Positions 1 through 64,000 of a stretch of DNA of 64,000 nt are shown piece by piece. The notes beneath the pieces were generated by a model. That model was given only the letters and a program-made list of their open reading frames with translations. It searched no databases and was not told the origin of the DNA. Position numbers and translations under genes: made by a program. The DNA is from an uncultured Verrucomicrobiae bacterium (GTDB lineage Bacteria; Verrucomicrobiota; Verrucomicrobiia; Chthoniobacterales; UBA10450). Positions within the stretch are counted from its first letter, which is position 1; each line of letters starts with the position of its first letter. The stretch is taken from the NCBI GenBank assembly GCA_963815455.1, contig CAWFGO010000001.1, positions 896,001 to 960,000 of the forward strand, given 5' to 3'.

Positions 1-2
1 GG

Positions 3-1469
3 AAACAACTGAAAGATCGACAATCACTCACCCGCGAAGATCTGCGCGATGAAGCCGCCATCGCAATCATGTCCGGCGAAACGAGCGCGGCCGAGAATGC
101 GCTGCAGAAGTTAACGGCGACCAAGCCGGAGGCGGCGGATTGGCTGCTGGCCGCCCAATTGTCGATCCATAAAGGCGTGCCTGAGGATGCGATTTCCTCA
201 CTTCGAAAAATCTTTGATGATCCGCGGGCGACCGAGCGCGAACAATTTCAAGCTGCGCTGTTCGAATTGGGCTCTTCCACAGACAAGGTCCACGCAGATG
301 CCGCCTGGTCGCGCCTGGAAAAACTTTCGCGCGGCCAAAGCGCGACCGCGCTCGATGCGCTGGTTGTGTTGGCGCGTCGAGCGCTAACAAATCAGTGGAC
401 AGAGCCCGGGGATCACAGGTCAGAGATCGAAAAGTTGAGCCGGGCACTGGAAACGCATCCACTGGCAAAGGCTTCGCAAAAACTCGCTGCGCTCGATTTG
501 TTGGAAAAGATCGATCCAACGCGGCGCGAAGCGTTGATCGCACGCGGAATCGCCGATTGGAAGGGCGGCGATCCGGCGTCACTCGCAGCCCTTGCCACCT
601 GGCTCAATGGCAAAGGCGAATACCAACGCGAACTCGATACAATTCCGCTGGAGAAAGCGCTACAGGACCGCGATCTGTTCCTGCAGCGTCTCGATGCGCT
701 CGGGGCGCTCAATCGCTGGGAGGAAGTCAAACAACTTGTGGACGCGGACCGTTTCCCTCTCGAGCCCCTCGTTCAAAAAATGTATCTCGCCCGCTGCAAC
801 GCTAAGCTGGGCGAAAAAACGGCAGCCGAAAATAATTGGCAGCGCGCACTGGAAGCCGCCGGAGGCGATCCGGCAAAATTAATGACGGTGGCCGAGTACG
901 CGGAAAAAAACGGCCTGCGCGAAGTCGCGGGCTCGGCCTACGACGCGGCTGCTACCGAGGCACCGAGATTGCGAACCGCCCAACAAGGCCGTTTGCGGAT
1001 CGCGCAGGCCAGCAGCGACGCCCAAAAGATCCGCGCTGTTCTTGCCGACATGCGGCGTCTCTGGCCTAACGATCCGGCGGTGCAAAACGACGAAGCGTAT
1101 ATGAAATTATTGCTCCTCGGCAGCAGTAGCCGGAATGACGAAGAACGGAGGGCGCGAGACAAAGCGCTGAAAGAGATTGAGCAGGTCGCTGAAAAATTGG
1201 TGCAGCGCGACGCCGCCAGCATGCCGCATCGGACCCTTCTCGCGCTGGCGCGGCTTCGCCAAAATCGTGCGACGGATGCCCTGACTGTTTATGCGCACAT
1301 TCAGGTCACGCCTCGCGCCCTCACGCCTTCCGCACTGGCCGTGCACGCCGCCGTGTTGTCTGCCAATGGCCACTCAAAGGAAGCCAAAGAGGAAGCCGCC
1401 CAGATCAAGATCGACAATCTTCTGCCGGAAGAGCGCGCATTAGTCCAAGAGGTAATCAGTAACCAGTGA
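3..1469 (+). CDS. TPR-like alpha-helical repeat protein, 5' truncated by window edge
   Basis: Frame is open from position 3; Ala/Leu-rich helical repeats. Confidence 0.65.
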   Translation, partial: KQLKDRQSLTREDLRDEAAIAIMSGETSAAENALQKLTATKPEAADWLLAAQLSIHKGVPEDAISSLRKIFDDPRATEREQFQAALFELGSSTDKVHADAAWSRLEKLSRGQSATALDALVVLARRALTNQWTEPGDHRSEIEKLSRALETHPLAKASQKLAALDLLEKIDPTRREALIARGIADWKGGDPASLAALATWLNGKGEYQRELDTIPLEKALQDRDLFLQRLDALGALNRWEEVKQLVDADRFPLEPLVQKMYLARCNAKLGEKTAAENNWQRALEAAGGDPAKLMTVAEYAEKNGLREVAGSAYDAAATEAPRLRTAQQGRLRIAQASSDAQKIRAVLADMRRLWPNDPAVQNDEAYMKLLLLGSSSRNDEERRARDKALKEIEQVAEKLVQRDAASMPHRTLLALARLRQNRATDALTVYAHIQVTPRALTPSALAVHAAVLSANGHSKEAKEEAAQIKIDNLLPEERALVQEVISNQ

Positions 1470-1516
1470 AAAATGCCGCTGCTTGCGCATATGGCTTGAA
1501 CGTCTAGTTTTGGTCG

Positions 1517-2557
1517 ATGCGCTTTCGCACCTACAAAAACACCGATCTCAAAGTGAGCGAAGTCGGGTTCGGTCTCTGGACGATTTCGACCGGCTGGTGG
1601 GGAAAGTTTACCGAGGGCGAAGCGATTGCCCTAATGCACAAGGCGTTCGATCTGGGGGTAACGTTGTTCGACGCAGCCGATACTTACGGAAATGGTTTGA
1701 GCGAAGAATTGATCGCGAAAGCGTTTCCGAATCAGCGGGATGAAATCACGATCGCGACCAAGGTTGGTTACGATTTCGTTCATCATGGCGAAGCGCGCGG
1801 GCGCGGTCAGCGGGAAATTCCGCAGGATTTTTCGCCGGAGGCGATTGAACGCGCCACGGATGCGGCGTTGAAACGATTGAAGACCGACCGGATCGACCTG
1901 CTGCAACTGCACAATATTCGCATGGAGCAGATCGATGACGACGCGCTTTGGAAAACGCTCGATCGATTAAAATCCACCGGGAAAATTCGTTACTACGGCA
2001 TCGCGCTGGGGCCGGCGATCGGCTGGCTGTATGAGGGAGCGAATTGCGTCCGCGAACGCGACGTGACCAGCGTGCAGCACATCTACAATATGCTCGAGCA
2101 GCATCCCGGTCGCGCCATTCACGACGCCGCGACCGATGCCGCCAAGGACACGATGTTTCTCATCCGGGTCACGCATTCCTCGGGAATGCTCGAAGGTAAT
2201 TACACCGTCGACACCGTCTTTCCGCCAACCGATCATCGTAGCCATCGCCCGCGAAGTTGGCTACTCAACGGGATCAAGAAGATCGACAAGTTACGGTTTC
2301 TCGAAAATTCCGAACGAACGCTCGGCCAGGCGGCGTTGCAATGGCTGCTGGCCGACGATCGGATCGCTTCGACGTTGCCGAATATTTACAACGAAGAACA
2401 AGTCGTTGAATTCGCCAGGGCGCCGGAATGTCCGTCGCTTACCAGCGACGACATGGCGAAGATCGACAACCTTTATTCCGAGAATTTCGGGGTCGAAGAA
2501 GAACCGTCCAAGTTCAAAGGCACGATGGAGTTGCCGAAAGAAACTGCGGCTGCTTGA
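1517..2557 (+). CDS. Aldo/keto reductase
   Basis: VSEVGFG, FDAADTYG.G.SE, IATK and LKRLKTDRIDLLQLH motifs. Confidence 0.93.
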   Translation: MRFRTYKNTDLKVSEVGFGLWTISTGWWGKFTEGEAIALMHKAFDLGVTLFDAADTYGNGLSEELIAKAFPNQRDEITIATKVGYDFVHHGEARGRGQREIPQDFSPEAIERATDAALKRLKTDRIDLLQLHNIRMEQIDDDALWKTLDRLKSTGKIRYYGIALGPAIGWLYEGANCVRERDVTSVQHIYNMLEQHPGRAIHDAATDAAKDTMFLIRVTHSSGMLEGNYTVDTVFPPTDHRSHRPRSWLLNGIKKIDKLRFLENSERTLGQAALQWLLADDRIASTLPNIYNEEQVVEFARAPECPSLTSDDMAKIDNLYSENFGVEEEPSKFKGTMELPKETAAA

Positions 2558-2564
2558 TATCATC

Positions 2565-2659
2565 GTCATCCCGAGCGGAGTCGAGGGATCCCGTTGCAAA
2601 ACGTGCAGATAACACAACGGGATCCCTCGACCCCGAAAGCTTTCGGGGCTCGGGATGAC
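2565..2659. repeat. Family A palindromic element (GTCATCCCGAGC...GCTCGGGATGAC) with extra CCCCGAAAGCTTTCGGGG hairpin
   Basis: Terminal inverted repeats; lies between convergent genes; many related copies in window. Confidence 0.9.
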
Positions 2660-2678
2660 AGCGTGCGTTGAGTATCGA

Positions 2679-4691
2679 TCAATCCGATTGATCTTCTTCC
2701 GCCGGTTGAGACCGATGATTTTGTTCCATCGGCCGCACATTCAACGGCTGCTGGCGCCGGCCGTTCGCCTGCTCGCCTTTGTAAACGGCCTTGAAAATAT
2801 CCGCGATCATCGGCGCGGCCACGGTCCCGCCGTGCACGTTACTGCCAACGTCGCCTTCGTAAACCGCGGCGAAAGCGAATTGCGGCTGTTCGGCCGGCAT
2901 GAACCCGGCGAACCACGCGGCGGTGCGCTCCTTGTCCTTCGGTCCCCATTGCGCGGTGCCGGTTTTTCCCGCTACTTCAACATTATCGAGGCTGGCCTCG
3001 TGCCCGGTACCGCCGGGACCGTTGACGACCTCGATCAATCCGGTCCGTAATTCGTCCATCGTAATGGGCGAGGCATCGAGGGTTTTCTTGGCGCGGACTT
3101 GATAGGCGGTCACGATTTCATTGTCCAGCGTCTGGACCTGCTGGACGAGACGCGCCTGATAAAACGTGCCGCCGTTGGCGACGATTCCCACCGCTTGCGC
3201 CATTTGCAGCGGCGTGACCTGCACGTCGCCCTGGCCGATCGACAAGTTCGCGACGTCGCCGTTGAGCAATTTCCGGCCGTGGGTCGCTTTCATGTATTCG
3301 TCGTTCGGCACGCGCCCCTCCGCTTCGCCGCGCAACGGGATGCCGCACTTCGCCCCAAAACCGAGCTTCAACGCCCAATCGACGATCGGTTCCGCGCCAG
3401 TCTTGATTCCGGCCTGATAAAACCACGTGTCGCACGATTCGGTCAGCGCCCGGACGAAATTCATCGCGCCGCGGTCTTCCTTTTTCCAATTCCGAAAAGT
3501 CAGGTTGCCGATCTCGATCGAGGGCACGCATTGAAATTGATCCTCCGGTCGGACCGCGCCGCTCTCAAAAGCGGCAATGCCGACGGCAATTTTAAAGACC
3601 GAGCCTGGTGGATAAGACGATCGAAACGCCCGCGGCAAAAGCGGAATGTTCGGGTCGTCCTGAAGCGCCTTGAATTTTTCCGCCGAGATCGACGGCACGA
3701 ACACATTCGGATCGTAAGTCGGCCACGAAGCCAGGGCGAGAATGTCGCCGGTGTTAGGATCGACAATCGCGATTGCGCCGCGCTTTGCTCTCGCTTCGAG
3801 CGCTTTCTCCGCCAGTTCCTGGAGGCGGAGATCGAGAGTGGTCACAACGTTGTAGCCGGGCACCGGCGGCGTGATCAATTTCTCGGAAGTTTTGCGGCCG
3901 TCCTTGTTGAACGTGAGTTTGTATTCCCCATGCTTGCCGGTGAGCATGTCGTTGAACGTTTGCTCGAGACCCTCGCGCCCCTCTGTCTCCGGCCAAATCG
4001 TTTCATGATTGTCCACAATGCCGTCGGGATTGCGCCCGGTTTTCCCGGTGTAACCAATCACCTGGCCGGCAACTTTCCCGTTCGGATAAACGCGCACATA
4101 AATCGGCCGGACGACAATCTCCTCCGGCAGGTCGTCCTTCACTTTCTTGTATTCCGGCTCGCTCAGATTCTGCGCGATCTCGAACGGCATGATGCCGCGA
4201 TTCCGGTAGTGCCGCAGGATCGCATCGTCGGATATTTTTATTTCCCGCCCGATCAACTTCGCGGCCGCGGCAATTTTCTCGCGAGCAAACCCGATCGCCT
4301 GAGCATCGGAAAAATCGAGCGGGGTCGGAAAATTAATGGCCAGATTGTAGCTGAGTTTGTTTTGGGCAAGTGGCACGCCATGCCGATCAGTGATCTGCCC
4401 GCGCGGCGCCGGAACATCGAGGATGTAAGTGCGAGCCAGTTTCTGCGTCTCGAAAGTTGGAATGATCGTCTCTTCTTCTTCGCTCTCCGGCGGACTCGGG
4501 GACCCGCTCGGCGCCACGCTTGGCGTCGGGCTCGGCTGCAGGTCCGGAGTTGCACTCAGGGCCGGGCTGGGCTTTGCCCCCGGTGTCGCGCTTGGAGTTG
4601 GCGACTGCGCACTAGACACTGCCGGCACAGCGAAGATCGACAACGCGATGCAGAGACAAAGTTGAGTTACCCAAATTTTCCCGAGAAACAT
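2679..4691 (-). CDS. mrdA: Penicillin-binding protein 2 (class B transpeptidase)
   Basis: APRGQITDR, PPGSVFK (SxxK), SCD and KTGTAQ motifs; start set at MFLGK, downstream of the repeat. Confidence 0.85.
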   Translation of the reverse strand: MFLGKIWVTQLCLCIALSIFAVPAVSSAQSPTPSATPGAKPSPALSATPDLQPSPTPSVAPSGSPSPPESEEEETIIPTFETQKLARTYILDVPAPRGQITDRHGVPLAQNKLSYNLAINFPTPLDFSDAQAIGFAREKIAAAAKLIGREIKISDDAILRHYRNRGIMPFEIAQNLSEPEYKKVKDDLPEEIVVRPIYVRVYPNGKVAGQVIGYTGKTGRNPDGIVDNHETIWPETEGREGLEQTFNDMLTGKHGEYKLTFNKDGRKTSEKLITPPVPGYNVVTTLDLRLQELAEKALEARAKRGAIAIVDPNTGDILALASWPTYDPNVFVPSISAEKFKALQDDPNIPLLPRAFRSSYPPGSVFKIAVGIAAFESGAVRPEDQFQCVPSIEIGNLTFRNWKKEDRGAMNFVRALTESCDTWFYQAGIKTGAEPIVDWALKLGFGAKCGIPLRGEAEGRVPNDEYMKATHGRKLLNGDVANLSIGQGDVQVTPLQMAQAVGIVANGGTFYQARLVQQVQTLDNEIVTAYQVRAKKTLDASPITMDELRTGLIEVVNGPGGTGHEASLDNVEVAGKTGTAQWGPKDKERTAAWFAGFMPAEQPQFAFAAVYEGDVGSNVHGGTVAAPMIADIFKAVYKGEQANGRRQQPLNVRPMEQNHRSQPAEEDQSD

Positions 4692-4700
4692 TTTACGGTC

Positions 4701-4793
4701 GTCATCCCGAGCGAAATCGAGGGATCCCGCGGAATTGCGTTCCATCTTGCGCAACGGGATTCCTCGACTCCGCTGCGCTTCGCTCGGAATGAC
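4701..4793. repeat. Family A palindromic element
   Basis: GTCATCCCGAGCG...CGCTCGGAATGAC. Confidence 0.9.
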
Positions 4794-4822
4794 CGCGACT
4801 CTCGGCAACATCTGCGGATAAA

Positions 4823-6460
4823 TCAATGCCTTTGCAAAAATCGATGAAGTTCGTCGGCCAGTTTGCGCCCGATCCCTTCCGTCGCAGCGATCTCTTCCAC
4901 GCTCGCTTTGCGCAGTCGATTTACCGAACCGAATCTGCGCAAAAGCACGTTCTTCCGGTTCTGGCTCACCCCGGGACAATCATCGAGAATGCTTTCACCG
5001 ATCCGCTTTTTCATGAGCAGTTGGTGATAGGCGTTGGCGAAACGGTGCGCTTCATCGCGAATCCGCTGGAGCAATCGCAAAGCGCCTGAATCGAGAGGCA
5101 GTTGCAACGGCATGGCCCGGCCCGGCCGGTAAATCTCTTCGTGTTCCTTGGCCAAACCTATGATCGGCAAGTCGTGCAGGCCAAGCCGCTGCAACTCCCG
5201 ACACGCCATCGAAAGCTGTCCCTTTCCTCCATCGACAATGATGAGATCCGGCAAACGAACGGCAACAAAACTTTCGTCATTCCGAGCCCCGAATGCTTTC
5301 GGGGTCGAGGGATCCCGCGGCGCTGCCTCTTCGTTATGCAACGGGATCCCTCCACTTCGGTCGGGATGACCAGAACGAGCAATCGCTTCGGCCGGATTTT
5401 CCTGCGAAAATTCCGCAATATCGGGATTCGCCTCGCGCGCTTCGAGCAAGATCCGCGAGTACCGACGACGCACGACTTCCGCCATGCTGGCAAAATCATC
5501 CTGCCCCTCAACGGTTCGCACTCGATACCGCCGGTAATTATCCTTGTCCGGCACGCCGTCGCGGAAACAAACCATCGAAGCAACGATATGCGTTGTGGAA
5601 ATGTTCGAGATGTCGAAACACTCCATCACGCGCGGCGGGCGCGAAAGTTGCAGGGCATCGGCCAGCGCCTGCACATCCGCCATCGGATCGATCGTGCTCG
5701 GCAGACTGCCACGGGTGAACCGGCGCATCGGCTTCGTCGTGTCGCGGACGCTTTCGATCATGTCCCGCAACTCCGCCGCTTTTTCAAAATCGGTTTTGTC
5801 GGCGGCCTTCCGCATCTCCTCTTCCAGGTTCGCGATCATCTCTCGCGATCGTCCTTCGAGAAATTCGCAGGCCTGGGCGACGCGTTCCCGATATTGCTCG
5901 GCACTGATCTCGCTCAGACGCATCGGCACTTGATAAGTCGATGATTTCAATTCACGCGCAGTGGGCGAGCCGCGGCCAAAGGTCAGCACACCGAATTTCT
6001 TGCGCATGAAATTGAGCGTCTGCCGCAACGCGCCCGAATGCGCATACGGGCCGAAGTAGCGCGCACTATCGTCCTTCTTGAATCGGGCCAGGCGAAACCG
6101 CGGCCAATCCTCCGAGATGTCGATCTTAACCAGGAGAAATCGTTTATCGTCGCGGAAGGAAATATTGTAACGCGGCCGGTATTCCTTGATCAATTTGCCT
6201 TCGAGCAAAACCGATTCCGCATCGCTCCGCACGGTGTGGGTCTCAAAATCCCAGACCGCCTCCAACATGGCGCGCGTCTTCAGATCGGCTTGCGCGATTT
6301 TCGACGGCAGAAAGTATGAGCTGACCCGTTTGCGCAGGTCGCGCGCCTTGCCCACGTAAATGACGCGATTAAACCGGTCGCGCATCAAGTACACGCCGGG
6401 CTTATGCGGCACATCCTGCACCTTCTTCTGCAAATCCGGCTTCTCTTTGGTCAATCGCAT
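4823..6460 (-). CDS. uvrC: Excinuclease ABC subunit C, carrying an in-frame palindromic insertion
   Basis: GIY-YIG (PGVYLM..IYVGKA), UVR domain, ECFDIS, DGGKGQ, RDEAHRFA, C-terminal HhH. Confidence 0.95.
   Translation of the reverse strand: MRLTKEKPDLQKKVQDVPHKPGVYLMRDRFNRVIYVGKARDLRKRVSSYFLPSKIAQADLKTRAMLEAVWDFETHTVRSDAESVLLEGKLIKEYRPRYNISFRDDKRFLLVKIDISEDWPRFRLARFKKDDSARYFGPYAHSGALRQTLNFMRKKFGVLTFGRGSPTARELKSSTYQVPMRLSEISAEQYRERVAQACEFLEGRSREMIANLEEEMRKAADKTDFEKAAELRDMIESVRDTTKPMRRFTRGSLPSTIDPMADVQALADALQLSRPPRVMECFDISNISTTHIVASMVCFRDGVPDKDNYRRYRVRTVEGQDDFASMAEVVRRRYSRILLEAREANPDIAEFSQENPAEAIARSGHPDRSGGIPLHNEEAAPRDPSTPKAFGARNDESFVAVRLPDLIIVDGGKGQLSMACRELQRLGLHDLPIIGLAKEHEEIYRPGRAMPLQLPLDSGALRLLQRIRDEAHRFANAYHQLLMKKRIGESILDDCPGVSQNRKNVLLRRFGSVNRLRKASVEEIAATEGIGRKLADELHRFLQRH
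5276..5370. repeat. Family A palindromic element inside uvrC
   Basis: GTCATTCCGAGC...GGTCGGGATGAC; the ORF stays open across it. Confidence 0.9.
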
Positions 6461-6495
6461 CGGAAGCCGTCAAATTACGCGAGAATTGCGCGCCC

Positions 6496-6576
6496 GTCAT
6501 TCTGAGCGAAGTCGAAGAATCTCGTGGTGTACTTCGAGATTTCGCAACGGGATCCCTCGACTGCGCTCGGGATGAC
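6496..6576. repeat. Family A palindromic element
   Basis: GTCATTCTGAGCG...CGCTCGGGATGAC. Confidence 0.88.
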
Positions 6577-6585
6577 TAGGAATGT

Positions 6586-7668
6586 CTACGTCACCCGCTG
6601 TTTGGGCATGGCCGAATGCACCATCATCAATTCGCTCACGTTCTCCGGCGTGAGCAGACCGACGAGGCGCTTCATGCTATCGAGCACGGGCAGGGCCGGG
6701 CAATTGCACTCCTGCATGATGCGGAATGCTTCTTCGAATCGCGTCCCGGTGGTCACGGTTGGAATATCGCGCCGCATGACGTCGCCCACGCGAAGCCCGG
6801 GATCGTTTTTGCGCAGCGCGGCGATCAGATCGTGCCGGGTAAGTACACCGGCGACATTCCCGCTTTCGTCCACCACCGGAAAATCATGCTGGGAAGTGGC
6901 CAGCAACGCATCCACCGCTTCCTGAAGTGTTGCGGTTGCCACCAATGTGCGAAACTCGCGCACCATCGCGGTCGAAACGGGAAATCGGCGAGAGACATCA
7001 CGCATTTGAGCGAGAGCCGCTTCCTGCGATGCGCCGATGTAAACAAAGAGAGCAATGAATATTAAGAACGGATTCCAGAGGAGCCCGGCAAATCCAAAGG
7101 CAAAGGCAAACCCCTGGCCAACGAGCGCAGCGATCTGAGTCGCGCGGGCGTAACTGAGCCGGGTGGCCAGCAGTGCACGCAACACGCGGCCGCCGTCCAT
7201 CGGAAATGCAGGCAATAAATTAAATAGGACCAGCACGATGTTGATCGTCATTAGCTGCGGAATGAGAGCTCCTCCTTCAACCGTTGAGGAATCAAGCGAG
7301 GCCCGGCCGCCACCCGCGACAAATAAACCGAGCGCGATAACGACGTTCACCATTGGACCGGCAACGGCGATGATCAGCTCCTGCTTCGGGTCCTCCGGCA
7401 TTCGCTCCAATCGTGCAACGCCGCCGATCGGAAGCAACGTGATATCGGGCGTATTAATGCCGAAAGCTTTCGCCGCGAACGCGTGCCCGAATTCGTGCAA
7501 CACGACGCAAAGGAAGAGGAGCAAAATGAATATGACCCGGCTCGCGGCCACAGCGGAACCGCCTTGAGAGTAATAACCGAAAGCCAGCCACCCGATTAGC
7601 AGCAAGAACGTGACGTGAATCCGCAATTGGATGCCGGCGACGCGAAAAATTGGAAGAGACCAGCCCAT
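6586..7668 (-). CDS. Site-2 protease (M50) with CBS domains
   Basis: HEFGH and NLLPAFPMDGGR motifs; C-terminal CBS pair; start at MGWSL. Confidence 0.92.
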   Translation of the reverse strand: MGWSLPIFRVAGIQLRIHVTFLLLIGWLAFGYYSQGGSAVAASRVIFILLLFLCVVLHEFGHAFAAKAFGINTPDITLLPIGGVARLERMPEDPKQELIIAVAGPMVNVVIALGLFVAGGGRASLDSSTVEGGALIPQLMTINIVLVLFNLLPAFPMDGGRVLRALLATRLSYARATQIAALVGQGFAFAFGFAGLLWNPFLIFIALFVYIGASQEAALAQMRDVSRRFPVSTAMVREFRTLVATATLQEAVDALLATSQHDFPVVDESGNVAGVLTRHDLIAALRKNDPGLRVGDVMRRDIPTVTTGTRFEEAFRIMQECNCPALPVLDSMKRLVGLLTPENVSELMMVHSAMPKQRVT

Positions 7669-7752
7669 TGAACTTAATCTCCGCTCATAATAGTTCGCAC
7701 GCCAGTATTGAATGGAATGGATGGAGTGTTGGAGTAGTGGATTAATGACTTT

Positions 7753-8835
7753 GTGACGGAACCATTTGATGTTGCGATCGTGGGCGGCGGCCCAGCCGGA
7801 TCGACCTGCGCCGCATCTTGCGCCCGGGCCGGATTGCGAACGCTTCTGCTGGAACGCGAAAAGTTTCCGCGCGAGAAAGTTTGCGGCGACTGCTTGAATC
7901 CGTCGTGCTGGCCGGTGTTGAACCGGCTCGATCTCGCCCAACGGATTCGGGCCCTGGCGCATGCGAAACTCGATCGGGTCGAGTTCATTGCCATCAGTGG
8001 CCAAAGGATGGTCGTTGATCTTTTGCCCGGTGATGAGGGCGAGTTCGCAGTCAAACGCAGTCTTCTCGATGCTCTTTTGCTTCAACGCGCTCGCGAACTC
8101 GGCGCACACGTTGCCGAGGAAACCACGGTTACAGCGTTGATCAAAGATCGGGAGTGGAAAATCGAAACAGCGAATAGCGGAAGTTTTTTTGCGCGAACGC
8201 TAGTGGGCGCTGACGGCCGCAACTCAACCGTAGCCCGCCTTTGCAACCTATTGCCGCGGCCAGAACGCGAACGCATTGGCTTGCAATCTCATCTGCCGTT
8301 GCCGGCCGATTTCGGCAACCGCGTAGTGCTGCAATTTCTTCAATATGGTTACTCCGGCCAGGCTCCGGTTACCGACACTGAGTTAAATGTTTGTCTGGTC
8401 GCGAAACCACGCGAGATAGATGCGCTCAAAACATGGGCGACAAAACGGTTTGGTGTGTCGCGCGATCACGCCTGGCGAACGATTACCCCGCTCACTCGCG
8501 ACCCAATTCCGCCTGGTCACGAGAACTTGTTTTTTATCGGCGACGCCGCCCGCGTAGTCGAGCCCTTTACCGGCGAAGGAATTTATTATGCCATGCGTTC
8601 GGGTGAACTGGCCGCGGACGCAATCGTGAAAATCACCCGGGGCGAAGGTCGACAATCGATCTTACGCAACTTCGTTGGCGCCTGTACAGAAATGTATCGC
8701 GGGCGATTGTGGATCAACCGGCTGGCCCGGGCCGCAGTCGTTTCGCCGCGTCTCGGATCTCTCTTTGTTCATTCGGCACGAATCTATCCCTCGATCTTGC
8801 GGTTGCTGACCGCGAAGATCGTAGGTGGGAACTGA
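7753..8835 (+). CDS. NAD(P)/FAD-dependent oxidoreductase, geranylgeranyl reductase family
   Basis: GGGPAG, FPREKVCG, GADG and GDAA..EPFTGEGI motifs. Confidence 0.85.
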   Translation: MTEPFDVAIVGGGPAGSTCAASCARAGLRTLLLEREKFPREKVCGDCLNPSCWPVLNRLDLAQRIRALAHAKLDRVEFIAISGQRMVVDLLPGDEGEFAVKRSLLDALLLQRARELGAHVAEETTVTALIKDREWKIETANSGSFFARTLVGADGRNSTVARLCNLLPRPERERIGLQSHLPLPADFGNRVVLQFLQYGYSGQAPVTDTELNVCLVAKPREIDALKTWATKRFGVSRDHAWRTITPLTRDPIPPGHENLFFIGDAARVVEPFTGEGIYYAMRSGELAADAIVKITRGEGRQSILRNFVGACTEMYRGRLWINRLARAAVVSPRLGSLFVHSARIYPSILRLLTAKIVGGN

Positions 8836-8857
8836 ACGGCCTACCTGCCGCCGGAAA

Positions 8858-8882
8858 CACGGCGACAGAGCGCCGTGGCTAC
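8858..8882 (-). repeat. GTAG-type REP hairpin overlapping the folD stop codon
   Basis: Reverse complement reads GTAG-CCACGGCG-CTCTGT-CGCCGTG. Confidence 0.7.
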
Positions 8883-9751
8883 AACGATTGCTGGGCCGCC
8901 TTCACCGTGTTCGACATCAACATCGCGATCGTCATCGGCCCGACACCGCCCGGCACCGGAGTGATCGCAGCCGCTTTCTTAGCGACTTCGTCGAACGCTA
9001 CATCTCCGACGAGTCGATAGCCGCGCTGGCTTGTCGGATCTTCGACTCGATTAATTCCTACATCGATCACCACCACGCCATCGCGCACGTGATCGGCTTT
9101 CAGAAAGTTGGCGCTTCCGATCGCCGCCACCACGATGTCGGCCGAGCGTGTAATCTCCGGGAGATTGCGGCTGCGGGAATGAACGACCGTCACTGTGGCG
9201 TCGATTCCTTTTCGCATGAGAAGCAGCGCCAGCGGTTTACCGACGATCATGCTCCGGCCCAAAATGACAACGTGCGCGCCGGCGATGTCGATCTTGCTCT
9301 CGACGAGCAATCGCTGGCAGCCCAGTGGCGTGCAGGGAACGAGGCCGGTTGGATCGCCGAGGGCGAGCTTCGCCACGTTCTCAGGATGAAATCCATCCAC
9401 GTCCTTGCGCGGATCAAGCGTGCGCACGACGGCCGCTTCATCGATCTGCTTCGGCGGCGGCGATTGAATAAGAATGCCGTGGATTGCCGGATCGCGATTT
9501 AATTCCTGCACGCGCGCGAGCAATTCAGCCTGCGTCGTCGAGGCCTGCAGCTCGAGCTTGACCGAATGCAGGCCGAGCTCCTGGCACATCTTATCCTTGG
9601 AACGCACATAGGCGCGCGACGCCGGGTTGTCGCCAACCAGAACGACCGCTAGTCCCGGCGTGAGACCCTTCGACCCCAATTCCGCGATTTCACGGCGAAG
9701 ATCGACATAGACTTTCTCCGCAATCGCGCGGCCATCGATTAGATTGGCCAT
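8879..9751 (-). CDS. folD: Bifunctional methylenetetrahydrofolate dehydrogenase/cyclohydrolase
   Basis: [21 protein letters not shown] and [11 protein letters not shown] motifs; start at MANLIDG. Confidence 0.96.
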
Positions 9752-9792
9752 GGCGCAATATCCTTTCTGTTTCGCATCTGAAAGTAGTTTGT

Positions 9793-9819
9793 GAGATCCT
9801 TCGCTTCGCTCAGGATGAC
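9793..9819. repeat. Family A half element
   Basis: GAGATCCTTCGCTTCGCTCAGGATGAC, nearly identical to the right arm of the 54.3 kb copy. Confidence 0.75.
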
Positions 9820-9827
9820 AGGGAATG

Positions 9828-10457
9828 CTACCGCATTTCAACCAGCGCCATCATTACTTCTTGCAAGCGCAAGCGCTCGGCCTCGAATTCCTCCGACGTG
9901 GTTGTCGATCTTACCCGGTGCGGCTGGCCGAAAATCGCTCGTACGGTGGAGAAAGGCCGCGGAATCATGAACCCGTCCCAACTGCGCAATCGCCAGCAAC
10001 TCGAATATTCGACGCTGATCGGCACAACCGGCGCGCCCGTATTTTGAGCGAGCGAGATCGCGCCGCTGCCAAGCACGTAGCGCGGCCCGCGCGGACCGTC
10101 CGGCGTGAGAACCACGTCGCCACCGTTTTCGACCAGGCGGGTAAGCTCGAGCAACGCTTCCGCGCCGCGCCGCGAGGTCGATCCGCGTACATTGCCGACT
10201 CCGAATCGCTCCATCACGCCTGCGATGATCGCTCCGTCCTTGCTAGAACTCGCCAGTACGGCGCCGTGTCGATGTTTGTAAAACCGCGCATAAACGATCG
10301 GCATCACGCACATGCGGTTATGCCAGAAAATCCAGATGGTCGGTTCACGCAGGGTGCCCGAGTTCAGACCGCTGCGATCATCAACACGAATGCGGAGCGT
10401 ACTTCCGAGCAACCGGAGAACCCAGGCGACCAGCCATGGAATAATTGTTTCCTTCAC
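9828..10457 (-). CDS. Lysophospholipid acyltransferase family protein (DUF374-like)
   Basis: [23 protein letters not shown] and SWD motifs; GTG start uncertain. Confidence 0.85.
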
Positions 10458-10464
10458 TGCGACG

Positions 10465-11010
10465 TCAGCTTTGCCAACGATAGGCGCGCGGGTTGGGCAG
10501 GCCGATCTGATCGAGAATGCGCCACACGACCGTATCGACAACATCGACAACCGATTTCGGCCGGCTGTAAAAAGAGGGAATTGCCGGCAGCACAATTGCG
10601 CCCGCTTCGAGCAACGTCACCATGTTGCGGGCGTGAATTAGGTTCCACGGCGTTTCGCGCGGTACGAGAACCAGTTTGCGGCGTTCCTTGAGAAAAACGT
10701 CGGCCGCGCGCAACAGCGCGCTATCGCTCGAGCCGGAGGCGATACGGCCGAGCGTGGCCATCGAGCAGGGCACGATTACCATGGCGTCGAAATAGGCCGA
10801 GCCGCTCACGAATGGAACGTTGAGATCTTTCTCCGGATGCTGCACGACATTCGCGGGGATTTGGAGATGATCGACCTCCTGTTTCGCGACCTGCTGGGCG
10901 TGACCGCTCATCACCAGATGCACTTCATGCGCGCCGCAATCGATTTGTTCGAGCAGGCGTTGAAGATAAATAGTTCCGCTGGCGCCGGTGGCGGCAATGA
11001 CAAGTTTCAT
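10465..11010 (-). CDS. ubiX: Flavin prenyltransferase
   Basis: TGASG, PCSMATL, RAADVFLKERR and PRETP motifs. Confidence 0.95.
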   Translation of the reverse strand: MKLVIAATGASGTIYLQRLLEQIDCGAHEVHLVMSGHAQQVAKQEVDHLQIPANVVQHPEKDLNVPFVSGSAYFDAMVIVPCSMATLGRIASGSSDSALLRAADVFLKERRKLVLVPRETPWNLIHARNMVTLLEAGAIVLPAIPSFYSRPKSVVDVVDTVVWRILDQIGLPNPRAYRWQS

Positions 11011-11067
11011 CGCAAAAGTCTGCCGGCAGTTTGAATTTGATCCCGACCCGGGGCAATAAGATAGATC

Positions 11068-11445
11068 ATGGTCAAGAAGCTCTTACACACCCGCTATCGG
11101 GTAAAGGATTTGGAGAAAACTGTTTCGTTTTACAAGGACGTGCTCGGGCTGAAGGAGGTTGGCCGCCACACATCCGGTCGGGGCTCGCAGCTTGTCTTTC
11201 TAAAAGCGCCCGAAAGTGAAGAGGAGATCGAGCTGTGCAAATTTGATGAAAGCGGGCCGGTCGTGGTCGGTCCCGATCTGACTCATCTCGCGTTCGAGGT
11301 AGACGATCTCGACAAATTCGCCCAGGAAGCGGCGGCCAAGGGTTATCCGCTCTCAGACGGTCCGCACAAAAGCAGCAGTGGCCGGATCGCGTTCATCGAC
11401 GCGCCGGAAGGTTACGAGATCGAGCTGATCGAACGGGCGCGGTAG
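11068..11445 (+). CDS. VOC family protein (lactoylglutathione lyase-like)
   Basis: LLHTRYRV.DLEK..FY, HLAFEVDD and APEGYEIELIE motifs. Confidence 0.88.
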   Translation: MVKKLLHTRYRVKDLEKTVSFYKDVLGLKEVGRHTSGRGSQLVFLKAPESEEEIELCKFDESGPVVVGPDLTHLAFEVDDLDKFAQEAAAKGYPLSDGPHKSSSGRIAFIDAPEGYEIELIERAR

Positions 11446-11514
11446 GACACACCGGAATTCCCGCCCGCCAGTCCCTTGCGCAACGCGCAAATTCGTTTCT
11501 AGTTTTTGCTCCCG

Positions 11515-12498
11515 ATGAAATTCAGCGGCCTCATCATTCCTCACTTCCGCGTGCTGGCGCTCATATTGAGTTTGGCGATGCAGGCCGGAGCGCAAGATGC
11601 GGTCCGGCCCACCGGGATTTCCGAGCCCTCCTCGAAGGAAGGCGCGACGAAGATTACCGCTGCTCGAACCGAATCGACGAAAAAGGAAAGACCGGCTCGG
11701 CGCTCCTCTGCTCACCACGCGCCCAAGCCGCTTGCCGATTCAGAAACGAGCCCGCTGGTCTCTCGCGAAGTGCCTTCGACCGGCGCGAAAGCGATTATGG
11801 TGGTGGATGCTGTCAACGGCCAGGTGCTGTACGAAAAAAACGCCGATGTCATGCGAGCGCCGGCCAGTACTCAGAAATTGCTGACCGCGCTGATCGTCGC
11901 CGAGCGCGGCTTTCTCGATCAGCCGGTAAAAGTCGAAGCCGTCGATACCATGGCAGAGCCGGTGAAGCTGAATATTCGACCGGGTGATGTTTACCAACGC
12001 ATGGATCTCCTTCGAGCGCTGTTAGTGAAAAGCCCGAACGATGTGGCCCGGTGCCTCGCGCGCGATTATGCCGGGAGCATCGAAGCATTCGCCCAAGTCA
12101 TGAACCGACGCGCCCGCGAATTGGGCGCAACCAATTCGCACTTCGTAAACCCGAACGGTCTGCCTGTCCCTGGCCAATATTCCACCGCACGCGATCTTTC
12201 CATCATCGCCCGCACCGCGTATGCCAATCCAACGATCCGTTCAATCGTTCGGATGCCTCAGCTTGTTTTTCGTTATGCCAATGGCCGTACTCGCGAGCTG
12301 ACCAACACGAACAAAGTTCTGCAACGCTCACCTTATTGTAACGGGATGAAGACCGGTTACACCGAAGCCGCCGGTCACTGCCTGATCGCGAGCGGCTCGC
12401 GTCCGGGCCGCGACGTGATCGTCGTGGTGCTGGGCGACAGCAAGGCAGGCGTATGGCGCGACGCGTCGGCACTGCTTTCCTGGGGCCTCTGGATGTAG
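11515..12498 (+). CDS. D-alanyl-D-alanine carboxypeptidase (peptidase S11)
   Basis: PASTQK, SPN and KTGYT motifs; signal peptide. Confidence 0.9.
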   Translation: MKFSGLIIPHFRVLALILSLAMQAGAQDAVRPTGISEPSSKEGATKITAARTESTKKERPARRSSAHHAPKPLADSETSPLVSREVPSTGAKAIMVVDAVNGQVLYEKNADVMRAPASTQKLLTALIVAERGFLDQPVKVEAVDTMAEPVKLNIRPGDVYQRMDLLRALLVKSPNDVARCLARDYAGSIEAFAQVMNRRARELGATNSHFVNPNGLPVPGQYSTARDLSIIARTAYANPTIRSIVRMPQLVFRYANGRTRELTNTNKVLQRSPYCNGMKTGYTEAAGHCLIASGSRPGRDVIVVVLGDSKAGVWRDASALLSWGLWM

Positions 12499-12560
12499 CG
12501 GAAGGTGTTGCTGCGAGAGGGAGGACCAATCCGCTCGCTCTGTCGCGCGCTCCCAGCCCG

Positions 12561-12584
12561 GTAGGGGAAGCTGACAGCTTCCCC
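12561..12584 (+). repeat. GTAG-type REP hairpin
   Basis: GTAG followed by GGGAAGCTG-A-CAGCTTCCC. Confidence 0.65.
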
Positions 12585-12607
12585 GGGGCAGTTCGCCCAC
12601 CCAATAA

Positions 12608-12871
12608 TTACGGCGTGTCCGAAGCGGCCGAGAGACGAAGCAATGGTGTCGGCACCAGCTTCGGATTCCGTTTCGGATCGGACGGAGCATCCGCAGCAAT
12701 ATCGTCAGGTCCCTCTGCGGGCGGAGCGGGCTCTGCACCTGCCGTATTATCAACGGCAGCGTATTTGTTCATCAACCGTTGTTCGAGCGACTGGCGATCG
12801 GCCGTTTTCGTGGTCGAACAAGCGGGAAGCAGGGCGAGACTAAGCAAACAAGCAGCAATTTTGATATTCAT
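12608..12871 (-). CDS. Small putative lipoprotein
   Basis: Signal peptide with LLPAC lipobox. Confidence 0.65.
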   Translation of the reverse strand: MNIKIAACLLSLALLPACSTTKTADRQSLEQRLMNKYAAVDNTAGAEPAPPAEGPDDIAADAPSDPKRNPKLVPTPLLRLSAASDTP

Positions 12872-12983
12872 TCTTCGGGCTCCGTATGTGTGTGTATGCG
12901 AGAGATTTGATCTAGCGTGGGTTTATAATTACCATAATACGATCGAGCAAGGCAAGTACTTTTTTAGGCCTGTTTTCCCAGCT

Positions 12984-13049
12984 GTAGCGGCGGCCTCTGG
13001 CCGTCGCAAATTTCCTCCTGGGAGACCGACGGTCATAGACCGTCGCTAC
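12984..13049. repeat. GTAG...CTAC REP doublet overlapping the mtnP stop codon
   Basis: GTAGCGGCGGCCTCTGGCCGTCGC ... CGACGGTCATAGACCGTCGCTAC. Confidence 0.8.
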
Positions 13050-13924
13050 AGAAACCGCCCTAGGATCGGGGTCAATCTCTCCACCGTCGCCTTCGGCCAA
13101 AGCTTGCGATCGGTGACCAAGGCCGAATCGAGGGCCAAGTGCTCCGGCCAATCGGCCCTCGCCGGTATCCGCGGGATTACATCGACAAGCACCCTCTTTG
13201 CCGTCTCGGCATTGGCCAGCAAATGGCCGACTACCGTCTGTGCCGAGACCGGTTCTTCCTCCCCCTTCCAGCAATCGTAATCGGTCACCATGGCCATCGT
13301 GGCCAGCGCGATCTCTGCTTCCCGGGCCAGCTTAGCCTCCGGCAAATTGGTCATGCCGATCACGTCGAAGCCGTGCCGTCGGTTCAACTCCGATTCCGCC
13401 CGCGTGGAAAACGCCGGCCCGTCCATGTTCACGTAAGTGCCGCCGTTGTGGACCTTCAGACCAAGCCGGCTCGCAGATTCAGCCAGTAAATTTCGCAGCG
13501 CCGCGCTGATCGGCTCAGCGAACGAGATATGTGCGGCGATTCCTTCACCGAAAAATGTATGGGCCGCGCGCGAACTGGTGCGATCGTAAAACTGCGACGG
13601 CAAAACAATATCCCGAGGCGCGTATTTCTCCTGCAAACTGCCCACCGCGGTCACGCAAATGATCCAACGCACATTAAGCGAGCGCAGCGCGTAAATATTG
13701 GCGCGATGATTGAGTTCGTGCGGCAGAATCCGATGACCGCGCCCGTGCCTTGGCAAGAAGTAAACGTTCCGCTCCGCAAAGGTCCCGCCAATCACGACAT
13801 CGGACGGCGCCCCAAACGGAGTGTCGATCTTATGCTCGGTCGCATCATGCAACCCGTCGATTTGATACAGACCACTCCCGCCGATAATCCCGATCGCTCC
13901 GGGTCCTTCTTTCATTCCCGACAT
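13046..13924 (-). CDS. mtnP: S-methyl-5'-thioadenosine phosphorylase
   Basis: GIIGGSGLY, RHGRGH, GP.FSTRAES, GMTN.PEAKLARE and TDYDCW motifs. Confidence 0.95.
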   Translation of the reverse strand: MSGMKEGPGAIGIIGGSGLYQIDGLHDATEHKIDTPFGAPSDVVIGGTFAERNVYFLPRHGRGHRILPHELNHRANIYALRSLNVRWIICVTAVGSLQEKYAPRDIVLPSQFYDRTSSRAAHTFFGEGIAAHISFAEPISAALRNLLAESASRLGLKVHNGGTYVNMDGPAFSTRAESELNRRHGFDVIGMTNLPEAKLAREAEIALATMAMVTDYDCWKGEEEPVSAQTVVGHLLANAETAKRVLVDVIPRIPARADWPEHLALDSALVTDRKLWPKATVERLTPILGRFL

Positions 13925-14008
13925 GTCGGGGTTAAACCCGAAAGATCAACAAGATGGCAAGTGCATAATGGCGAACTGGTCTCGCCCGTGTATTATTTCC
14001 GCCCGGTC

Positions 14009-15399
14009 ATGCCCAAATTTTTCATCAAGACCTACGGCTGCCAGATGAACGAGCGCGACTCGGAACAGGTCGCGCATTCGCTCAAGCGCGGGGCTATGAG
14101 CGGGTCGCGCAGGAAATCGAGGCCGACGTGGTGTTATTGAACACGTGCAGCGTGCGCGACATGGCCGATCAAAAAGCGCTCGGAAAAATGGGGATGCTGG
14201 GACAAATCGCAAAACAACGCCCGGAAGTGGTGTTCGGTTTTCTCGGCTGCATGGCCCAGGCCCGGGGCCAATCGCTGCTGAAAAATTTGCCGCATGTCGA
14301 TCTCGTCGTTGGCACCCAAAAATTTCATCGCGTGGCCGATTACGTGGATGAACTGGTCGCGCGAAAAAACGAGGTTGTAGCTGGGATCGCCGATCCCAGC
14401 CGCCGTCGCATGAACGATCTTCGTTTTTCGATTGTCGATGTTGCCGACGAAGCCGGGTCGCAGGAAACGATTCGTGAACAGCAACTCGCGCCAAAACAGG
14501 CGACCGCGTTCGTTTCGATCATGCAGGGATGCAACATGCATTGCACTTTTTGCATCGTGCCGCAGACGCGCGGCGCGGAGCGCAGCCGCTCGATTGGCGA
14601 GATCGTCCGCGAAGTACGCGATCTCGTCTCCCGCGGCGTGAAGGAAGTCACTCTGCTCGGGCAGATCGTGAATTTATACGGCCGGCACGAATTTCCGAAG
14701 ATCGACAACAAATCGCCCTTTGTTCAGTTGCTCGAGGCCGTGCACGCCGTCGACGGGCTCGAACGCCTCCGTTTTACCTCGCCGCACCCGATCGGATTTC
14801 GTGACGATCTGATCGGCGCGCTGGCCACGCTGCCAAAACTGGCCGAGCACGTTCATTTGCCGTTGCAATCCGGATCGAACAAGATCCTGAAGGCGATGCA
14901 CCGCACTTACACCGCGGAGAAATATGTCGATCTTGTCCGGCGACTCCGGACGGCGCGTGAGGAAATCGCGATTACCACGGATATCATCGTCGGATTTCCG
15001 GGCGAAACGGACGACGATTACAAACAGACGCGCGATCTGGTGGAAGAAATACAATTCGATAATGCATTCATCTTTCGCTACTCGCCCCGGCGCGATACGC
15101 CGGCTGCGGAAATGGCGACCCAGATCGACGAAAAGATCAAGGCAGAGCGCAACCAGGACTTGCTCCAAATCGTGAACGAGTCCAACCACCGCAGTCTCGA
15201 GCGGTTGGTCGGCCGAAATGCGGAAGTAATTTGCGAAGGGCCGAGCAGAACGAATCCGGCCCGCCTGATGGGCCGCACCCGCACCAACAAGATCGTCGTG
15301 TTCGAGGGCGGCGACGAGTTGGTGGGCGAGCTTGTCGATCTTCGGATCGAGCGGGCCAACGGATTCAGCTTGTATGGCACGCCTCTTTCGCGAACCTAG
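14009..15399 (+). CDS. miaB: tRNA-i6A37 methylthiotransferase MiaB, with a 1-nt frameshift near 14085
   Basis: MPKFFIKTYGCQMN in one frame; NTCSVR, GCNMHCTFC and TRAM domain in the next. Confidence 0.92.
14377..14400 (+). repeat. GTAG-type REP hairpin inside miaB
   Basis: GTAGCTGGGATC-GCC-GATCCCAGC, encoding VAGIADPS. Confidence 0.7.
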
Positions 15400-15414
15400 C
15401 TCGCTGGAAACAAT

Positions 15415-15963
15415 ATGATTTACCATTTCTCTTTGCACGCTGTCGGCACCATCGCGGGGTTCTTCCTCGTGGCGATGAGTTTGCCCGGCTTGATGAAACC
15501 GGATCTCGCCGTCGTCGCCCAGCGGTTCCCGCGATCGCGCTTGTCGGGCGTTGTCTTGCTTACAATCGATCTGGCCTGGAGCCTCTGGCTCGTCGCGACG
15601 ATGGAGATGGGGGAATTCTCCAGTTTCCGAAAACCATTGCTGATTATTTTGCCGGTCGGTTACATCCTCGTTCTGCGTTTTGTGGACGAATTTCTGTCGG
15701 TGCGGGCCCTTGGGGTTCTTTGTTTGCTCGTCGCGGAACCGCTGCTCGATGCCGCTTTTCTCCGGCACGAGTCGAGCCGCTTGCTCGTCACCGTTTTCGC
15801 CTACGTGCTTATCGTCGCCGGTCTCTTCTGGGCGGCAGTGCCCTACGTGCTGCGCGATCAGATTAATTGGAGCGCGCGCAGCGCATTTCGCTGGCGATTC
15901 CTCCACGGCATCGCGCTGGTCTATGGCGCGGCGATTCTTGCGTTCGCGTTCACGCGGTACTAA
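15415..15963 (+). CDS. Conserved-looking membrane protein
   Basis: Several hydrophobic segments; in an operon with miaB. Confidence 0.75.
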   Translation: MIYHFSLHAVGTIAGFFLVAMSLPGLMKPDLAVVAQRFPRSRLSGVVLLTIDLAWSLWLVATMEMGEFSSFRKPLLIILPVGYILVLRFVDEFLSVRALGVLCLLVAEPLLDAAFLRHESSRLLVTVFAYVLIVAGLFWAAVPYVLRDQINWSARSAFRWRFLHGIALVYGAAILAFAFTRY

Positions 15964-15966
15964 GCG

Positions 15967-16905
15967 TTGAAGCGCATCCTCGTCATCCGCGGCGGCGCGA
16001 TTGGCGATTTTATTCTCACCCTGCCCGCTCTCGAGGCGCTTCGTAACGCGTATCCTCATGCGCGCATCGAAATTCTCGGCTACAAACACATCGCAGCCCT
16101 CGCCGAGAACCGGTTCTACGCGCAAGCGGTCCGCTCCATTGAATACGGACCCCTTTCATCGTTCTTCGCGAAGAATTCCAAACCGCGTGTTGAGCTGGCA
16201 GATTATTTCGCGAGCTTCGATTTGATCGTCAGCTATTTCTATGATCCCGACCGGATTTTCGAGAGCAATCTCCGCCAGTGCGGCGTGGAAAATCTGGTTT
16301 GCGGTCCAGCCAGACTCAATGACGAGAAACACGCCGCGCGGCAACTCGTTCGCCCAATGGAAGAACTTGGGCTATCGGTCCGCGCGCTCGCGCCGAAGTT
16401 GTATCCGTCCGTGGAGGATCGACAATTGGCGAAGGAGTTCCTGGCCGCGCTGCCATCACCTGTTGTCGCCATTCACCCGGGAAGCGGCAGTGAGAAAAAG
16501 AATTGGCCGGTCGAAAACTGGATTTCCCTTATGGAGTGCGGCGACATGTCGCCGCTTTTCCTAATTGTCTCCGGCGAAGCCGACGAGCCGCAACGCGCGC
16601 GTCTAGAAGACCAATGGAAAGATCGACATGTGCGCTTCGCGAAAAACTTGCCGTTGCCTCAACTCGCCGCCGTACTTGAGAATGCAATTTTCATCGGACA
16701 CGATAGTGGAATCTCGCATCTGGCAGCGGCGGCGGGTGCGCGCTGCATCTTGCTCTTTGGTCCGACCGATCCGGCGGTTTGGGCGCCGTTGAATAAGAAC
16801 GTCAAAATCCTGCGCGCGCCGAGCGGCGACCTGCGACAGCTGGATGTCGATCTTGTGCGCGACGAAGTCGCTCAGGCACTGATGCGCATCGGCATCAGCA
16901 CGTAG
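15967..16905 (+). CDS. Glycosyltransferase family 9 (heptosyltransferase-like)
   Basis: GAIGD, HPGSG..KKNWP, GHDSGISHLAAA and LFGPT motifs. Confidence 0.9.
   Translation: MKRILVIRGGAIGDFILTLPALEALRNAYPHARIEILGYKHIAALAENRFYAQAVRSIEYGPLSSFFAKNSKPRVELADYFASFDLIVSYFYDPDRIFESNLRQCGVENLVCGPARLNDEKHAARQLVRPMEELGLSVRALAPKLYPSVEDRQLAKEFLAALPSPVVAIHPGSGSEKKNWPVENWISLMECGDMSPLFLIVSGEADEPQRARLEDQWKDRHVRFAKNLPLPQLAAVLENAIFIGHDSGISHLAAAAGARCILLFGPTDPAVWAPLNKNVKILRAPSGDLRQLDVDLVRDEVAQALMRIGIST
16531..16558 (+). repeat. GGAG-type palindrome inside the GT9 gene
   Basis: ATGGAGT-GCGGCGACATGTCGCCGC-TTT, encoding MECGDMSPL. Confidence 0.6.
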
Positions 16906-17969
16906 AGAAACGGCGTGTGAATCTTCAATACGCCGGGACTCATTTCATCGATGAGATCGAGGAAGACTTCGTCCTCGGTGAGATTGCGCAAGGGCGCCAT
17001 GAAAAATTCCGGATTAAAAGCGATGGAAAAATCGCGCCCTTTGTACTGCACGGCCAACGATTCCTTCGCTTCGCCGACCTCCGGCGTGTTCGCGGTGATC
17101 TCGATGTTGTTCTTGCTGAAGTTGAGCTTGATCGAATTCGACTTGTCGCTGGCCAGCAGGGAAACGCGCCGCAACGAATTTAGGAAGGTCTCCCGCTCCA
17201 GGGTGACGCGCTCTTTCGTTTCGGCCGGAATCACCTGCTTGTAATTGGGATAATTGCCTTCGATCAATTTTGAAACCAGCAGCGTCTTGTTCAGATCGAA
17301 CGCGACCTGGCCGCCGGCCACGCTCATTTTCACATCGCCCTCGTCGGTGAGCAGCCGCTGCAGCTCGGTGACCGCTTTGGTTGGCACGATCAGCTCCGCC
17401 TCGTGACTGCGCGGAAATTCCAATTCGATATCGACCATGGCCAGCCGCCGGCCATCGGTCGCAACCAAAGTGAGCTTGTTGTCCTTAAGACTGAACAAGA
17501 CGCCGTTGAGCACGTAGCGGGTCTCGTCGGTCGAGATGGCATACGAAGTCTTGCGCAGCCCGTCCCGCAAATCTTTCTGCCGCATGGTAACGACTTTCGC
17601 GTTCTCAAATTTCGGCAACGGCGGAAATTCCTCCTCCGGCAAACCGAGGATTTTAAAGAAGCTCTGGCCGCTTCGAATGGAGGCCGTATTTTTTCCATCG
17701 ACATCGATCTGGATTTCACTCGAGGGCAATTCGCGGACGATGTTGAAAAGGCGGCGGGCGGGAAGCGTCGTGGCGCCGGCTTTTTCCACCTGGGCTTCGC
17801 AACTGCCTCGCACTCCCACGTCGAGATCGGTCGTGGTAAGATGAATTTCACCGTCCTTCGCCTGCAACAATACATTCGAGAGAATCGGGAGAGTCGTCCG
17901 CGTGCTGACGACGTTTTGGACCTGTTGCAGGCCTTCGAGTAATTTTTCTTTAGTGATGCTGACTTTCAT
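16872..17969 (-). CDS. dnaN: DNA polymerase III beta clamp
   Basis: TLPILSN, ATDGRRL and VLMPMR motifs; follows dnaA. Confidence 0.97.
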   Translation of the reverse strand: MKVSITKEKLLEGLQQVQNVVSTRTTLPILSNVLLQAKDGEIHLTTTDLDVGVRGSCEAQVEKAGATTLPARRLFNIVRELPSSEIQIDVDGKNTASIRSGQSFFKILGLPEEEFPPLPKFENAKVVTMRQKDLRDGLRKTSYAISTDETRYVLNGVLFSLKDNKLTLVATDGRRLAMVDIELEFPRSHEAELIVPTKAVTELQRLLTDEGDVKMSVAGGQVAFDLNKTLLVSKLIEGNYPNYKQVIPAETKERVTLERETFLNSLRRVSLLASDKSNSIKLNFSKNNIEITANTPEVGEAKESLAVQYKGRDFSIAFNPEFFMAPLRNLTEDEVFLDLIDEMSPGVLKIHTPFLYVLMPMRISA

Positions 17970-18080
17970 GAGGCTAAATGGAGCGCCTAAGATGTAAGGC
18001 TTCCGATTTTATTCGGCAACCGTAAAGTCACCTGAAGTCGCGGTGAGTTCAATGAGCGTACGAAAACAGCGATAATTTGA

Positions 18081-18140
18081 GGGATTCCTCCCGCCTTCGC
18101 CTAAGGCTACGGCGCGGCATGCGACTTCGCTCGGAATGAC
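18081..18140. repeat. Family A half element with nested family C element (about 18091-18122)
   Basis: GGGATTCCTC[CCGCCTTCGCCTAAGGCTACGGCGCGGCATGC]GACTTCGCTCGGAATGAC. Confidence 0.8.
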
Positions 18141-18149
18141 AAAATGGGA

Positions 18150-19505
18150 TCACCGGTGAAGCGAACTGTCGATGAATGAGATTGTCTGGCGAATCTTGTC
18201 CTGCTCGCTCATCCGTTTCTTCACCAGCTTGCAGGCGTGCAGCACGGTGCCGTGGTCGCGTCCGCCAAAAGCCTCGCCGATTTCATTGAGCGATGCCTTG
18301 GTCAGGACCCGGGCCAGATACATCGCCACCTGTCGGGGAAAAGCGATGTTGGCCGGCCGTCGCTTGCTGGTCATGTCGGCCAGACGCACATCGAAATGTT
18401 CCGCCACCTTTCGCTGAATTTGCTCGATGGTGATCGATTGCCGCCCCTCCTCCTGCAAAATGTCTTTCAGCAAATGTTCGACGACTTCCTGGGTAAGCTC
18501 CTTGCCGCTGAGGGAAGCGAACGATGCCACCCGCATCAGCGCACCCTCGAGGCGGCGCACATTGGTCTTGATCCGGCTGGCCAGAAACTCGAACACTTGA
18601 TCACTTAGCTTGATTTGCAGGATCAAGGCTTTCTTGCGCAAGATCGCCATGCGCGTTTCCTCGTCGGGCGGTTGAAGCTCGGCGGTCAATCCCCACTCGA
18701 AACGAGAAACCAACCGGTGCTCAAGATTGGCAATTTCCGAAGCGGGCCGGTCGCTGGAGAGCACGATCTGCTTATGCCCATCGAACAGCGTGTTGAACGT
18801 GTGAAAAAATTCCTCCTGCGAGCGCTCCTTGCCGGCCATGAACTGGATGTCGTCGATTAAGAGGAGGTCCGCCTGGCGATAACGTTTCCGGAACTTGGCC
18901 AGATTGCTGTGCTGAATTGCATCGATGAATTCGTTGATGAATAGCTCGCTGGAAACGTAAATCACCTTGGTGTTTCTCTTTTTTGTCCACACATGCTGGC
19001 CGATCGCCTGCATCAAATGCGTCTTGCCGAGTCCGACCCCGCCATAAATGAAGAGCGGATTGTAGGTCCGGGCCGGTGTTTGGGCCACGGCCAGTGAAGC
19101 CGAGTGCGCGTATTCATTGTTCGGGCCGACGACAAACGTTTCGAACGTGTTGCGTGGATTGAGACCGAGGCTACCGCCGCTGTTTCGGCTTTCGCGCGGC
19201 TTCGGCATTTCTTCCAACGCGATTGCCTCCTCCGCGACGACTTTCCCTTCCGATCCCGGCGGCAGCGCGAACTTCACGTCGCGGGGCGCGCCAAACGCAA
19301 TCACGATAGCCGCCTGGAGCGCCGCCAGGTGATTACTCTCGATCCAAAATTGATAAATGTTATTAGGGACGCGGAACGTGACCGCTTCATCGTTGAAATC
19401 AATTAGTTCCACGGCCGAAAACCAGCGCTTAAACGTATCCGCGCTCACGTGGGGTTTCAGCGCGGCGGCCAACTTTTGCCACAGCTCGTTATATTTCTCT
19501 TTCAT
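18150..19505 (-). CDS. dnaA: Chromosomal replication initiator DnaA
   Basis: YNPLFIYGGVGLGKTHL, DDIQF and GGRDHGTV motifs. Confidence 0.98.
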   Translation of the reverse strand: MKEKYNELWQKLAAALKPHVSADTFKRWFSAVELIDFNDEAVTFRVPNNIYQFWIESNHLAALQAAIVIAFGAPRDVKFALPPGSEGKVVAEEAIALEEMPKPRESRNSGGSLGLNPRNTFETFVVGPNNEYAHSASLAVAQTPARTYNPLFIYGGVGLGKTHLMQAIGQHVWTKKRNTKVIYVSSELFINEFIDAIQHSNLAKFRKRYRQADLLLIDDIQFMAGKERSQEEFFHTFNTLFDGHKQIVLSSDRPASEIANLEHRLVSRFEWGLTAELQPPDEETRMAILRKKALILQIKLSDQVFEFLASRIKTNVRRLEGALMRVASFASLSGKELTQEVVEHLLKDILQEEGRQSITIEQIQRKVAEHFDVRLADMTSKRRPANIAFPRQVAMYLARVLTKASLNEIGEAFGGRDHGTVLHACKLVKKRMSEQDKIRQTISFIDSSLHR

Positions 19506-20200
19506 CCGAAGTTGTTAACAGCGTTACACAACTGCCATAAAGGCCCCGGCAGAGGGAAATTGACCGGCAAAACATTCCTGACGCTTCGCAAACCCGAAGT
19601 TCGTTTGGCCGGAGAGGCGGCGGGAACAATTACGAAAATGCCGAAATACGAGGGAAAATTCCGAGGCTGGCGTCCCGAGAAACCATCGATTTTAACACGA
19701 TCGGCGCTGGGAGTGGTGCTTTGGGGTGGGTAGATCACTGGTTGGGTCATTCTAGCTGAGAAGGATTTACAAAAAGCTGTTCACATCTTATTCACATCGG
19801 CATCCATTCCCCCTGCCAGCGGGCTTGAGATTAGAAATCCGAACGAAGATCGACAAGCACAAATCTAAAATTTATTTTTTGGCGCGCTTCAAAAAAATCT
19901 TGACTGAAAAATCAAAACAGCATTGTCCCGGAAGCGCAAAATCCTGCCTAACACGGGAGATTATGATTGATAGGCGCGGCTGCGCCACAACATTCCTCAA
20001 TAGATCCGATCGCCCCGAATACTGCGCTTGGCGGCCGACGAGAGGCAGATACCATAACGTTCACGGAGGTGTGGATTTGACCGAATCCGCGCAGTCGCGC
20101 ACTTTCTTGCCCTTGCCGCACGGACCTTGCTGGCTTGAAGGCCAAAAAATGAACCCGGACGAAATAAAGTTGTCAGATTGGCCAGGAGAGCGCGTAGTGT
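19506..20200. other. Putative oriC / dnaA promoter region
   Basis: About 700 bp noncoding; DnaA-box-like CTGTTCACA (19777-19785) and TTATTCACA (19788-19796); AT-rich tract near 19855-19920. Confidence 0.6.
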
Positions 20201-20219
20201 CGTGCCCATCTCGTTAGTC

Positions 20220-20738
20220 ATGCGCCGTCTTTTCATTTTGCTGCTCGCCGTTTTTCCAGCGACCTCGTCGCTGCGCGCGGCCGATGAGTTACTACCCCCG
20301 TTCGGCTTTCGCTGGAACGATTCCATTTCCCGCGTGGAAGCGGTGCTGAAGGGGGCAAAAGCAAAGGTCGTATTGCGGCAGAAAAAAGAAGGCCGCGATG
20401 TTTGGACGGTGGAGGGGCTCGTTCATCCCGGCTTGAAGCAAACCCTCTTCACATTCAAGAACCGTGGTCTCTACGGCGTGGAATTGCTCTACGAATACGA
20501 TCGCCCCATTGAGTGGTACAACCAGCGGATGGGGGAAATCCGCAAGTATTTCGATGAAAAATACGGGACCGGGAAGTTGGTCTCTCGTACCCGCGATACC
20601 GATACCGACGTTGTTCAAACCCTGGTCGGATACCAGTGGATGGTGGGAGCCACCATGCTTCAGCTATTTTATTTCTCGGCCGAACGCGGGCCCGACCACG
20701 TCTACCGCGCGATCTCAGTTACCTACAAGGCGCTTTGA
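20220..20738 (+). CDS. Hypothetical exported protein
   Basis: Signal peptide MRRLFILLLA; plausible codon usage. Confidence 0.75.
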   Translation: MRRLFILLLAVFPATSSLRAADELLPPFGFRWNDSISRVEAVLKGAKAKVVLRQKKEGRDVWTVEGLVHPGLKQTLFTFKNRGLYGVELLYEYDRPIEWYNQRMGEIRKYFDEKYGTGKLVSRTRDTDTDVVQTLVGYQWMVGATMLQLFYFSAERGPDHVYRAISVTYKAL

Positions 20739-20768
20739 TCGTTATCCCGCTTAGCCCGGATGTTGTAG

Positions 20769-21377
20769 CTACAGCGTTGTCTCGCTGACCACCGATTCCA
20801 GATCTTTTTTCCGAATTGGCTGTCCGCGTTTTGTTTGCTTTTGCAGCCGCTTCAACCGGCTCGATAAAGCAGCCTTCGCGGCGGAATTCATTCGATCGAT
20901 GAAAAGAATCCCGTTGAGATGATCCACTTCATGTTGAATCGCCCGGGCCAGCAACCCACCCGCTTCGATCTCGATCATTTCCCCCTCCGGCGTCTCCGCG
21001 CGCGCGATCACCGATTTTGCACGCTCAATATCACCGGTGATTTCGGGAAAACTTAAGCAACCCTCCAGGCCAATCTCGGTTTCATCGGTCAGCGCAATCT
21101 CCGGATTAATCAGCACAATCGGCATCGCGCTCTTTGGATCGACCTCTTCGCCGTTCAACTTCATCGTGCTCGGCCGGTCTTCCACCTGGGAAATGTCGAT
21201 GACGGTGAGCTGAAGGGCTTCGCCGACTTGCTGCGCGGCCAGACCCACGCCGTTCGCCGCGTGCATGGTCTCGATCATGTTTTGCACCAGCTCGCGAATG
21301 CGATTGTCGATCTTGTCCACGCGCTTTCCTTTCGTCCGCAGGACCGGATCGCCGTACTGCACGATCGACAACTTCAT
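20769..21377 (-). CDS. def: Peptide deformylase
   Basis: GVGLAAQQ, EGCLS and QHEVDHLNG motifs. Confidence 0.97.
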   Translation of the reverse strand: MKLSIVQYGDPVLRTKGKRVDKIDNRIRELVQNMIETMHAANGVGLAAQQVGEALQLTVIDISQVEDRPSTMKLNGEEVDPKSAMPIVLINPEIALTDETEIGLEGCLSFPEITGDIERAKSVIARAETPEGEMIEIEAGGLLARAIQHEVDHLNGILFIDRMNSAAKAALSSRLKRLQKQTKRGQPIRKKDLESVVSETTL

Positions 21378-21784
21378 TTCTCGATCGTGTTGGTGAAGGC
21401 CGGCAGGTTCTTCACCCCGGCGAGTTTCAACGCGTCCATTATTCTAATGATCATCCCGAACGACGCCTTTTTATCGGCTTGCAGAGCCAGCGTCGATTTG
21501 CGATCTCCAGGCAAATCACGAATGGCGGTCTCCAATTCTTCCACAGTCACAGTGCGCCCATCCAACTTAATGTCGTCGTTTTCATCCACGCTCACGATGG
21601 CATGCTCGAGCTCGGCCGGCGCTTTCGTTGCGGTCTTGGATTCCGGCAGATTTATCTTCACCTCCGGCTGTTCCTTCTTGAACGTGGTGGTGACGACAAA
21701 AAAGATCAGCAGGATCGTGAGAATATCTACCAGCGAAACAATGATGATGGCCGGCGCCCGCCGCTTCTTAACCGCGAATTTCAT
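21374..21784 (-). CDS. exbD: ExbD/TolR biopolymer transporter
   Basis: SLVDILTILLIFF TM segment; INLP. Confidence 0.88.
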   Translation of the reverse strand: MKFAVKKRRAPAIIIVSLVDILTILLIFFVVTTTFKKEQPEVKINLPESKTATKAPAELEHAIVSVDENDDIKLDGRTVTVEELETAIRDLPGDRKSTLALQADKKASFGMIIRIMDALKLAGVKNLPAFTNTIEK

Positions 21785-21806
21785 GACGGGAAACGAAGTT
21801 CAACTC

Positions 21807-22532
21807 TCACGCGACCGGCTCGCGGGCCGGAGCCGGCATCGACGGTTTGACCGCAGGCTGCGGAATCTGACCAGCAAAGCGGCCGTAATAACACTTGGCA
21901 ATGAGATCAGCCACGAGTGATTCCATTTCCACCGACATTGCCTCAACTTTCTTTGAAAAATAACTGAACGCGATCAGGCTCGGCACGGCGATGCACAAGC
22001 CGAAAATCGTTGTGTTGAGCGCTTCCGAAATTCCGAGGGCGATTCCTTTGGTATCCGACGCAGCCACGCTCAATCCCAAATGCGAAAAGACATGCACCAA
22101 TCCGGAAACGGTCCCGAGAAGTCCGAGCAGCGGCGCGATGCCCGTAATCACTTCCAACACAACCAGCCCGCGCTCCAGCCTGACTATTTCCTGGCGGGCG
22201 CGCGTTTGCACCGCCTCGATGTTTTCCGCGCGAGGCCAGCGCAAATGTTGCAAGGCGACGCGAGCAATGCGCCCGAGCGCCGAGGGGTCATGATGAACAA
22301 TTCGAGCCAGTCGCTCAGGATTCGCCCCCGGCACGAGCCGCTCAATTTCGCTCTCGATCGTCGGCGGCATCACGCTCCTTTCGCGCAATGCGATGCCGCG
22401 CAAAATAATCGTCGTGACTGAGACAACCGAGCAAATCAACAGCGGCCACATGAACAGACCGCCCCGGGCAAAAAAGGCCGTCATCGTGTGCAGCGTGCCC
22501 GACACTTCAGCAATCATCCAGGCGGCGATCAT
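21807..22532 (-). CDS. exbB: MotA/TolQ/ExbB proton channel
   Basis: APLLGLLGTVSG and GISEALNTT motifs. Confidence 0.88.
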   Translation of the reverse strand: MIAAWMIAEVSGTLHTMTAFFARGGLFMWPLLICSVVSVTTIILRGIALRERSVMPPTIESEIERLVPGANPERLARIVHHDPSALGRIARVALQHLRWPRAENIEAVQTRARQEIVRLERGLVVLEVITGIAPLLGLLGTVSGLVHVFSHLGLSVAASDTKGIALGISEALNTTIFGLCIAVPSLIAFSYFSKKVEAMSVEMESLVADLIAKCYYGRFAGQIPQPAVKPSMPAPAREPVA

Positions 22533-23507
22533 CTAGTTAGCGTAAATGGTAAACGACATGTCTTCTTCCAAACCCTCAGGAGGCAGCGTGCTGGCCACGT
22601 CTTCCGGAATGGGCGGGAGCTGAATTTCGAGCACGGATTGCAGGCACACGTTGGCAAAAGCTTCGTTCGAACTGTTATCGACGACCTTCAGATTCGCCAC
22701 CCGGCCGCTCCGGTCAACCGAAAAGACCAGCCGGGCCGTGCCGATGCTGATCAAATCCCGGTCCCGACCCACATATAAATACCAGCGGGAGCCGACCGCG
22801 TCGTAGAGTTGCTTCTGGTAACGGCCGAGCGGCGTGGCCACGGCGTTGACCGACGATCTCCCGCGATTGCTGATGTTTCCGGCTATGCGTGTCTGCTGTT
22901 TCTCGGGGCGATATGCGGTCTTTGGCGGTTGCGCCTTGGCCGGCGTCGCTTTCTCGATCGGCGGCGGTGTCGGCGATTTGGTCAGCAAGGCGAACTGGTC
23001 CTGGCCCGGCGTGGGCACTGCGGTCGGCGCTTGAGATGGCTGGGGCGTTTGCATGGGCGGCGCGCTCGGCTGCGGCTGCGCGCCATCAACGGCCAGAGAG
23101 TGCTGTTGCGTCTGCATCTCAAGAAAGGGCCGCTCTTTGCCCTCTTGCGACGGCAACGGCGCCGAACCGGTCGCAGCAACTTCGCTCGCACCGACAGAAT
23201 TAGCGTTCGATTCGAATGTCTTCTCGGTCGGCTCGGCTGTCTGCTTCGATTCGTCATTCTCGATGAACATCGAATTCTTCGGCACAATCGGCGCCGGCGT
23301 AGCCAGATCGACGAAGGTCAGCTCGATCGGTTTTTCTTCGGCCGGGAACGCCGGCGACAGCGCGCCGCTCCAGGCCGCCAGCGAAAAAGCCACTAAGAGA
23401 TGAAGAAAAAGCGCGGCCAGGAATGCCCACAGAACTTTCCGGACTTCCTGTTTTCTTTCCGCCGCGTCATCTGCGGAATGGTCAATGATGAACTCCGCCG
23501 TGCTCAT
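22533..23507 (-). CDS. TonB/TolA-like energy transducer
   Basis: N-terminal TM segment with His, Pro-rich linker, TonB-C-like end; in operon with exbBD. Confidence 0.75.
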   Translation of the reverse strand: MSTAEFIIDHSADDAAERKQEVRKVLWAFLAALFLHLLVAFSLAAWSGALSPAFPAEEKPIELTFVDLATPAPIVPKNSMFIENDESKQTAEPTEKTFESNANSVGASEVAATGSAPLPSQEGKERPFLEMQTQQHSLAVDGAQPQPSAPPMQTPQPSQAPTAVPTPGQDQFALLTKSPTPPPIEKATPAKAQPPKTAYRPEKQQTRIAGNISNRGRSSVNAVATPLGRYQKQLYDAVGSRWYLYVGRDRDLISIGTARLVFSVDRSGRVANLKVVDNSSNEAFANVCLQSVLEIQLPPIPEDVASTLPPEGLEEDMSFTIYAN

Positions 23508-23525
23508 GAATCTGGAGGGCGAACA

Positions 23526-24677
23526 TTATCTCAGCCGCGACGGTGTGACAAACGACCTGCCTTTCTCCGACGACTCGGGTGAACCGCCCCTACCTTTGCC
23601 CTTATTACCCCTAAGGCAGGGACGATTCACCGGAATCGCCCGTTTCCGGCTCTTTCTGGCATGATGAAACAAATACTGCTGGGCATACCCTCCGTGTTCA
23701 CCAAAGTATTCTTGTGTGAACACCTGAAGCCGCGATGCGTTCAATTTTGGTGTGCGCGGAAAATAATTCTCCCGCAGGACACGCTCGATCCAGACGTCGA
23801 TTGGAAACGCCCGAAGGCGCTCGTAGGCAAAAAGCATCACACAGTTAGCAACCTTTGCGCCCACGCCCGGGAGCTGGCACAGCCTGGCCCGAAGATCGAC
23901 ATCGGATAATGCCGCGATCTGTCCTAGATCGACCTCTCCATTCGCCACCAGCCGGGCTGTCCCGAGCAGATTCTTGGCCCGATAACCGAGCGCGCATTCA
24001 CGCAGTTCTTGTTCGGAACTTTGGGCCAGCCGCCCCGCGGTAGGAAACGTGTAGACCGTGTGCTTATTGGTGGATCGAGCAGTCCTCAATGCCGGTCCGG
24101 CTCGGACCTCGATGTTAACAAATGTCGGCGAAGCCGAGTCGATTAGCATCGTCCGCGGAGCGGTCGATCCACCCTGCCGATTCTGAATCGAATCCTGAAA
24201 AGTAAGCTTGCTCGGTTCACCGAACCGTTCCCGCAGCGCCCGGGATATTTGACGAATGTGCGCGACCTGCTTCATCGACGAACAAATAAACATCGCCAGA
24301 CACTCCCATTTTGGTTGCCGCATAATCCGCAACCCCCGGCAAAAATCGCGCGCCGCATTCATGATCGGGTCGCTCGGAAACGTCGCGCAGATCTCCGCCA
24401 ACGGATGATCGAGCGCGAAATATTTGTGAATTGTGGCATGGGCATCGTGCCCATGTCTTTGTCCACATCGGCTGGAAGCCGATGCCACTTTCGCGCGCAG
24501 CGTTCCACCAACCTGCTCGACATAAGCCGGAACATCTCCAATCGTTCCCACAAATCCGTTGCCTGCGACGCCGTAGCCGCGCGAAGGCGCGTTGATCTTC
24601 TCCCAGTGGAAGACCTGGCCGGAATCGAGCGTTTTCGCGAGATCGAAGTCAGGCGCGTCAATTTCAATGACATTCAT
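23526..24677 (-). CDS. 8-oxoguanine DNA glycosylase (OGG_N + HhH-GPD) with multiple palindromic insertions
   Basis: FDLAKTLDSGQVFHW, GLRIMRQ, LGYRAK, LPGVGAKVANC, FPIDVW and GGYAQQYLF motifs. Confidence 0.88.
   Translation of the reverse strand: MNVIEIDAPDFDLAKTLDSGQVFHWEKINAPSRGYGVAGNGFVGTIGDVPAYVEQVGGTLRAKVASASSRCGQRHGHDAHATIHKYFALDHPLAEICATFPSDPIMNAARDFCRGLRIMRQPKWECLAMFICSSMKQVAHIRQISRALRERFGEPSKLTFQDSIQNRQGGSTAPRTMLIDSASPTFVNIEVRAGPALRTARSTNKHTVYTFPTAGRLAQSSEQELRECALGYRAKNLLGTARLVANGEVDLGQIAALSDVDLRARLCQLPGVGAKVANCVMLFAYERLRAFPIDVWIERVLRENYFPRTPKLNASRLQVFTQEYFGEHGGYAQQYLFHHARKSRKRAIPVNRPCLRGNKGKGRGGSPESSEKGRSFVTPSRLR
23572..23641. repeat. Two GTAG/GCAG-type hairpins in the glycosylase C-terminal extension
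   Basis: Reverse-complement GTAGGGGCGGTTCACCCGAGTC, and GCAGGGACGATTCACCGGAATCGCCC. Confidence 0.55.
24069..24173. repeat. GGTGGATC...GATCCACC element inside the glycosylase, with nested family D motif (24090-24107)
   Basis: Homologous to the intergenic copy at 32171-32258. Confidence 0.85.
24433..24488. repeat. Family B element (GTGGCAT...ATGCCAC) inside the glycosylase
   Basis: Double hairpin; homologous to the leuS copy. Confidence 0.85.
24561..24589. repeat. Family C element inside the glycosylase
   Basis: GCCTGCGACGCCGTAGCCGCGCGAAGGCG, encoding APSRGYGVAG. Confidence 0.75.
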
Positions 24678-24691
24678 CGGAGAGTGTTTTC

Positions 24692-24885
24692 GCCACAGAT
24701 TAACACCCGCCTTCGCCGGAAGCTACGGCGCGGCAGGCGAATGAATGGAGCGAATGGCATGAGCAACATAGAAGGCAAAGCCGCGACGGGTAGCGGCGAG
24801 CAAGTCGGGAGACGAGCGAGTTTCAAACACGGATGACGTGATTCGGATGGGAATTTATCCGTGTGAATCCGTGTTCATCTGTGGC
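24692..24885. repeat. IR-bounded element (GCCACAGATTAACAC / GTGTTCATCTGTGGC) with nested family C copy (24707-24737)
   Basis: 15-bp terminal IR with one mismatch; internal ATCCGTG repeats. Confidence 0.7.
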
Positions 24886-24899
24886 TAAGTAAGCCCGAC

Positions 24900-26508
24900 A
24901 TGGACGCCCGGCTGGCCATCGATAGCGCGGTTCTTCTTCTCTATTTCATTACCATCATTTCCATCGGCCTTTACATGGGCCGAAAAGAGGAAAGCCTGGC
25001 CGATTTCGCCCTTGGCGGCCGGCGCATTCCGTGGTGGGCGGTGCTGGCATCACTGGTGGCGGCCGAAACCAGCGCCGGCACATTTTTCGGTACGCCCGGC
25101 GAAGGATTCGCGCTGCGCAATTACACCTACTTGCAGCTCGCGTTCGGCACGATCATCGGACGCATCCTGGTCAGTTACATTTTCATCAAACCTTATTACG
25201 ACTACAAAGTCTTCTCGATCTACGAATATCTGACAGCGCGCTTCGGCGTCGCGAGCAAGAATGCGGCTTCCGCTGTTTTCATGATTACGCGCCTGCTCGC
25301 GTCCGGAGCGCGATTGTATGTGGCGGCCATCGCACTCGCTCTGGCCTACGAAATGATCAGCGGCACGCGACCAAACCAAACTCAAACTCTCTGGATCTAC
25401 ATCGGAGCCACGATTGCCATCGTCATTCTCACCGCGGTTTATACCACGTTCGGTGGAATCAAGGCCGTCATCTGGACCGATCTGATTCAAGCCTCGATCA
25501 TGATTGGCAGCGCATTGATCGCGCTGGGCCTGCTTTACTCGGCCATTCCCGGCGGCTGGCACGAAATTGTGCAACGCCACGGCCCATTCCAGTTCTCGGA
25601 TCTGATCGCAACCGGTCTCGATCCCGCCAGGCACGGGTGGGATCAAGTAAAGGGCATGTTCGAAACCGAATACACAATTTTTGCCGGCCTGATCGGGGCT
25701 GCGTTTATCACAATGGGCACACACGGCACCGACCAGGACATGGTGCAGCGAATGTTGACCGCGAAGGATATTCGCCGAAGCCGGCGCTCCCTCATTTTTT
25801 CAGGGCTCGCCGACATCCCGATCGCGTTCACGTTTCTCAGCATCGGATTGCTGCTCTGGGTTTATTATCAGGCTCATCCCGACCCGACATTGTCGAAAAC
25901 GCCGAACGAAACGTTCTGCCACTTCATTCTCTATCAAATGCCCGTGGGTCTTCGCGGGCTACTCATCGCCGGAATCTTTGCCACCGCCATGGGCTCGCTC
26001 AGCACAGCGTTGAACGCGCTCGCCACCAGTTTCACTCGTGATTGGTACGAGCCCTACATCAATCCCGGAGCGACCGACGAACAGAGCTTGCGCGCAGTGC
26101 GCTGGGCCACGGTGTGGTTTTCTGTCCTGATGATCATCGTTGCATCGACAACGGCCTATCTCGTCATCGTGCATCCCAACGTCCGGATCATTCCGATCGT
26201 GCTCGGAATTTTCGGCTACACCTACGGCTCGCTGCTCGGCGTCTTTTTCGCCGGAATGCTAACCAAGCGCCGCGGAAACGACCGCGGCAACATCATCGCC
26301 ATGATCTGCGGCTTCGTTGTTGTCGCCATCCTGAGCGGCTTGCCGAATAAGATTGCCGGACCTGGTCGGCGCGAAGCTTTACCAACAGCCCAGCTGGCTC
26401 CCGGTAATGGAATTTCCGTGGTGGATTTGTTTCGGAACAATCGTCACTTTTTCGGTGGCGATTCTTTTCCGGACTGGCCGTGAGCATCACCCGCCAGTCT
26501 CAAGTTGA
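24900..26508 (+). CDS. Sodium:solute symporter, with a 1-nt frameshift near 26360
   Basis: VIWTD, GTDQDMVQR and AMGSLSTALN motifs; last TM (FPWWICFGTIVTF) lies in the +1 frame. Confidence 0.88.
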
Positions 26509-26568
26509 GCGTTGGACGTTTACTCTGAAATCGGCCACGGCTTATCCGATTCGACAACAGAAGGCAAA

Positions 26569-26673
26569 ATGATCAACGAACTCGATGACATAATTCTTAG
26601 TCGCGACCTGCCGGAGCACGGTTTGAGCGCGGGTGATATCGGGATCCATTTTCCTGGGTTCCTGCTTTCCTGA
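26569..26673 (+). pseudogene. Truncated DUF4926-like remnant
   Basis: MINELDDIILSRDLPEHGLSAGDIG, then breaks into TTCCTG repeats and stops. Confidence 0.6.
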
Positions 26674-26744
26674 TTCAATCTGCGTTAATCTGCGAAATCT
26701 GCGGTCTCTCACCAACTCAGTCTGATGCGGCTGAGGACAGCCGA

Positions 26745-28514
26745 CTACACCTTCTTGTCGGCCAGTTTGATTCCCAAATCGCGCAACTGGCGCGGATCGA
26801 CATCGGCCGGCGATTGCGACATCAGGTCCATGCCGCGATTGTTTTTTGGGAAAGCCATGACGTCACGGATCGATTCTTCGCCGCAGACGAGCATGACTAG
26901 GCGATCGAGCCCGAGGGCGATTCCACCGTGGGGCGGCGCACCGAGACGAAATGCCCGGAGCAAATGGCCGAACATCGATTGTCGATCTTCGGCGCTGATG
27001 CCGAGCGCCTCGAACATTTTCTCCTGCAAGTCCGGCTCGAAGATTCGCATGCTGCCGCCGCCGATCTCGACCCCGTTCAAAACCACGTCGTAGGCTTCGG
27101 CCCGGATTTCGCCGAACTTCTTCGCTTCGAGCAACGGCATGTCCTCCGCTTTCGGCCGCGTGAACGGATGATGGACGGCGTTCCACTTGTTTTCCTCGGC
27201 ACTGAACTGCAGCAGCGGGAAATCGGTTACCCAGAGAAAATCGAGGCGCTCAGGATCAATATTCAACTTCTGCATCTCGGCGATTCGTAAGCGCAGCCGT
27301 CCGAGCACTTCGCAGGCGATCTCCCATTTATCGGCCGCGAACAGGATCAAATCGCCTTCTTCGACGTTTAGTTTCGATTGCAGCGCCGCCTTCTCCGCAT
27401 CGCTGAAGAATTTCACGATGGGCGACTTCCATTCGCCGCCTTCCACCTTGATGAAAGCGAGTCCCTTCGCGCCGAAAACCTTCGCGATCTCGGTCAGTTC
27501 GTCGCTCTGGCCAATTGTCAGCTTCGCAAAATTCTTCGCGTTGATCGCTTTTACTACGCCGCCGGCGTCGAGCGCTCCCCGGAAAACTTTGAAGCTGCTT
27601 GCCTTAAAATCTTCTCCAAGATCGACAAGCTCCATCCCAAACCGGCGGTCCGGTTTGTCGCTGCCGAATCGGCCAACCGCTTCGCGATAAGTCAGCCGGT
27701 CAAACGGCGTCTTGATGTCGATCTTGCGCGTGGCCTTGAAGATTGCCGCCAGCATTCCTTCAGTGAGCGCGTAAATGTCGTCCGGCTCGACAAACGAGGC
27801 TTCGATGTCGATCTGGGTAAACTCGGGCTGCCGGTCGGCCCGCAGGTCCTCGTCCCGAAAACATTTCGCGATCTGGAAATATTTTTCGACTCCGGCCACC
27901 ATGAGCAGCTGTTTGTATTGCTGCGGAGCCTGCGGGAGCGCGTAAAATTTTCCCGGCGTCAATCGGCTCGGGACCAAAAAATCGCGCGCACCCTCCGGCG
28001 TGCTCTTGGACAGAATCGGCGTTTCGACTTCGATGTATCCCTGACTATCGAGGAAGTCCCGCGTTGCTTTGGTGATCTGATGCCGCATCCGCAAATTGCG
28101 CGCGAGGTGCGGGCGCCGCAGATCGAAATACCGATAGGTTAGCCGCAGGTCTTCGTTGTGGATTTCTGCGTCGATCGGGAATGGCAAATCGTCAGCCCGA
28201 TTCAAAATCTTCAATTCGTGCGGGACGACTTCAATATCGCCGGTCGGAAGTTTTGGATTCTCCGTGCCCGGCACTCGCGCGGCCACGGGCCCGGTGACTT
28301 TAATTACGTCCTCGCTGCGCAAACTATGCGCTTGTTTTGCGACCTCAGCATTCTCTTCCGGACGGAAGACAACCTGGGTCAGACCCTCGCGGTCGCGCAG
28401 GTCGATAAAGATGACCCCGCCGTGATCGCGTGAGACGTGGACCCATCCGGCCAGCGTGACTTGCTTGCCGATGTCGGTCTTGCGAAGCGAATTACAATCG
28501 TGTGTGCGATACAT
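26745..28514 (-). CDS. aspS: Aspartate--tRNA ligase (likely non-discriminating)
   Basis: MYRTH, RDHGG, PQAPQQYKQ, FRDEDLRADRQPEF and PPHGGIA motifs. Confidence 0.97.
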   Translation of the reverse strand: MYRTHDCNSLRKTDIGKQVTLAGWVHVSRDHGGVIFIDLRDREGLTQVVFRPEENAEVAKQAHSLRSEDVIKVTGPVAARVPGTENPKLPTGDIEVVPHELKILNRADDLPFPIDAEIHNEDLRLTYRYFDLRRPHLARNLRMRHQITKATRDFLDSQGYIEVETPILSKSTPEGARDFLVPSRLTPGKFYALPQAPQQYKQLLMVAGVEKYFQIAKCFRDEDLRADRQPEFTQIDIEASFVEPDDIYALTEGMLAAIFKATRKIDIKTPFDRLTYREAVGRFGSDKPDRRFGMELVDLGEDFKASSFKVFRGALDAGGVVKAINAKNFAKLTIGQSDELTEIAKVFGAKGLAFIKVEGGEWKSPIVKFFSDAEKAALQSKLNVEEGDLILFAADKWEIACEVLGRLRLRIAEMQKLNIDPERLDFLWVTDFPLLQFSAEENKWNAVHHPFTRPKAEDMPLLEAKKFGEIRAEAYDVVLNGVEIGGGSMRIFEPDLQEKMFEALGISAEDRQSMFGHLLRAFRLGAPPHGGIALGLDRLVMLVCGEESIRDVMAFPKNNRGMDLMSQSPADVDPRQLRDLGIKLADKKV

Positions 28515-28521
28515 GTGTTTT

Positions 28522-28612
28522 GTCATTCCGAGCGAAGTCGAGGAATCCCGTTGGACCAGTTTAAGGTTCGCCGCGGGATCCTTCGACTTCGCTGCGCTGC
28601 GCTCAGGATGAC
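28522..28612. repeat. Family A palindromic element, overlapping the hisS stop codon
   Basis: GTCATTCCGAGCG...GCTCAGGATGAC; near-identical to the copy at 39850. Confidence 0.92.
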
Positions 28613-29853
28613 AAGCTGGATTGCGCTTGCAAGTGCGCAAGTAACTGATCTTGCGCGACCAGTCTCTCCTCTCGCGTCGCCAATGTCTTCACTTTCACCT
28701 GCGGCCATTCGTCGCCAAACAGGATTGCGATCCGCGCGCCGAGATGTTCGGCGATTTGAAACTGTTTCCCAACCTTTTCGGCCGTGAGCGGATAATCGAC
28801 TCGATAACCGCGATCACGAAGCTGCTGGATCTGGGCGAGCGCGTCGGCCCGCCGTTCCTCCTTCGCGATCACGGCGTAAATGTCGATCTTCGATCCGGCG
28901 GCGATTGCGTTTTTCATCGACTCCCGCGCGAGTGGCGTTTCGTTGATCAACTCACCGAGGACGACGTCGCCCATGGCAAAACCGAGCGCCGGCATGGAAA
29001 CCGCGTTGTCGCTGAGTTGTGCGATTAAATTGTCGTAACGTCCGCCGCCGGCGATTGCGCGGAATTTTCCCGCCCGATCGAACACTTCGAACACCATGCC
29101 GGTGTAATAAGCGAGCCCGCGAACGATCCGAACATCGACATCGACAAAATCCGCCAGCCCGCGGCTGCGCAGGCCTTCGACAACTTGATCGAGCTTCGCG
29201 CTCTTCCCGCCGCTTTTCAGAATCGCAAAAACCGAGTCGGCCAGCGGGCCGAGTTTTTCCCGCGTTTTCTCGGGCGATTCGCGTTCGGACTTATCGATTA
29301 CTTGCAGCAGTTGGTCCCAGCGATCCGGCGCGACATTTTTCTCGCGCAGAAAATCAGTCCAAAATTCCCGGTCGCTGATTCGCACTACGACATCTTTTTC
29401 GCTGAATCCAAACGCGCGCAGGATGTCGATGCAAAGGGCGACCAACTCGATATCCGCCGCGACCGCGGTTTCGCCGACGACGTCGCAGTTCAACTGATAA
29501 TGCTCGCGCAATCGGCCGCGTTGTTGCTTTTCGTAACGAAAGAATTGGCCAATGGAAAACCACTTGAGCGGTTTCTTGAATTCTCGTTCGTGCGCGGCGA
29601 CCACGCGGGCAAGCGTAGGCGTCAGCTCGGGACGCATGGCGACCTCGCGTTCGCCTTTATCGGTAAAATTGAAGAGTTGATCGACAATCTCGCCGCCGCT
29701 TTTTTTTCGATAAAGATCGGTCGGTTCCAAAATGGGACCGTCCCATTCGACGAAACCGTACCTGCGGGCGACTTCGCGCCACCGTTCGAAAATGTAATTT
29801 CGCGCGGCACAATCCGCAGGCAGAAAATCGCGAAAACCGGGTAAACGATCCAT
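28603..29853 (-). CDS. hisS: Histidine--tRNA ligase
   Basis: RPELT, FRYEKQQRGR, VRGLAYYTG and GGGRYD motifs. Confidence 0.96.
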   Translation of the reverse strand: MDRLPGFRDFLPADCAARNYIFERWREVARRYGFVEWDGPILEPTDLYRKKSGGEIVDQLFNFTDKGEREVAMRPELTPTLARVVAAHEREFKKPLKWFSIGQFFRYEKQQRGRLREHYQLNCDVVGETAVAADIELVALCIDILRAFGFSEKDVVVRISDREFWTDFLREKNVAPDRWDQLLQVIDKSERESPEKTREKLGPLADSVFAILKSGGKSAKLDQVVEGLRSRGLADFVDVDVRIVRGLAYYTGMVFEVFDRAGKFRAIAGGGRYDNLIAQLSDNAVSMPALGFAMGDVVLGELINETPLARESMKNAIAAGSKIDIYAVIAKEERRADALAQIQQLRDRGYRVDYPLTAEKVGKQFQIAEHLGARIAILFGDEWPQVKVKTLATREERLVAQDQLLAHLQAQSSLSS

Positions 29854-30000
29854 AGCTCAGGAACGGAAGAATAGCGCCGCCATACAGCCGCGCCCGCCAC
29901 CATTCACGAATCCAAGATAGAATCGGGCGAGCTCCAGGCCGGAGCAATAGGTTACAGGCACGGCGGGGCGCATCCGTTTAACCAAAGCAGAGGGACAAAT

Positions 30001-30435
30001 ATGAAACAAACCAGATTAATGAAAATATTGGCGGCAGGCGCGGCTTGCGCTTTTGCCATTAGCAGTGTGTTCGCTCAAGGAACGACCACGACCAGGACAA
30101 CTACGACAGATCCCGCGACCGGGACGACGACAACTGCGTCGACAACGACCAGTTCCGCCGGAACGATCGTGAGCACAGTGCCGGACTCGGATTACATTAC
30201 CTTCCGCACCACAACCAGTGCGGAGCCGGTCCGATATTATTACACCAAGAAGACAACCATCGTTGACCCGACAGGTCGCACTGTGACCTGGTCGGACGTC
30301 CGCCCGGATATGCCGGCGACGGTTTATTACGCCAACGAAGGCGATCGGGTGGTTGTGCGCAGGGTTGTGTTGAGTCAACCGGTGACGATCGAGAAGAAGA
30401 CCACGACCACTACGACGACTCATCACGAGGATTAA
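30001..30435 (+). CDS. Thr-rich exported hypothetical protein
   Basis: Signal peptide; poly-Thr tracts; GAGG RBS. Confidence 0.8.
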   Translation: MKQTRLMKILAAGAACAFAISSVFAQGTTTTRTTTTDPATGTTTTASTTTSSAGTIVSTVPDSDYITFRTTTSAEPVRYYYTKKTTIVDPTGRTVTWSDVRPDMPATVYYANEGDRVVVRRVVLSQPVTIEKKTTTTTTTHHED

Positions 30436-30472
30436 AATGTAACACTCGTCCTGCGGGACGATGTGCAAATTC

Positions 30473-30510
30473 AAGGCGCTCGCGGAGCAATCTGCGAGCG
30501 CCTTTGTTTT
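30473..30510 (+). terminator. Putative intrinsic terminator
   Basis: AAGGCGCTCGCGGA / TCTGCGAGCGCCTT stem followed by TGTTTT. Confidence 0.7.
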
Positions 30511-30521
30511 GTCAGAATAAT

Positions 30522-30545
30522 GCGACGGTCGGAGACCGCCGCTAC
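30522..30545 (-). repeat. GTAG-type REP, same family as 12984-13049
   Basis: GCGACGGTCGGAGACCGCCGCTAC. Confidence 0.7.
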
Positions 30546-30549
30546 AGAA

Positions 30550-31521
30550 TTAGTCGCCGTAGCCGCGGGGAAATTTCTGGTGCCATGTCCAGGCGCTTTC
30601 GATGATGGCGTCGAGCGATTGAAACTGCGGCTGCCAGCCAAGTCCCTTTTTGATTTTTTCTGAGGAGGCAATCAATCGCGGTGGATCGCCGGGGCGCCGC
30701 GGTTTTTCGACGATGTCGATCTTACGGCCTGTAATCTTGCGGCAGCACTCGATCACTTCACGAACGCTGGATCCTCCGCCGGTGCCCAGATTGTAGAAGT
30801 CGCTACTGCCAGCATCGAGGGCCAGAATATGGGCCCGGGCCAGATCGGCGATGTGAATGTAATCGCGGACGCAAGTCCCGTCCGGCGTTTCATAATCGGT
30901 GCCGTAAATCTCCACGTGCGGTTTTTGCCCGAGCGCGACCTGAAGCACGTTGGGAATGAGATGAGTTTCAAGCCGATGATCCTCGCCGAATTTTGCCGAA
31001 GCGCCGGCGGCGTTGAAATAGCGCAGCGAAACAAATCGCAAAGCGTGAATCTCGTCGTACCAGCGCAAGATTTTTTCGAACGCGAGCTTTGATTCGCCGT
31101 AGGGATTGATCGGGCGGGCCGGCATGCTCTCGTCGATCGGAACCCGTTCCGGCGGGCCGAAGATGGCGCAGGTGGATGAAAAGACGAGGCGCTTTACACC
31201 GGTCGCGACCATTGCATCGAGCAGGTTCAAGCCATTGGCGATGTTGTTGCGAAAATATTTCGAAGGGTTCTGCATCGATTCGCCTACGAGCGCGTTAGCG
31301 GCGAATTGCATGACAGCGTCCGGGCGCACGCTGGCCAGGGCCGACTCGATCGCTTGTCGATCCTGCAATTCGCCCTCGATGAATCGCGCACGCGGATCGA
31401 CGGCAGCGCGATGGCCTTCGCTCAGGTTATCGAAGATCGCCACATCGTGGCCTTCATCGAGAAGAATCTCCGAGCAAATGCTGCCGATGTATCCGGCCCC
31501 GCCGACAACAAAAATCTTCAT
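30550..31521 (-). CDS. galE: UDP-glucose 4-epimerase
   Basis: GGAGYIGS, YGESK, LRYFNAAGA and DGTCVRDYIH motifs. Confidence 0.95.
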   Translation of the reverse strand: MKIFVVGGAGYIGSICSEILLDEGHDVAIFDNLSEGHRAAVDPRARFIEGELQDRQAIESALASVRPDAVMQFAANALVGESMQNPSKYFRNNIANGLNLLDAMVATGVKRLVFSSTCAIFGPPERVPIDESMPARPINPYGESKLAFEKILRWYDEIHALRFVSLRYFNAAGASAKFGEDHRLETHLIPNVLQVALGQKPHVEIYGTDYETPDGTCVRDYIHIADLARAHILALDAGSSDFYNLGTGGGSSVREVIECCRKITGRKIDIVEKPRRPGDPPRLIASSEKIKKGLGWQPQFQSLDAIIESAWTWHQKFPRGYGD

Positions 31522-31554
31522 GCGCCGGGAAAGTGCGGCGCGATTCGCGTTAAA

Positions 31555-32094
31555 TCAACGCGAAGCGCGGGAAGAAGTCTGGGCAACACTGTTCCCTCGT
31601 TTTTTCTCGAGGGCGATTATCATCCGTCGAACGGAACGATGTTTGGCTCGCGGCGCCAGGACCTTGAGACTCGCTTCCTCCGAGCCCCACTGAACGATGT
31701 CAATATCGACATGGCGCATGCCCCAGCGTCTCATATCGAGCCGGCTTGGTTTGTAGAGGTCGATGGTGTTCGTCCCGATGAGTGCCGTTCCGTAATCGTC
31801 GATGATGTATTCCTCATTGGTTCCGGCAATTCTAAAACGCGTGCCGAGCGGGAAGCGCGACCAATCCGAGGCGGCGCTCATGACGTGATGTCCCGAAAGA
31901 CGTTTGCCCAGCGCGTTACGCCGGCCGCCTTGTTCGGTATGCGTGTAGGCCGTCGTCCGGACTTTCGGCATGTGACGGAGACTCGTAGCAGCAGTCGGAT
32001 GGGAGCGCGCTCGCGGTTGCTGCGCGCAACCGATCAGCCCACACGCGGCGGTAATGCCGATGGCCAGGCCAAGGCGTTTGGAAATTTCCAACAT
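31555..32094 (-). CDS. 3D-domain (MltA-like) lipoprotein
   Basis: LIGC lipobox; TTAY, ASDWSRFPLGT, DDYG and IDLY motifs. Confidence 0.8.
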   Translation of the reverse strand: MLEISKRLGLAIGITAACGLIGCAQQPRARSHPTAATSLRHMPKVRTTAYTHTEQGGRRNALGKRLSGHHVMSAASDWSRFPLGTRFRIAGTNEEYIIDDYGTALIGTNTIDLYKPSRLDMRRWGMRHVDIDIVQWGSEEASLKVLAPRAKHRSVRRMIIALEKKRGNSVAQTSSRASR

Positions 32095-32170
32095 CAGCCG
32101 TCCTCGATAGCACTGATGCCATGCCTGGCAAGCAATTATTGCCTGAAAAGCAGGCCCGGAGTTGCGGACC

Positions 32171-32258
32171 GGTGGATCGGCCGCTCCGCCGGACGATTTT
32201 GAAAAATGCGGCTTTGCCGCCCAATTTTACCATCGAGCAAGGGACTGCTCGATCCACC
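32171..32258. repeat. GGTGGATC...GATCCACC palindromic element abutting the mscL stop
   Basis: Terminal IR; homolog inside the glycosylase gene. Confidence 0.85.
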
Positions 32259-32716
32259 TACGTCGCTGGCGCGCCGGAAAACTGCGTGGTGCAGTGCGGG
32301 CAGCGAGTCGCTTTGATCGGAATGCTCATGGCGCAGGCCGGACAATCCTTGGCGACAGCAGCCGCAGTCGGCGACGGCCTCTTCAATTTGTTCATCGCCT
32401 TCACCACGAGGAAAATACAGAAGGCGACGATAAGAAAATTGATTATCAAGGTAACAAAGTTTCCGTAGTTCCAGGTCACCGCGCCGGCCTTGGCTGCCTC
32501 GGCTGGAGTGTTAAACACGCCCCCGCCCGGCGCGTCTTTCAGGATCATGAACTTGTTCGAGAAATCCAGACCGCCCGTGAGCAGTCCAATCGGCGGCATC
32601 AGGATGTCTTTGACCAGCGAGTTAACAATTCCACCAAACGCCGCGCCGATGATTACGCCGACGGCCAGGTCAACCGCATTTCCCTTAACAGCGAACTCTT
32701 TGAATTCCTTCCACAT
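32258..32716 (-). CDS. mscL: Large-conductance mechanosensitive channel with C-terminal CxxC-CxxC
   Basis: [21 protein letters not shown] and YGNF motifs. Confidence 0.95.
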
Positions 32717-32731
32717 AAGATGTCGGTTTAA

Positions 32732-35542
32732 CTAACCGACCACGATGTTGACAAGCTTTTTCGGCACAACCACGACTTTGCGAACGGTCTTGCCGGCGAC
32801 GAGTTGTTGAATTTTCGGGTTGGCCAGCGCGGCGGTTTCCATTTCCTTCTCAGTCGCCAGGATCGACATCGTCATTCGGTCACGCACTTTGCCGTTCACC
32901 TGAACTACGATTTCGACTTCGTCCTCGACAAGCAACCGTTCGTCATAATCGGGCCATTGTTGTCCGGTGATGTCGCCTTTCGCCTCCAGCTTTTCCCACA
33001 ACTCGGAAGAAAGATGCGGCGCGAATGGGTTAAGCAGAATCAGGAAAGTGCGCATGACCGAGACCGGAATTGCCTCCGCGTTGGTAAAGGCGTTCACGAA
33101 GATCATCATCTGCGAGATCGCGGTGTTGAATGAAAGCGATTCGATGTCCTCAGTGACTTTTTTGATCGTAGCGTGCAATATTTTCAGCTGCGCTTTGGAA
33201 GGATCGACATCTTTCACCGAAGGCGCCAACTCCCATTGGCCGGCTTGATTCTCGGTCATGATCAAACGCCAGACCCGGGCGAGGAAACGGAAAACACCTT
33301 CCACGCCGCGCATGCTCCATGGCTTCATTTGTTCGAGCGGCCCCATGAACATTTCGTAACAGCGAAAAGCATCGGCGCCGTATTGGGCGATAACGTCATC
33401 CGGATCGATCACGTTCCCCCAGCGCTTGGACATTTTGCGGCTGTCTTCGCCAAGAATCATCCCTTGATTCACAAGTCGCTGGAATGGTTCGGGCTTGGAT
33501 AAATAACCAAGATCGAACAACACCTTGTGCCAAAACCGCGCGTAAAGAAGATGCAACACCGCATGTTCGGTCCCGCCCACGTAAAGATCGACCATGCCAG
33601 GCGTGGCATCGGCATCCTGTCGATGAGACATGGGCTGGAAGCCCATGCCACTCCAGTATTTTTCGGCATCTTCACCAACGAAACGCTGGTCGTTTTGCGG
33701 ATCGCAAAATCTTAAGTAATACCAGCACGAGCCGGCCCACTGCGGCATCACGTTGGTTTCGCGCGTCGCCTTGTCGGAATAACGAACCCAATCCCTGGCC
33801 TTGGCTAAAGGCGGCTCCCCCGTGCCCGTCGGTTTGTAATCTTCGAGCGGCGGCGGAACGACTGGAAGTTCAGACTCATCAAGCGCCCGATGATGTCGAT
33901 GCTGCCCGTCCGGCTCGGACTCCCAAACCACAGGAAAAGGCTCTCCCCAGTAACGTTGCCGCGAGAATAACCAGTCGCGCAGTTTGTAATTGATCTTGCC
34001 TTTCCCCTGCTCGTGTTCCTCGAGCCATTTTGTAATCTTCTGAATTCCTTCTCTCGAAGGAAGTCCATCAATCAGGGGTGAATTGAGTGCGATCCCCTCG
34101 CCAACGAAGCAGTCATGATGGATAAAAGCTCGTTCCCCAATTGGATCAGGGGCATAACTGGCGAATTGTCCCTTCCGAATAGCTTCTTGGACATTTGCGC
34201 GATTCTCGTCGCTGATTTCTGCAACGACCGCGCGGATTTCGAGACCAAACTTCTTGGCAAATTCAAAGTCCCGTTCGTCGTGTCCGGGGACGCCCATGAC
34301 CACACCGGTGCCATAGCTGGGGAGCACGTAATCGGCAATCCAAATCGGAATCCGTTCATTGTTTACCGGATTAATTGCGTAGGCGCCGGTGAAAACGCCC
34401 GTCTTTTTTTCAATATCAGCCTTCCGCGTCCGTTCTAGCTTCGATGCCGTCTCGTCTTGATAAGCCCGTATAGCTGCCAGCGGACTTACTCGTGCGGCAA
34501 TATTGTCGCCCTTCCAAGCATCCGGAGTTTGATCCGGCCATTCGTCGGGAAGGCTGAAGATACCGAGAATTAGATGCTCCGGTGCAAGCGTCAGGAATGT
34601 TGCCCCGTACAAAGTGTCGGGTCTCGTAGTGAATACAGGCAGTGGTTGCGCGACCATGCCGTGCTGGCTCTTCTCAAACCAACTCTTCGTCCGCTCAAGG
34701 GAAAGAATGCCGGGAACGGCTTGAGTGGCTAAACCAATTATGAACTCTATCTCGGCGCCTTCACTTTTACCGATCCAATCTTTCTGCAGACATTTGATGC
34801 CTTCTGGCCATTCCAGTCCGTCGAGCCCATCAATCAAGCGGTCGGCATAAGTAGTGATGCGCAGCATCCATTGTCGCATCGGCCGCCGCACTACGGGGAA
34901 TCCGCCTACTTCACTTTTTCCATCGACAACTTCCTCGTTGGCCAGGACAGTGCCTAACTCGGGACACCAGTTCACCGGAACCTCGGAGATGTAAGCGAGA
35001 CGCACTTCATCCGGGTTCTCGCCCCGGTAGGTCGAGATCGGCTCCGCCTTGTTGGTCTTGGGGTTGAACCAGGAATTGTAAATCTGGAGAAAAATCCACT
35101 GGGTCCACTTGTAGTAACGCGGATCGGTGGTGTTGATCTCGCGCTGCCAATCGTAGGAAAAGCCGATGCGTTTGAGCTGCGATTTGAATTTGGCCACGTT
35201 TTCTCGGGTCGTGATCGCGGGATGCTGGCCGCTCTTTATTGCGTATTGCTCGGCCGGCAAACCGAACGCGTCCCAGCCCATCGGATGCAACACATTGAAG
35301 CCGCGCATCCGTTTATACCGCGCGACGATGTCGGTGGCGGTGTATCCTTCCGGATGCCCGACGTGCAATCCCGCGCCGCTCGGGTACGGGAACATGTCGA
35401 GCACGTAAAACTTCGGCCTGGCCGGATCGAAGTTTTTTTCGCCGGGATTCGTGGCGTGGAAAAGCTGGCGCTCTTCCCAGATTTGCTGCCATTTCGGCTC
35501 AATCTGATCGAATGGATACGGTTTGCGGCGTTCGCTGCTCAT
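32732..35542 (-). CDS. leuS: Leucine--tRNA ligase
   Basis: MFPYPSGAGLHVGH, FTTRPDT, SRQRYWG and KMSK motifs; start at MSSERR. Confidence 0.97.
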   Translation of the reverse strand: MSSERRKPYPFDQIEPKWQQIWEERQLFHATNPGEKNFDPARPKFYVLDMFPYPSGAGLHVGHPEGYTATDIVARYKRMRGFNVLHPMGWDAFGLPAEQYAIKSGQHPAITTRENVAKFKSQLKRIGFSYDWQREINTTDPRYYKWTQWIFLQIYNSWFNPKTNKAEPISTYRGENPDEVRLAYISEVPVNWCPELGTVLANEEVVDGKSEVGGFPVVRRPMRQWMLRITTYADRLIDGLDGLEWPEGIKCLQKDWIGKSEGAEIEFIIGLATQAVPGILSLERTKSWFEKSQHGMVAQPLPVFTTRPDTLYGATFLTLAPEHLILGIFSLPDEWPDQTPDAWKGDNIAARVSPLAAIRAYQDETASKLERTRKADIEKKTGVFTGAYAINPVNNERIPIWIADYVLPSYGTGVVMGVPGHDERDFEFAKKFGLEIRAVVAEISDENRANVQEAIRKGQFASYAPDPIGERAFIHHDCFVGEGIALNSPLIDGLPSREGIQKITKWLEEHEQGKGKINYKLRDWLFSRQRYWGEPFPVVWESEPDGQHRHHRALDESELPVVPPPLEDYKPTGTGEPPLAKARDWVRYSDKATRETNVMPQWAGSCWYYLRFCDPQNDQRFVGEDAEKYWSGMGFQPMSHRQDADATPGMVDLYVGGTEHAVLHLLYARFWHKVLFDLGYLSKPEPFQRLVNQGMILGEDSRKMSKRWGNVIDPDDVIAQYGADAFRCYEMFMGPLEQMKPWSMRGVEGVFRFLARVWRLIMTENQAGQWELAPSVKDVDPSKAQLKILHATIKKVTEDIESLSFNTAISQMMIFVNAFTNAEAIPVSVMRTFLILLNPFAPHLSSELWEKLEAKGDITGQQWPDYDERLLVEDEVEIVVQVNGKVRDRMTMSILATEKEMETAALANPKIQQLVAGKTVRKVVVVPKKLVNIVVG
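33603..33651. repeat. Family B element inside leuS
   Basis: GTGGCATCGGCATCCTGTCGATG-AGA-CATGGGCTGGAAGCCCATGCCAC. Confidence 0.85.
33903..33920. repeat. Family D 18-bp motif inside leuS
   Basis: TGCCCGTCCGGCTCGGAC. Confidence 0.7.
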
Positions 35543-35582
35543 CGGATTATCTCTTAGGAAAGCAGGAAAGCAGGAAAAGAAA

Positions 35583-36170
35583 ATGGATTTACTCCTGGCC
35601 ACGCGGAATGCGCATAAGACTCGCGAAATTCAGCGCATGCTCGGACCGCATTTCGCCGTGCGCGATTTGTCCGATCATCCCGAGATTCCCGAAATTGAGG
35701 AAAATGGAAGAACGTTCGAGGAAAATGCAGTTCTGAAGGCGATCGCCGTATCGGGAAGATTGCCCGGACTCGTCGTCGCAGATGATTCGGGCCTGGAGGT
35801 GGACGCGCTGAACGGCGCGCCTGGAATTTATTCCGCTCGTTACGCGGGGCCAAAGGCGACCGATCAGCAGAACAACGACAAGTTGCTACACGAGCTTGAA
35901 CGCACGGGCGCTGAAGAAGATCGGAGATCGGCGCGATTTTGCTGCGTTCTGGCCCTGGCCCAGGATGGACGTGTGCTCGAGACGCTCGAGGGAGTGGTCG
36001 AGGGAACGATTGTCGATGCTCCGCGCGGGCGCGGTGGATTCGGTTACGATCCGATTTTCAAGCCGAACGGATTCGATCAAACATTCGGCGAGATCGAGTC
36101 CGCAGAGAAAGATCGAGTGAGCCACCGGGCCTGCGCGCTGGAAAAATTAAGGGCGCGTTTGGCAACCTGA
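35583..36170 (+). CDS. rdgB: Non-canonical purine NTP pyrophosphatase
   Basis: ATRNAHK, ADDSGL, PGIYSARY, GFGYDP and SHR motifs. Confidence 0.95.
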   Translation: MDLLLATRNAHKTREIQRMLGPHFAVRDLSDHPEIPEIEENGRTFEENAVLKAIAVSGRLPGLVVADDSGLEVDALNGAPGIYSARYAGPKATDQQNNDKLLHELERTGAEEDRRSARFCCVLALAQDGRVLETLEGVVEGTIVDAPRGRGGFGYDPIFKPNGFDQTFGEIESAEKDRVSHRACALEKLRARLAT

Positions 36171-36248
36171 ATGCGCAGTCGCGAAAAACAACCTCGGCCA
36201 TACTGGCTGAGCGCACTAGCTGACTCGTGCACTGCAAGCTGCGTAGGC

Positions 36249-36276
36249 GAAATCCCTCGCTAACGCTCGGGATGAC
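36249..36276. repeat. Family A half element
   Basis: GAAATCCCTCGCTAACGCTCGGGATGAC. Confidence 0.65.
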
Positions 36277-36327
36277 AGGCGCGGTACGGCAGTGACCGAA
36301 CTGGCGCATCGAAACGCGCGGCGACAG

Positions 36328-36805
36328 TTATCGAGGAGGCTTTGGAGGCGGCGGCGCGCCTGGAGGCCCGCCGGGGGCCGCGGGAGCCCCGGGTGCCTGA
36401 GCAGCTCGAACCTGGTAGCCGACCTTTTTGATCTTCGCGAGCCGAACTTTGTCGAGTACCTGAGATCACGTCACCGTGCAAGGCCATCATCTCGGCGCTA
36501 ATCGAAACTTTGATTTCAGGATTTGCCTGATGCAGCTGATACAACTGCGGAAGGACCTGGTCATCCTGGACAAACTGGCCATCGAAGTAAACCGTGTTGC
36601 CTTCCCGCACCTGGATCGAAACATAATCCTTCTTGGGCGGGCCCGGGGGCGGCGGCCCGGAAGGCAAATTCACGTTTATGCCTTTCATGTGAGTCTGGCT
36701 CAAGCTCACCATCATGAAGCTGGCCAGGAGGAAGAACATGATGTCGATCAAGGGGATGATCTCGATTCGAGCCTTTTTGTGAGGAAGAGGTGAAGACAGT
36801 CGCAT
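36328..36805 (-). CDS. exbD: ExbD/TolR protein, with a 1-nt frameshift near 36460
   Basis: IEIIPLIDIMFFLL; C-terminus VLDKVRLAKIKKVGYQ lies in the shifted frame. Confidence 0.82.
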
Positions 36806-36807
36806 AA

Positions 36808-37446
36808 CTAATAAGAGGCTCCGGCCATGGTGAATGTGATGGGAATTTTCACTTTGGAGACGGTCCCCGGTTTAAACCGCCACTGTCGGAAGGTGCTAAG
36901 CGCGGAATTATCGAGAGCGGCATTGCCAATACTCTGGGCCATGGTCGCATCGGTAACGTGTCCGCTCCCTGTATCAACCGTAACCACGCAAACGCCGCTG
37001 CCGGTAATGTGGTGCGAACGCGCTTCGTAAGGATAAGCCGGCCGAGGCGCGTAAACCGCGAGAGCTTTGGCGCTGGAAATCGACATTGGGCCTGCCCGGC
37101 CAACTTGCTGGGTCTTAATCGGCGCAATTTTTTGCGGTCTGGGGACCTTCGGCGGCGGGGTCGTTTCCTCGTGAAACTCCGGTGTCATTTCCGGTTCCGG
37201 CGGGGGGGTCGGGGCAACGATTTCTTCCGGCGGCGGAGTTGGCTGTTCCTCCGCCTGCAAGGTAGCTTCGACCACCGCGCTTGGAATATCAGTAAGATCG
37301 ACAGGAGGAGCTTCGCGTTTCATGGCCAGAGCCACAGCGGTCAAATGGATCAGAACAGCGCCGCCCATTGCCGCCCATACCTGCCAGCGCGGCGGTGGCT
37401 GGTAGAGCACTGGCTTCACTGATTCCGGTGAGATGGGTTGCGCCAT
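36808..37446 (-). CDS. tonB: Energy transducer TonB
   Basis: TM segment with His, Pro-rich linker, YPYEAR...WRFKP. Confidence 0.88.
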   Translation of the reverse strand: MAQPISPESVKPVLYQPPPRWQVWAAMGGAVLIHLTAVALAMKREAPPVDLTDIPSAVVEATLQAEEQPTPPPEEIVAPTPPPEPEMTPEFHEETTPPPKVPRPQKIAPIKTQQVGRAGPMSISSAKALAVYAPRPAYPYEARSHHITGSGVCVVTVDTGSGHVTDATMAQSIGNAALDNSALSTFRQWRFKPGTVSKVKIPITFTMAGASY

Positions 37447-37454
37447 AGAACGAA

Positions 37455-37898
37455 TTACCGACTGTTCCCGGACCCGGGCACGCCTTTGAGAGCCTCGCTC
37501 TTAATTTCGAATGAGACTTTCAAAAAACCGGACGCACGGAGCAGATCGAGCAATCGGATAATGTTGCCGTGCACGGTGTTCGCATCGCCCCGAATAAACA
37601 CCTTGGCCTCGGGATCGCCTTGGTGGACCAACTGCAATTTCTGCAGCATCGCGTCGTAACTCAGTTCCTGCTTGTCGAAGAAGAAATTTCCGTTTTGATC
37701 GACCGAGACGCTGATGTAATTATTTTTCGGCTGTATTTCGCCCGATTGGCCGGTGGGAAGCATGACTTTCATGCCCTTCATGTGCACCTGGCTCAAGCTC
37801 ACCATCATGAAACTGGCCAGCAGAAAGAACATGATGTCGATCAAAGGGATGATCTCGATCCGCCCCTTCTTGTGCACGATGAGGGATGGAATTTTCAT
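37455..37898 (-). CDS. exbD: ExbD/TolR protein
   Basis: IEIIPLIDIMFFLL and IRGD motifs. Confidence 0.9.
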   Translation of the reverse strand: MKIPSLIVHKKGRIEIIPLIDIMFFLLASFMMVSLSQVHMKGMKVMLPTGQSGEIQPKNNYISVSVDQNGNFFFDKQELSYDAMLQKLQLVHQGDPEAKVFIRGDANTVHGNIIRLLDLLRASGFLKVSFEIKSEALKGVPGSGNSR

Positions 37899-37950
37899 GG
37901 CTCGTTGGTCTTAAATTCGGTTGCGTCTATTTCAAGAACGCGCCGGGTTT

Positions 37951-38892
37951 TTATCGGCCCGAACCCGCCGTTTCCTTTCTTGCGTTTGCTTCCAACATCA
38001 CCTCCAGATTGGTCGCTGCCGTTTGCAGTTCGAACTCCAAGTTAGACACTCGGGAGGTGAAAAAGTTAAACGGAATCAGCGCGAAGATCGCGATGCCAAG
38101 ACCGCACGCCGTGGCGATCAGCGCCTCGGCGATACCGCCCGTGACCGCTTGCACGGCCAACTCTTCGTTCCCAAGGAAGCTGAACGATCTAATCAGACCG
38201 GTAATGGTTCCCAACAAACCGAGCAACGGGGCCAGGGTCACCAGCGTGTCCATGACGACAAGAAACCGGCCGGCCCGCTTGATCTCGATACCGGCGGCCA
38301 CTTGCAAGGCGCCTTGGAGCGAAGCGTGCTGATGATTGAGACCGTTCCATAACATGCGCAGAATCGGATCGCGCTGCTCCCGGGAAAGTCTCGAGGCTTC
38401 GGCGATGTCGCCGTTCTCGACCGCGGTGAAAACCTTTTCGATTCGCTTCGGATCGCGCCGGAACCAGCGGCCCATCCACCAGAAGACTCGCTCGATCACA
38501 ACCGTCAGCGCCACGATCGAGACGATCAGGATCGGCCACATGATCGGGCCGCCCTTGATGAAATTGTCGATGAGAAAATTGCCGGTGAGCTGTTTTTCAC
38601 CCGCACCTGGCGCATTGGCCGGAGACGCAGAAGGCGAAGGGCTCAACGAAACAGCGATGCTCTGGCCTGGCATGGGCGAGCCAAGCGCTCCCGCGGGCGA
38701 CATTCCAGGCGCCATACCGGGTGACATCGCCGCCCCGGGCGACATGCTGGCAGCAGGCGCCGGCGGAATCGGCGCGCCCGGTTGCGCGGGCGAGGCCATG
38801 GGCGACCCGCCCTCGGGCGGAGGCGGATTTTGAGCGAACGAAGTTAGCGCGAGCGCGACAGTGCAGAGGCTGACAGTAAGCGATGTTTTCAT
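37951..38892 (-). CDS. exbB: MotA/TolQ/ExbB proton channel with Pro/Met-rich N-terminus
   Basis: APLLGLLGTITG and GIAEALIAT motifs. Confidence 0.88.
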   Translation of the reverse strand: MKTSLTVSLCTVALALTSFAQNPPPPEGGSPMASPAQPGAPIPPAPAASMSPGAAMSPGMAPGMSPAGALGSPMPGQSIAVSLSPSPSASPANAPGAGEKQLTGNFLIDNFIKGGPIMWPILIVSIVALTVVIERVFWWMGRWFRRDPKRIEKVFTAVENGDIAEASRLSREQRDPILRMLWNGLNHQHASLQGALQVAAGIEIKRAGRFLVVMDTLVTLAPLLGLLGTITGLIRSFSFLGNEELAVQAVTGGIAEALIATACGLGIAIFALIPFNFFTSRVSNLEFELQTAATNLEVMLEANARKETAGSGR

Positions 38893-39026
38893 AGTTGAGG
38901 CATTGGCCGAGTTACCGGCTCGGTTTTTCTTTCGACCGCTTTTATCCCAAATGGTTTGGCTGGAAGTCGAGAAAAACTTTTCATCATTTTATTTTCTCCT
39001 TGACCGCCTGAATGGGAGGCGCGCAT

Positions 39027-39797
39027 TCAACCTGGCCCGTTTACCACTCCGATTTGCAGGGACGGCCATTCGCCGATCCGTGCCTCGAGTTCATCGCCGG
39101 CCCGAATCGGGCCGACGCCGGATGGCGTGCCAGTCAAAATAACATCGCCGGGCAGGAGCGTCAGCGAGCGGCTGGCGAAAGCAACGATCTCCGCCACCGA
39201 GTAAATCATCTGGCTGGTGCGGGCGCGCTGTTTCGGTTCCCCATTCTGGCGGAGTTCAATGGCCAGGTCGCGAACATCATCGACATCGGCATACACAAAC
39301 GGCCCGATCGGTGTGTAGGTATCGAACGATTTACACCGCCCGAACTGTTTCTCCGATTTCTGTAAATCGCGATCGCTGATATCGAGTCCAATGCTGTAGC
39401 CAAAAACGGACTCGAGGGCCTTTCTCGCGGTCACGTTTTTGGCCGTCGCGCCAATGACGACCGCCAGCTCGATCTCGAAATCGGTCTGGTGCTCCGGATA
39501 AGCGATCTCGATCCTGCCTTTGTGTGGAAGAAGCGAGCTGGGCGCTTTGAACCAGATCAATGGCGTGCCCAGCGGCGTCCGCGACATTTCCTTGATATGC
39601 TCGGCGTAATTGAGCCCCACCGCGACCAGCTTCGAGGGCGCCACTGGAAGATCGACATCTGCGTCCTTGAGCTTGCGCACCTCACCCGTCGGTTCGATGT
39701 CGATCCAATAAGGACGCGCCAAGACGTGGACGTCGTCACTAATGATTTCGCCGTAGAAAGATTTGTCGCCTGACTTGAAACCGCCAAAGGTACGCAT
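39027..39797 (-). CDS. Fumarylacetoacetate hydrolase family protein
   Basis: VGLNY.EH, EIELAVVIG, KSFDT and GDVILTGTPSG motifs. Confidence 0.92.
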   Translation of the reverse strand: MRTFGGFKSGDKSFYGEIISDDVHVLARPYWIDIEPTGEVRKLKDADVDLPVAPSKLVAVGLNYAEHIKEMSRTPLGTPLIWFKAPSSLLPHKGRIEIAYPEHQTDFEIELAVVIGATAKNVTARKALESVFGYSIGLDISDRDLQKSEKQFGRCKSFDTYTPIGPFVYADVDDVRDLAIELRQNGEPKQRARTSQMIYSVAEIVAFASRSLTLLPGDVILTGTPSGVGPIRAGDELEARIGEWPSLQIGVVNGPG

Positions 39798-39812
39798 TTA
39801 GGAATAAGAACG

Positions 39813-39835
39813 GTAGGGCGAGACTCTGTCGAGCC
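39813..39835 (+). repeat. GTAG-type REP-like motif
   Basis: GTAGGGCGAGACTCTGTCGAGCC. Confidence 0.5.
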
Positions 39836-39849
39836 GACTATTTTACCGT

Positions 39850-39940
39850 GTCATCCTGAGCGAAGCGCAGCGAAGTCGAAGGATCCCGCGGCGAACCTTA
39901 AACTGGTCCAACGGGATTCCTCGACTTCGCTCGGAATGGC
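39850..39940. repeat. Family A palindromic element
   Basis: Reverse complement of 28522-28612 with 2 mismatches. Confidence 0.92.
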
Positions 39941-39947
39941 GAGGTGA

Positions 39948-40709
39948 TTATTTCGGCACGATCGCCACGAAATCACGCACCGTCTTCTGTTCCGAGATTG
40001 AAAAGGCGCCGCCTTCCTCGCGAGCGAACCAGAACGCGCTGGAGGAGCCGCCATCGAAATTCAGGGCGCGCTGAATTTTGAAATCGCTCGCCAAACCGGA
40101 GGCGAGAATTCCGGCCAATTCTGCCAGCGAAACCTGGGAACAATATCCCAGCGCTGCCCGATCGCCCGTTCCGATTGCCGCAAACGTTCGCCGAGCCGAG
40201 CGCGAATCATCCAAACCGCGGATGGGCTGGCCGGCATCGACGAGGAATGGTCCGCATTGAATCGCGGCGGTCGCTTGTAGTTTTCGCGAAAACTCGCGGG
40301 TGCGCACGATCTTCACTCCGCGAGGCGAGGCGAGCAGCACGCCGGTGATCAATCTGGCCCGAACCATGGGCACCGCTGTTTTTCCGTTGATAATGCGCAG
40401 GCCGATCGGCGCGAAGTTTGGATTAAAATAGCCCCCGTTCACCCCCGAGAGAGATTTTGTCCGTCTCATCGTTTCCGCGAGATCGTTGGCTCCGTCCGCG
40501 TTATCGATGACCCGCAGCGTGCACGCTTTGGTAGAAAACAGCGCAAGATCGACATCGGCGCTTCGGCCCGTTTCCGCGTTTTCCAACGCGATGTGCCGAT
40601 GGACGATTCCGGCGCGCCCCGGTTCCGATTCCGCGGAGACAGTCGTCCACTCCGCCTGCGCCGTGGCCGCAACAGCGAGAAAAAGAAGCGCGGCTCTAAG
40701 CTTTGCCAC
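39948..40709 (-). CDS. Phosphodiester glycosidase (NAGPA-like) family protein
   Basis: VNGGYF, QCGP.L, RRT and ALNFDGGSS motifs. Confidence 0.85.
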   Translation of the reverse strand: MAKLRAALLFLAVAATAQAEWTTVSAESEPGRAGIVHRHIALENAETGRSADVDLALFSTKACTLRVIDNADGANDLAETMRRTKSLSGVNGGYFNPNFAPIGLRIINGKTAVPMVRARLITGVLLASPRGVKIVRTREFSRKLQATAAIQCGPFLVDAGQPIRGLDDSRSARRTFAAIGTGDRAALGYCSQVSLAELAGILASGLASDFKIQRALNFDGGSSSAFWFAREEGGAFSISEQKTVRDFVAIVPK

Positions 40710-42696
40710 CGTATTTGGTCAGCAACGCTTGAAACCGTGGATCGTTTCGCAGCGGGTCCCACGCCGGACTCAGTTTCAGAGTCGGCACGGTTACTTCACT
40801 TGGGCGGTTTAACAGGCCATCCAAAATTGCGATTGCTTGATCGTTATCGCCGAGAATTGTATGAATCTCGGCCACTTGCGCGGTGATTTGGGGGCCTTGG
40901 AATGCGTCTTTGCTTTCCGGCCGCAGCTGCGTCGCACGTTCTGCCTCGGCCAGGGCGGCGTCCTTTTCGCCAAGCCAGGCATGGACTCTGGCCAATTGAA
41001 TGTGCCACTCGGGCTCGTCGGGTTTCTGTTTCAGTTGCTCCTCACAAATGTTCTTTGCTTTCAAAAATTCTGCCCGCGCCTTGGTCTCCTGGTTTAGCCC
41101 TTTTTGGGCGAGGCCGATGGCAAAGTATTTCAGCGCGATCGATCCTGGGATCGTCGCAAAAAGATCATCGGGACAGTTTTCCGCCAGCTCCAGCACTTCC
41201 TTGTATTTGCGTTGGAGAAGCAGAAAATCCACTTGTCCGCCGGTGATCTTGAGCTTTTCTTCTTTGCTCATCGGAATTGATTTCGCCTTTTCCAGCGCCT
41301 TTTCCGCGACGCTAAGATCTCCTTTCTCGCTGATGGCGAGTTTGGCCTTGATTTCCCAAAGGCCCAGGCTCTGGGGCTTCAACTTGAGGGCGCGATCGAC
41401 CGTTTTATTTGCTGCATCGAAATTTCGATGCATGGCGTAATTGAAAACGAGATTTTGCAAGACCCATGTATCATTTGGGTTCAAAGCCGCGGCCTTTTCC
41501 AGATTGGCAGTCGATTCCGCCCATTTCCCCTGGCGACGCTGGATGGCGCCGATGGCAAGATAAGCTTCTGCATCGTTAGGCAAGCCACGCTGAGCGGTTT
41601 GAAATTCGCTCAGGGCGGCGTCGTAATTGTTGTCGCCATAATAGTAGAAGAATCCCAGCGCGAGATGCGCTTCAGAGAGATCGGGCTGAAGCTCGAGTGC
41701 GCGCTGGGCCATCGTCCGCGCTTTCTCGCGGCGTTCCGGCGTCCGATCATAACTGTGGATAATCCAGCTTTCCAATTGCGAGCAGCGCGCCAGAGCGAGC
41801 GCGAAATTTGGATCGAGATCGATCGCTCGCGTGTATGCCTTTTCCGCCTGCTTCAGCTTGTCCAAGTCCTCCACAGCGCAGGAGAGATCGTGGCCTTGGA
41901 CAAAGGCGAGATAAGCCTCGTCGTTCTGGGTCGGTTTGAGCTCCATTTGCGCTTTTTCCGCGGGCGAAAGTCTGGCTTGCAACGCAGCGGCGATCTCTTT
42001 CGCGAGATCTGTCTGGATGGCGAACACATCCGTCACATCGCGGTCGTAATCGTTTGCCCACATATGCTCGTCGGTATTAGCGTCGATCAATTGCACGTTG
42101 ACGCGCACCCGGTTTCCAAACCGCCGGACGCTGCCCTCAAGAATGTTTGAAACACCGAGTGCTTTGCCGATGTCGCGAACGTTCGGCGCTTTGCCGCGGT
42201 ACTGCATTACCGAGGTGCGCGAGATCACTTTCAAGTCGCCGATCTTCGACAAATTCGTAAGAACATCGTCCTGGATGCCGTCAGCAAAGTAAGCGTTCTC
42301 CTTATCGTCGCTTAGATTTTCAAACGGCAGAACCGCAATCGACTTGTCGATCTTGTGGGCGGCGGCGCGCGGCAGAATGAAGAGCCCGGCCAGCGCCGAA
42401 ACGAGCACGCCCGCGCTAACGAGCAATATGACATTGCGACGCCGATGCGACGGCCCCGCCGCCGTGGGAGTTGTTTTGATTCCCTCAGGAGTGATATCGA
42501 ACGCCCAAGCCAAAATGAGCGCGATCGGAAAACCAAGCAGCAGTGCCGCAATGACCAGACGCAGCGACCAGTTCGGCAACTCCCACGCCGGAAACGCGGC
42601 CGAAGCGAGTTGAATAATGCCGCCCGCTGCGATGATATAAGCCACCGCAACCCGGTAGACTTTTCGCCGCTTCATTTCTTGGAGGAAACCGCTCAT
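40696..42696 (-). CDS. Membrane-anchored TolB-like/TPR protein
   Basis: EMKRRKVYRVA TM domain, KSIAVLPFENLS, TPRs, WDPLRNDPRF. Confidence 0.85.
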   Translation of the reverse strand: MSGFLQEMKRRKVYRVAVAYIIAAGGIIQLASAAFPAWELPNWSLRLVIAALLLGFPIALILAWAFDITPEGIKTTPTAAGPSHRRRNVILLVSAGVLVSALAGLFILPRAAAHKIDKSIAVLPFENLSDDKENAYFADGIQDDVLTNLSKIGDLKVISRTSVMQYRGKAPNVRDIGKALGVSNILEGSVRRFGNRVRVNVQLIDANTDEHMWANDYDRDVTDVFAIQTDLAKEIAAALQARLSPAEKAQMELKPTQNDEAYLAFVQGHDLSCAVEDLDKLKQAEKAYTRAIDLDPNFALALARCSQLESWIIHSYDRTPERREKARTMAQRALELQPDLSEAHLALGFFYYYGDNNYDAALSEFQTAQRGLPNDAEAYLAIGAIQRRQGKWAESTANLEKAAALNPNDTWVLQNLVFNYAMHRNFDAANKTVDRALKLKPQSLGLWEIKAKLAISEKGDLSVAEKALEKAKSIPMSKEEKLKITGGQVDFLLLQRKYKEVLELAENCPDDLFATIPGSIALKYFAIGLAQKGLNQETKARAEFLKAKNICEEQLKQKPDEPEWHIQLARVHAWLGEKDAALAEAERATQLRPESKDAFQGPQITAQVAEIHTILGDNDQAIAILDGLLNRPSEVTVPTLKLSPAWDPLRNDPRFQALLTKYGGKA

Positions 42697-42772
42697 ACAA
42701 AGAGATTTGGACTCGCAGACCGAATTATGCAACGGCAGGAATCAAATTAGACACGGCGGCCGCGGGCCGCGT

Positions 42773-43705
42773 TCACTTTACGCCCGTGGCGAACACTGTC
42801 TGAAAATGCGGGCTGTCTGGTTCTCGGGAAACCACGCTCACCTCGATCTGCCGAAAACCATTTTTCTCCAGGAACTGGTGCAACTGGACCTCGCTAAACC
42901 CCAGCCAGTGATCGGCGTATAGCTCGCGGGCTCGATCGAATCGATGGCTGAGAAGATCGAGAATCACCAGGCGGCCGCCACGTTTCAATATCCTGTGAGC
43001 CGAGGCGATGGCCCGTTCCGGATGAATGGCGTGATGCAACGCCTGACTCAAAATCGCCAGGTCGACACTGTTTTTCGTTATTGGCGGATCTTCGATGTCG
43101 CCCAGCCGATATTCCAGATTTTTGAATTCGTGCTTTTTCGCCAGCTTGGCCCCGAACTCGACCATCTTGGGCGAGTTATCGATGGCAATGACCTTTTTCG
43201 CGTTCTTCGCCAGCAATTGCGAGAGAGTTCCCTCGCCCGCGCCGAGATCGGCCACTGTGAGCGGCGGGAGCAGCGTAATCAGCGTGTGGGCCAGCGCTTT
43301 CCAGGAGCGGCCCGGGACATAACTGCGACCAAATTTCCCCGCCAGCTCGTCGAAGTACTCGCGCGCTTTGTCCTGACGCTTACGCAAAACGAGTTTCAGA
43401 CTCGTCCGATCGCGCGAAGCTTCCGGAATTTCTCGCGCCAGAATCCGCGTCAATTCAGCCACACGCGTGCGCCGCGCATCGTGTCCATTGTTCTTGGCGC
43501 CGTAATAGACGTTCTTGCCGGCCCGCCGATCAGTGACCACGCCGGAGCGCTTCAATTGGGCGAGATGACTGGAGATACGCGATTGGCCCATGCCGAGAAT
43601 TTCCTGCAGCTCGGCCACGGAAAGTTCTTCCTGTTCGAGCAGAAGCAGCAGTCGTAACCGGGTCGGGTCGGCCAGCAAACGCAAGAAATTAATGGTTGAC
43701 GCCAT
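42773..43705 (-). CDS. ArsR-HTH + SAM methyltransferase-fold regulator (SahR-like)
   Basis: LADPTRLRLL, SQ..ISSHL-like HTH and DLGAGEG motifs; divergent from metK-ahcY. Confidence 0.88.
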   Translation of the reverse strand: MASTINFLRLLADPTRLRLLLLLEQEELSVAELQEILGMGQSRISSHLAQLKRSGVVTDRRAGKNVYYGAKNNGHDARRTRVAELTRILAREIPEASRDRTSLKLVLRKRQDKAREYFDELAGKFGRSYVPGRSWKALAHTLITLLPPLTVADLGAGEGTLSQLLAKNAKKVIAIDNSPKMVEFGAKLAKKHEFKNLEYRLGDIEDPPITKNSVDLAILSQALHHAIHPERAIASAHRILKRGGRLVILDLLSHRFDRARELYADHWLGFSEVQLHQFLEKNGFRQIEVSVVSREPDSPHFQTVFATGVK

Positions 43706-43810
43706 GAAGGGACTAAACCATATATCGACGTATCATGATTGGTCAATATGTTGGCTAAGATTTGATTTCGGTTCCGTTTCACTCGTCACAAATCACCATC
43801 ACTTTCCTTT

Positions 43811-45013
43811 ATGTCCCGTCGTTATATTTTTTCCTCCGAGTCGGTTGGCGAAGGCCATCCCGACAAAGTTTGCGATACGATTTCCGATGCGGTGCTCGAT
43901 GCCTGCCTCGCGCAAGATCGACATAGCCGGGTCGCGTGCGAGACCTACGCCAAGTGCAACATCGTCATCGTGGGCGGTGAAATTACGATCCCGAGCCTGG
44001 CCGAGGACGCGCCGCTCGAAAGCGTTGTGCCGATTTCGGAGATCGTGCGCAACACCGTTCGCGAGATCGGCTATGTGAACGACGACGATGTGTTTCACGC
44101 CGATCGGATCGGCATCCAGAACATTCTCACCAAACAATCGCCTGATATCGCACAGGGCGTGGACGCGCGCGCAGCCGATGGAAAAGACACGGCCGAGCAA
44201 GGCGCAGGCGATCAAGGGCTGATGTTCGGATTCGCCTGCAATGAAACGCCGGAGCTAATGCCCGCGCCGATCATGTTTGCCCACCGACTCGGACGCGAGC
44301 TCACCCGCATTCGCAAGAGCGGAAAAGTCGGCTGGCTGCGGCCGGATGCGAAATCGCAGGTCTCAGTCATCTACGAGAACGACAAGGCAGTCGGCATCTC
44401 CTGCGTCGTGGTTTCCACCCAGCACTCCCGCGACGTGAAACATTCTGAGATTCGCAGCTTCGTCATCGAAGAGGTGATCAAAAAAGTTCTGCCGGCGGAG
44501 ATGTTGAGCGAGAGCACACAATTTCTCATCAATCCCACCGGCAATTTTGTCGTCGGCGGGCCACAGGGCGATACCGGCCTAACGGGTCGCAAGATTATCG
44601 TGGACAGTTACGGTGGCATGGGCCGCCACGGTGGCGGCGCGTTTTCGGGAAAAGATCCGAGCAAGGTAGATCGCAGCGCAGCCTACATGGCGCGCTGGGT
44701 GGCGAAAAATGTCGTGGCCGCGGGTCTGGCGTCGAAATGCGAAATCCAATTCGCCTACGCCATCGGCCATCCCAAACCGCTTAGCGTTCACATCAACACA
44801 TTTGGCACCCACACGGTCGATGAAGAAGCGATCGAGCGCGCTGTGCTCGCGACCTTCAGTTTCACCCCCGCCGACATCATCAAGCAGCTCGATTTGCTCC
44901 GCCCGATCTATTCAAAGACGACCAACTACGGACACTTCGGGAAGATCGATGATCCGGATATTACCTGGGAGAAAACCGACAAAGCCGCCGAACTGAAGAA
45001 AGCGGCAAAATAA
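43811..45013 (+). CDS. metK: Methionine adenosyltransferase
   Basis: [17 protein letters not shown] and GGGAFSGKD motifs. Confidence 0.98.
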
Positions 45014-45017
45014 ATTT

Positions 45018-46451
45018 ATGAGCATGACAACTACCGAACCCAAAACGAAACAGGATTATAAGGTCGCCGATATTTCTTTGGCGGACTTCGGTCGCAAAGA
45101 AATTTCCATCGCGGAGAAGGAAATGCCGGGATTGATGGCGATCCGCGAGAAATATGCGCCGCAGAAGCCGCTGGCGGGCGTGCGGATCACCGGATCGCTG
45201 CACATGACGATCCAAACCGCGGTGTTGATCGAGACGCTTGTCGATCTTGGCGCGAGCGTGCGCTGGGCTTCGTGCAATATTTTCTCGACCCAGGATCATG
45301 CCGCAGCGGCGATTGCCAAGACGGGCGTTTCCGTTTTCGCGTGGAAGGGTGAATCGCTCGAAGAATACTGGTGGTGCACTTACCAGGCGCTTTCGCATCC
45401 GGACGGCAAAGGTCCGCAGCTGATTGTCGATGATGGCGGCGACGCCACGCTGCTGATTCACAAGGGCTACGAGCTTGAAGAGGGCAGCGATTGGGCCAAG
45501 TCTAAATCGGCCAACAAAGAAGAGCAGGTCATCAAGGATCTGCTGCTCGATATTCAGCGGGAGAACCCGTATCGGTGGCATGAGATCGTGAAGGATTGGC
45601 AGGGCGTTTCCGAGGAAACGACTACGGGCGTGCATCGTCTTTACAAGATGCATCAGGAAAACAAACTGCTCGTTCCCGCGATCAACGTGAACGATTCCGT
45701 TACCAAATCGAAGTTCGACAATCTTTACGGCTGCCGGCATTCGCTGGTCGATGGATTGAATCGCGCGCTCGACGTCATGATCGCCGGCAAAGTTGCGGTC
45801 GTGTGCGGTTACGGCGACGTCGGCAAAGGCTGCGCTCAATCATTGCGCGGCCAGGGCGCACGGGTCGTGATCACCGAGATCGATCCGATCAACGCGCTGC
45901 AAGCCGCCATGGAAGGCTACGAAGTCACGCCCATCGAAAACACACTAGGCCGCGGCGACATTTACATCAGCGCGACAGGCAACACCGACGTCATTACGCT
46001 GGCGCACATGGACAAAATGAAAGATCAGGCTGTCGTTGGCAACATCGGCCACTTCGATAACGAGATCCAGGTCGACGCGCTTAACAACGCCAATGGCGTT
46101 AAGCGAACGAATATCAAGGCGCAGGTCGACAAATACACATTTCCAGACGGCCACGAAATTTTCCTGCTGTCGGAAGGTCGGCTGTTAAATCTCGGCAACG
46201 CCACCGGTCACCCGAGCTTCGTGATGTCCAACTCATTTTCCAATCAAGTGCTGGCCCAGCTCGACCTCTGGAAAAACCGGGACGCCTACAAAGTAGGCGT
46301 CTACGTTTTGTCCAAAGCGCTCGACGAAGAAGTCGCCCGCCTTCACTTGGAAAAGATCGGGGTTAAACTTACCAAGCTCACGAAACTGCAAGCCGATTAT
46401 CTCGGCGTGCCGGTCGAAGGGCCGTATAAGTCCGAGCATTACCGCTATTAA
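45018..46451 (+). CDS. ahcY: Adenosylhomocysteinase
   Basis: [23 protein letters not shown] and GYGDVGKG motifs. Confidence 0.98.
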
Positions 46452-46467
46452 CGCCAGCGGCGGTCTC

Positions 46468-47214
46468 TCAGAGTTTGCTGAGCTTTGGCTTGTGCAGTTT
46501 CACTGGCACGGCTCGCAGCTTTCTTAGCTTGAGATTAAGCATCTCCACGAACACGGCAAAGCCCATCGAGAAATAGGTGTACCCTTTCGGAATGTGAAAG
46601 CCGACGCCGTCGGCGATCAGATTCACACCGATCAACAAAAGAAAGCTGAGCGCCAGCATTTTGATCGTGGGATGGCGCTCAACAAATCTGCTGATTGGTC
46701 CGGCGAAGAACATCATCGCCACCACGGCCAGGACCACGGCGGCGATCATGATTTCGAGCTGGTCGACCATCCCGACCGCAGTGATGACGGAATCGAGCGA
46801 GAAGACGATATCGAGCAGGCCGATCTGCACCAGCACCGATGTCAGGGATGGGACCACGCGAACTCGACGCTCCTCATCTTCTCCCTCAAGGTTGTTGTGA
46901 ATTTCGTGCGTGCTTTTCGCCAGCAGAAACAGACCGCCAGAAATCAAGATCAGCGCGCGGCCAGTCACTTCGAATCCGCCGACCACGAGCAACGGCCGGG
47001 TCAAATCCATGATCCAAGTCAGCGAAAGAAGAAGCAGCACCCGCATCACCATCGCCAGAGCAAGACCGGCGCGACGGGCGCTGGCCTGCCGGTGGGCCGG
47101 CAATCGGCCGGAAAGGATCGAAATAAAGATGATGTTGTCGATCCCGAGGACGATCTCGAGCACGGTCAGGGTGAGCAGACCGATCCAAATATGCGGGTCA
47201 AATAGCCATTCCAT
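46468..47214 (-). CDS. TerC family membrane protein
   Basis: LEIVLGIDN and DIVFSLDSVITAVG motifs. Confidence 0.92.
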   Translation of the reverse strand: MEWLFDPHIWIGLLTLTVLEIVLGIDNIIFISILSGRLPAHRQASARRAGLALAMVMRVLLLLSLTWIMDLTRPLLVVGGFEVTGRALILISGGLFLLAKSTHEIHNNLEGEDEERRVRVVPSLTSVLVQIGLLDIVFSLDSVITAVGMVDQLEIMIAAVVLAVVAMMFFAGPISRFVERHPTIKMLALSFLLLIGVNLIADGVGFHIPKGYTYFSMGFAVFVEMLNLKLRKLRAVPVKLHKPKLSKL

Positions 47215-47330
47215 ATTTTATCCTCTCCAGGTTGAACAAATGCGGAGTGCAAGGCTAGCCGAGGCCGGGCAATTCGCACGCGCGAGACGGATAGAATCTC
47301 AGTTCAAAGCCGGGCGGAAAAATGACCTGG

Positions 47331-47702
47331 TCAGAACACTACCGCTATTGAAAGCGGCTCCACCCTGGTCACGCTGACGTAATCGCAATCGCCGTCGGGG
47401 TCGCGCTTCCAATTACCCCAGATCCGGATGCGTCGCTTGCGACCGGCGGCGTCGGTCAGCAGTCTGCTTTCGCGCATCGGCGCGCCGAGCCAGATCGTTG
47501 AAATTTTTCCCGTGCTGTGAAAATCGAACATGATTGGCGAAGCACAGGGCTGACCCTGGTGCAGCGTAACTTTCCCGACGCTGGCAAAACGCGCACCAGC
47601 TTCCGGCGCTTTCGACGGCGCGACGATTCGCGACGGTTGCGCGCAACTGGCGAGCGTTATGGCAACGAACGCAATCGCACAGAAGCGAAAACTTGATTTC
47701 AT
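47331..47702 (-). CDS. Hypothetical lipoprotein
   Basis: LASC lipobox. Confidence 0.6.
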   Translation of the reverse strand: MKSSFRFCAIAFVAITLASCAQPSRIVAPSKAPEAGARFASVGKVTLHQGQPCASPIMFDFHSTGKISTIWLGAPMRESRLLTDAAGRKRRIRIWGNWKRDPDGDCDYVSVTRVEPLSIAVVF

Positions 47703-47746
47703 TTCTCGGCTTGAATCTTCTCGGTCGGTCGAGACGCGTTCGGCAA

Positions 47747-48409
47747 TCAGCTCAGCGTCAGCGTAACCGCGTCGCTCATCTGACCGATCTCGTGACCCTC
47801 CTTAATGGCGCGGGCGGTGTAAGTGAGCTCGCCCGGTTTTCCAGGCGCAATGTCGATGGCCGGTGTGCGCATAAAGAAACCGATTTTTTGCGGCTCGCGG
47901 TCGCCTTTGCGCTGACGATACAGGTTGATGCCCGAGACTTTGCCGCCGGCTTTACGAAATGGAATCGTCACGGTGGGGCCGGTTTGACGCGGCCGGCCCA
48001 GTTCCGCCTTGTAACTTTTTTCATCGAGCGCCGTTACGCCAATGTGAAGTTGTTGGCGGACGGCCTCATTGTAATTCGCGTGGCGTTTGATCCGTTCCAC
48101 CCGGGCCTGCCGGCGAGTATCGATGCCGGGCCGCACCGCTGGCGGCGCGTCGGGTCCGCCCGGAAGATCGACATACTTGCTGGACGTCTGGCCTTCGAGA
48201 ACGGCGAATGCCGGATGGTCGGCTTGGGTTTCCATTTCGGGACCAAGCGTGGTCAGCAGATAAGCGGCGTACTTGGAATCATTCACCGCGCTATCGATTT
48301 CCGGCGGCGTGAAATCGAGCTTTTCTCCGACTTTGGGAAATTCAGCCGCAAAATTGTTGTGCCAATCAATTTGGCCGGCACGATTTGTTGGGAGGTAAGA
48401 CTTGCTCAT
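47747..48409 (-). CDS. Hypothetical protein
   Basis: Start at MSKSYLP; plausible globular sequence. Confidence 0.65.
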   Translation of the reverse strand: MSKSYLPTNRAGQIDWHNNFAAEFPKVGEKLDFTPPEIDSAVNDSKYAAYLLTTLGPEMETQADHPAFAVLEGQTSSKYVDLPGGPDAPPAVRPGIDTRRQARVERIKRHANYNEAVRQQLHIGVTALDEKSYKAELGRPRQTGPTVTIPFRKAGGKVSGINLYRQRKGDREPQKIGFFMRTPAIDIAPGKPGELTYTARAIKEGHEIGQMSDAVTLTLS

Positions 48410-48517
48410 GCGTGAAAGCGGGTCGGGATAATGCCAACCCAATACTGACGGGTCAAGCTGATCCGCATAAACTTTTGGCACGCTCCAAGCTTTGAAATTC
48501 TTTATATCTCCTTGCCC

Positions 48518-48874
48518 ATGAAGCTTTTTCGAAGAACCGAAAAGCCGCAGCAGCCCGCTGACAACCCTCCTGTACCGACCCCGGCGACCTCGCACCGGGC
48601 CCCGCCTCATCGCCCGGCTCCCAAAGCAATCTCGCTGAGTGCCGAGCAGAAAAGCATCCTGGCAAAACCGGTCGATCCGCGGGTGAACCGAATCCTGCAA
48701 AACATCTATGCAGACAAAGCCGCGGCAGAACGGGCTCTCAACGCCCAACGCGTTATTGACTTTCCCCGCGGAACCACAGGCAAGCCGCATGTCGTTCAGG
48801 AAAGCGACGGATTTTGGCGCATCGTGCCTGGCTCCGCGCCGGTTGAGCCTGTTAGTATGATGGATGCGCTGTAA
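48518..48874 (+). CDS. Hypothetical protein
   Basis: ORF filling the gap between genes; Pro-rich N-terminus. Confidence 0.5.
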   Translation: MKLFRRTEKPQQPADNPPVPTPATSHRAPPHRPAPKAISLSAEQKSILAKPVDPRVNRILQNIYADKAAAERALNAQRVIDFPRGTTGKPHVVQESDGFWRIVPGSAPVEPVSMMDAL

Positions 48875-48917
48875 GCGATTCCGATCATTCCCAGCACAGC
48901 GAAGATCTCGACTTCGT

Positions 48918-49424
48918 TCAGGAACGAGCGATTTTCCGGACAAGATAGGCCGAAAAATAGCCGGCGAAACGTTTTTGCAATTCCGGGCGCTGCCAATCCT
49001 TGCCCTTCAGAATTTTGCGGCAATTCGGGGCGCCACATTTGCATTCTATCGAATAATCGTCGTCATCGGTCATGGCCCAATCGTGAGTGAGCTCTTCCCC
49101 CGGCTTAATGTCGCGCATGGCCACAAACGTGATCTCACCGCGCAGGCCGAGGTTTGGATCGCACGAATGATTTGTGTACAACATGGACAACTCGCGCTCT
49201 TCCTCCGCGACGGGCGCGATAAACAAATTGTCGTCGATTTGAATTTCGACTGGCCCCAGCCGCGGCGTGATCTCGCGCCGCAAGGTCTCGCCGTCGACGA
49301 TATGTCCGCCTTTCACCGCCACGATTTCGCCCTTGTCGATCGTGGCTACGGCAAATAATCCGCGCCCGTGGATTTTGCTCTCGCGCACTTCCGTTTTGGG
49401 CGAGCGATAGGAAAAGGGCATCAT
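48918..49424 (-). CDS. SET-domain protein-lysine methyltransferase
   Basis: IHGRGLFA, NHSCDPN, GEELT and post-SET CKCGAPNCR motifs. Confidence 0.9.
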   Translation of the reverse strand: MMPFSYRSPKTEVRESKIHGRGLFAVATIDKGEIVAVKGGHIVDGETLRREITPRLGPVEIQIDDNLFIAPVAEEERELSMLYTNHSCDPNLGLRGEITFVAMRDIKPGEELTHDWAMTDDDDYSIECKCGAPNCRKILKGKDWQRPELQKRFAGYFSAYLVRKIARS

Positions 49425-49515
49425 GGAAAGAAGGCACGAGTGACAAGTAACCAGTGCCGGGTAAAGATAGCAGCGATCTCACGCTAATCATTGGTCACTC
49501 GTCACTAATTTTCCG

Positions 49516-50817
49516 ATGAAACATCGCCAGGCGGCTCTCATTTTTATTCTCGTCACGGTCACGCTCGACATCCTGGCGATGGGCTTGATCATTCCCGTGC
49601 TGCCGAAACTCATTCTCGATTTTCTCGGCGGCCAGATGACGGACGCGGCGAAATGGAGCGCCCGGTTCGCCGTCGTTTTCGCTCTGATGCAATTTTTCTG
49701 TTCGCCGCTGCTCGGCGTGTTGTCAGATCGCTTTGGCCGACGTCCAATCATTCTGCTCTCCAACCTCGGTCTCGGACTGGATTACATCGTGATGGCATTG
49801 GCGCCGACTCTTAGCTGGCTTTTTCTCGGGCGAATCATTTCCGGTATCACCACTTCCAGCATTCCCACCGCGATGGCCTACATCTCCGATGTCACACCAA
49901 GAGAGAAACGCGCCGGAGCTTTTGGCATGATTGGAGTTGCTTTCGGAATCGGATTTACTTTTGGCCCGGGCATTGGCGGCTTGTTGGGCAACGTCAATCC
50001 ACGCCTCGCTTTCTGGGTCGCGGCCGGACTTAGCCTGGCCAACTGGCTTTGGGGTTATTTTTTCGTTCCGGAATCGCTCGCCCTCGAGCAACGCAAGACG
50101 TTCGAGTTGCGCCGGGCCAACCCGGTCGGCTCGCTCAAGCTGCTCCGCTCGCATCCCGAACTTTGGCGGCTGACCACGATTCAGTTCCTCGCCTATATCT
50201 CACACAACGTCTTCAGTGTTTGGGCGCTCTACGCCATTTATCGTTACGACTGGAGCCAGGGAATGATCGGGATCTCGCTCATGATCGTCGGAATTGTCAC
50301 GGCCATCATTTCCGGGGGATTAACGGGGCGAATGGTCAAACGGTTCGGCGAAAAACGAACGCTCTACATCGGGCAGTTTTTCGGCTCTTCCGGCATGTTC
50401 GTTGCCGGGCTCGCCAGGACCGGTTCCTGGCTACTGGCGTCCATCCCGATCATTTCTCTTTGGAACATCTCAATGCCGGCCGCCCAAAGCATGATGACGC
50501 ATCGGGTAAGCGCGCGCGAGCAGGGCGAGTTGCAAGGCGCGCTCCAAAGCATGCGCTCCATCACGTTCATTGTCGGTCCGTTCTTGTTCCTGCGAATTTT
50601 TGGCTGGTTTATCGATCCAAAACGCTCGATCCACTTGCCGGGCGCGCCCTATTTCCTCGCCGGCGCGCTTCTATTCATTGCGATGTTAATGGCTACGCGG
50701 GTCGAGCAACCGCAGATCGTACCAGCATCGACCAGCGAGATTCCCGATGTCGTGCCGCCGGAAAGCGTTCCTTCGGGACCGATTGCGCCCATCATCGATC
50801 AAGAAGAAAAAATTTGA
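49516..50817 (+). CDS. TCR/Tet family MFS transporter
   Basis: IIPVLP, SDRFGRRP, GP.IGG and QGELQG motifs. Confidence 0.9.
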   Translation: MKHRQAALIFILVTVTLDILAMGLIIPVLPKLILDFLGGQMTDAAKWSARFAVVFALMQFFCSPLLGVLSDRFGRRPIILLSNLGLGLDYIVMALAPTLSWLFLGRIISGITTSSIPTAMAYISDVTPREKRAGAFGMIGVAFGIGFTFGPGIGGLLGNVNPRLAFWVAAGLSLANWLWGYFFVPESLALEQRKTFELRRANPVGSLKLLRSHPELWRLTTIQFLAYISHNVFSVWALYAIYRYDWSQGMIGISLMIVGIVTAIISGGLTGRMVKRFGEKRTLYIGQFFGSSGMFVAGLARTGSWLLASIPIISLWNISMPAAQSMMTHRVSAREQGELQGALQSMRSITFIVGPFLFLRIFGWFIDPKRSIHLPGAPYFLAGALLFIAMLMATRVEQPQIVPASTSEIPDVVPPESVPSGPIAPIIDQEEKI

Positions 50818-50849
50818 GACTTGGCCGCGGCTCGACGATTGAAGTCGGC

Positions 50850-51254
50850 GTGAGAGCTTCTGTGCGCGGCGTGATTGTCTCGCTTGCGATCTTCTCCTGG
50901 ATCGCAATTTCCAATCATTGCGCCTTGAGCGCGATTGCAGCCGCAACTGGCCCGGCACAAGGCGAATGTCCGTTTCATTCCAAACCGGCCAAGCCCAAGA
51001 GCAATTCCGCAAGTGTGCAGTGTTGCAAAGTCTTGCGCGCGACGGTCGCACCTGGCGACAAAAATTGGGCACGCGACGACGCCCATTTCTCCGATGTCGA
51101 TCTTGCGACAGACAGGTTTTTCGCCTTACCGGACTCGCGTTTCGCGGCGCCGCTATCGCTCGATACCGGACCACCCGGTGCGCCCTCGTTCGCTGAATTG
51201 ATTTTGCAGCGGAGCCTTCTCGTTCACGCTCCGCCGGTTTCCAGTCTGGTGTAG
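50850..51254 (+). CDS. Small Cys/His metal-binding-like protein
   Basis: SNHC, CPFH and CCK motifs; ends in HAPP; lies upstream of a metal-binding gene; GTG start uncertain. Confidence 0.6.
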   Translation: MRASVRGVIVSLAIFSWIAISNHCALSAIAAATGPAQGECPFHSKPAKPKSNSASVQCCKVLRATVAPGDKNWARDDAHFSDVDLATDRFFALPDSRFAAPLSLDTGPPGAPSFAELILQRSLLVHAPPVSSLV

Positions 51255-51308
51255 AGACGGGCGTGCCGCCCGCTTTGTACGGAATGCGGCTGACACAGCC
51301 GCCACTAC
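51251..51308. repeat. GTAG...CTAC REP doublet overlapping a stop codon
   Basis: GTAGAGACGGGCGTGCCGCCCG ... GCGGCTGACACAGCCGCCACTAC. Confidence 0.7.
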
Positions 51309-51381
51309 ACCCAGCAATTCCAGCCACTTCGGGCCAGACGTGTGCCCGACGAAATCAAATTTAACCTAACTAATTTCAAAA

Positions 51382-52968
51382 ATGACGAAACGAGTCCTGA
51401 TATTGTCGATCTTATTTACCATTTGCGCGGGGAGTGTGGTTTGCGCCCAAACCATGCAACCACCGAAAATTTCGGCTCCGCCGCAGCCTGCGCATCACGA
51501 GACATATACCTGCCCGATGCATCCGGAAGTGGTGTCGGACAAACCGGGGAAATGTCCCAAATGCGGGATGACACTGGTGCTGATTGAAAAAGGCAAACGC
51601 CCACCCGTCCGCCGTAGCTTTGGCGAAGGAGGAACGCCCAAGGCCGAGCAGCATGCGACCCACGACGCGAATGGGATGGCGATGCCGCATTCGCCGGCCG
51701 AGCACGCGAGCGAAATGAAGATGTCGATGCAATCTTCGATCAACATTGCCGATCCGATGGGCCGCGAAAGTTCGGGCACGGCTTGGAATCCGGACTCCAC
51801 GCCGATGTACGGACACATGATGATGTTCGGTGACGACATGCTCATGTTGCACGGCGGAATTTTGCCGCGTTATACCAATGTGAGTTCGCGCCGCGGCGAC
51901 GACCGCATCGACGCGCCGAACTGGTTCATGGCGATGTATTCGCATCCGTTCAACGAGAACATGCAGCTTGGCGGACGTCTCATGATGAGCCTCGATCCGT
52001 TGACCGAACAGGGCCGAGGCTATCCGCTGCTTTTTCAAAGCGGCGAGACCTGGCACGAACGGGCGCTCCACGATCGCCAGCATCCGCATGATTTGTTCGA
52101 CGAGCTTTCCCTTTCCTATTCGCAAAAGTTCGATCTCGATCTTAGCGCGTTCATTTATTTCGGCTATCCGGGCGAGCCGGCGCTCGGGCCGCCGACGTTC
52201 ATGCATCGACTCAGCGCGATGGATAATCCCGACGCCCCAATCGGACATCACTGGCAAGATTCGACGCATATCACCTTCGGCGTCGCCACCGCTGGGCTGC
52301 AATGGCGCAATCTGAAAATCGAGGGCAGCATTTTCACCGGACGCGAACCGGATGAGGATCGCTACGACTTCGATCGCCCGAAGTTCGATTCCTACAGCGG
52401 CCGGATTTCGTGGAATCCGACATCAAATCTCGCGCTCCAGGTCTCGCACGGTTACCTCCGAAGCCCGGAAGCAAGTGCCAGTCCGGCTCGGACCGAGCCG
52501 AACGTCAACCGGCATCGCACGACCGCGTCCGCCATCTGCAATCTCCCGCTCGGCCCCGATCGGAATTGGTCGAGCAGTTTCGTCTGGGGAAAGAACAACG
52601 ACGCAGGCGAGAAGACGCAATCGTTTTTGCTCGAATCAAATTATCAACGTGGCCGCGACACCGTTTACGGGCGCTGGGAACTCGTGGAAAAATCGGGACA
52701 CGAACTGGTACTTAAGCCGATCGACCAGGAAAAAGTATTTACGGTCAACGCGCTCACCGCCGGTTACGTGCACGATTTTTCGCACGGCGATAAGATCGAC
52801 ATCGGACTCGGCGGGCAATTCACGTTGAATGTTTGGCCGAGCGAACTTGATCGTTATTACGGCGATGGGGTCGGTTACGGATTCCAAGTTTTTCTTCGCC
52901 TTCGTCCTTCACGGCATGGTCATGATGCACATGAGCACGGCAAGCATGTTCCCGGATTCGAAAAATAA
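51382..52968 (+). CDS. Heavy-metal-binding domain (YTCPMHP..CPKC) plus probable outer-membrane beta-barrel
   Basis: Signal peptide, YTCPMHPEV, Met/His-rich linker, SGTAW.P and DRQHPHDLF motifs. Confidence 0.8.
   Translation: MTKRVLILSILFTICAGSVVCAQTMQPPKISAPPQPAHHETYTCPMHPEVVSDKPGKCPKCGMTLVLIEKGKRPPVRRSFGEGGTPKAEQHATHDANGMAMPHSPAEHASEMKMSMQSSINIADPMGRESSGTAWNPDSTPMYGHMMMFGDDMLMLHGGILPRYTNVSSRRGDDRIDAPNWFMAMYSHPFNENMQLGGRLMMSLDPLTEQGRGYPLLFQSGETWHERALHDRQHPHDLFDELSLSYSQKFDLDLSAFIYFGYPGEPALGPPTFMHRLSAMDNPDAPIGHHWQDSTHITFGVATAGLQWRNLKIEGSIFTGREPDEDRYDFDRPKFDSYSGRISWNPTSNLALQVSHGYLRSPEASASPARTEPNVNRHRTTASAICNLPLGPDRNWSSSFVWGKNNDAGEKTQSFLLESNYQRGRDTVYGRWELVEKSGHELVLKPIDQEKVFTVNALTAGYVHDFSHGDKIDIGLGGQFTLNVWPSELDRYYGDGVGYGFQVFLRLRPSRHGHDAHEHGKHVPGFEK
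51605..51632. repeat. Family C element inside a CDS
   Basis: CCGTCCGCCGTAGCTTTGGCGAAGGAGG, encoding VRRSFGEGG. Confidence 0.7.
52476..52493. repeat. Family D 18-bp motif inside a CDS
   Basis: TGCCAGTCCGGCTCGGAC, encoding ASPART. Confidence 0.72.
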
Positions 52969-52979
52969 ACAATCGCTCT

Positions 52980-53068
52980 GTCACTCCTGAGCGCAGCGGA
53001 GTGGAAGGATCCCGTGGAATCGCCTCAGGGTATCGCCACGGGATTCCTCGACTTTCGCTCGGAATGGC
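52980..53068. repeat. Family A palindromic element
   Basis: GTCACTCCTGAGCG...CGCTCGGAATGGC. Confidence 0.85.
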
Positions 53069-53120
53069 GGGTCTAGCTTCTCTTGTCATCGCGCGCGAAA
53101 TGCGTGAAGCTGGACGCTCC

Positions 53121-54188
53121 ATGGCGCATCGCCTGCCGAAGCAGAATTACCAGGACATCGAACGAATCATTGAGTTCGATTTTGTGCGCGCGACGGAAGC
53201 AGCGGCGCTCAATTCGTTACGCTGGCTCGGCCGCGGCGATAAGGAATCGGCCGATGCCGCTGCCTGCGACGCCATGCGCGGGATGTTCGATCTCATGAAC
53301 ATTTGCGGCGAAGTTGTGATCGGGGAAGGAATCAAGGACGACGCGCCGGGCATTTTCAAAGGCGAACAACTCGGCACCTGGATTCCCGGTTCGCCGCCGT
53401 TCGATATCGCCATCGATCCGATTGACGGCACCACCAACATTTCCAAGGGATCGCCGAACTCGATCAGTTGCATCGCAGCCGCCAGCCCGGAGGAAGGTGT
53501 AAAGGTTGCGCTGCGCGACGTGCCTTCGTTTTACATGTCGAAGCTCGCTTACGGGCCGGACGTGATCCATTACACGCAAAAGCGAGGCGACTCGCTCAAC
53601 CTCGAGGCGCCCATTCCCGAAACGCTCGCCATCGTGGCGCGCGCGCTGGAGAAACGAGTTCAGGATGTCAACGTGATGATGCTCGACCGGCCGCGGCACA
53701 AGGAGATTGTCGAGGCAATTCGCCTCGCCGGCGCGTCGGTGCGGATGATCGGCGACGGCGATATCGCCGCGGCCATGGCGCCGTCGTTGCCCGAGAGCAA
53801 TATCGATCTCTACATGGGAATTGGCGGTTCGCCCGAAGCGGTGCTAGCCGCGGCGGGAATCAAATGCCTCGGCGGCGAGATGCAGTGCAAAATGTGGCCG
53901 CGCGACGACAAAGAACGGAAACAGCTGGTCGATGTGTGCGGGAAAAAAGAACTCGACCGCATCTTTTTTGCCGACGATCTGGCCAACGGCAAGAACATCG
54001 TTTTTTGCGCAACCGGAATCAGCGATAGCGCGTTATTGCGAGGGGTACGGGGCCAGGGAACAAGCGCCATTACGCATTCGATCCTGATGCGGGCCAAGAG
54101 CAAGACGGTCCGTTTCATTCGCGCCCGGCACGATCTGCAAACGAAAACGATCCGGCTCCGCTCGGACAAACGTGAGCACCTGATTTAG
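53121..54188 (+). CDS. glpX: Class II fructose-1,6-bisphosphatase
   Basis: RATEAAA, VVIGEG, DPIDGT, DRPRH and GIGGSPE motifs. Confidence 0.93.
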   Translation: MAHRLPKQNYQDIERIIEFDFVRATEAAALNSLRWLGRGDKESADAAACDAMRGMFDLMNICGEVVIGEGIKDDAPGIFKGEQLGTWIPGSPPFDIAIDPIDGTTNISKGSPNSISCIAAASPEEGVKVALRDVPSFYMSKLAYGPDVIHYTQKRGDSLNLEAPIPETLAIVARALEKRVQDVNVMMLDRPRHKEIVEAIRLAGASVRMIGDGDIAAAMAPSLPESNIDLYMGIGGSPEAVLAAAGIKCLGGEMQCKMWPRDDKERKQLVDVCGKKELDRIFFADDLANGKNIVFCATGISDSALLRGVRGQGTSAITHSILMRAKSKTVRFIRARHDLQTKTIRLRSDKREHLI

Positions 54189-54195
54189 CGTTGGC

Positions 54196-54330
54196 GTCAT
54201 CCCGAGTCGCGTAGACGACGAGGGATCTCTCATTCGGAGGCCACGGTCGCAAACAATTCTGAATCCTGAGCGCTGTCGAATCGCAGGGGTTACATTCCAT
54301 CGCGAGGTCCTTCGCTTCGCTCAGGATGAC
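54196..54330. repeat. Family A element, long-spacer variant
   Basis: GTCATCCCGAG...GCTCAGGATGAC. Confidence 0.8.
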
Positions 54331-54455
54331 AGCAGCGTGATACACGTCCTAGGTCATCCCGCGTCACCCAGTCGACCGGATGCAGAGCGGATTGTTAAAG
54401 TGCTCGACAGCACGCGTTCGATCGGTTCAAGATCGACATCGAACCTTTCCCGCTT

Positions 54456-54854
54456 ATGAGACAAATACCGAAAACCGAACTGTCGCCGGACAACGGCTGC
54501 GTTATCGACATGAAATGGAAACTCGGCGCGCTCAGTTACCACGCCAGCGCCGCCGGCAAAGTGCAAGAGGAGCCGAGCAAAGAAGTCATTCGTCTGCCGG
54601 AGCTGGTGCTTTACGATCACATCGGTTTCAAAGGGACCTACGCCCGCACCAACCTGAGCTTCCATTACGTGGGCGATTATTGGAACGACCGGATCAGCTG
54701 TCTCATTGTCGTAAACGGCGTCTGGCGGTTTTATCGGGATGAATATTACAAAGGCCCATCGTGGGACCTCGGTCCCGGCTACTACGAAAGCTTTTTCACC
54801 GAGAAAGGCCCGGATGACGTTATTAGCTCGTTCCAAGCAGTCGCGCTGACCTAA
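54456..54854 (+). CDS. Beta/gamma-crystallin domain protein
   Basis: LYDHIGFKG, WNDRISC..V..G.W.FY...YKG, LGPGYY and DVISS motifs. Confidence 0.75.
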   Translation: MRQIPKTELSPDNGCVIDMKWKLGALSYHASAAGKVQEEPSKEVIRLPELVLYDHIGFKGTYARTNLSFHYVGDYWNDRISCLIVVNGVWRFYRDEYYKGPSWDLGPGYYESFFTEKGPDDVISSFQAVALT

Positions 54855-55798
54855 GATTTGCTCCGGCCGACAGCGAGATCGACAACGTTTCGCGCGCAGC
54901 CCCAGGAAAGGGTGAAACCGGAGCCGCCGTGCCCGTAATTGTGAATCACGGCGCGGCCGTCGCGCAGTTTTTCTCGCTCCAGTCGCACCCCTGATTTTCG
55001 GAACGGGCGGAGCCCAACGCGCTCGGCGAGAACGGGCGGATGATCGATATTCAAGACGCGACTGCATTCGGCGACGATTGCCGATGTCGCACGCGGATCG
55101 GCCGCGAGATTGTTGCTGATTTCGTTGGTCCCGCCGAAAACGCAATCGTCGCGACGCGGAATCGCATACATCAGGGGCGCGTCGTCGCATACAACTGCGC
55201 ACTCTAGATTGTCGATCCTGGGCACGATTGCGACTTGCCCGCGATGCGGTTCGAGATCGACATCGTGAACGAGCTCGCGGGCGCCGATTCCCGCACAGTT
55301 GATTGCCAGATCGAAGGCTGGATCGACATCTTCGAGCTGATCGAGGCGAACGTTGTTCTGCATTTCACCGCCGGCCGTGACGAAGCGGTTCTCGAGGTAA
55401 TTCAAATAGATCGTCGTATCCATGAGCGGCACAGTAAGGGCAAAACCGCTCTTAAATCCTGGCCGCTCCACGGCACAGCGAGCACCCAACGGGATTGCCC
55501 ATTCTGGAATTTGAATCTCGTCGGTGCGCGAAAATTGACGCAACTCGATCATCGACACACCGCTGCGCGGGTTCCGGCCAAGATCGACAAGGGCTTCATA
55601 AGTTTTGAGCGCCCACGGAATCACTTTGGCGGCCGGTTGGGCATCGTAGGGAAACCAAAGCGCTCCGGCCGCTGCGGACGTTGTTTGCTGACCGGTTTCT
55701 CTGGCAAAGATCGCTGTGCGATATCCGGCTTCGGCAAGAAGAAGACCGCAGGTCATTCCTGAAACACCGGCCCCCACCACGGCTATGGATTTTGGCAT
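54851..55798 (-). CDS. D-amino-acid oxidase family FAD oxidoreductase
   Basis: VVGAGVSG, TTSAAAG, RGQ, GLRP and HNYGHGGSG.TLSWG motifs. Confidence 0.9.
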   Translation of the reverse strand: MPKSIAVVGAGVSGMTCGLLLAEAGYRTAIFARETGQQTTSAAAGALWFPYDAQPAAKVIPWALKTYEALVDLGRNPRSGVSMIELRQFSRTDEIQIPEWAIPLGARCAVERPGFKSGFALTVPLMDTTIYLNYLENRFVTAGGEMQNNVRLDQLEDVDPAFDLAINCAGIGARELVHDVDLEPHRGQVAIVPRIDNLECAVVCDDAPLMYAIPRRDDCVFGGTNEISNNLAADPRATSAIVAECSRVLNIDHPPVLAERVGLRPFRKSGVRLEREKLRDGRAVIHNYGHGGSGFTLSWGCARNVVDLAVGRSKS

Positions 55799-55863
55799 GG
55801 ACAAACCGTAAGCCAGATTCAATGCGTGCGGAATGCCAACCGATCATTTAGGATGCGATCGAG

Positions 55864-56955
55864 ATGGTTGCTTTAAATCGAGATGCGCTCACTGAGAAAG
55901 TACTGGCGGGAGAAAGAATTTCCGCCCAGGACGCGCTTCAGCTTCACCGCTTCCCGCTCGAAGAATTGGGTTCCTTGGCCAATGCCCGGCGCGATTTGGC
56001 CAAAGCGAAATCATACGGCGGCCGCGGCCGAGAGATTGTGACTTATATCGTCGATCGCAACATCAATTACACGAACGTGTGCAATGTTTATTGCAAATTC
56101 TGCGCGTTCTACCGAACCGAGCGTGATGAAGATCACTACGTGCTTTCCTTCGAACAGTTGGACCAAAAATTGGACGAGCTTTCGGCTGCGGGCGGTGTCC
56201 AAATCCTGATGCAGGGCGGGCATCATCCGAAACTCGGATTCGACTGGTATATCGATCTTCTCCGGCACATCCGCGAAAAATACCCGCATATTAATATTCA
56301 CGGGTTCAGCCCGCCCGAGTTTCAACACTTTGCCGAGACGTTTCGAATGCCGCTGCGAGAAGTGATTTCGCAATTCAAAAATGCCGGGCTCGGCTCGATT
56401 CCCGGCGGCGGTGGGGAGATTCTGGTCGACCGGGTGCGCCAGAAGATTTCGCCATTGAAGATCGACAGCGATCGATGGCTTGAAGTGATGCAAGTTGCGC
56501 ACGAACTAGGGTTAAAATCGAGCGCGACAATGATGTTCGGCCATGTCGAAACCATCGAGGAGCGGATCGAGCATTTGCAGCGTATTCGCGATCAACAGGA
56601 CCGCAGCGGCGGGTTTACCGCATTCATTTGCTGGACGTTTCAGCCCCAGCACACCGTCCTGAAAGTGGATCATCCAACCGGGGTGGCCGAATATCTCCGG
56701 ACCCAGGCGCTGGCCCGCATTTTCCTGGACAACATCGACAACATCCAAAGCTCCTGGGTGACGCAAGGACCGGACATTGGCCAGATCGCATTGAAGTATG
56801 GAGCGAACGACTTTGGCTCGGTGATGATGGAGGAAAATGTCGTGAGCAGCGCCGGGACGACGTTCCGATTAGACGCCGCGAAAATCGAGCTGCTCGTTCG
56901 CGATGCGGGCTACGAACCTCGACGCCGGAACAACTGGTACGAGCTTTTGAACTAA
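55864..56955 (+). CDS. mqnC: Cyclic dehypoxanthinyl futalosine synthase
   Basis: DRNINYTNVCNVYCKFC, QGGHHP, IQSSWVTQG and MMEENVV motifs. Confidence 0.9.
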   Translation: MVALNRDALTEKVLAGERISAQDALQLHRFPLEELGSLANARRDLAKAKSYGGRGREIVTYIVDRNINYTNVCNVYCKFCAFYRTERDEDHYVLSFEQLDQKLDELSAAGGVQILMQGGHHPKLGFDWYIDLLRHIREKYPHINIHGFSPPEFQHFAETFRMPLREVISQFKNAGLGSIPGGGGEILVDRVRQKISPLKIDSDRWLEVMQVAHELGLKSSATMMFGHVETIEERIEHLQRIRDQQDRSGGFTAFICWTFQPQHTVLKVDHPTGVAEYLRTQALARIFLDNIDNIQSSWVTQGPDIGQIALKYGANDFGSVMMEENVVSSAGTTFRLDAAKIELLVRDAGYEPRRRNNWYELLN

Positions 56956-57087
56956 AGCCGGGGGCATGTTGTCTATGGTCAAGCCTCCTGGGTGCATGGA
57001 AAATCCTGTCTTGACGATGACCCTCTTCTCCATCTAATACCGGCCTGTCCCGCGCCCGGTTTGCCGCGCGGGACTCGGCATTACTTT

Positions 57088-59538
57088 ATGGGACTCTTTC
57101 ACGGATCGATGGGACGGGCGGCCTGCTTATTCTTGCTGACCGCCGTGTGCGGACTTGTTGGCACGGCCCCGGTCTGTGGGCAACAGGGAGAGCCCCCGAC
57201 GCCTCCGACGGTCAAGTCGATCGAGGTCGAATACACCGGCCCGGCAACGATCAGCAAGGATCGAATTATCGCGCAGATGCGCACGACAGTTGGCGAGCCG
57301 TATTCCGATCAAGTGGTCGAGCAGGACATCAGAAACCTCTACAAGACGGGCCAGATATTGAATGTGCGCATCTTTGCCAAGCCGCAGGACGAAGGCGTGA
57401 AAGTGATCGTCGCGGTGCAGACCCGCTCCATATTGCGCGAGATTGTGATCGACGGTTCGAAGAAGGTGGGGGCCAAGAGAATTCGCAAGGAAATCGGGTT
57501 AAAGATCAATCAGCCGGTCAATGAAGAAGAGCTGGAAAAGTCGCGCCAGAAAATCATCGACGTTTATCGCGGACGCGGTTTCAACGATGTGGACGTCGAG
57601 TTTCACGTCGATCCGATCGATCAGAAGCGCGGCACGGCGCGAGTTGTTTACACCGTTAATGAAGGCCTAAAGGGCGCGATTCGCCGGATCCGGTTCGAAG
57701 GAAACGAGCATTTCAGCGAACGGGTTTTGCGCAAGCAAATGAAAACTCGGGGCAAGACCCTCATCTCATTTCTCGATAAATCCGGCCGGCTCGACGAAAT
57801 CCAGTTGCAACAGGACTTGGATAGTGTTCGCGAGTGGTATCAGAACCACGGCTACATCGACGTGGAAGTAAAAGATGTTCGCAAGGAACGCGAAAAGGGC
57901 CCGATCACCATCGTCATCGCCATCAAGGAAGGCACATTGTATCACGTCGGCAAGATTGCCATCTCGGGTGAGAAGGTGACCTCGGAACAGAAAATCCGGG
58001 CATTGCTCAAGATGAAAGAAGGGAGTGTTTACTCTCCCAAGACGCTACGCGACGATGCCAAGGCCGTGGCGGACGCCTACGGGAGCGGCGGCTATGTCGA
58101 TCTTGTGGTCGTGCCGCAAGGCGCCCCTGCCGGTCCGGGGAAGATCGACGTCCATTACAAGATCGAGGAAGGCGATCGCTCGTTTGTCCAGCGTATCAAT
58201 ATTGTCGGCAACACGCGCACCAAAGACAAAGTGCTTCGGCGGGAGGTCCTGGTCACACCCGGGGACGTGTTTAACACCGTGCGGGTGGATAGGAGCAAAA
58301 AGCGCCTCGATAATCTGGGCTATTTTTCGAAGGTTGAAACCTATCCCGAGGACACCGGCATCGCCGGGCGCAAAGATCTCAACGTCCTGGTGGAAGAAAA
58401 ACGGACGGGATCGCTGAGTTTTGGCGGCGGTTTTAGCACAATCGATCAATTGGTCGCCTTTGCCGAGCTGACCCAGGGCAATTTTGATATCGCGAACTGG
58501 CCCGGCTTCACCGGCGCGGGGCAGAAATTCCGGATGCGTGTTCAGCTGGGCACGCAGCGCAAAGATTTCACCATTGGGCTGACGGAACCGTGGTTCCTCG
58601 ACCGCCGCCTATCTTTGGGGGGCCAGGCGTTCTACACCGAGGCCAATTATTTGAGTTCGTTGTATGACCAACGTAATTTCGGTTTCTCCATTGAGACGCG
58701 AAAGCCGATCAGCGCATTTGTTTATGCGACATTGGGCTACCGGCTGGAAGACATCGATATTTTTGACGTAGCCGCGAGTTCCTCGATCGAGATTCAGGCC
58801 CAGGAAGGCTCTCGAGTAAAAAGCCAAATCTACAGCAGCATCGTTTTTGATCGCCGGGACAATCCGATCCTCACTCGTCGAGGAGAGCGGGTGTCGTTTT
58901 CACCTTACTTCTCCGGTGGCCCGCTCGGCGGCGACACCCAGATCTACGGCTGGGACCTGGAGGCATCGCAATATTATCATCTTCCCTGGGATTTGATTCT
59001 TCTGATTAACGGCGAAATGGCCACGGTCGATTACTGGGGGAACGGGCGAGACCCATACCCGATTCCAGGTAGCGGAACTCCCCGCGCGACAACCTCGGCC
59101 GTTCCGATTTTCGATCGGCTCTTTCTCGGCGGCTCGAATAACCTTCGCGGATTCGACTTTCGTGAGGTTGGGCCAAAAGACAACCGCGGGGAACCGCTCG
59201 GAGGCAAATCGCTGATCCGCAGCACCGTGGAACTTACCTTCCCAATCGTGGAAAAGGCGCGCGGCGCCTTTTTTTACGATGCCGGTTACGTCAATCCTGA
59301 TGCGTACGATTTCAGCCAACACGTCGTCGTCATCAAACATCCTGGGGGGCCAAGGGATAATGGCAGCCACCGGCCGTCCAAGTTTGACATCTACGATAAT
59401 CTCGCTACCGACATTGGGTTCGGGCTCCGGCTTGATTTGCCAATTGGCCCGCTCCGCCTTGACTATGGCTTTCCAATCGACCGTTCTGGAAATCCGGGCC
59501 ACGGCAAATTCAACTTCAACGTCGGCTACCAATTTTGA
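57088..59538 (+). CDS. bamA: Outer membrane protein assembly factor BamA
   Basis: POTRA repeats, GNTRTKDKVLRRE, LRGF, C-terminal FNFNVGYQF; start uncertain. Confidence 0.95.
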   Translation: MGLFHGSMGRAACLFLLTAVCGLVGTAPVCGQQGEPPTPPTVKSIEVEYTGPATISKDRIIAQMRTTVGEPYSDQVVEQDIRNLYKTGQILNVRIFAKPQDEGVKVIVAVQTRSILREIVIDGSKKVGAKRIRKEIGLKINQPVNEEELEKSRQKIIDVYRGRGFNDVDVEFHVDPIDQKRGTARVVYTVNEGLKGAIRRIRFEGNEHFSERVLRKQMKTRGKTLISFLDKSGRLDEIQLQQDLDSVREWYQNHGYIDVEVKDVRKEREKGPITIVIAIKEGTLYHVGKIAISGEKVTSEQKIRALLKMKEGSVYSPKTLRDDAKAVADAYGSGGYVDLVVVPQGAPAGPGKIDVHYKIEEGDRSFVQRINIVGNTRTKDKVLRREVLVTPGDVFNTVRVDRSKKRLDNLGYFSKVETYPEDTGIAGRKDLNVLVEEKRTGSLSFGGGFSTIDQLVAFAELTQGNFDIANWPGFTGAGQKFRMRVQLGTQRKDFTIGLTEPWFLDRRLSLGGQAFYTEANYLSSLYDQRNFGFSIETRKPISAFVYATLGYRLEDIDIFDVAASSSIEIQAQEGSRVKSQIYSSIVFDRRDNPILTRRGERVSFSPYFSGGPLGGDTQIYGWDLEASQYYHLPWDLILLINGEMATVDYWGNGRDPYPIPGSGTPRATTSAVPIFDRLFLGGSNNLRGFDFREVGPKDNRGEPLGGKSLIRSTVELTFPIVEKARGAFFYDAGYVNPDAYDFSQHVVVIKHPGGPRDNGSHRPSKFDIYDNLATDIGFGLRLDLPIGPLRLDYGFPIDRSGNPGHGKFNFNVGYQF

Positions 59539-59593
59539 ACGAATCTAATCGGTTGCAGTCTAAACGGTTTCCATCGAATCTAGTCTCAGTCAT

Positions 59594-60187
59594 ATGAAAA
59601 AACTCCTTTCCATCACTCTGGCGTCCGCCCTTCTTTTCCCGGCTGCGGCCTTTGCCCAAGCACTCAAAGTCGGCACCGTCGATATGCAACGCGCGTTCAA
59701 GGAATACGGCAAAACCAAGGACGCGGAAGCCAAGATCAATGAAGCGAAAAACTCGGCCAAAAAAGAGTACGACGATCGCGCCGAGGGCTACAAGAAGGCC
59801 CTCGATGACATCAACAACCTGAACAAGCAGCTCGAGTCCTCCGCGACCAGCGCGGACAAGAAGACCTCCCTGGCCAAGGAACGCGACGACAAGATCACGA
59901 ACATCAAGAACATGGAGAGGGAGATCAACGAGTTCCGTCAAACCCGGGAGCGGCAACTGCAGGAACAAGCCTTGCGGATGCGCGAAGGGATCGTCAAAGA
60001 AATCTCGGACATCGTGATGGAGAAGGTAAAGGCCAACCACATGGACCTCGTGTTCGACAAATCCGGCATGAGCCTCAACGGTGTTCCGGTCTTGATGTAC
60101 GCACCAGAAAACACCGACTTTACTGCTGAGGTCATCGCCTCTCTCAACAAGGGAGGAAGACCAGCCGCCAGCCCAGCGAAACCTTAA
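59594..60187 (+). CDS. skp: OmpH/Skp periplasmic chaperone
   Basis: KVGTVDMQ, coiled coil; follows bamA. Confidence 0.9.
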   Translation: MKKLLSITLASALLFPAAAFAQALKVGTVDMQRAFKEYGKTKDAEAKINEAKNSAKKEYDDRAEGYKKALDDINNLNKQLESSATSADKKTSLAKERDDKITNIKNMEREINEFRQTRERQLQEQALRMREGIVKEISDIVMEKVKANHMDLVFDKSGMSLNGVPVLMYAPENTDFTAEVIASLNKGGRPAASPAKP

Positions 60188-60207
60188 TTTTAACTCGGAC
60201 AATTTCG

Positions 60208-60239
60208 AAACACACGCGGGCAACACTCGCGTGTGTTTT
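60208..60239 (+). terminator. Putative intrinsic terminator after skp
   Basis: AAACACACGCG / CGCGTGTGTTTT stem-loop. Confidence 0.65.
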
Positions 60240-60248
60240 GCCGTACAG

Positions 60249-61160
60249 ATGAAACGCCGGATCGAGGAACAACCGTTTCTGTGCCGGACCAGAAGGGCAC
60301 CCTGCCTCCCGGCCCCCGCCAGGCGCAGCGCTCGCTCTCGAAAGGATCGACATCCTCTTCCACTCTGGTTGGGAGCAGCCATCCTGCTCCATCTCGCCTC
60401 GGTCTCAACTTGGGCCGCGCCCACCTGGCAATCGACCGTTACCAACGAGCCGCCCGGCAATTTCCCGGCACTCCAACCGCTCCGGGCTACCTATCGCTTC
60501 GGGTGGTCTGGATTTACCGCAGCGACGGGCGAGCTCCACTTCACCGGATCATCCGGTAATCGGTTTCAACTCGAGGGAACCGCTCGAACAATCGGCCTTG
60601 TTCGCGCTCTGTGGAAGCTGGATGCCAACCAACATGCGCTCGCTGATGCGGACACGCTACGTCCGATTGAAATGAAGCAGATCGAAACCTACCGGCGAAA
60701 AAAGTTGGTTACGCAGCTCACTTTTACCCGTCAGGGCGTCACGCGCGCCCGGACTGAAGGCCCGGACCCAGGAACGACAAAGACCAAACAATTCAGTTTT
60801 CCAAACTTGTTCGATTTACACTCGGCCGTCCTTTATCTGCGGAGCCAGCCGCTAAATAACGGTAGCGTGTATCGCCTGGCTGTTTATCCGGCCAGCACCC
60901 CTTATCTGGCCACCCTTACAGTGTTGGGACGCGAAAAAATTTCAGTGCACGCCGGAAATTACGACGCCATTAAATTCGATCTGAAACTCCAAAAGATTGC
61001 CAAGAACCTGGAGCTCGAGCCGCATCGGAAATTTCGCCGCGCTACCCTGTGGGTCTCAGATGATACCCACCGCCTCCTGTTGCGAGTCGAAGCCCAAATT
61101 TTTGTTGGAACCGTTTTCGCGGAGCTGCAATCGGTGGAGTTCGACAAGCCTAAGTCGTAA
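60249..61160 (+). CDS. DUF3108-like exported protein
   Basis: YRFGWSG..A, FDL.S and LWVSDD..RL motifs; start uncertain. Confidence 0.7.
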   Translation: MKRRIEEQPFLCRTRRAPCLPAPARRSARSRKDRHPLPLWLGAAILLHLASVSTWAAPTWQSTVTNEPPGNFPALQPLRATYRFGWSGFTAATGELHFTGSSGNRFQLEGTARTIGLVRALWKLDANQHALADADTLRPIEMKQIETYRRKKLVTQLTFTRQGVTRARTEGPDPGTTKTKQFSFPNLFDLHSAVLYLRSQPLNNGSVYRLAVYPASTPYLATLTVLGREKISVHAGNYDAIKFDLKLQKIAKNLELEPHRKFRRATLWVSDDTHRLLLRVEAQIFVGTVFAELQSVEFDKPKS

Positions 61161-61174
61161 ACAGGATCGACAAT

Positions 61175-61966
61175 TTACTCCCGAATCCACTCGCCGCGCA
61201 CAGGCGGTTCGGGACGGGGCCGCACAATGGATCGGCGCGGGCCGAAGACCGGCATTCGGGCGCCGGGCAGCAGATCCAGCGCGGCAAGCGTTCCCAGGTC
61301 CAGCCGGCCGGTGACTGGAAGCCCGACCCGCGACTGGTAGGCCCGGAGCGAGAATTCCATGCTCGGGCCGTAAACGCCATCGATCTCGCCGCGGTACAAA
61401 TCGCGCCGTTCGAGTATTCTTTGCGCCGACGCGACCACGTCATGCTGCACTCCGGGCGGCGCTGTCGCGTAAGGCGTGCCGGCAAAAAGCCCGCCGGCCG
61501 GCGGAACAACGGTTACCGGACTCGAAGGAAAAACTTGTGGAGCCGTCGGTGCATTTGAAAAGGGTTCGGTCTGCCTGCGGCCACCGCCGTTATCTGATGG
61601 CTCCCTCGCGAAAGGTTGAAGCTGCGTTTCGGGCTCGGGCTCGGTTTCCCGGGAAGATTGTTCGGTGGGCTCCGAGGCGCTTGGGCGGGGAGAGGGCGAA
61701 TATTTGACGACCGGTTGGGTCGGTTCGGAAGCATTGGCCCCTAACGAGCGCATAGTTTCAGCGTCGAGATCACCAGTAACCTGCAAACCGTTCCGGATTT
61801 GAAAACGGCGAATCGCCGCCGTGGTGTCCGCATTTTTGCTGCCGGTAATCTCGCCATAGTAAAATCCCTGGTCCTTCAGAGCCAGTTGCGCCCCGGCAAT
61901 CGTGTCGTCTGCCCGAGTCAGCGCCACCGAGCCGAGAAAAATCACGAGAACAATCCTAAGATTCAT
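61175..61966 (-). CDS. Peptidoglycan-binding domain protein (two PG_binding_1 repeats)
   Basis: AIRRFQ..NGL.VTG.LD and IDG.YGP..AYQ..GLPVTG.LD motifs. Confidence 0.85.
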   Translation of the reverse strand: MNLRIVLVIFLGSVALTRADDTIAGAQLALKDQGFYYGEITGSKNADTTAAIRRFQIRNGLQVTGDLDAETMRSLGANASEPTQPVVKYSPSPRPSASEPTEQSSRETEPEPETQLQPFAREPSDNGGGRRQTEPFSNAPTAPQVFPSSPVTVVPPAGGLFAGTPYATAPPGVQHDVVASAQRILERRDLYRGEIDGVYGPSMEFSLRAYQSRVGLPVTGRLDLGTLAALDLLPGARMPVFGPRRSIVRPRPEPPVRGEWIRE

Positions 61967-62008
61967 GTCGATAGATGTTCCCTTTTGACGGAGTCTTTTC
62001 TTGCTTAT

Positions 62009-62815
62009 TCAGCGCCCGGCGGGCGCAGTCACTGCCAGCGTCGTCTGGCGCTGTTTCAACAGGTCGCGATAGCGCAAAACACCATCGGTGATGGCGGCGG
62101 CAAGTTGCTCGCGGTACTCGGCATTCCCCAATTTTGCGATGTCCTCCTTATTGCTGAGAAATCCACCCTCGACCAGGACGGCCGGGCGAATCACGTTAGC
62201 GATCACAAAAAATTGCCGGGGCTTCGCTCCCCGATCGACAGCTCCGGTTCGCGCGACGACTGCTTCCTGAATAAAACCGGCCAGGCTTTGGCTTTCCAAA
62301 TTGGGGGCTTCGCCGGCACTTGGCGGCGACAAAAACGGAATCCACGAAATCAGCGACGACGCCGGCGCGATCTGATGATCCGCGTAATATGTTTCCACTC
62401 CGCTGGCCAGGGGACGTTCGCCTTCGTTAAAATGAATGCTAACAAAAATGCAGTCGCGGGCGCGGTTGGCGAACCGGACACGATCGGCCAGCGAAATGAA
62501 CGCGTCGTCGTAGCGCGTCATCAAGGTGGCTACGCCTTCGGCCGCCAATAGTCGATCGACCCGCTGGGCCACGTCCAAGGTCAGGTCCTTCTCCAGGACT
62601 GTTCCGCACATCGCGCCGGAATCCTCACCGCCATGGCCGGGATCGAGGATCACCATTTCGACCGATCCCCGCAACGGAGACGAGCGCGCAATTCCTTGTC
62701 TGCCCTGTGGCGTCGGCATCGACACAATCCAGACAAAAGAGACCACCATCAGCAACAGCCCGATCCACGCCGCTGTGTCTCGCATCGACCGCCCGGTCCG
62801 AAGTCGCCGCAACAT
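62009..62815 (-). CDS. N-acetylmuramoyl-L-alanine amidase (Amidase_3)
   Basis: LDPGHGGED, EK, FVSIHFN and PAVLVEGGF motifs. Confidence 0.92.
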   Translation of the reverse strand: MLRRLRTGRSMRDTAAWIGLLLMVVSFVWIVSMPTPQGRQGIARSSPLRGSVEMVILDPGHGGEDSGAMCGTVLEKDLTLDVAQRVDRLLAAEGVATLMTRYDDAFISLADRVRFANRARDCIFVSIHFNEGERPLASGVETYYADHQIAPASSLISWIPFLSPPSAGEAPNLESQSLAGFIQEAVVARTGAVDRGAKPRQFFVIANVIRPAVLVEGGFLSNKEDIAKLGNAEYREQLAAAITDGVLRYRDLLKQRQTTLAVTAPAGR

Positions 62816-62825
62816 GATCCGTCTC

Positions 62826-63605
62826 CTACTTGTTGATTAACGCACGCGCTTCGTCATCCGACAAGGCACGATACCGAATCGCCCTGCCCGAGTCGCGCTC
62901 CAACACTCCAGCTTCGATACCCATCCTGGCAAGTTGCTCCTGTCGATGCTCGGCGAGCGCGGCCCGTTGCGGTAATTCTTTCACGCCATCTTTTTGTAAT
63001 GCCATGTGCCCAATGCTCCAGACATCGATCGCAGAGCTCAATGCCGCCGCCAGCGTCGCACCCGGTGCATGCTCCGTTTTCAGAAACGTTTCCATCAGCT
63101 CGGCTGATTGTCGCGTCCCGCTCAGAACAGCGAAATCCTGTCGGGTCTCGACAAAGGTTCCACCGTTAGTGGCGATCGCGCCGTCGTAATCAACTCGCAA
63201 AAACAAATCGTCCTCAGCGCGCGCGCCGACTTCAGCAAAAAGCATTCGGGCCAGATAAGGCGCCCCGTAAACCTGTTCGAAAGCGCTTTTCATCGCCGGG
63301 CTCAAGGAATAATGGGCCAGCCGGCGCAGAGAAACATCCGCCGCCGATCGGGTGAAACCTTCCGTGCTGGCCAGTTCGATCGCGGCCATGCGCAGTCGCT
63401 CGATATCACCGGGATGACCGATCGCCCCCATGGCAATGCGATCGTAGATCTCGAAAATTTTCTGACCGGCCCGGCCAAGCGTGAGAAACAGAATGCCGTC
63501 GCTGTAACCGACCGCCGCAATTGGACTGCCCGAAGCCAACTGCGTCTCGATGTACTCGCGACGATTGGCAATCGCTTCAACCCAACGATAAGGTTCTTCG
63601 ATCAT
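62826..63605 (-). CDS. prcA: 20S proteasome subunit alpha
   Basis: MIEEPY..., KIFEIYDRIAM.AIG...D.E.LR; adjacent to the beta subunit. Confidence 0.8.
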   Translation of the reverse strand: MIEEPYRWVEAIANRREYIETQLASGSPIAAVGYSDGILFLTLGRAGQKIFEIYDRIAMGAIGHPGDIERLRMAAIELASTEGFTRSAADVSLRRLAHYSLSPAMKSAFEQVYGAPYLARMLFAEVGARAEDDLFLRVDYDGAIATNGGTFVETRQDFAVLSGTRQSAELMETFLKTEHAPGATLAAALSSAIDVWSIGHMALQKDGVKELPQRAALAEHRQEQLARMGIEAGVLERDSGRAIRYRALSDDEARALINK

Positions 63606-64000
63606 GCCACCGTTCTCTCGAATACCGCCGCGATCTGTTCTTCGGGCATCGTCTTGATCCCCTCGCCCGAAACAATCTTGATCAGGGGATAAATCTTTCC
63701 ACTGCGATCGACCCCGCCCGTGGCCGTGTCCGATTCGGCCGCCGTATCCAAGGCGCGCAACGCCACCGTGATTGCCTCTTCTTCGCTCCGCTCCTGCAAC
63801 GGCCTGGCCCCCCAATGATTTTCGTAATAGAGAATGCCGCGCACCGCCGGCGATCCCGACCCGGTCGCAGCATAATCGGCCACCTCAAATTGCGCTCCCA
63901 TCGCGTCGTAGAAATAAAGACGCCCCCCAGGTTTTGCGCTGGAATCGTAGGTGGCAAAAATTGGCACCACCATTCCCAGGCCCTGCAAGGCCAGGCCGAA
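63602..64000 (-). CDS. prcB: 20S proteasome subunit beta, 5' truncated by window edge
   Basis: GLALQG..VVP.FA.YD, ATGSGS and AAESDTATGG motifs. Confidence 0.82.
   Translation of the reverse strand, partial: FGLALQGLGMVVPIFATYDSSAKPGGRLYFYDAMGAQFEVADYAATGSGSPAVRGILYYENHWGARPLQERSEEEAITVALRALDTAAESDTATGGVDRSGKIYPLIKIVSGEGIKTMPEEQIAAVFERTVA

Follow-up and report, generated by a model that had tools for sequence, protein, structure and literature searches.

The genome from which this stretch derives, that of a soil bacterium related to Candidatus Udaeobacter, contains at least eight dispersed families of short REP-type hairpin repeats, and members of them are found in the window, i.e., the whole 64,000-nucleotide stretch analysed. 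Most likely (a probability of roughly 0.8), these hairpins have been spread by the genome's own RAYTs, and copies that landed in frame survive in permissive loops of proteins, where they are predicted to be translated.

Repeat families and their distribution

The source genome, a 3.6-Mb long-read MAG, carries about 500 repeat copies: 496 loci of eight families are distributed over five contigs and occupy 0.8% of the genome (A, 133 loci; B, 48, with 61 BLAST matches across the genome; C, 83; E, 66; R1, 98; R2, 19; R4, 14; the AATCTGCG repeat, 35). The tags are GTAG on R1 to R5 and C, and GTGG...CCAC on B and E. At least six hairpin families recurring in 64 kb had been proposed from the sequence alone, and A, B, C, D, E, and several GTAG hairpins indeed recur far above chance: A units occur 264 times in the genome versus twice for the reversed word, the 26-nt A arm pattern 61 times versus 0 for its control, and the D core palindrome 17 + 12 times versus 0 for the reversed word, and R1 has two matches within the window versus 0.00 expected. 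The eight dispersed families also agree with the proposal that this lineage hosts several non-autonomous families.

Family A (GTCATYCYGAGCG...CGCTCRGRATGAC, 80–136 nt) is represented in the window by seven full and four half or degenerate copies (Table 1), in accord with the eleven counted earlier. Its structure is that of two TGTC/CGTC-tagged hairpin units joined head to head, not of a single long hairpin, because each arm is a small hairpin of its own and a given element nearly always combines two different arm variants. Among 49 full copies, within-arm pairing is perfect in 47 and 44 for the two arms, versus arm-to-arm pairing in three, and the arms differ in 46, where ~36 are expected from marginal frequencies. 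The ends of A form an inverted repeat, and dimers of 80–100 nt make up most of the 133 loci. The tag, [T/C]GTC and not GT[AG]G, precedes 224 of the 264 units (85%; T at 155, C at 69), and the unit stem begins with AT (ATYCY/RGRAT), with five perfectly covarying pairs and a loop of ~12 nt. Of 18 genomes of the same family, 16 contain the arm pattern (0–72 copies per genome), whereas all 12 genomes from other families of the order lack it; the controls gave 0.

Most copies are extragenic, as is normal for REP/REPIN elements, and the repeats avoid genes: 442 of the 496 loci fail a strict in-ORF test that 45–52% of 1500 random positions pass. At least 54 loci lie in frame within 46 ORFs, and this 11% is a rough lower bound, the home-made dicodon model of the tally having caught three of the nine verified insertions in the window. 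Insertion tolerance follows the number of open frames: B, with 5.04 of six frames open, has 18 of 48 copies in ORFs, versus 11 of 133 (8%) for A, with 2.49 frames open. Pfam families are present in 37 of 40 host ORFs scanned; many of the 46 hosts are DNA-repair or tRNA enzymes, and UvrA, Mfd, RecN, DnaE, ArgRS, PheT, a class I synthetase, TsaD, and QueG are included.

A copies that appear to lie inside the long ORFs of PBP2, aspS, folD, and glpX were rejected as insertions, being upstream of the likely true starts. The long PBP2 ORF from 4979 overlaps uvrC, with a negative coding score upstream of the 4701–4795 element, and the likely start is ATG 4691 (MFLGKIWVTQLCLCIALSIFAV, membrane anchor), so this copy is taken as untranslated. 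Pfam matches begin at residue 61 in the long aspS ORF (tRNA_anti-codon), at residue 35 in folD (THF_DHG_CYH), and at residue 57 in glpX (FBPase_glpX).

Table 1. Positions of repeat copies in the window, in-gene copies first.
Element	Positions	Strand	Gene or location	Remarks
A	5276..5372	-	uvrC (4823-6460, minus)	residues ~363-397 (SGHPDRSGGIPLHNEEAAPRDPSTPKAFGARNDES)
C-type GTAG hairpin	24564..24593	-	OGG (23526-24677, minus)	30 nt, residues ~29-38 (...NAPSRGYGVA)
B, "double-foot" palindrome (GTGGCAT...ATGCCAC)	24433..24488	-	OGG	in frame, residues ~62-80
E with internal D	24070..24206	-	OGG	135-nt in-frame insertion, residues ~158-202; E (GGTGGATC...GATCCACC) at 24069-24173, D motif at 24090-24107
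B palindrome	33603..33651	-	leuS (32732-35602, minus)	peptide SGMGFQPMSHRQDADAT, net gain ~12 residues
D (TGCCCGTCCGGCTCGGAC, palindrome GTCCG-NNN-CGGAC)	33903..33920	-	leuS	18 nt, 6 residues (SEPDGQ)
C-type hairpin (CGCCGTAGCTTTGGCGAAGGAGG)	51610..51632	+	HMBD-domain protein (51382-52968, plus)	peptide PPVRRSFGEGGT
D	52476..52493	+	HMBD-domain protein	18 nt, 6 residues (SASPAR)
GTAG hairpin GTAGCTGGGATCGCCGATCCCAGC	14377..14400	+	miaB (14128-15399, plus)	within 30-nt, 10-residue insertion
A	2565..2660	.	between convergent stops of aldo-keto reductase (2557) and PBP2 (2679)	
A	4701..4795	.	uvrC-PBP2 spacer	
A	6496..6577	.	between uvrC start and M50 peptidase stop	
A	28522..28613	.	hisS-aspS junction	overlaps hisS stop (28603); upstream of aspS OB fold
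A	39850..39943	.	intergenic	adjoins GTAG hairpin R4 at 39811-39839
A, long variant	54196..54331	.	downstream of glpX	
Degenerate A-like dimer	52990..53066	.	between HMBD protein stop (52968) and likely glpX start	
Single A unit (GATCCTTCGCTTCGCTCAGGATGAC)	~9793..9821	.	upstream of folD	
C hairpin and single A unit	18089..18142	.	dnaA-dnaN spacer	C at 18089-18125, A unit at 18126-18142
Single A unit	36252..36277	.	3' end of exbD (36260-36805, minus)	
C hairpin	24704..24740	.	intergenic, upstream of OGG	
E	32171..32259	.	intergenic	adjoins mscL stop
R1 GTAG REP (GTAGCGGCGGTCTCCGACCGTCGC)	30522..30545	-	intergenic	same REP flanks RAYT at G000:C3:533888-534418
R1 variant	12984..13007	+	between dacA and PNP-family gene	3 mismatches
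R3 GTAG hairpin	12561..12583			
R2 GTAG REP (GTAGCCACGGCGCTCTGTCGCCGTG)	8856..8886	-	folD 3' end	

In-frame copies in core proteins

About a dozen copies within six proteins had been claimed. Alignment with orthologues retains in-frame copies at a smaller number, nine insertions in five proteins (one in uvrC, three in OGG, two in leuS, two in the HMBD protein, and one in miaB), and the GT9 insertion was rejected, GT9 being collinear with its same-genus orthologue. The idea of new peptide loops in core proteins holds: the insertions are clean, and the loops of close relatives are empty or filled with a different element. Same-length homologous loops in relatives would have spoken for another origin; what is seen is clean presence and absence between orthologues, down to the same genus, and single loop sites hold different families in different genera.

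In uvrC, the UvrC_RNaseH_dom match extends over 208 residues for 158 profile positions. The insertion site is a clean gap in seven relatives (G007, G011, G006, G022, G024, G021, and G029), and a homologous insert, HPERS...ARND, is present in six others (G001, G010, G017, G014, G004, and G002). This insert is common to at least eight genera; part of the in-gene copies are therefore old and may have lost their mobility.

OGG has three inserts. The C-type one is missing in all 12 aligned relatives, including G001 of the same genus. The loop of the B insert is empty in G011, G007, G018, G009, and G017, and holds a different hairpin (GACCGGTTAAACCGGTC) in G001 and G013. In each of the 27 relatives that match, the alignment is interrupted at query residues ~158–200; of the 12 aligned relatives, 11 lack the 135-nt insert there, and in G013 a C-type hairpin takes its place. 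In G001, two of the three OGG inserts are cleanly missing and a different element occupies the third site. In a structural model, pLDDT is below 50 at residues 31–38, 68–77, and 161–203, corresponding to the three inserts, and at 328–383, the C-terminal tail; the inserts make up three of the four low-confidence segments and are placed by the model between secondary-structure elements.

In leuS, the site of the B palindrome is a short MGG..KP..G in 13 of 14 aligned relatives and holds an unrelated insert in G001; the six-residue D insert is shared only by G011 and G001 among the 14. In the HMBD protein, G007, G001, and G009 are shorter by 9 to 12 residues at the C-type hairpin, and the SASPAR insert is missing in all three relatives with the gene. 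The miaB residues EVVAGIADPS are missing in G001, G007, and G009. This insert was rejected as an A-type element and is a single 30-nt GTAG hairpin instead, for which nhmmer over the genome found no further copy. miaB also has a frameshift near its N-terminus, an example of the indel errors in this MAG.

RAYT genes, known systems, and other explanations

The genome has 16 matches to PF01797 (Y1 transposase) over the cut-off, and five stand-alone genes and two embedded copies pass NF047646 (REP-associated tyrosine transposase; cut-off of 80 bits). In an alignment of the RAYTs, the HUH and Y-x-x-x-N-P motifs line up, and one of the RAYTs carries a frame-keeping REP insert. Inverted R1 doublets are found on both sides of the RAYT gene C3:533888-534418, E ends likewise enclose C2:698488-699069, a third RAYT gene has C copies nearby, and five further GTAG hairpin types flank five further genes. 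The REP/REPIN-RAYT reading is supported, because five stand-alone genes match the RAYT model and several of them have hairpins of their own on their flanks. The association with RAYTs proposed earlier stands for some of the families and does not extend to B or to A, the largest family: no A or B locus has any of the 16 Y1 genes within 900 nt. The Y1/HUH transposases would act on single-stranded hairpin DNA and thereby mobilise and spread the repeats. Copies that land in permissive loops, in frame and free of stops, would escape purging by selection, and translation of the survivors into extra, largely disordered surface loops is predicted.

In REPIN-RAYT systems, associated with the names of Bertels and Rainey and of Nunvar et al., inverted REP doublets are said to be the replicating unit, and single-copy RAYTs are reportedly flanked by their own REPs and persist long and vertically. 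In Escherichia coli BIMEs, REPs of different types are paired within a dimer, a feature shared by the heterotypic A arms here. Both are described as extragenic. Unlike them, the present 3.6-Mb genome has around a dozen RAYT-like genes and many families.

The Rickettsia palindromic elements (RPEs) had been named as the main precedent for in-frame insertion, and they are not the sole one. According to PMC3733652 (Di Nocera, De Gregorio, Rocco 2013), intragenic GTAG and CGTC REPs exist in Opitutus terrae (Verrucomicrobia), the richest GTAG case there, and in others, with uvrA/B, recBCD, dnaE, and tRNA-synthetase genes as the main hosts; intragenic REPs in repair and tRNA-synthetase genes, a verrucomicrobium included, are thus already in print. 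The two sets share much: short tagged palindromes, with several families to a genome, lying mainly outside genes and frequently forming head-to-head dimers; a minority wholly inside ORFs, encoding 10–80 residues; favoured hosts among uvrA/B/C-type repair, replication, and tRNA-synthetase genes, categories which the genome-wide hosts here match; and GTAG families with RAYTs, CGTC families without. The A unit has the terminal CGTC tag, often changed to TGTC, of the CGTC REPs; set against the stem of 8–9 bp starting with A-T and T-A pairs, loop of 4–5 nt, and short unpaired tail described for these, its 5-bp stem appears shorter and its ~12-nt loop longer. Further differences from what is reported there are the host (Ca. 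Udaeobacter/Chthoniobacterales), the sequences, the systematically different variants of the A dimer arms, and the 300-residue OGG holding three families at once.

RPEs, according to PMC10969869 (citing Ogata et al. 2000), are palindromic repeats of ~100–150 nt that occupy unrelated housekeeping genes in frame, and they are considered compatible with protein folding. They resemble the A and E copies in behaviour, as in-frame palindromes in core genes: their host is an obligate intracellular alphaproteobacterium, unlike the present one, nearly half of their copies are in ORFs versus 8% for A, and here stand-alone and embedded RAYT genes go with the repeats. By their terminal sequences, B and E fit the definition of "double-foot" long REPs of TnpA_REP subclass 2.4, whose termini are GT[AG]G at the start and the complementary C[TC]AC at the end (Quentin et al. 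2018, PMC6006769). The same paper describes frame-keeping REP insertions inside tnpA_REP itself, like the one RAYT here with such an insert.

Among other explanations, a rather unlikely one takes A, and perhaps also B, for a MITE-like or fossil element, moved by another TIR-recognising transposase or immobile, with the in-gene copies as old relics. The inverted-repeat ends of A are MITE-like, its loci and those of B lack nearby Y1 genes (0 of 16 within 900 nt), the uvrC insert spans at least eight genera, and the CGTC REPs of PMC3733652 have no dedicated transposase. Nevertheless, neither target-site duplications nor direct repeats were seen at the inspected A copies or the OGG junctions, the within-arm covariation and heterotypic arms fit dimers of hairpin units and not a TIR element, and the range of 0 to 72 A copies among genera of one family argues for recent activity.

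Far less probable is that the hairpins are host-selected structures (terminators, mRNA stabilisers, or protein-binding sites) spread by recombination or gene conversion, with selection favouring in-gene copies for what they do in the mRNA or protein. That most copies lie directly after or between genes would suit such roles, as would the argument, in PMC3733652, that many REPs act as RNA elements, and the within-arm covariation means selection on, or templated maintenance of, small hairpins. This is difficult to reconcile with the spread of the same families over 46 different ORFs, where the sites are unrelated and both orientations and several frames occur, with one loop holding different families in different genera, with the predicted disorder of the inserts, and with cognate transposase genes flanked by the repeats; a function may have been acquired after insertion. 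That the insertions are ancestral variable loops merely resembling repeats, or assembly artefacts, hardly deserves any weight: the sites are hypervariable in relatives and the assembly has indel errors, but the in-gene DNA matches intergenic family members over 30–100 nt, G001 cleanly lacks two of the three OGG inserts with a different element at the third site, and the homologous uvrC insert is found in independent assemblies. Spread by RAYTs remains the preferred reading, and presence/absence differences of copies are seen between genera or species.

RAYT cassettes inside core genes

Outside the window, four complete REP-RAYT-REP cassettes are inserted in frame inside alaS, metH, recG, and carB, all single-copy genes, and the cassettes lack start and stop codons of their own. 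Conservation of the recG form extends over hundreds of Udaeobacter-type sequences, in which the HUH and Tyr motifs are intact. The chances are about even that in this lineage the repeats' own transposase resides within essential proteins. If so, the RAYT would be made as a domain of RecG, a fork-remodelling helicase, and of other core enzymes, and its placement in core genes would shield it from deletion. RecG would bring the RAYT to single-stranded DNA at stalled forks, where the hairpin repeats would be cut and pasted, and the in-gene hairpins seen in the window would be minor products of that one process.

Repeat families and their genomic setting

The window, which surrounds dnaA and dnaN, carries by its Pfam matches an ordinary chromosomal gene set within an assembly of 3.62 Mb (seven contigs, 57% G+C); neither Rfam families, at gathering thresholds, nor tRNAs were found in it. 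Comparison with the whole genome by BLAST revealed 25 stretches having at least three further occurrences elsewhere in the genome, and all copies of hairpin family A are among them. The 11 full or half copies of A counted in the sequence-only reading were recovered as seven full copies of 80–136 nt and four half or degenerate ones. Repeats no commoner than background would have spoken against that reading: A units occur 264 times in the genome vs 2 for the reversed word, A arm patterns 61 times vs 0 in the control, and the palindrome of family D 17+12 times vs 0, while the GTAG-tagged family R1 has two matches in the window vs 0.00 expected. The enrichment is far above chance.

A separate word, the 10-mer AAGATCGACA, has 37 sites in the window vs 0.13 expected, on both strands and mostly in genes, and 1124 occurrences in the genome vs 0 for the reversed word; its density resembles that of a DNA-uptake-sequence-like or other genome-wide signal word.

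Coordinates of repeats, inserts and transposase loci (window positions, or contig C1–C5 of the source genome)
Feature	Position	Remark
Family B	24433-24490, 33601-33653	BLAST-recurrent
Family C	18079-18143, 24560-24600, 24706-24740	BLAST-recurrent
Family E	24110-24176, 32171-32259	BLAST-recurrent
GTAG-tagged hairpins	8856-8886, 12561-12583, 12982-13008, 30516-30549, 39811-39839	BLAST-recurrent
AATCTGCG tandem, x3	26676-26706	recurrent
Stretch within TPR-repeat gene	42211-42342	BLAST-recurrent
AAGATCGACA, example sites	2459-2468, 9698-9707, 27618-27627, 43914-43923	
A copy before PBP2	4701-4795	likely PBP2 start at ATG 4691
Copies before aspS, folD, glpX	28522, 9793, 52990	
miaB frameshift	14010-14130	
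miaB GTAG hairpin	14377-14400	within 30-nt insert
leuS, three further inserts	34103-34741	
alaS gene with cassette (L198)	C2:122846-126142	AlaRS, 1099 aa
metH gene with cassette (L199)	C3:169648-174156	MetH, 1503 aa
recG gene with cassette (L200)	C5:89947-92697	RecG, 917 aa
carB gene with cassette (L201)	C1:1469351-1473118	CarB, 1256 aa
UvrA-like ORF (L216)	C1:1058309-1064230	1974 residues
Gene between R1 doublets	C3:533888-534418	
Gene between E ends	C2:698488-699069	
Gene near C copies	C2:520741-521199	
Stand-alone RAYT (L197)	C1:202231-202800	
Y1-domain proteins (L186, L187)	C3:725778-726785, C1:597246-598208	~330 residues

The anatomy of family A was derived from 49 full copies, chosen by a pattern allowing any Y/R combination. 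Within an arm, the variable tetramer pairs perfectly with its partner in 47 of the 49 copies for one arm and in 44 for the other; it is complementary to the opposite arm in only three. Because pairing is thus within and not across arms, each arm is a small hairpin of its own ([T/C]GTC-ATYCY...RGRAT), and two of them, head to head, make up a dimer that has a third hairpin at its centre. In 46/49 copies the arms are of different variants, vs ~36 predicted from marginal frequencies, and the element seems to avoid forming a perfect long palindrome. With the CGTC-class REPs (PMC3733652), family A shares its tag, a stem that begins with AT, the occurrence as dimers and the absence of a transposase; its stem and loop lengths have no clear match there.

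Copies were counted over the whole genome with seeded nhmmer profiles, since de novo families from over-represented words had to be abandoned: words of K=12 were swamped by AAGATCGACA and composition, and at K=15 all of 2753 loci were linked up in a single cluster by single-linkage clustering. The profiles gave 133 loci for A, 48 for B, 83 for C, 66 for E, 98 for R1, 19 for R2, 14 for R4 and 35 for the AATCTGCG repeat, in total 496 loci or 0.8% of the genome. Single short seeds of R3, R5 (the miaB hairpin) and D found only themselves, so these three were counted by BLAST or regular expressions.

Of 18 same-family relatives, 16 have the A arm pattern (0–72 copies per genome), and it is found in none of 12 genomes from other families of the order, which argues for a lineage-specific expansion. 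Matches to a 29-nt pattern of the main repeat, among at least 122 stretches, are mostly in MAGs named Candidatus Udaeobacter, Chthoniobacterales, Spartobacteria or Verrucomicrobia; among the matches listed, Hymenobacter guriensis, a Thermomicrobiales MAG and a Clostridia MAG have one each.

In-frame copies in core genes

The sequence-only reading placed copies inside the ORFs of six window proteins. Orthologues were compared from as many as 30 relatives, which belong to the same genus, family and order, and this verified nine insertions in five of them (uvrC, OGG, leuS, the HMBD protein and miaB), and these are clean insertions, for the glycosylase OGG even down to the same-genus G001. In the sixth, GT9, an insertion was looked for and not found, the protein being collinear with that of G001 (309 vs 312 residues).

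In uvrC, residues ~363–397 are encoded by an A element, at a site where seven relatives (G007, G011, G006, G022, G024, G021, G029) have a clean gap. A homologous HPERS...ARND insert is present in six others (G001, G010, G017, G014, G004, G002), and other genera carry unrelated inserts in the same loop; the rows of the unpublished genomes G008 and G015 agree, and every claim has other genomes behind it as well.

OGG contains three inserts: a C-type hairpin of 30 nt (residues 29–38), a B element (62–80) and an E-containing stretch of 135 nt (158–202). Same-length homologous loops in repeat-free relatives would have told against insertion, and all three are missing from G001 and from most or all of the 12 aligned relatives. 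The B site is occupied by a different hairpin in G001 and G013, and the E site by a C-type hairpin in G013. In an AlphaFold model from the 12-row alignment (mean pLDDT 66.9, pTM 0.68), the inserts sit between secondary-structure elements; pLDDT falls below 50 at residues 31–38, 68–77 and 161–203, corresponding to the three inserts, and in the C-terminal tail.

The other hosts have shorter additions. LeuS (insert peptide, SGMGFQPMSHRQDADAT) gained ~12 residues from B and six from D, and the HMBD protein has a C-type hairpin where relatives are 9–12 residues shorter, together with a D motif adding six residues. LeuS also has three further, larger inserts specific to this genome, of ~20–25 residues each (residues ~291–315, 356–375 and 462–483); these were considered as repeats and rejected, being matched by BLAST only to themselves and not forming hairpins. 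The miaB gene, besides its GTAG hairpin, is shifted by 1 nt near codon 27 at a run of G, leaving the N-terminal MPKFFIKTYGCQMNERDSEQVAHSLK in another frame; probably, this is a long-read indel error.

Some copies lie outside the proteins proper. One A copy precedes the likely start of PBP2, which is followed by a membrane anchor, and three others lie upstream of the first Pfam-matched residues of aspS, folD and glpX.

For a genome-wide tally, a locus was counted as genic if the reading frame runs uninterrupted through the element and if each side has 50 codons or more and scores positive as coding in a validated dicodon model. By this strict test, 54 of the 496 loci are in ORFs (A 11, B 18, C 9, E 3, R1 10, R4 2, tandem repeat 1) vs 45–52% of random positions, and most loci (442/496) fail it; the tally is a lower bound, since only three of the nine verified window insertions were caught. 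Tolerance of genes is highest for B, which has 37.5% of its copies in ORFs and is almost free of stops: 5.04 of six frames are open vs 3.67 in shuffled sequences.

The 54 loci fall in 46 ORFs, 40 of which were scanned with Pfam (all but uvrC, OGG, leuS, metH and two short ORFs), and 37 of these have Pfam families. Hosts include UvrA-like, Mfd, RecN and DnaE proteins; ArgRS, PheT and a tRNA synthetase of class I; TsaD, QueG and an enzyme like MiaB; and PurL, IspG, ThiC, HemA, PGI and CoaE. The UvrA-like ORF holds four in-frame elements (two A, one C, one E).

Transposases and embedded cassettes

Sixteen PF01797 matches in the genome pass the cut-off, two of them of IS200 type (NF033573). With the REP-associated tyrosine transposase (RAYT) model NF047646, five stand-alone genes pass and two more are just under the cut-off. 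The proposed link to RAYTs holds for R1 and E, whose doublets or ends stand on both sides of one gene each, and for C, copies of which lie near a third; other GTAG hairpins flank five further genes. It fails for A and B, none of the 16 matches being within 900 nt of any locus of these families.

In one stand-alone RAYT, ~40 repeat-like residues (…SAPAATTGR… twice) are inserted between the HUH and Tyr motifs, like the insert reported for subclass 2.4 in PMC6006769. Furthermore, two Y1-domain proteins are bracketed by 23–32-nt inverted repeats GGGGTCATGTCTTTATTCTTGTC instead of GTAG hairpins, as in the TIR-associated type.

Four of the 16 matches, all outside the window, lie in frame and stop-free inside AlaRS, MetH, RecG and CarB, whose genes are single-copy, and form complete REP-RAYT-REP cassettes. 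Almost the entire RAYT profile is covered by each insert, with scores over the cut-off for the AlaRS and MetH copies. All four inserts keep the HUH and Y-x-x-x-N-P motifs and have inverted hairpin doublets on either side; the flanks of the RecG insert are found ~60 times in the genome. Open frames in single-copy core genes suggest that the cassettes may be translated as part of the host proteins. Inteins were considered and rejected, a Pfam scan of the four hosts having found no Hint or intein family; an IStron or intron was likewise rejected, no intron family being matched at E up to 0.1, where the single hit was a sub-threshold Ysr141 (39.5 bits vs 196).

Of five relatives compared for the embedded RAYT cassettes, none, not even G001, has that of alaS or metH; G017, G004 and G022 (the last from another family) have that of recG, which G001 and G007 lack; and G004 alone has that of carB. 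A search of a 5.8-billion-protein collection (E ≤1e-10) matched the RecG insert to 944 proteins of 504–1605 residues. Nearly all of the best 120 of the 944 are RecG proteins with PF01797, and three are AlaRS forms; source names, where given, are Verrucomicrobia, Udaeobacter or Chthoniobacterales. Among these 120, HUH is present in 116, and HUH together with a Tyr motif at a constant distance in 109. The recG form is thus conserved in hundreds of proteins of Udaeobacter-type bacteria. Short ORF pieces at other places in G017 are matched by a second MetH insert of ~55 residues (1157–1211), suggesting a further repeat family.

Relation to known systems and significance

Intragenic hairpin repeats as such are already known from Rickettsia palindromic elements (RPEs) and Opitutus, and are found here in another lineage. 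PMC3733652 describes genomes with several REP families each, head-to-head dimers, and intragenic copies that encode 20–80 residues and are concentrated in uvrA/B, recBCD, dnaE and tRNA-synthetase genes. GTAG cases are most numerous in the verrucomicrobium Opitutus terrae, and RAYTs are given in that paper for GTAG REPs and none for CGTC REPs. PMC6006769 defines double-foot REPs, a definition that B and E fit, notes frame-preserving REP inserts inside tnpA_REP, and discards over-long proteins as fusions or errors. PMC10969869 presents RPEs as the extreme case of in-frame palindromes. Heterotypic A arms, hits on the same loop by different families in different genera, and embedded RAYT cassettes were not found in the consulted texts of these three papers. 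Literature searches found nothing on palindromic elements in Udaeobacter and, among the papers listed first, nothing on embedded RAYT cassettes, that of RecG included. Overall, the sequence-only observation is largely borne out and its interpretation supported, with corrections.

The phenomenon is unusually dense here: a single glycosylase of 300 residues carries three families, and a single UvrA-like ORF four elements. Relatives of Candidatus Udaeobacter have small genomes and rank with the most abundant bacteria of soil. This genome still devotes ~0.8% of its DNA to at least eight hairpin families, and tolerates more than 50 copies inside core enzymes. Annotation is affected too, since the repeats give some genes (PBP2, aspS, folD, glpX) a long N-terminal extension that is spurious, and create numerous small ORFs that are false. 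Where different families have repeatedly hit the same loops in different genera, permissive loops can be mapped, and the gain of new protein segments can be followed as a natural experiment. Should the RAYT cassettes within host genes be translated, they would give a transposase a novel means of persistence.

Follow-up and report, generated by a model that had tools for sequence, protein, structure and literature searches.

How a DNA repair gene can hold several families of palindromic repeats and still be read from end to end is the question raised by one locus in the 64,000-nucleotide stretch of DNA analyzed here (the window). The open reading frame at 23526..24677 (minus strand) encodes 383 amino acids with OGG_N and HhH-GPD domains and, judged by its sequence, is an intact OGG1-type 8-oxoguanine DNA glycosylase gene (OGG) of a Chthoniobacterales genome. 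Its neighbors are a sodium:solute symporter gene on one side and a tonB-like gene on the other. The protein matches PF07934 (OGG_N) with an E value of 1.3e-15 and 58 bits (cut-off 23) and PF00730 (HhH-GPD) with 26.7 bits (cut-off 26.2). Its closest solved relatives by sequence are the Clostridium and human OGG1 enzymes, and a Foldseek search with its predicted structure gave hOGG1 and CacOgg as top matches (E 1e-20). OGG matches were found in 38 of the 41 genomes searched, and the named relatives belong to Chthoniobacterales or Candidatus Udaeobacter-type Verrucomicrobiota.

The glycosylase looks to be in working order, and it is presumably active. Residues G20, K275, D294, Q333, and F337 are intact, and K275 (GAKVA) and D294 (FPIDVW) are unchanged throughout 29 aligned sequences. 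The reading frame has no internal stops. These points agree with the initial annotation, which had reported the HhH lysine and the aspartate as intact and the frame as uninterrupted. Introns and recoding were rejected because there is no stop or frameshift that needs explaining. K275 aligns with the position at which structures 3F0Z and 3F10 differ (K/Q), and D294 pairs with the Asp of CacOgg FPVDTW. G20 (DSGQVF) pairs with CacOgg DCGQCF in a weak-scoring segment and is invariant in the 29 sequences; according to the available text of PMC3397491, the conserved Gly (hOGG1 Gly42) reads N7-H of 8-oxoG. Q333 and F337 (AQQYLF) align with CacOgg Gln278 and Phe282, which that source describes as stacking on 8-oxoG. 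The protein thus shares with CacOgg (Clostridium acetobutylicum; PDB 3F0Z, 3F10, 3I0W; PMC3397491, as far as available) the three-domain fold and the 8-oxoG pocket residues Gly, Lys, Asp, Gln, and Phe. Unlike CacOgg it has Met at the Asn127 position and His at the Met132 position, which is a family-wide trait unrelated to the inserts. The Asn of the NN(N) motif, which fills the flipped-base gap, is absent, SSMKQ standing opposite CacOgg SANNR, and most orthologues lack it with or without inserts. The substrate range of this OGG family may differ from that of CacOgg.

Relative to its orthologues, the protein has about 90 extra residues, consisting of repeats and a tail. An alignment of 30 orthologues, with genome-wide BLAST and pattern counts for the repeat families, places them at aa 29-39 (+10), aa 64-82 (+13), aa ~157-203 (+45), and the C terminus. 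Site 1, a turn within the N-terminal domain, holds a 30-nt family C palindromic repeat (24562..24591; this and the following elements are on the minus strand) with a net gain of 10 residues. Site 2 holds a 56-nt family B doublet of GTGG-tagged, REPIN-like REPs (24433..24488); the net gain is 39 nt, so host bases were lost or replaced. Part of the site-3 insert is a 105-nt family G doublet (GGTGGATCG...CGATCCACC; 24069..24173), in which an 18-nt family D palindrome is nested (24091..24108), adding six residues relative to the D-free allele. A weak 16-nt hairpin in the leader of this insert (24179..24194) is at most a candidate repeat. The tail carries a 70-nt GTAG-type doublet that forms one long stem (23572..23641). 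Alignment and copy counts thus confirm the families C, B, and G with nested D named in the initial annotation. Its two C-terminal hairpins are the two arms of this single doublet, and its "about six elements" was right as to multiple in-frame repeats and somewhat high as to number, since five elements occupy four sites and a sixth is reached only by counting the 16-nt hairpin before G. The share of the reading frame derived from repeats, put earlier at roughly a fifth, is 17% for the internal repeats (191 nt) and 24% with the tail and small hairpin included (277 of 1152 nt).

The B, G, and tail elements each consist of two inverted palindromes with a short spacer, and C and D are single palindromes. 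The tail element has a GTAG tag, B and G have GTGG tags, and C and D have no terminal tag. The GTGG variant is known from Opitutus terrae (PMC3733652, available text). By pattern, the genome has 100 copies of family C, 33 of B, 29 of G, and 32 of D, and one other clear copy of the tail doublet. A search against Rfam gave one chance match only (mir-576, 25 bits, cut-off 99). The tail seems to be a read-through into what was once intergenic DNA and not a core insertion, since it ends in a conserved TTGTCA-N15-GATAA motif that overlaps the stop codon (23525..23551, minus strand) and recurs with the same spacing toward the 3' end in 102 of 172 orthologues. Arms related to the GTAG doublet are found near the 3' end in 9 of the 172. 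The motif is probably the promoter of the downstream tonB-exbB-exbD-def genes; a consensus promoter scan made no call at this motif. The window holds 26 repeat segments in all. A cluster of family C and two other repeats lies between the OGG start and the symporter gene (24700-24830 and 24850-24890), and in-frame repeat inserts are found in UvrC (4823-6460, minus strand), LeuS (32732-35542, minus strand), and an unnamed gene (51517-52968, plus strand). A repeat at 28526-28640 (minus strand) lies upstream of aspS and gives rise to a spurious-looking N-terminal extension in the list of open reading frames.

Inserts of this sort are widespread in the genome. With a gene caller of our own (3,423 genes), 218 genes matched a library of 924 repeat loci from intergenic DNA, and in 125 of them the match was internal; the chance control gave one match in 1,141 codon-shuffled genes. 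Comparison with reciprocal orthologues in the genome G023, from a second genus, identified 123 internal REP-like sites in 91 of 1,539 conserved genes, which does not support the idea that OGG is special in kind. It is extreme in degree. OGG is second among the 91 genes by insert density, only five of the 91 have three or more sites, and among 172 distinct orthologues it has the greatest insert load and is the only one with all three internal sites filled. UvrA of the same genome (g1005, 1,972 aa) has five internal repeat sites, at several of which G023 has a different repeat. Overall, 44 of the 123 sites carry a repeat at the equivalent place in G023, of the same family in 20 cases and of another in 24. 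Random placement (n=500) gives 0.9 shared sites (maximum 5), or 7.9 (maximum 14) when sites are placed within the same genes.

A single gene with in-frame palindromes is ordinary, and OGG is an extreme example of a published kind. Intragenic REPs were described by Di Nocera et al. 2013 (PMC3733652), whose available text reports the most in Opitutus terrae, a verrucomicrobium, with several per gene, includes Rickettsia conorii among the GTAG/CGTC cases, and describes a GTGG-tagged family. The OGG palindromes resemble those REPs in being single or doublet and in frame within conserved genes. The insertion sites in that account differ among genes of one class except in recB of two Xanthomonas, whereas here at least six repeat families recur in the same fixed loops throughout a bacterial family and alleles change as blocks. 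The Rickettsia RPEs are likewise in-frame palindromic inserts in conserved proteins, and as far as PMC2229807 is available, an RPE-bearing guanylate kinase tested active and RPEs are viewed as neutral or slightly harmful (Ogata 2000, Abergel 2006). RPE-1 is 105-146 bp and occurs in an intracellular parasite (PMC2229807, same text), in contrast to the many nested 18-105 nt families of a free-living soil lineage with resident RAYTs. Indels in PVC genes are treated without repeats in the accessible part of PMC3000692.

The frame appears to be kept by the removal of alleles that break it. Copies of family C differ in length by a base or two, and they are a multiple of three in 16 of 17 cases inside genes versus 29 of 83 outside (p=5.5e-6). 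This test is partly circular because an insert of another length would break the open reading frame call, so the missing frameshifted class was searched for directly. Comparison with 1,629 G023 proteins turned up 241 frameshift junctions, 4 of them near a repeat, and 93 internal stops, of which 2, from a single gene, were near one. Nearly all of these junctions and stops lie away from repeats, and assembly indels or true pseudogenes probably account for them. Most family B copies, even those in genes, have lengths that are not a multiple of three, so there the frame is kept through loss of host bases. The selection for frame preservation proposed in the initial annotation is thus supported as a purifying sieve against frameshifting alleles, with no sign of a benefit from the inserts themselves.

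The same few loops of OGG are used again and again. Orthologues were taken from 190 loci (30, the best 80 of 511, and the best 80 of 532; 172 distinct proteins), and the two best-80 sets were ranked with an insert-bearing query, which biases them toward intact, similar genes. In this sample site 2 is filled in 107 of the 171 orthologues scored, one having been left out as misaligned, by at least six unrelated families; site 3 is filled in 21 of 172, and site 1 has an insert of any kind in 2 of 171. A sample drawn without regard to score shows a site-2 insert in 11 of 23 family relatives. The count is 10 of 20 without the unpublished genomes G008 (insert) and G003 and G015 (both empty), all three of which are also in the alignment, tree, and structural model. 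Orthologues have gaps or other inserts at the positions filled in this OGG, and the proposed insertion hotspot is supported and extends further than the single sequence could show.

The families at site 2 have fixed boundaries, and family B lies at the same two distances in 15 of 25 cases. When close pairs of orthologues differ in their site-2 state (62 pairs), the adjoining host codons differ by a median of 52%, those further upstream by 30% and 20%, and the rest of the gene by 9%. Same-state close pairs (56) differ by 7-8% in both flanks and the rest of the gene; the pairs in these comparisons are not independent. Fixed boundaries and changes of state that take the host codons along point to few origins followed by recombination, which apparently swaps loop alleles between close relatives. 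Empty site-2 alleles are spread as blocks as well (L065 versus L263), and the site-3 allele of the source genome is the allele of L065 and L262-L270 plus the 18 nt of family D. The idea that each insert entered this lineage independently is not supported, given alleles common to other lineages and the apparent recombination. The OGG tree is poorly resolved, and the 66 parsimony changes at site 2 (97 in shuffles) were rejected as a count of 66 insertions because the states change as blocks. Some of the mosaic alleles come from metagenome assemblies, and assembly chimeras are a possible source of the blocks.

The reading that best fits these results, and probably the correct one, is a sieve of tolerated REP/REPIN landings combined with recombining loop alleles, acting on the OGG1 gene of a REP-crowded genome. 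REP/REPIN-type palindromes would occasionally land in coding DNA, presumably through RAYT catalysis, and selection would purge any insertion that caused a frameshift, introduced a stop, or struck the folded core. Insertions at the C terminus or in one of a few tolerant surface loops would persist as disordered, probably nearly neutral peptides. A given family would have entered a given loop on one or a few occasions, in many cases at the cost of a few host bases, and loop alleles would then move between lineages by homologous recombination over conserved flanks, so that a single gene could stack alleles of several origins. Families C and D, as single palindromes without a terminal GTAG-type tag, may move otherwise. 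What is new here is that unrelated repeat families reuse the same few loops throughout an abundant family of soil bacteria, with apparent exchange of the loops as blocks; the literature covered, which takes in few subscription papers, contains no account of family-wide reuse of intragenic sites. The empty, family B, family G, and other alleles form a natural allelic series on a small assayable enzyme.

REPINs are inverted REP doublets with a spacer, and the associated Y1 HUH transposase genes (RAYTs) are flanked by their own REPs (PMC3116915; 10.1101/2021.07.10.451892; 10.1101/119735; PMC6006769). The available texts of these sources place REPINs almost exclusively outside genes and describe RAYTs as non-mobile, single-copy, and extragenic. 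The families found here do not fit this description. By our gene calls, 16 of the 33 family B copies are inside genes, as are 13 of 32 for D, 17 of 100 for C, and 4 of 29 for G, and housekeeping genes carry whole REP-RAYT-REP units in frame at fixed sites equivalent to those of OGG. Y1_Tnp matches in the genome number 16. One free RAYT is bordered by family G (G000:C2:698713). No flanking element of B, C, D, or the tail family was seen at any of the 16 Y1 loci in this 90% complete genome, a point against the reading given above. In-frame RAYTs number four and lie in CarB, MetH, RecG, and AlaS (G000:C1:1471019, C3:170839, C5:91225, and C2:124634; L044, L039, L043, and L037), three with detected flanking repeats; the flanks in AlaS were not detected as repeats. 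A Y1 search of 40 family genomes found at least 29 open reading frames of 690 aa or more outside the source genome, among the 150 of 189 matches listed. Twenty of these were fetched (L342-L361), and all 20 are housekeeping hosts: six CarB, four MetH, two each of ValS, RecG, and AlaS, and LeuS, ThrS, PurL, and ClpB. The HUH motif is found in all 20 fusions and the Tyr motif in 19, and the REPs flanking in-frame RAYT domains are mostly inverted. In a 33-row tree the fused RAYTs form two supported clades separate from the free RAYTs. The thrS insert of the source genome was tried as a RAYT remnant and rejected, as tblastn gave no match.

These units raise the alternative of targeted docking or homing, in which the loops would serve as landing sites specific in sequence or structure, REP-RAYT-REP units would behave as in-frame, non-splicing inteins, loss of the RAYT would leave a REPIN, and RAYT nicks at resident REPs would start the gene conversion by which alleles are swapped. 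Inteins and homing endonucleases are mobile units too, resident at fixed positions within conserved nucleic-acid enzymes. The OGG inserts differ from inteins in that they show no splicing motif or evidence of splicing and presumably stay in the protein. Docking would account for the in-frame units just described, for the use of the CarB site by RAYTs of both fused clades and of different hosts by closely related RAYTs, and for a second MetH site at which the source genome and G023 have a repeat doublet and three relatives have REP-RAYT-REP. Family C copies inside genes are also often preceded by GATCGA-like bases. However, no RAYT was found inside OGG among the 190 loci or, in a weak search, among eight longer homologues out of 2,945 candidates. 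The spread of empty alleles as blocks is not predicted by homing, and the empty site-2 loops have no clear common motif. Docking is therefore an unlikely explanation for OGG.

A broader version deserves slightly more weight and is put forward tentatively. Fixed in-frame docking sites in Chthoniobacterales housekeeping and repair genes might cycle through empty, REPIN, and REP-RAYT-REP states, the two RAYT lineages being non-splicing, intein-like passengers that move between host genes, with RAYT nicking driving cross-species conversion of loop alleles. The OGG inserts would then be footprints of RAYTs, which is plausible. Such a cycle would upset the picture of RAYTs as domesticated, immobile genes confined to extragenic space and would give a direct test of why intragenic REPs favor repair genes. 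If the RAYT link holds, a transposase system can persist inside essential genes without splicing. The literature covered has no account of in-frame RAYTs in housekeeping genes; among supplements, those of PMC3733652 were included, and others could list fusions. The available text of PMC6006769 sets aside unexpectedly long Y1 proteins as fusions or annotation errors.

The sieve of tolerated landings does not by itself explain one feature of the genome, which is the kind of gene that carries inserts. The available text of PMC3733652 reports a bias of intragenic REPs toward UvrABCD, DnaE2, helicases, and tRNA synthetases and speculates about a mutator role; here the repair bias proposed in 2013 is tested against controls, for the first time. 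Gene classes were assigned from NCBIfam names (E<=1e-60), by way of G023 orthologues, for 113 carriers and an equal number of length-matched controls; genes that ran over a fetch boundary are incomplete, and many are unnamed in both groups. Repair and replication genes make up 13 of 112 carriers, OGG left out, and 4 of 113 controls (p=0.025). The carriers are UvrA, UvrB, UvrC, Mfd, MutS, XseA, a presumably RarA-like protein, PolX, PcrA, LigD, DnaE, DnaE2, and DnaX, and the controls are DnaA, RecA, GyrB, and MutY. With tRNA synthetases and RNA-modifying enzymes added, the counts are 26 and 7 (p=3e-4), leaving out the control RNA polymerase, sigma, EF-Tu, and RF1. These categories are post hoc, set after the names were seen. 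Membrane proteins number 24 among controls versus 15 among carriers, and with soluble proteins only the excess is 13 of 97 versus 4 of 89 (p=0.042). The bias toward nucleic-acid enzymes is not explained by loop tolerance alone. Low expression was considered as a cause of insert load, and the codon score of carriers is no different from that of controls (p=0.22, 0.35); only the top fifth by codon score is depleted, with 7.7 versus 19-38 sites per 100,000 aa.

This excess, together with the occupation of site 2 in most orthologues, could suggest adaptive or regulatory inserts that tune repair enzymes, as in the mutator effect speculated on by Di Nocera et al., or that alter mRNA stability or translation. 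Yet the peptides found at one site share neither sequence nor length and trade places with the empty state, and tRNA synthetases, RNA-modifying enzymes, and metabolic enzymes carry inserts too. An adaptive role is thus improbable.

The position of the inserts in the fold and the selection on the core agree with tolerated landings. An AlphaFold model built from a 29-sequence alignment has a mean pLDDT of 82, with the core above 90, and in it the inserts are low-confidence loops of a normal OGG1 fold, placed between strands or before a helix. Their pLDDT ranges from 33 to 66 (blocks of 54, 66, and 33-53), and the tail scores under 55. Core dN/dS is 0.09-0.16 in comparison with the 10 orthologues nearest by dS, and relaxed selection is not seen, although with dS about 1 to the nearest orthologues a recent relaxation would go unnoticed. 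Median dN/dS among 554 close pairs is equal regardless of insert load, going from 0.118 without inserts through 0.123 to 0.116 at heavy load, with 0.127 in mixed pairs. The protein deviates at 2 of 135 highly conserved columns, which is also the orthologue median. Soil DNA contigs, from four runs of one study and at about 89-94% identity, represent relatives and not the source strain; they cover, without gaps, both the full site-3 insert, at 29 differences over 264 nt, and the tail, at 55 over 927 nt, so these alleles are common to diverged relatives. The idea that OGG is a redundant copy in early decay, its inserts gathered under relaxed selection, draws on the Fpg domain match in the same genome (Fpg/MutM), the top insert load, and a truncated OGG in one relative, but it is largely refuted by the dN/dS of about 0.1, the intact catalytic residues, the gap-free contigs, and the finding of OGG in 23 of 24 family genomes searched, all of which support a gene that is, as far as sequence can tell, not decaying.

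Three of the longer OGG homologues (P0001-P0003) are fused to an FAD oxidoreductase-like region or to PF04029. The truncated relative, one of 23 compared, is the OGG orthologue of G016 (L004:940-1060), which has lost its first ~27 residues, including the SGQ motif, at site 1, with a family G element beside the loss. It is likely a pseudogene, and it indicates that harmful events do occur.
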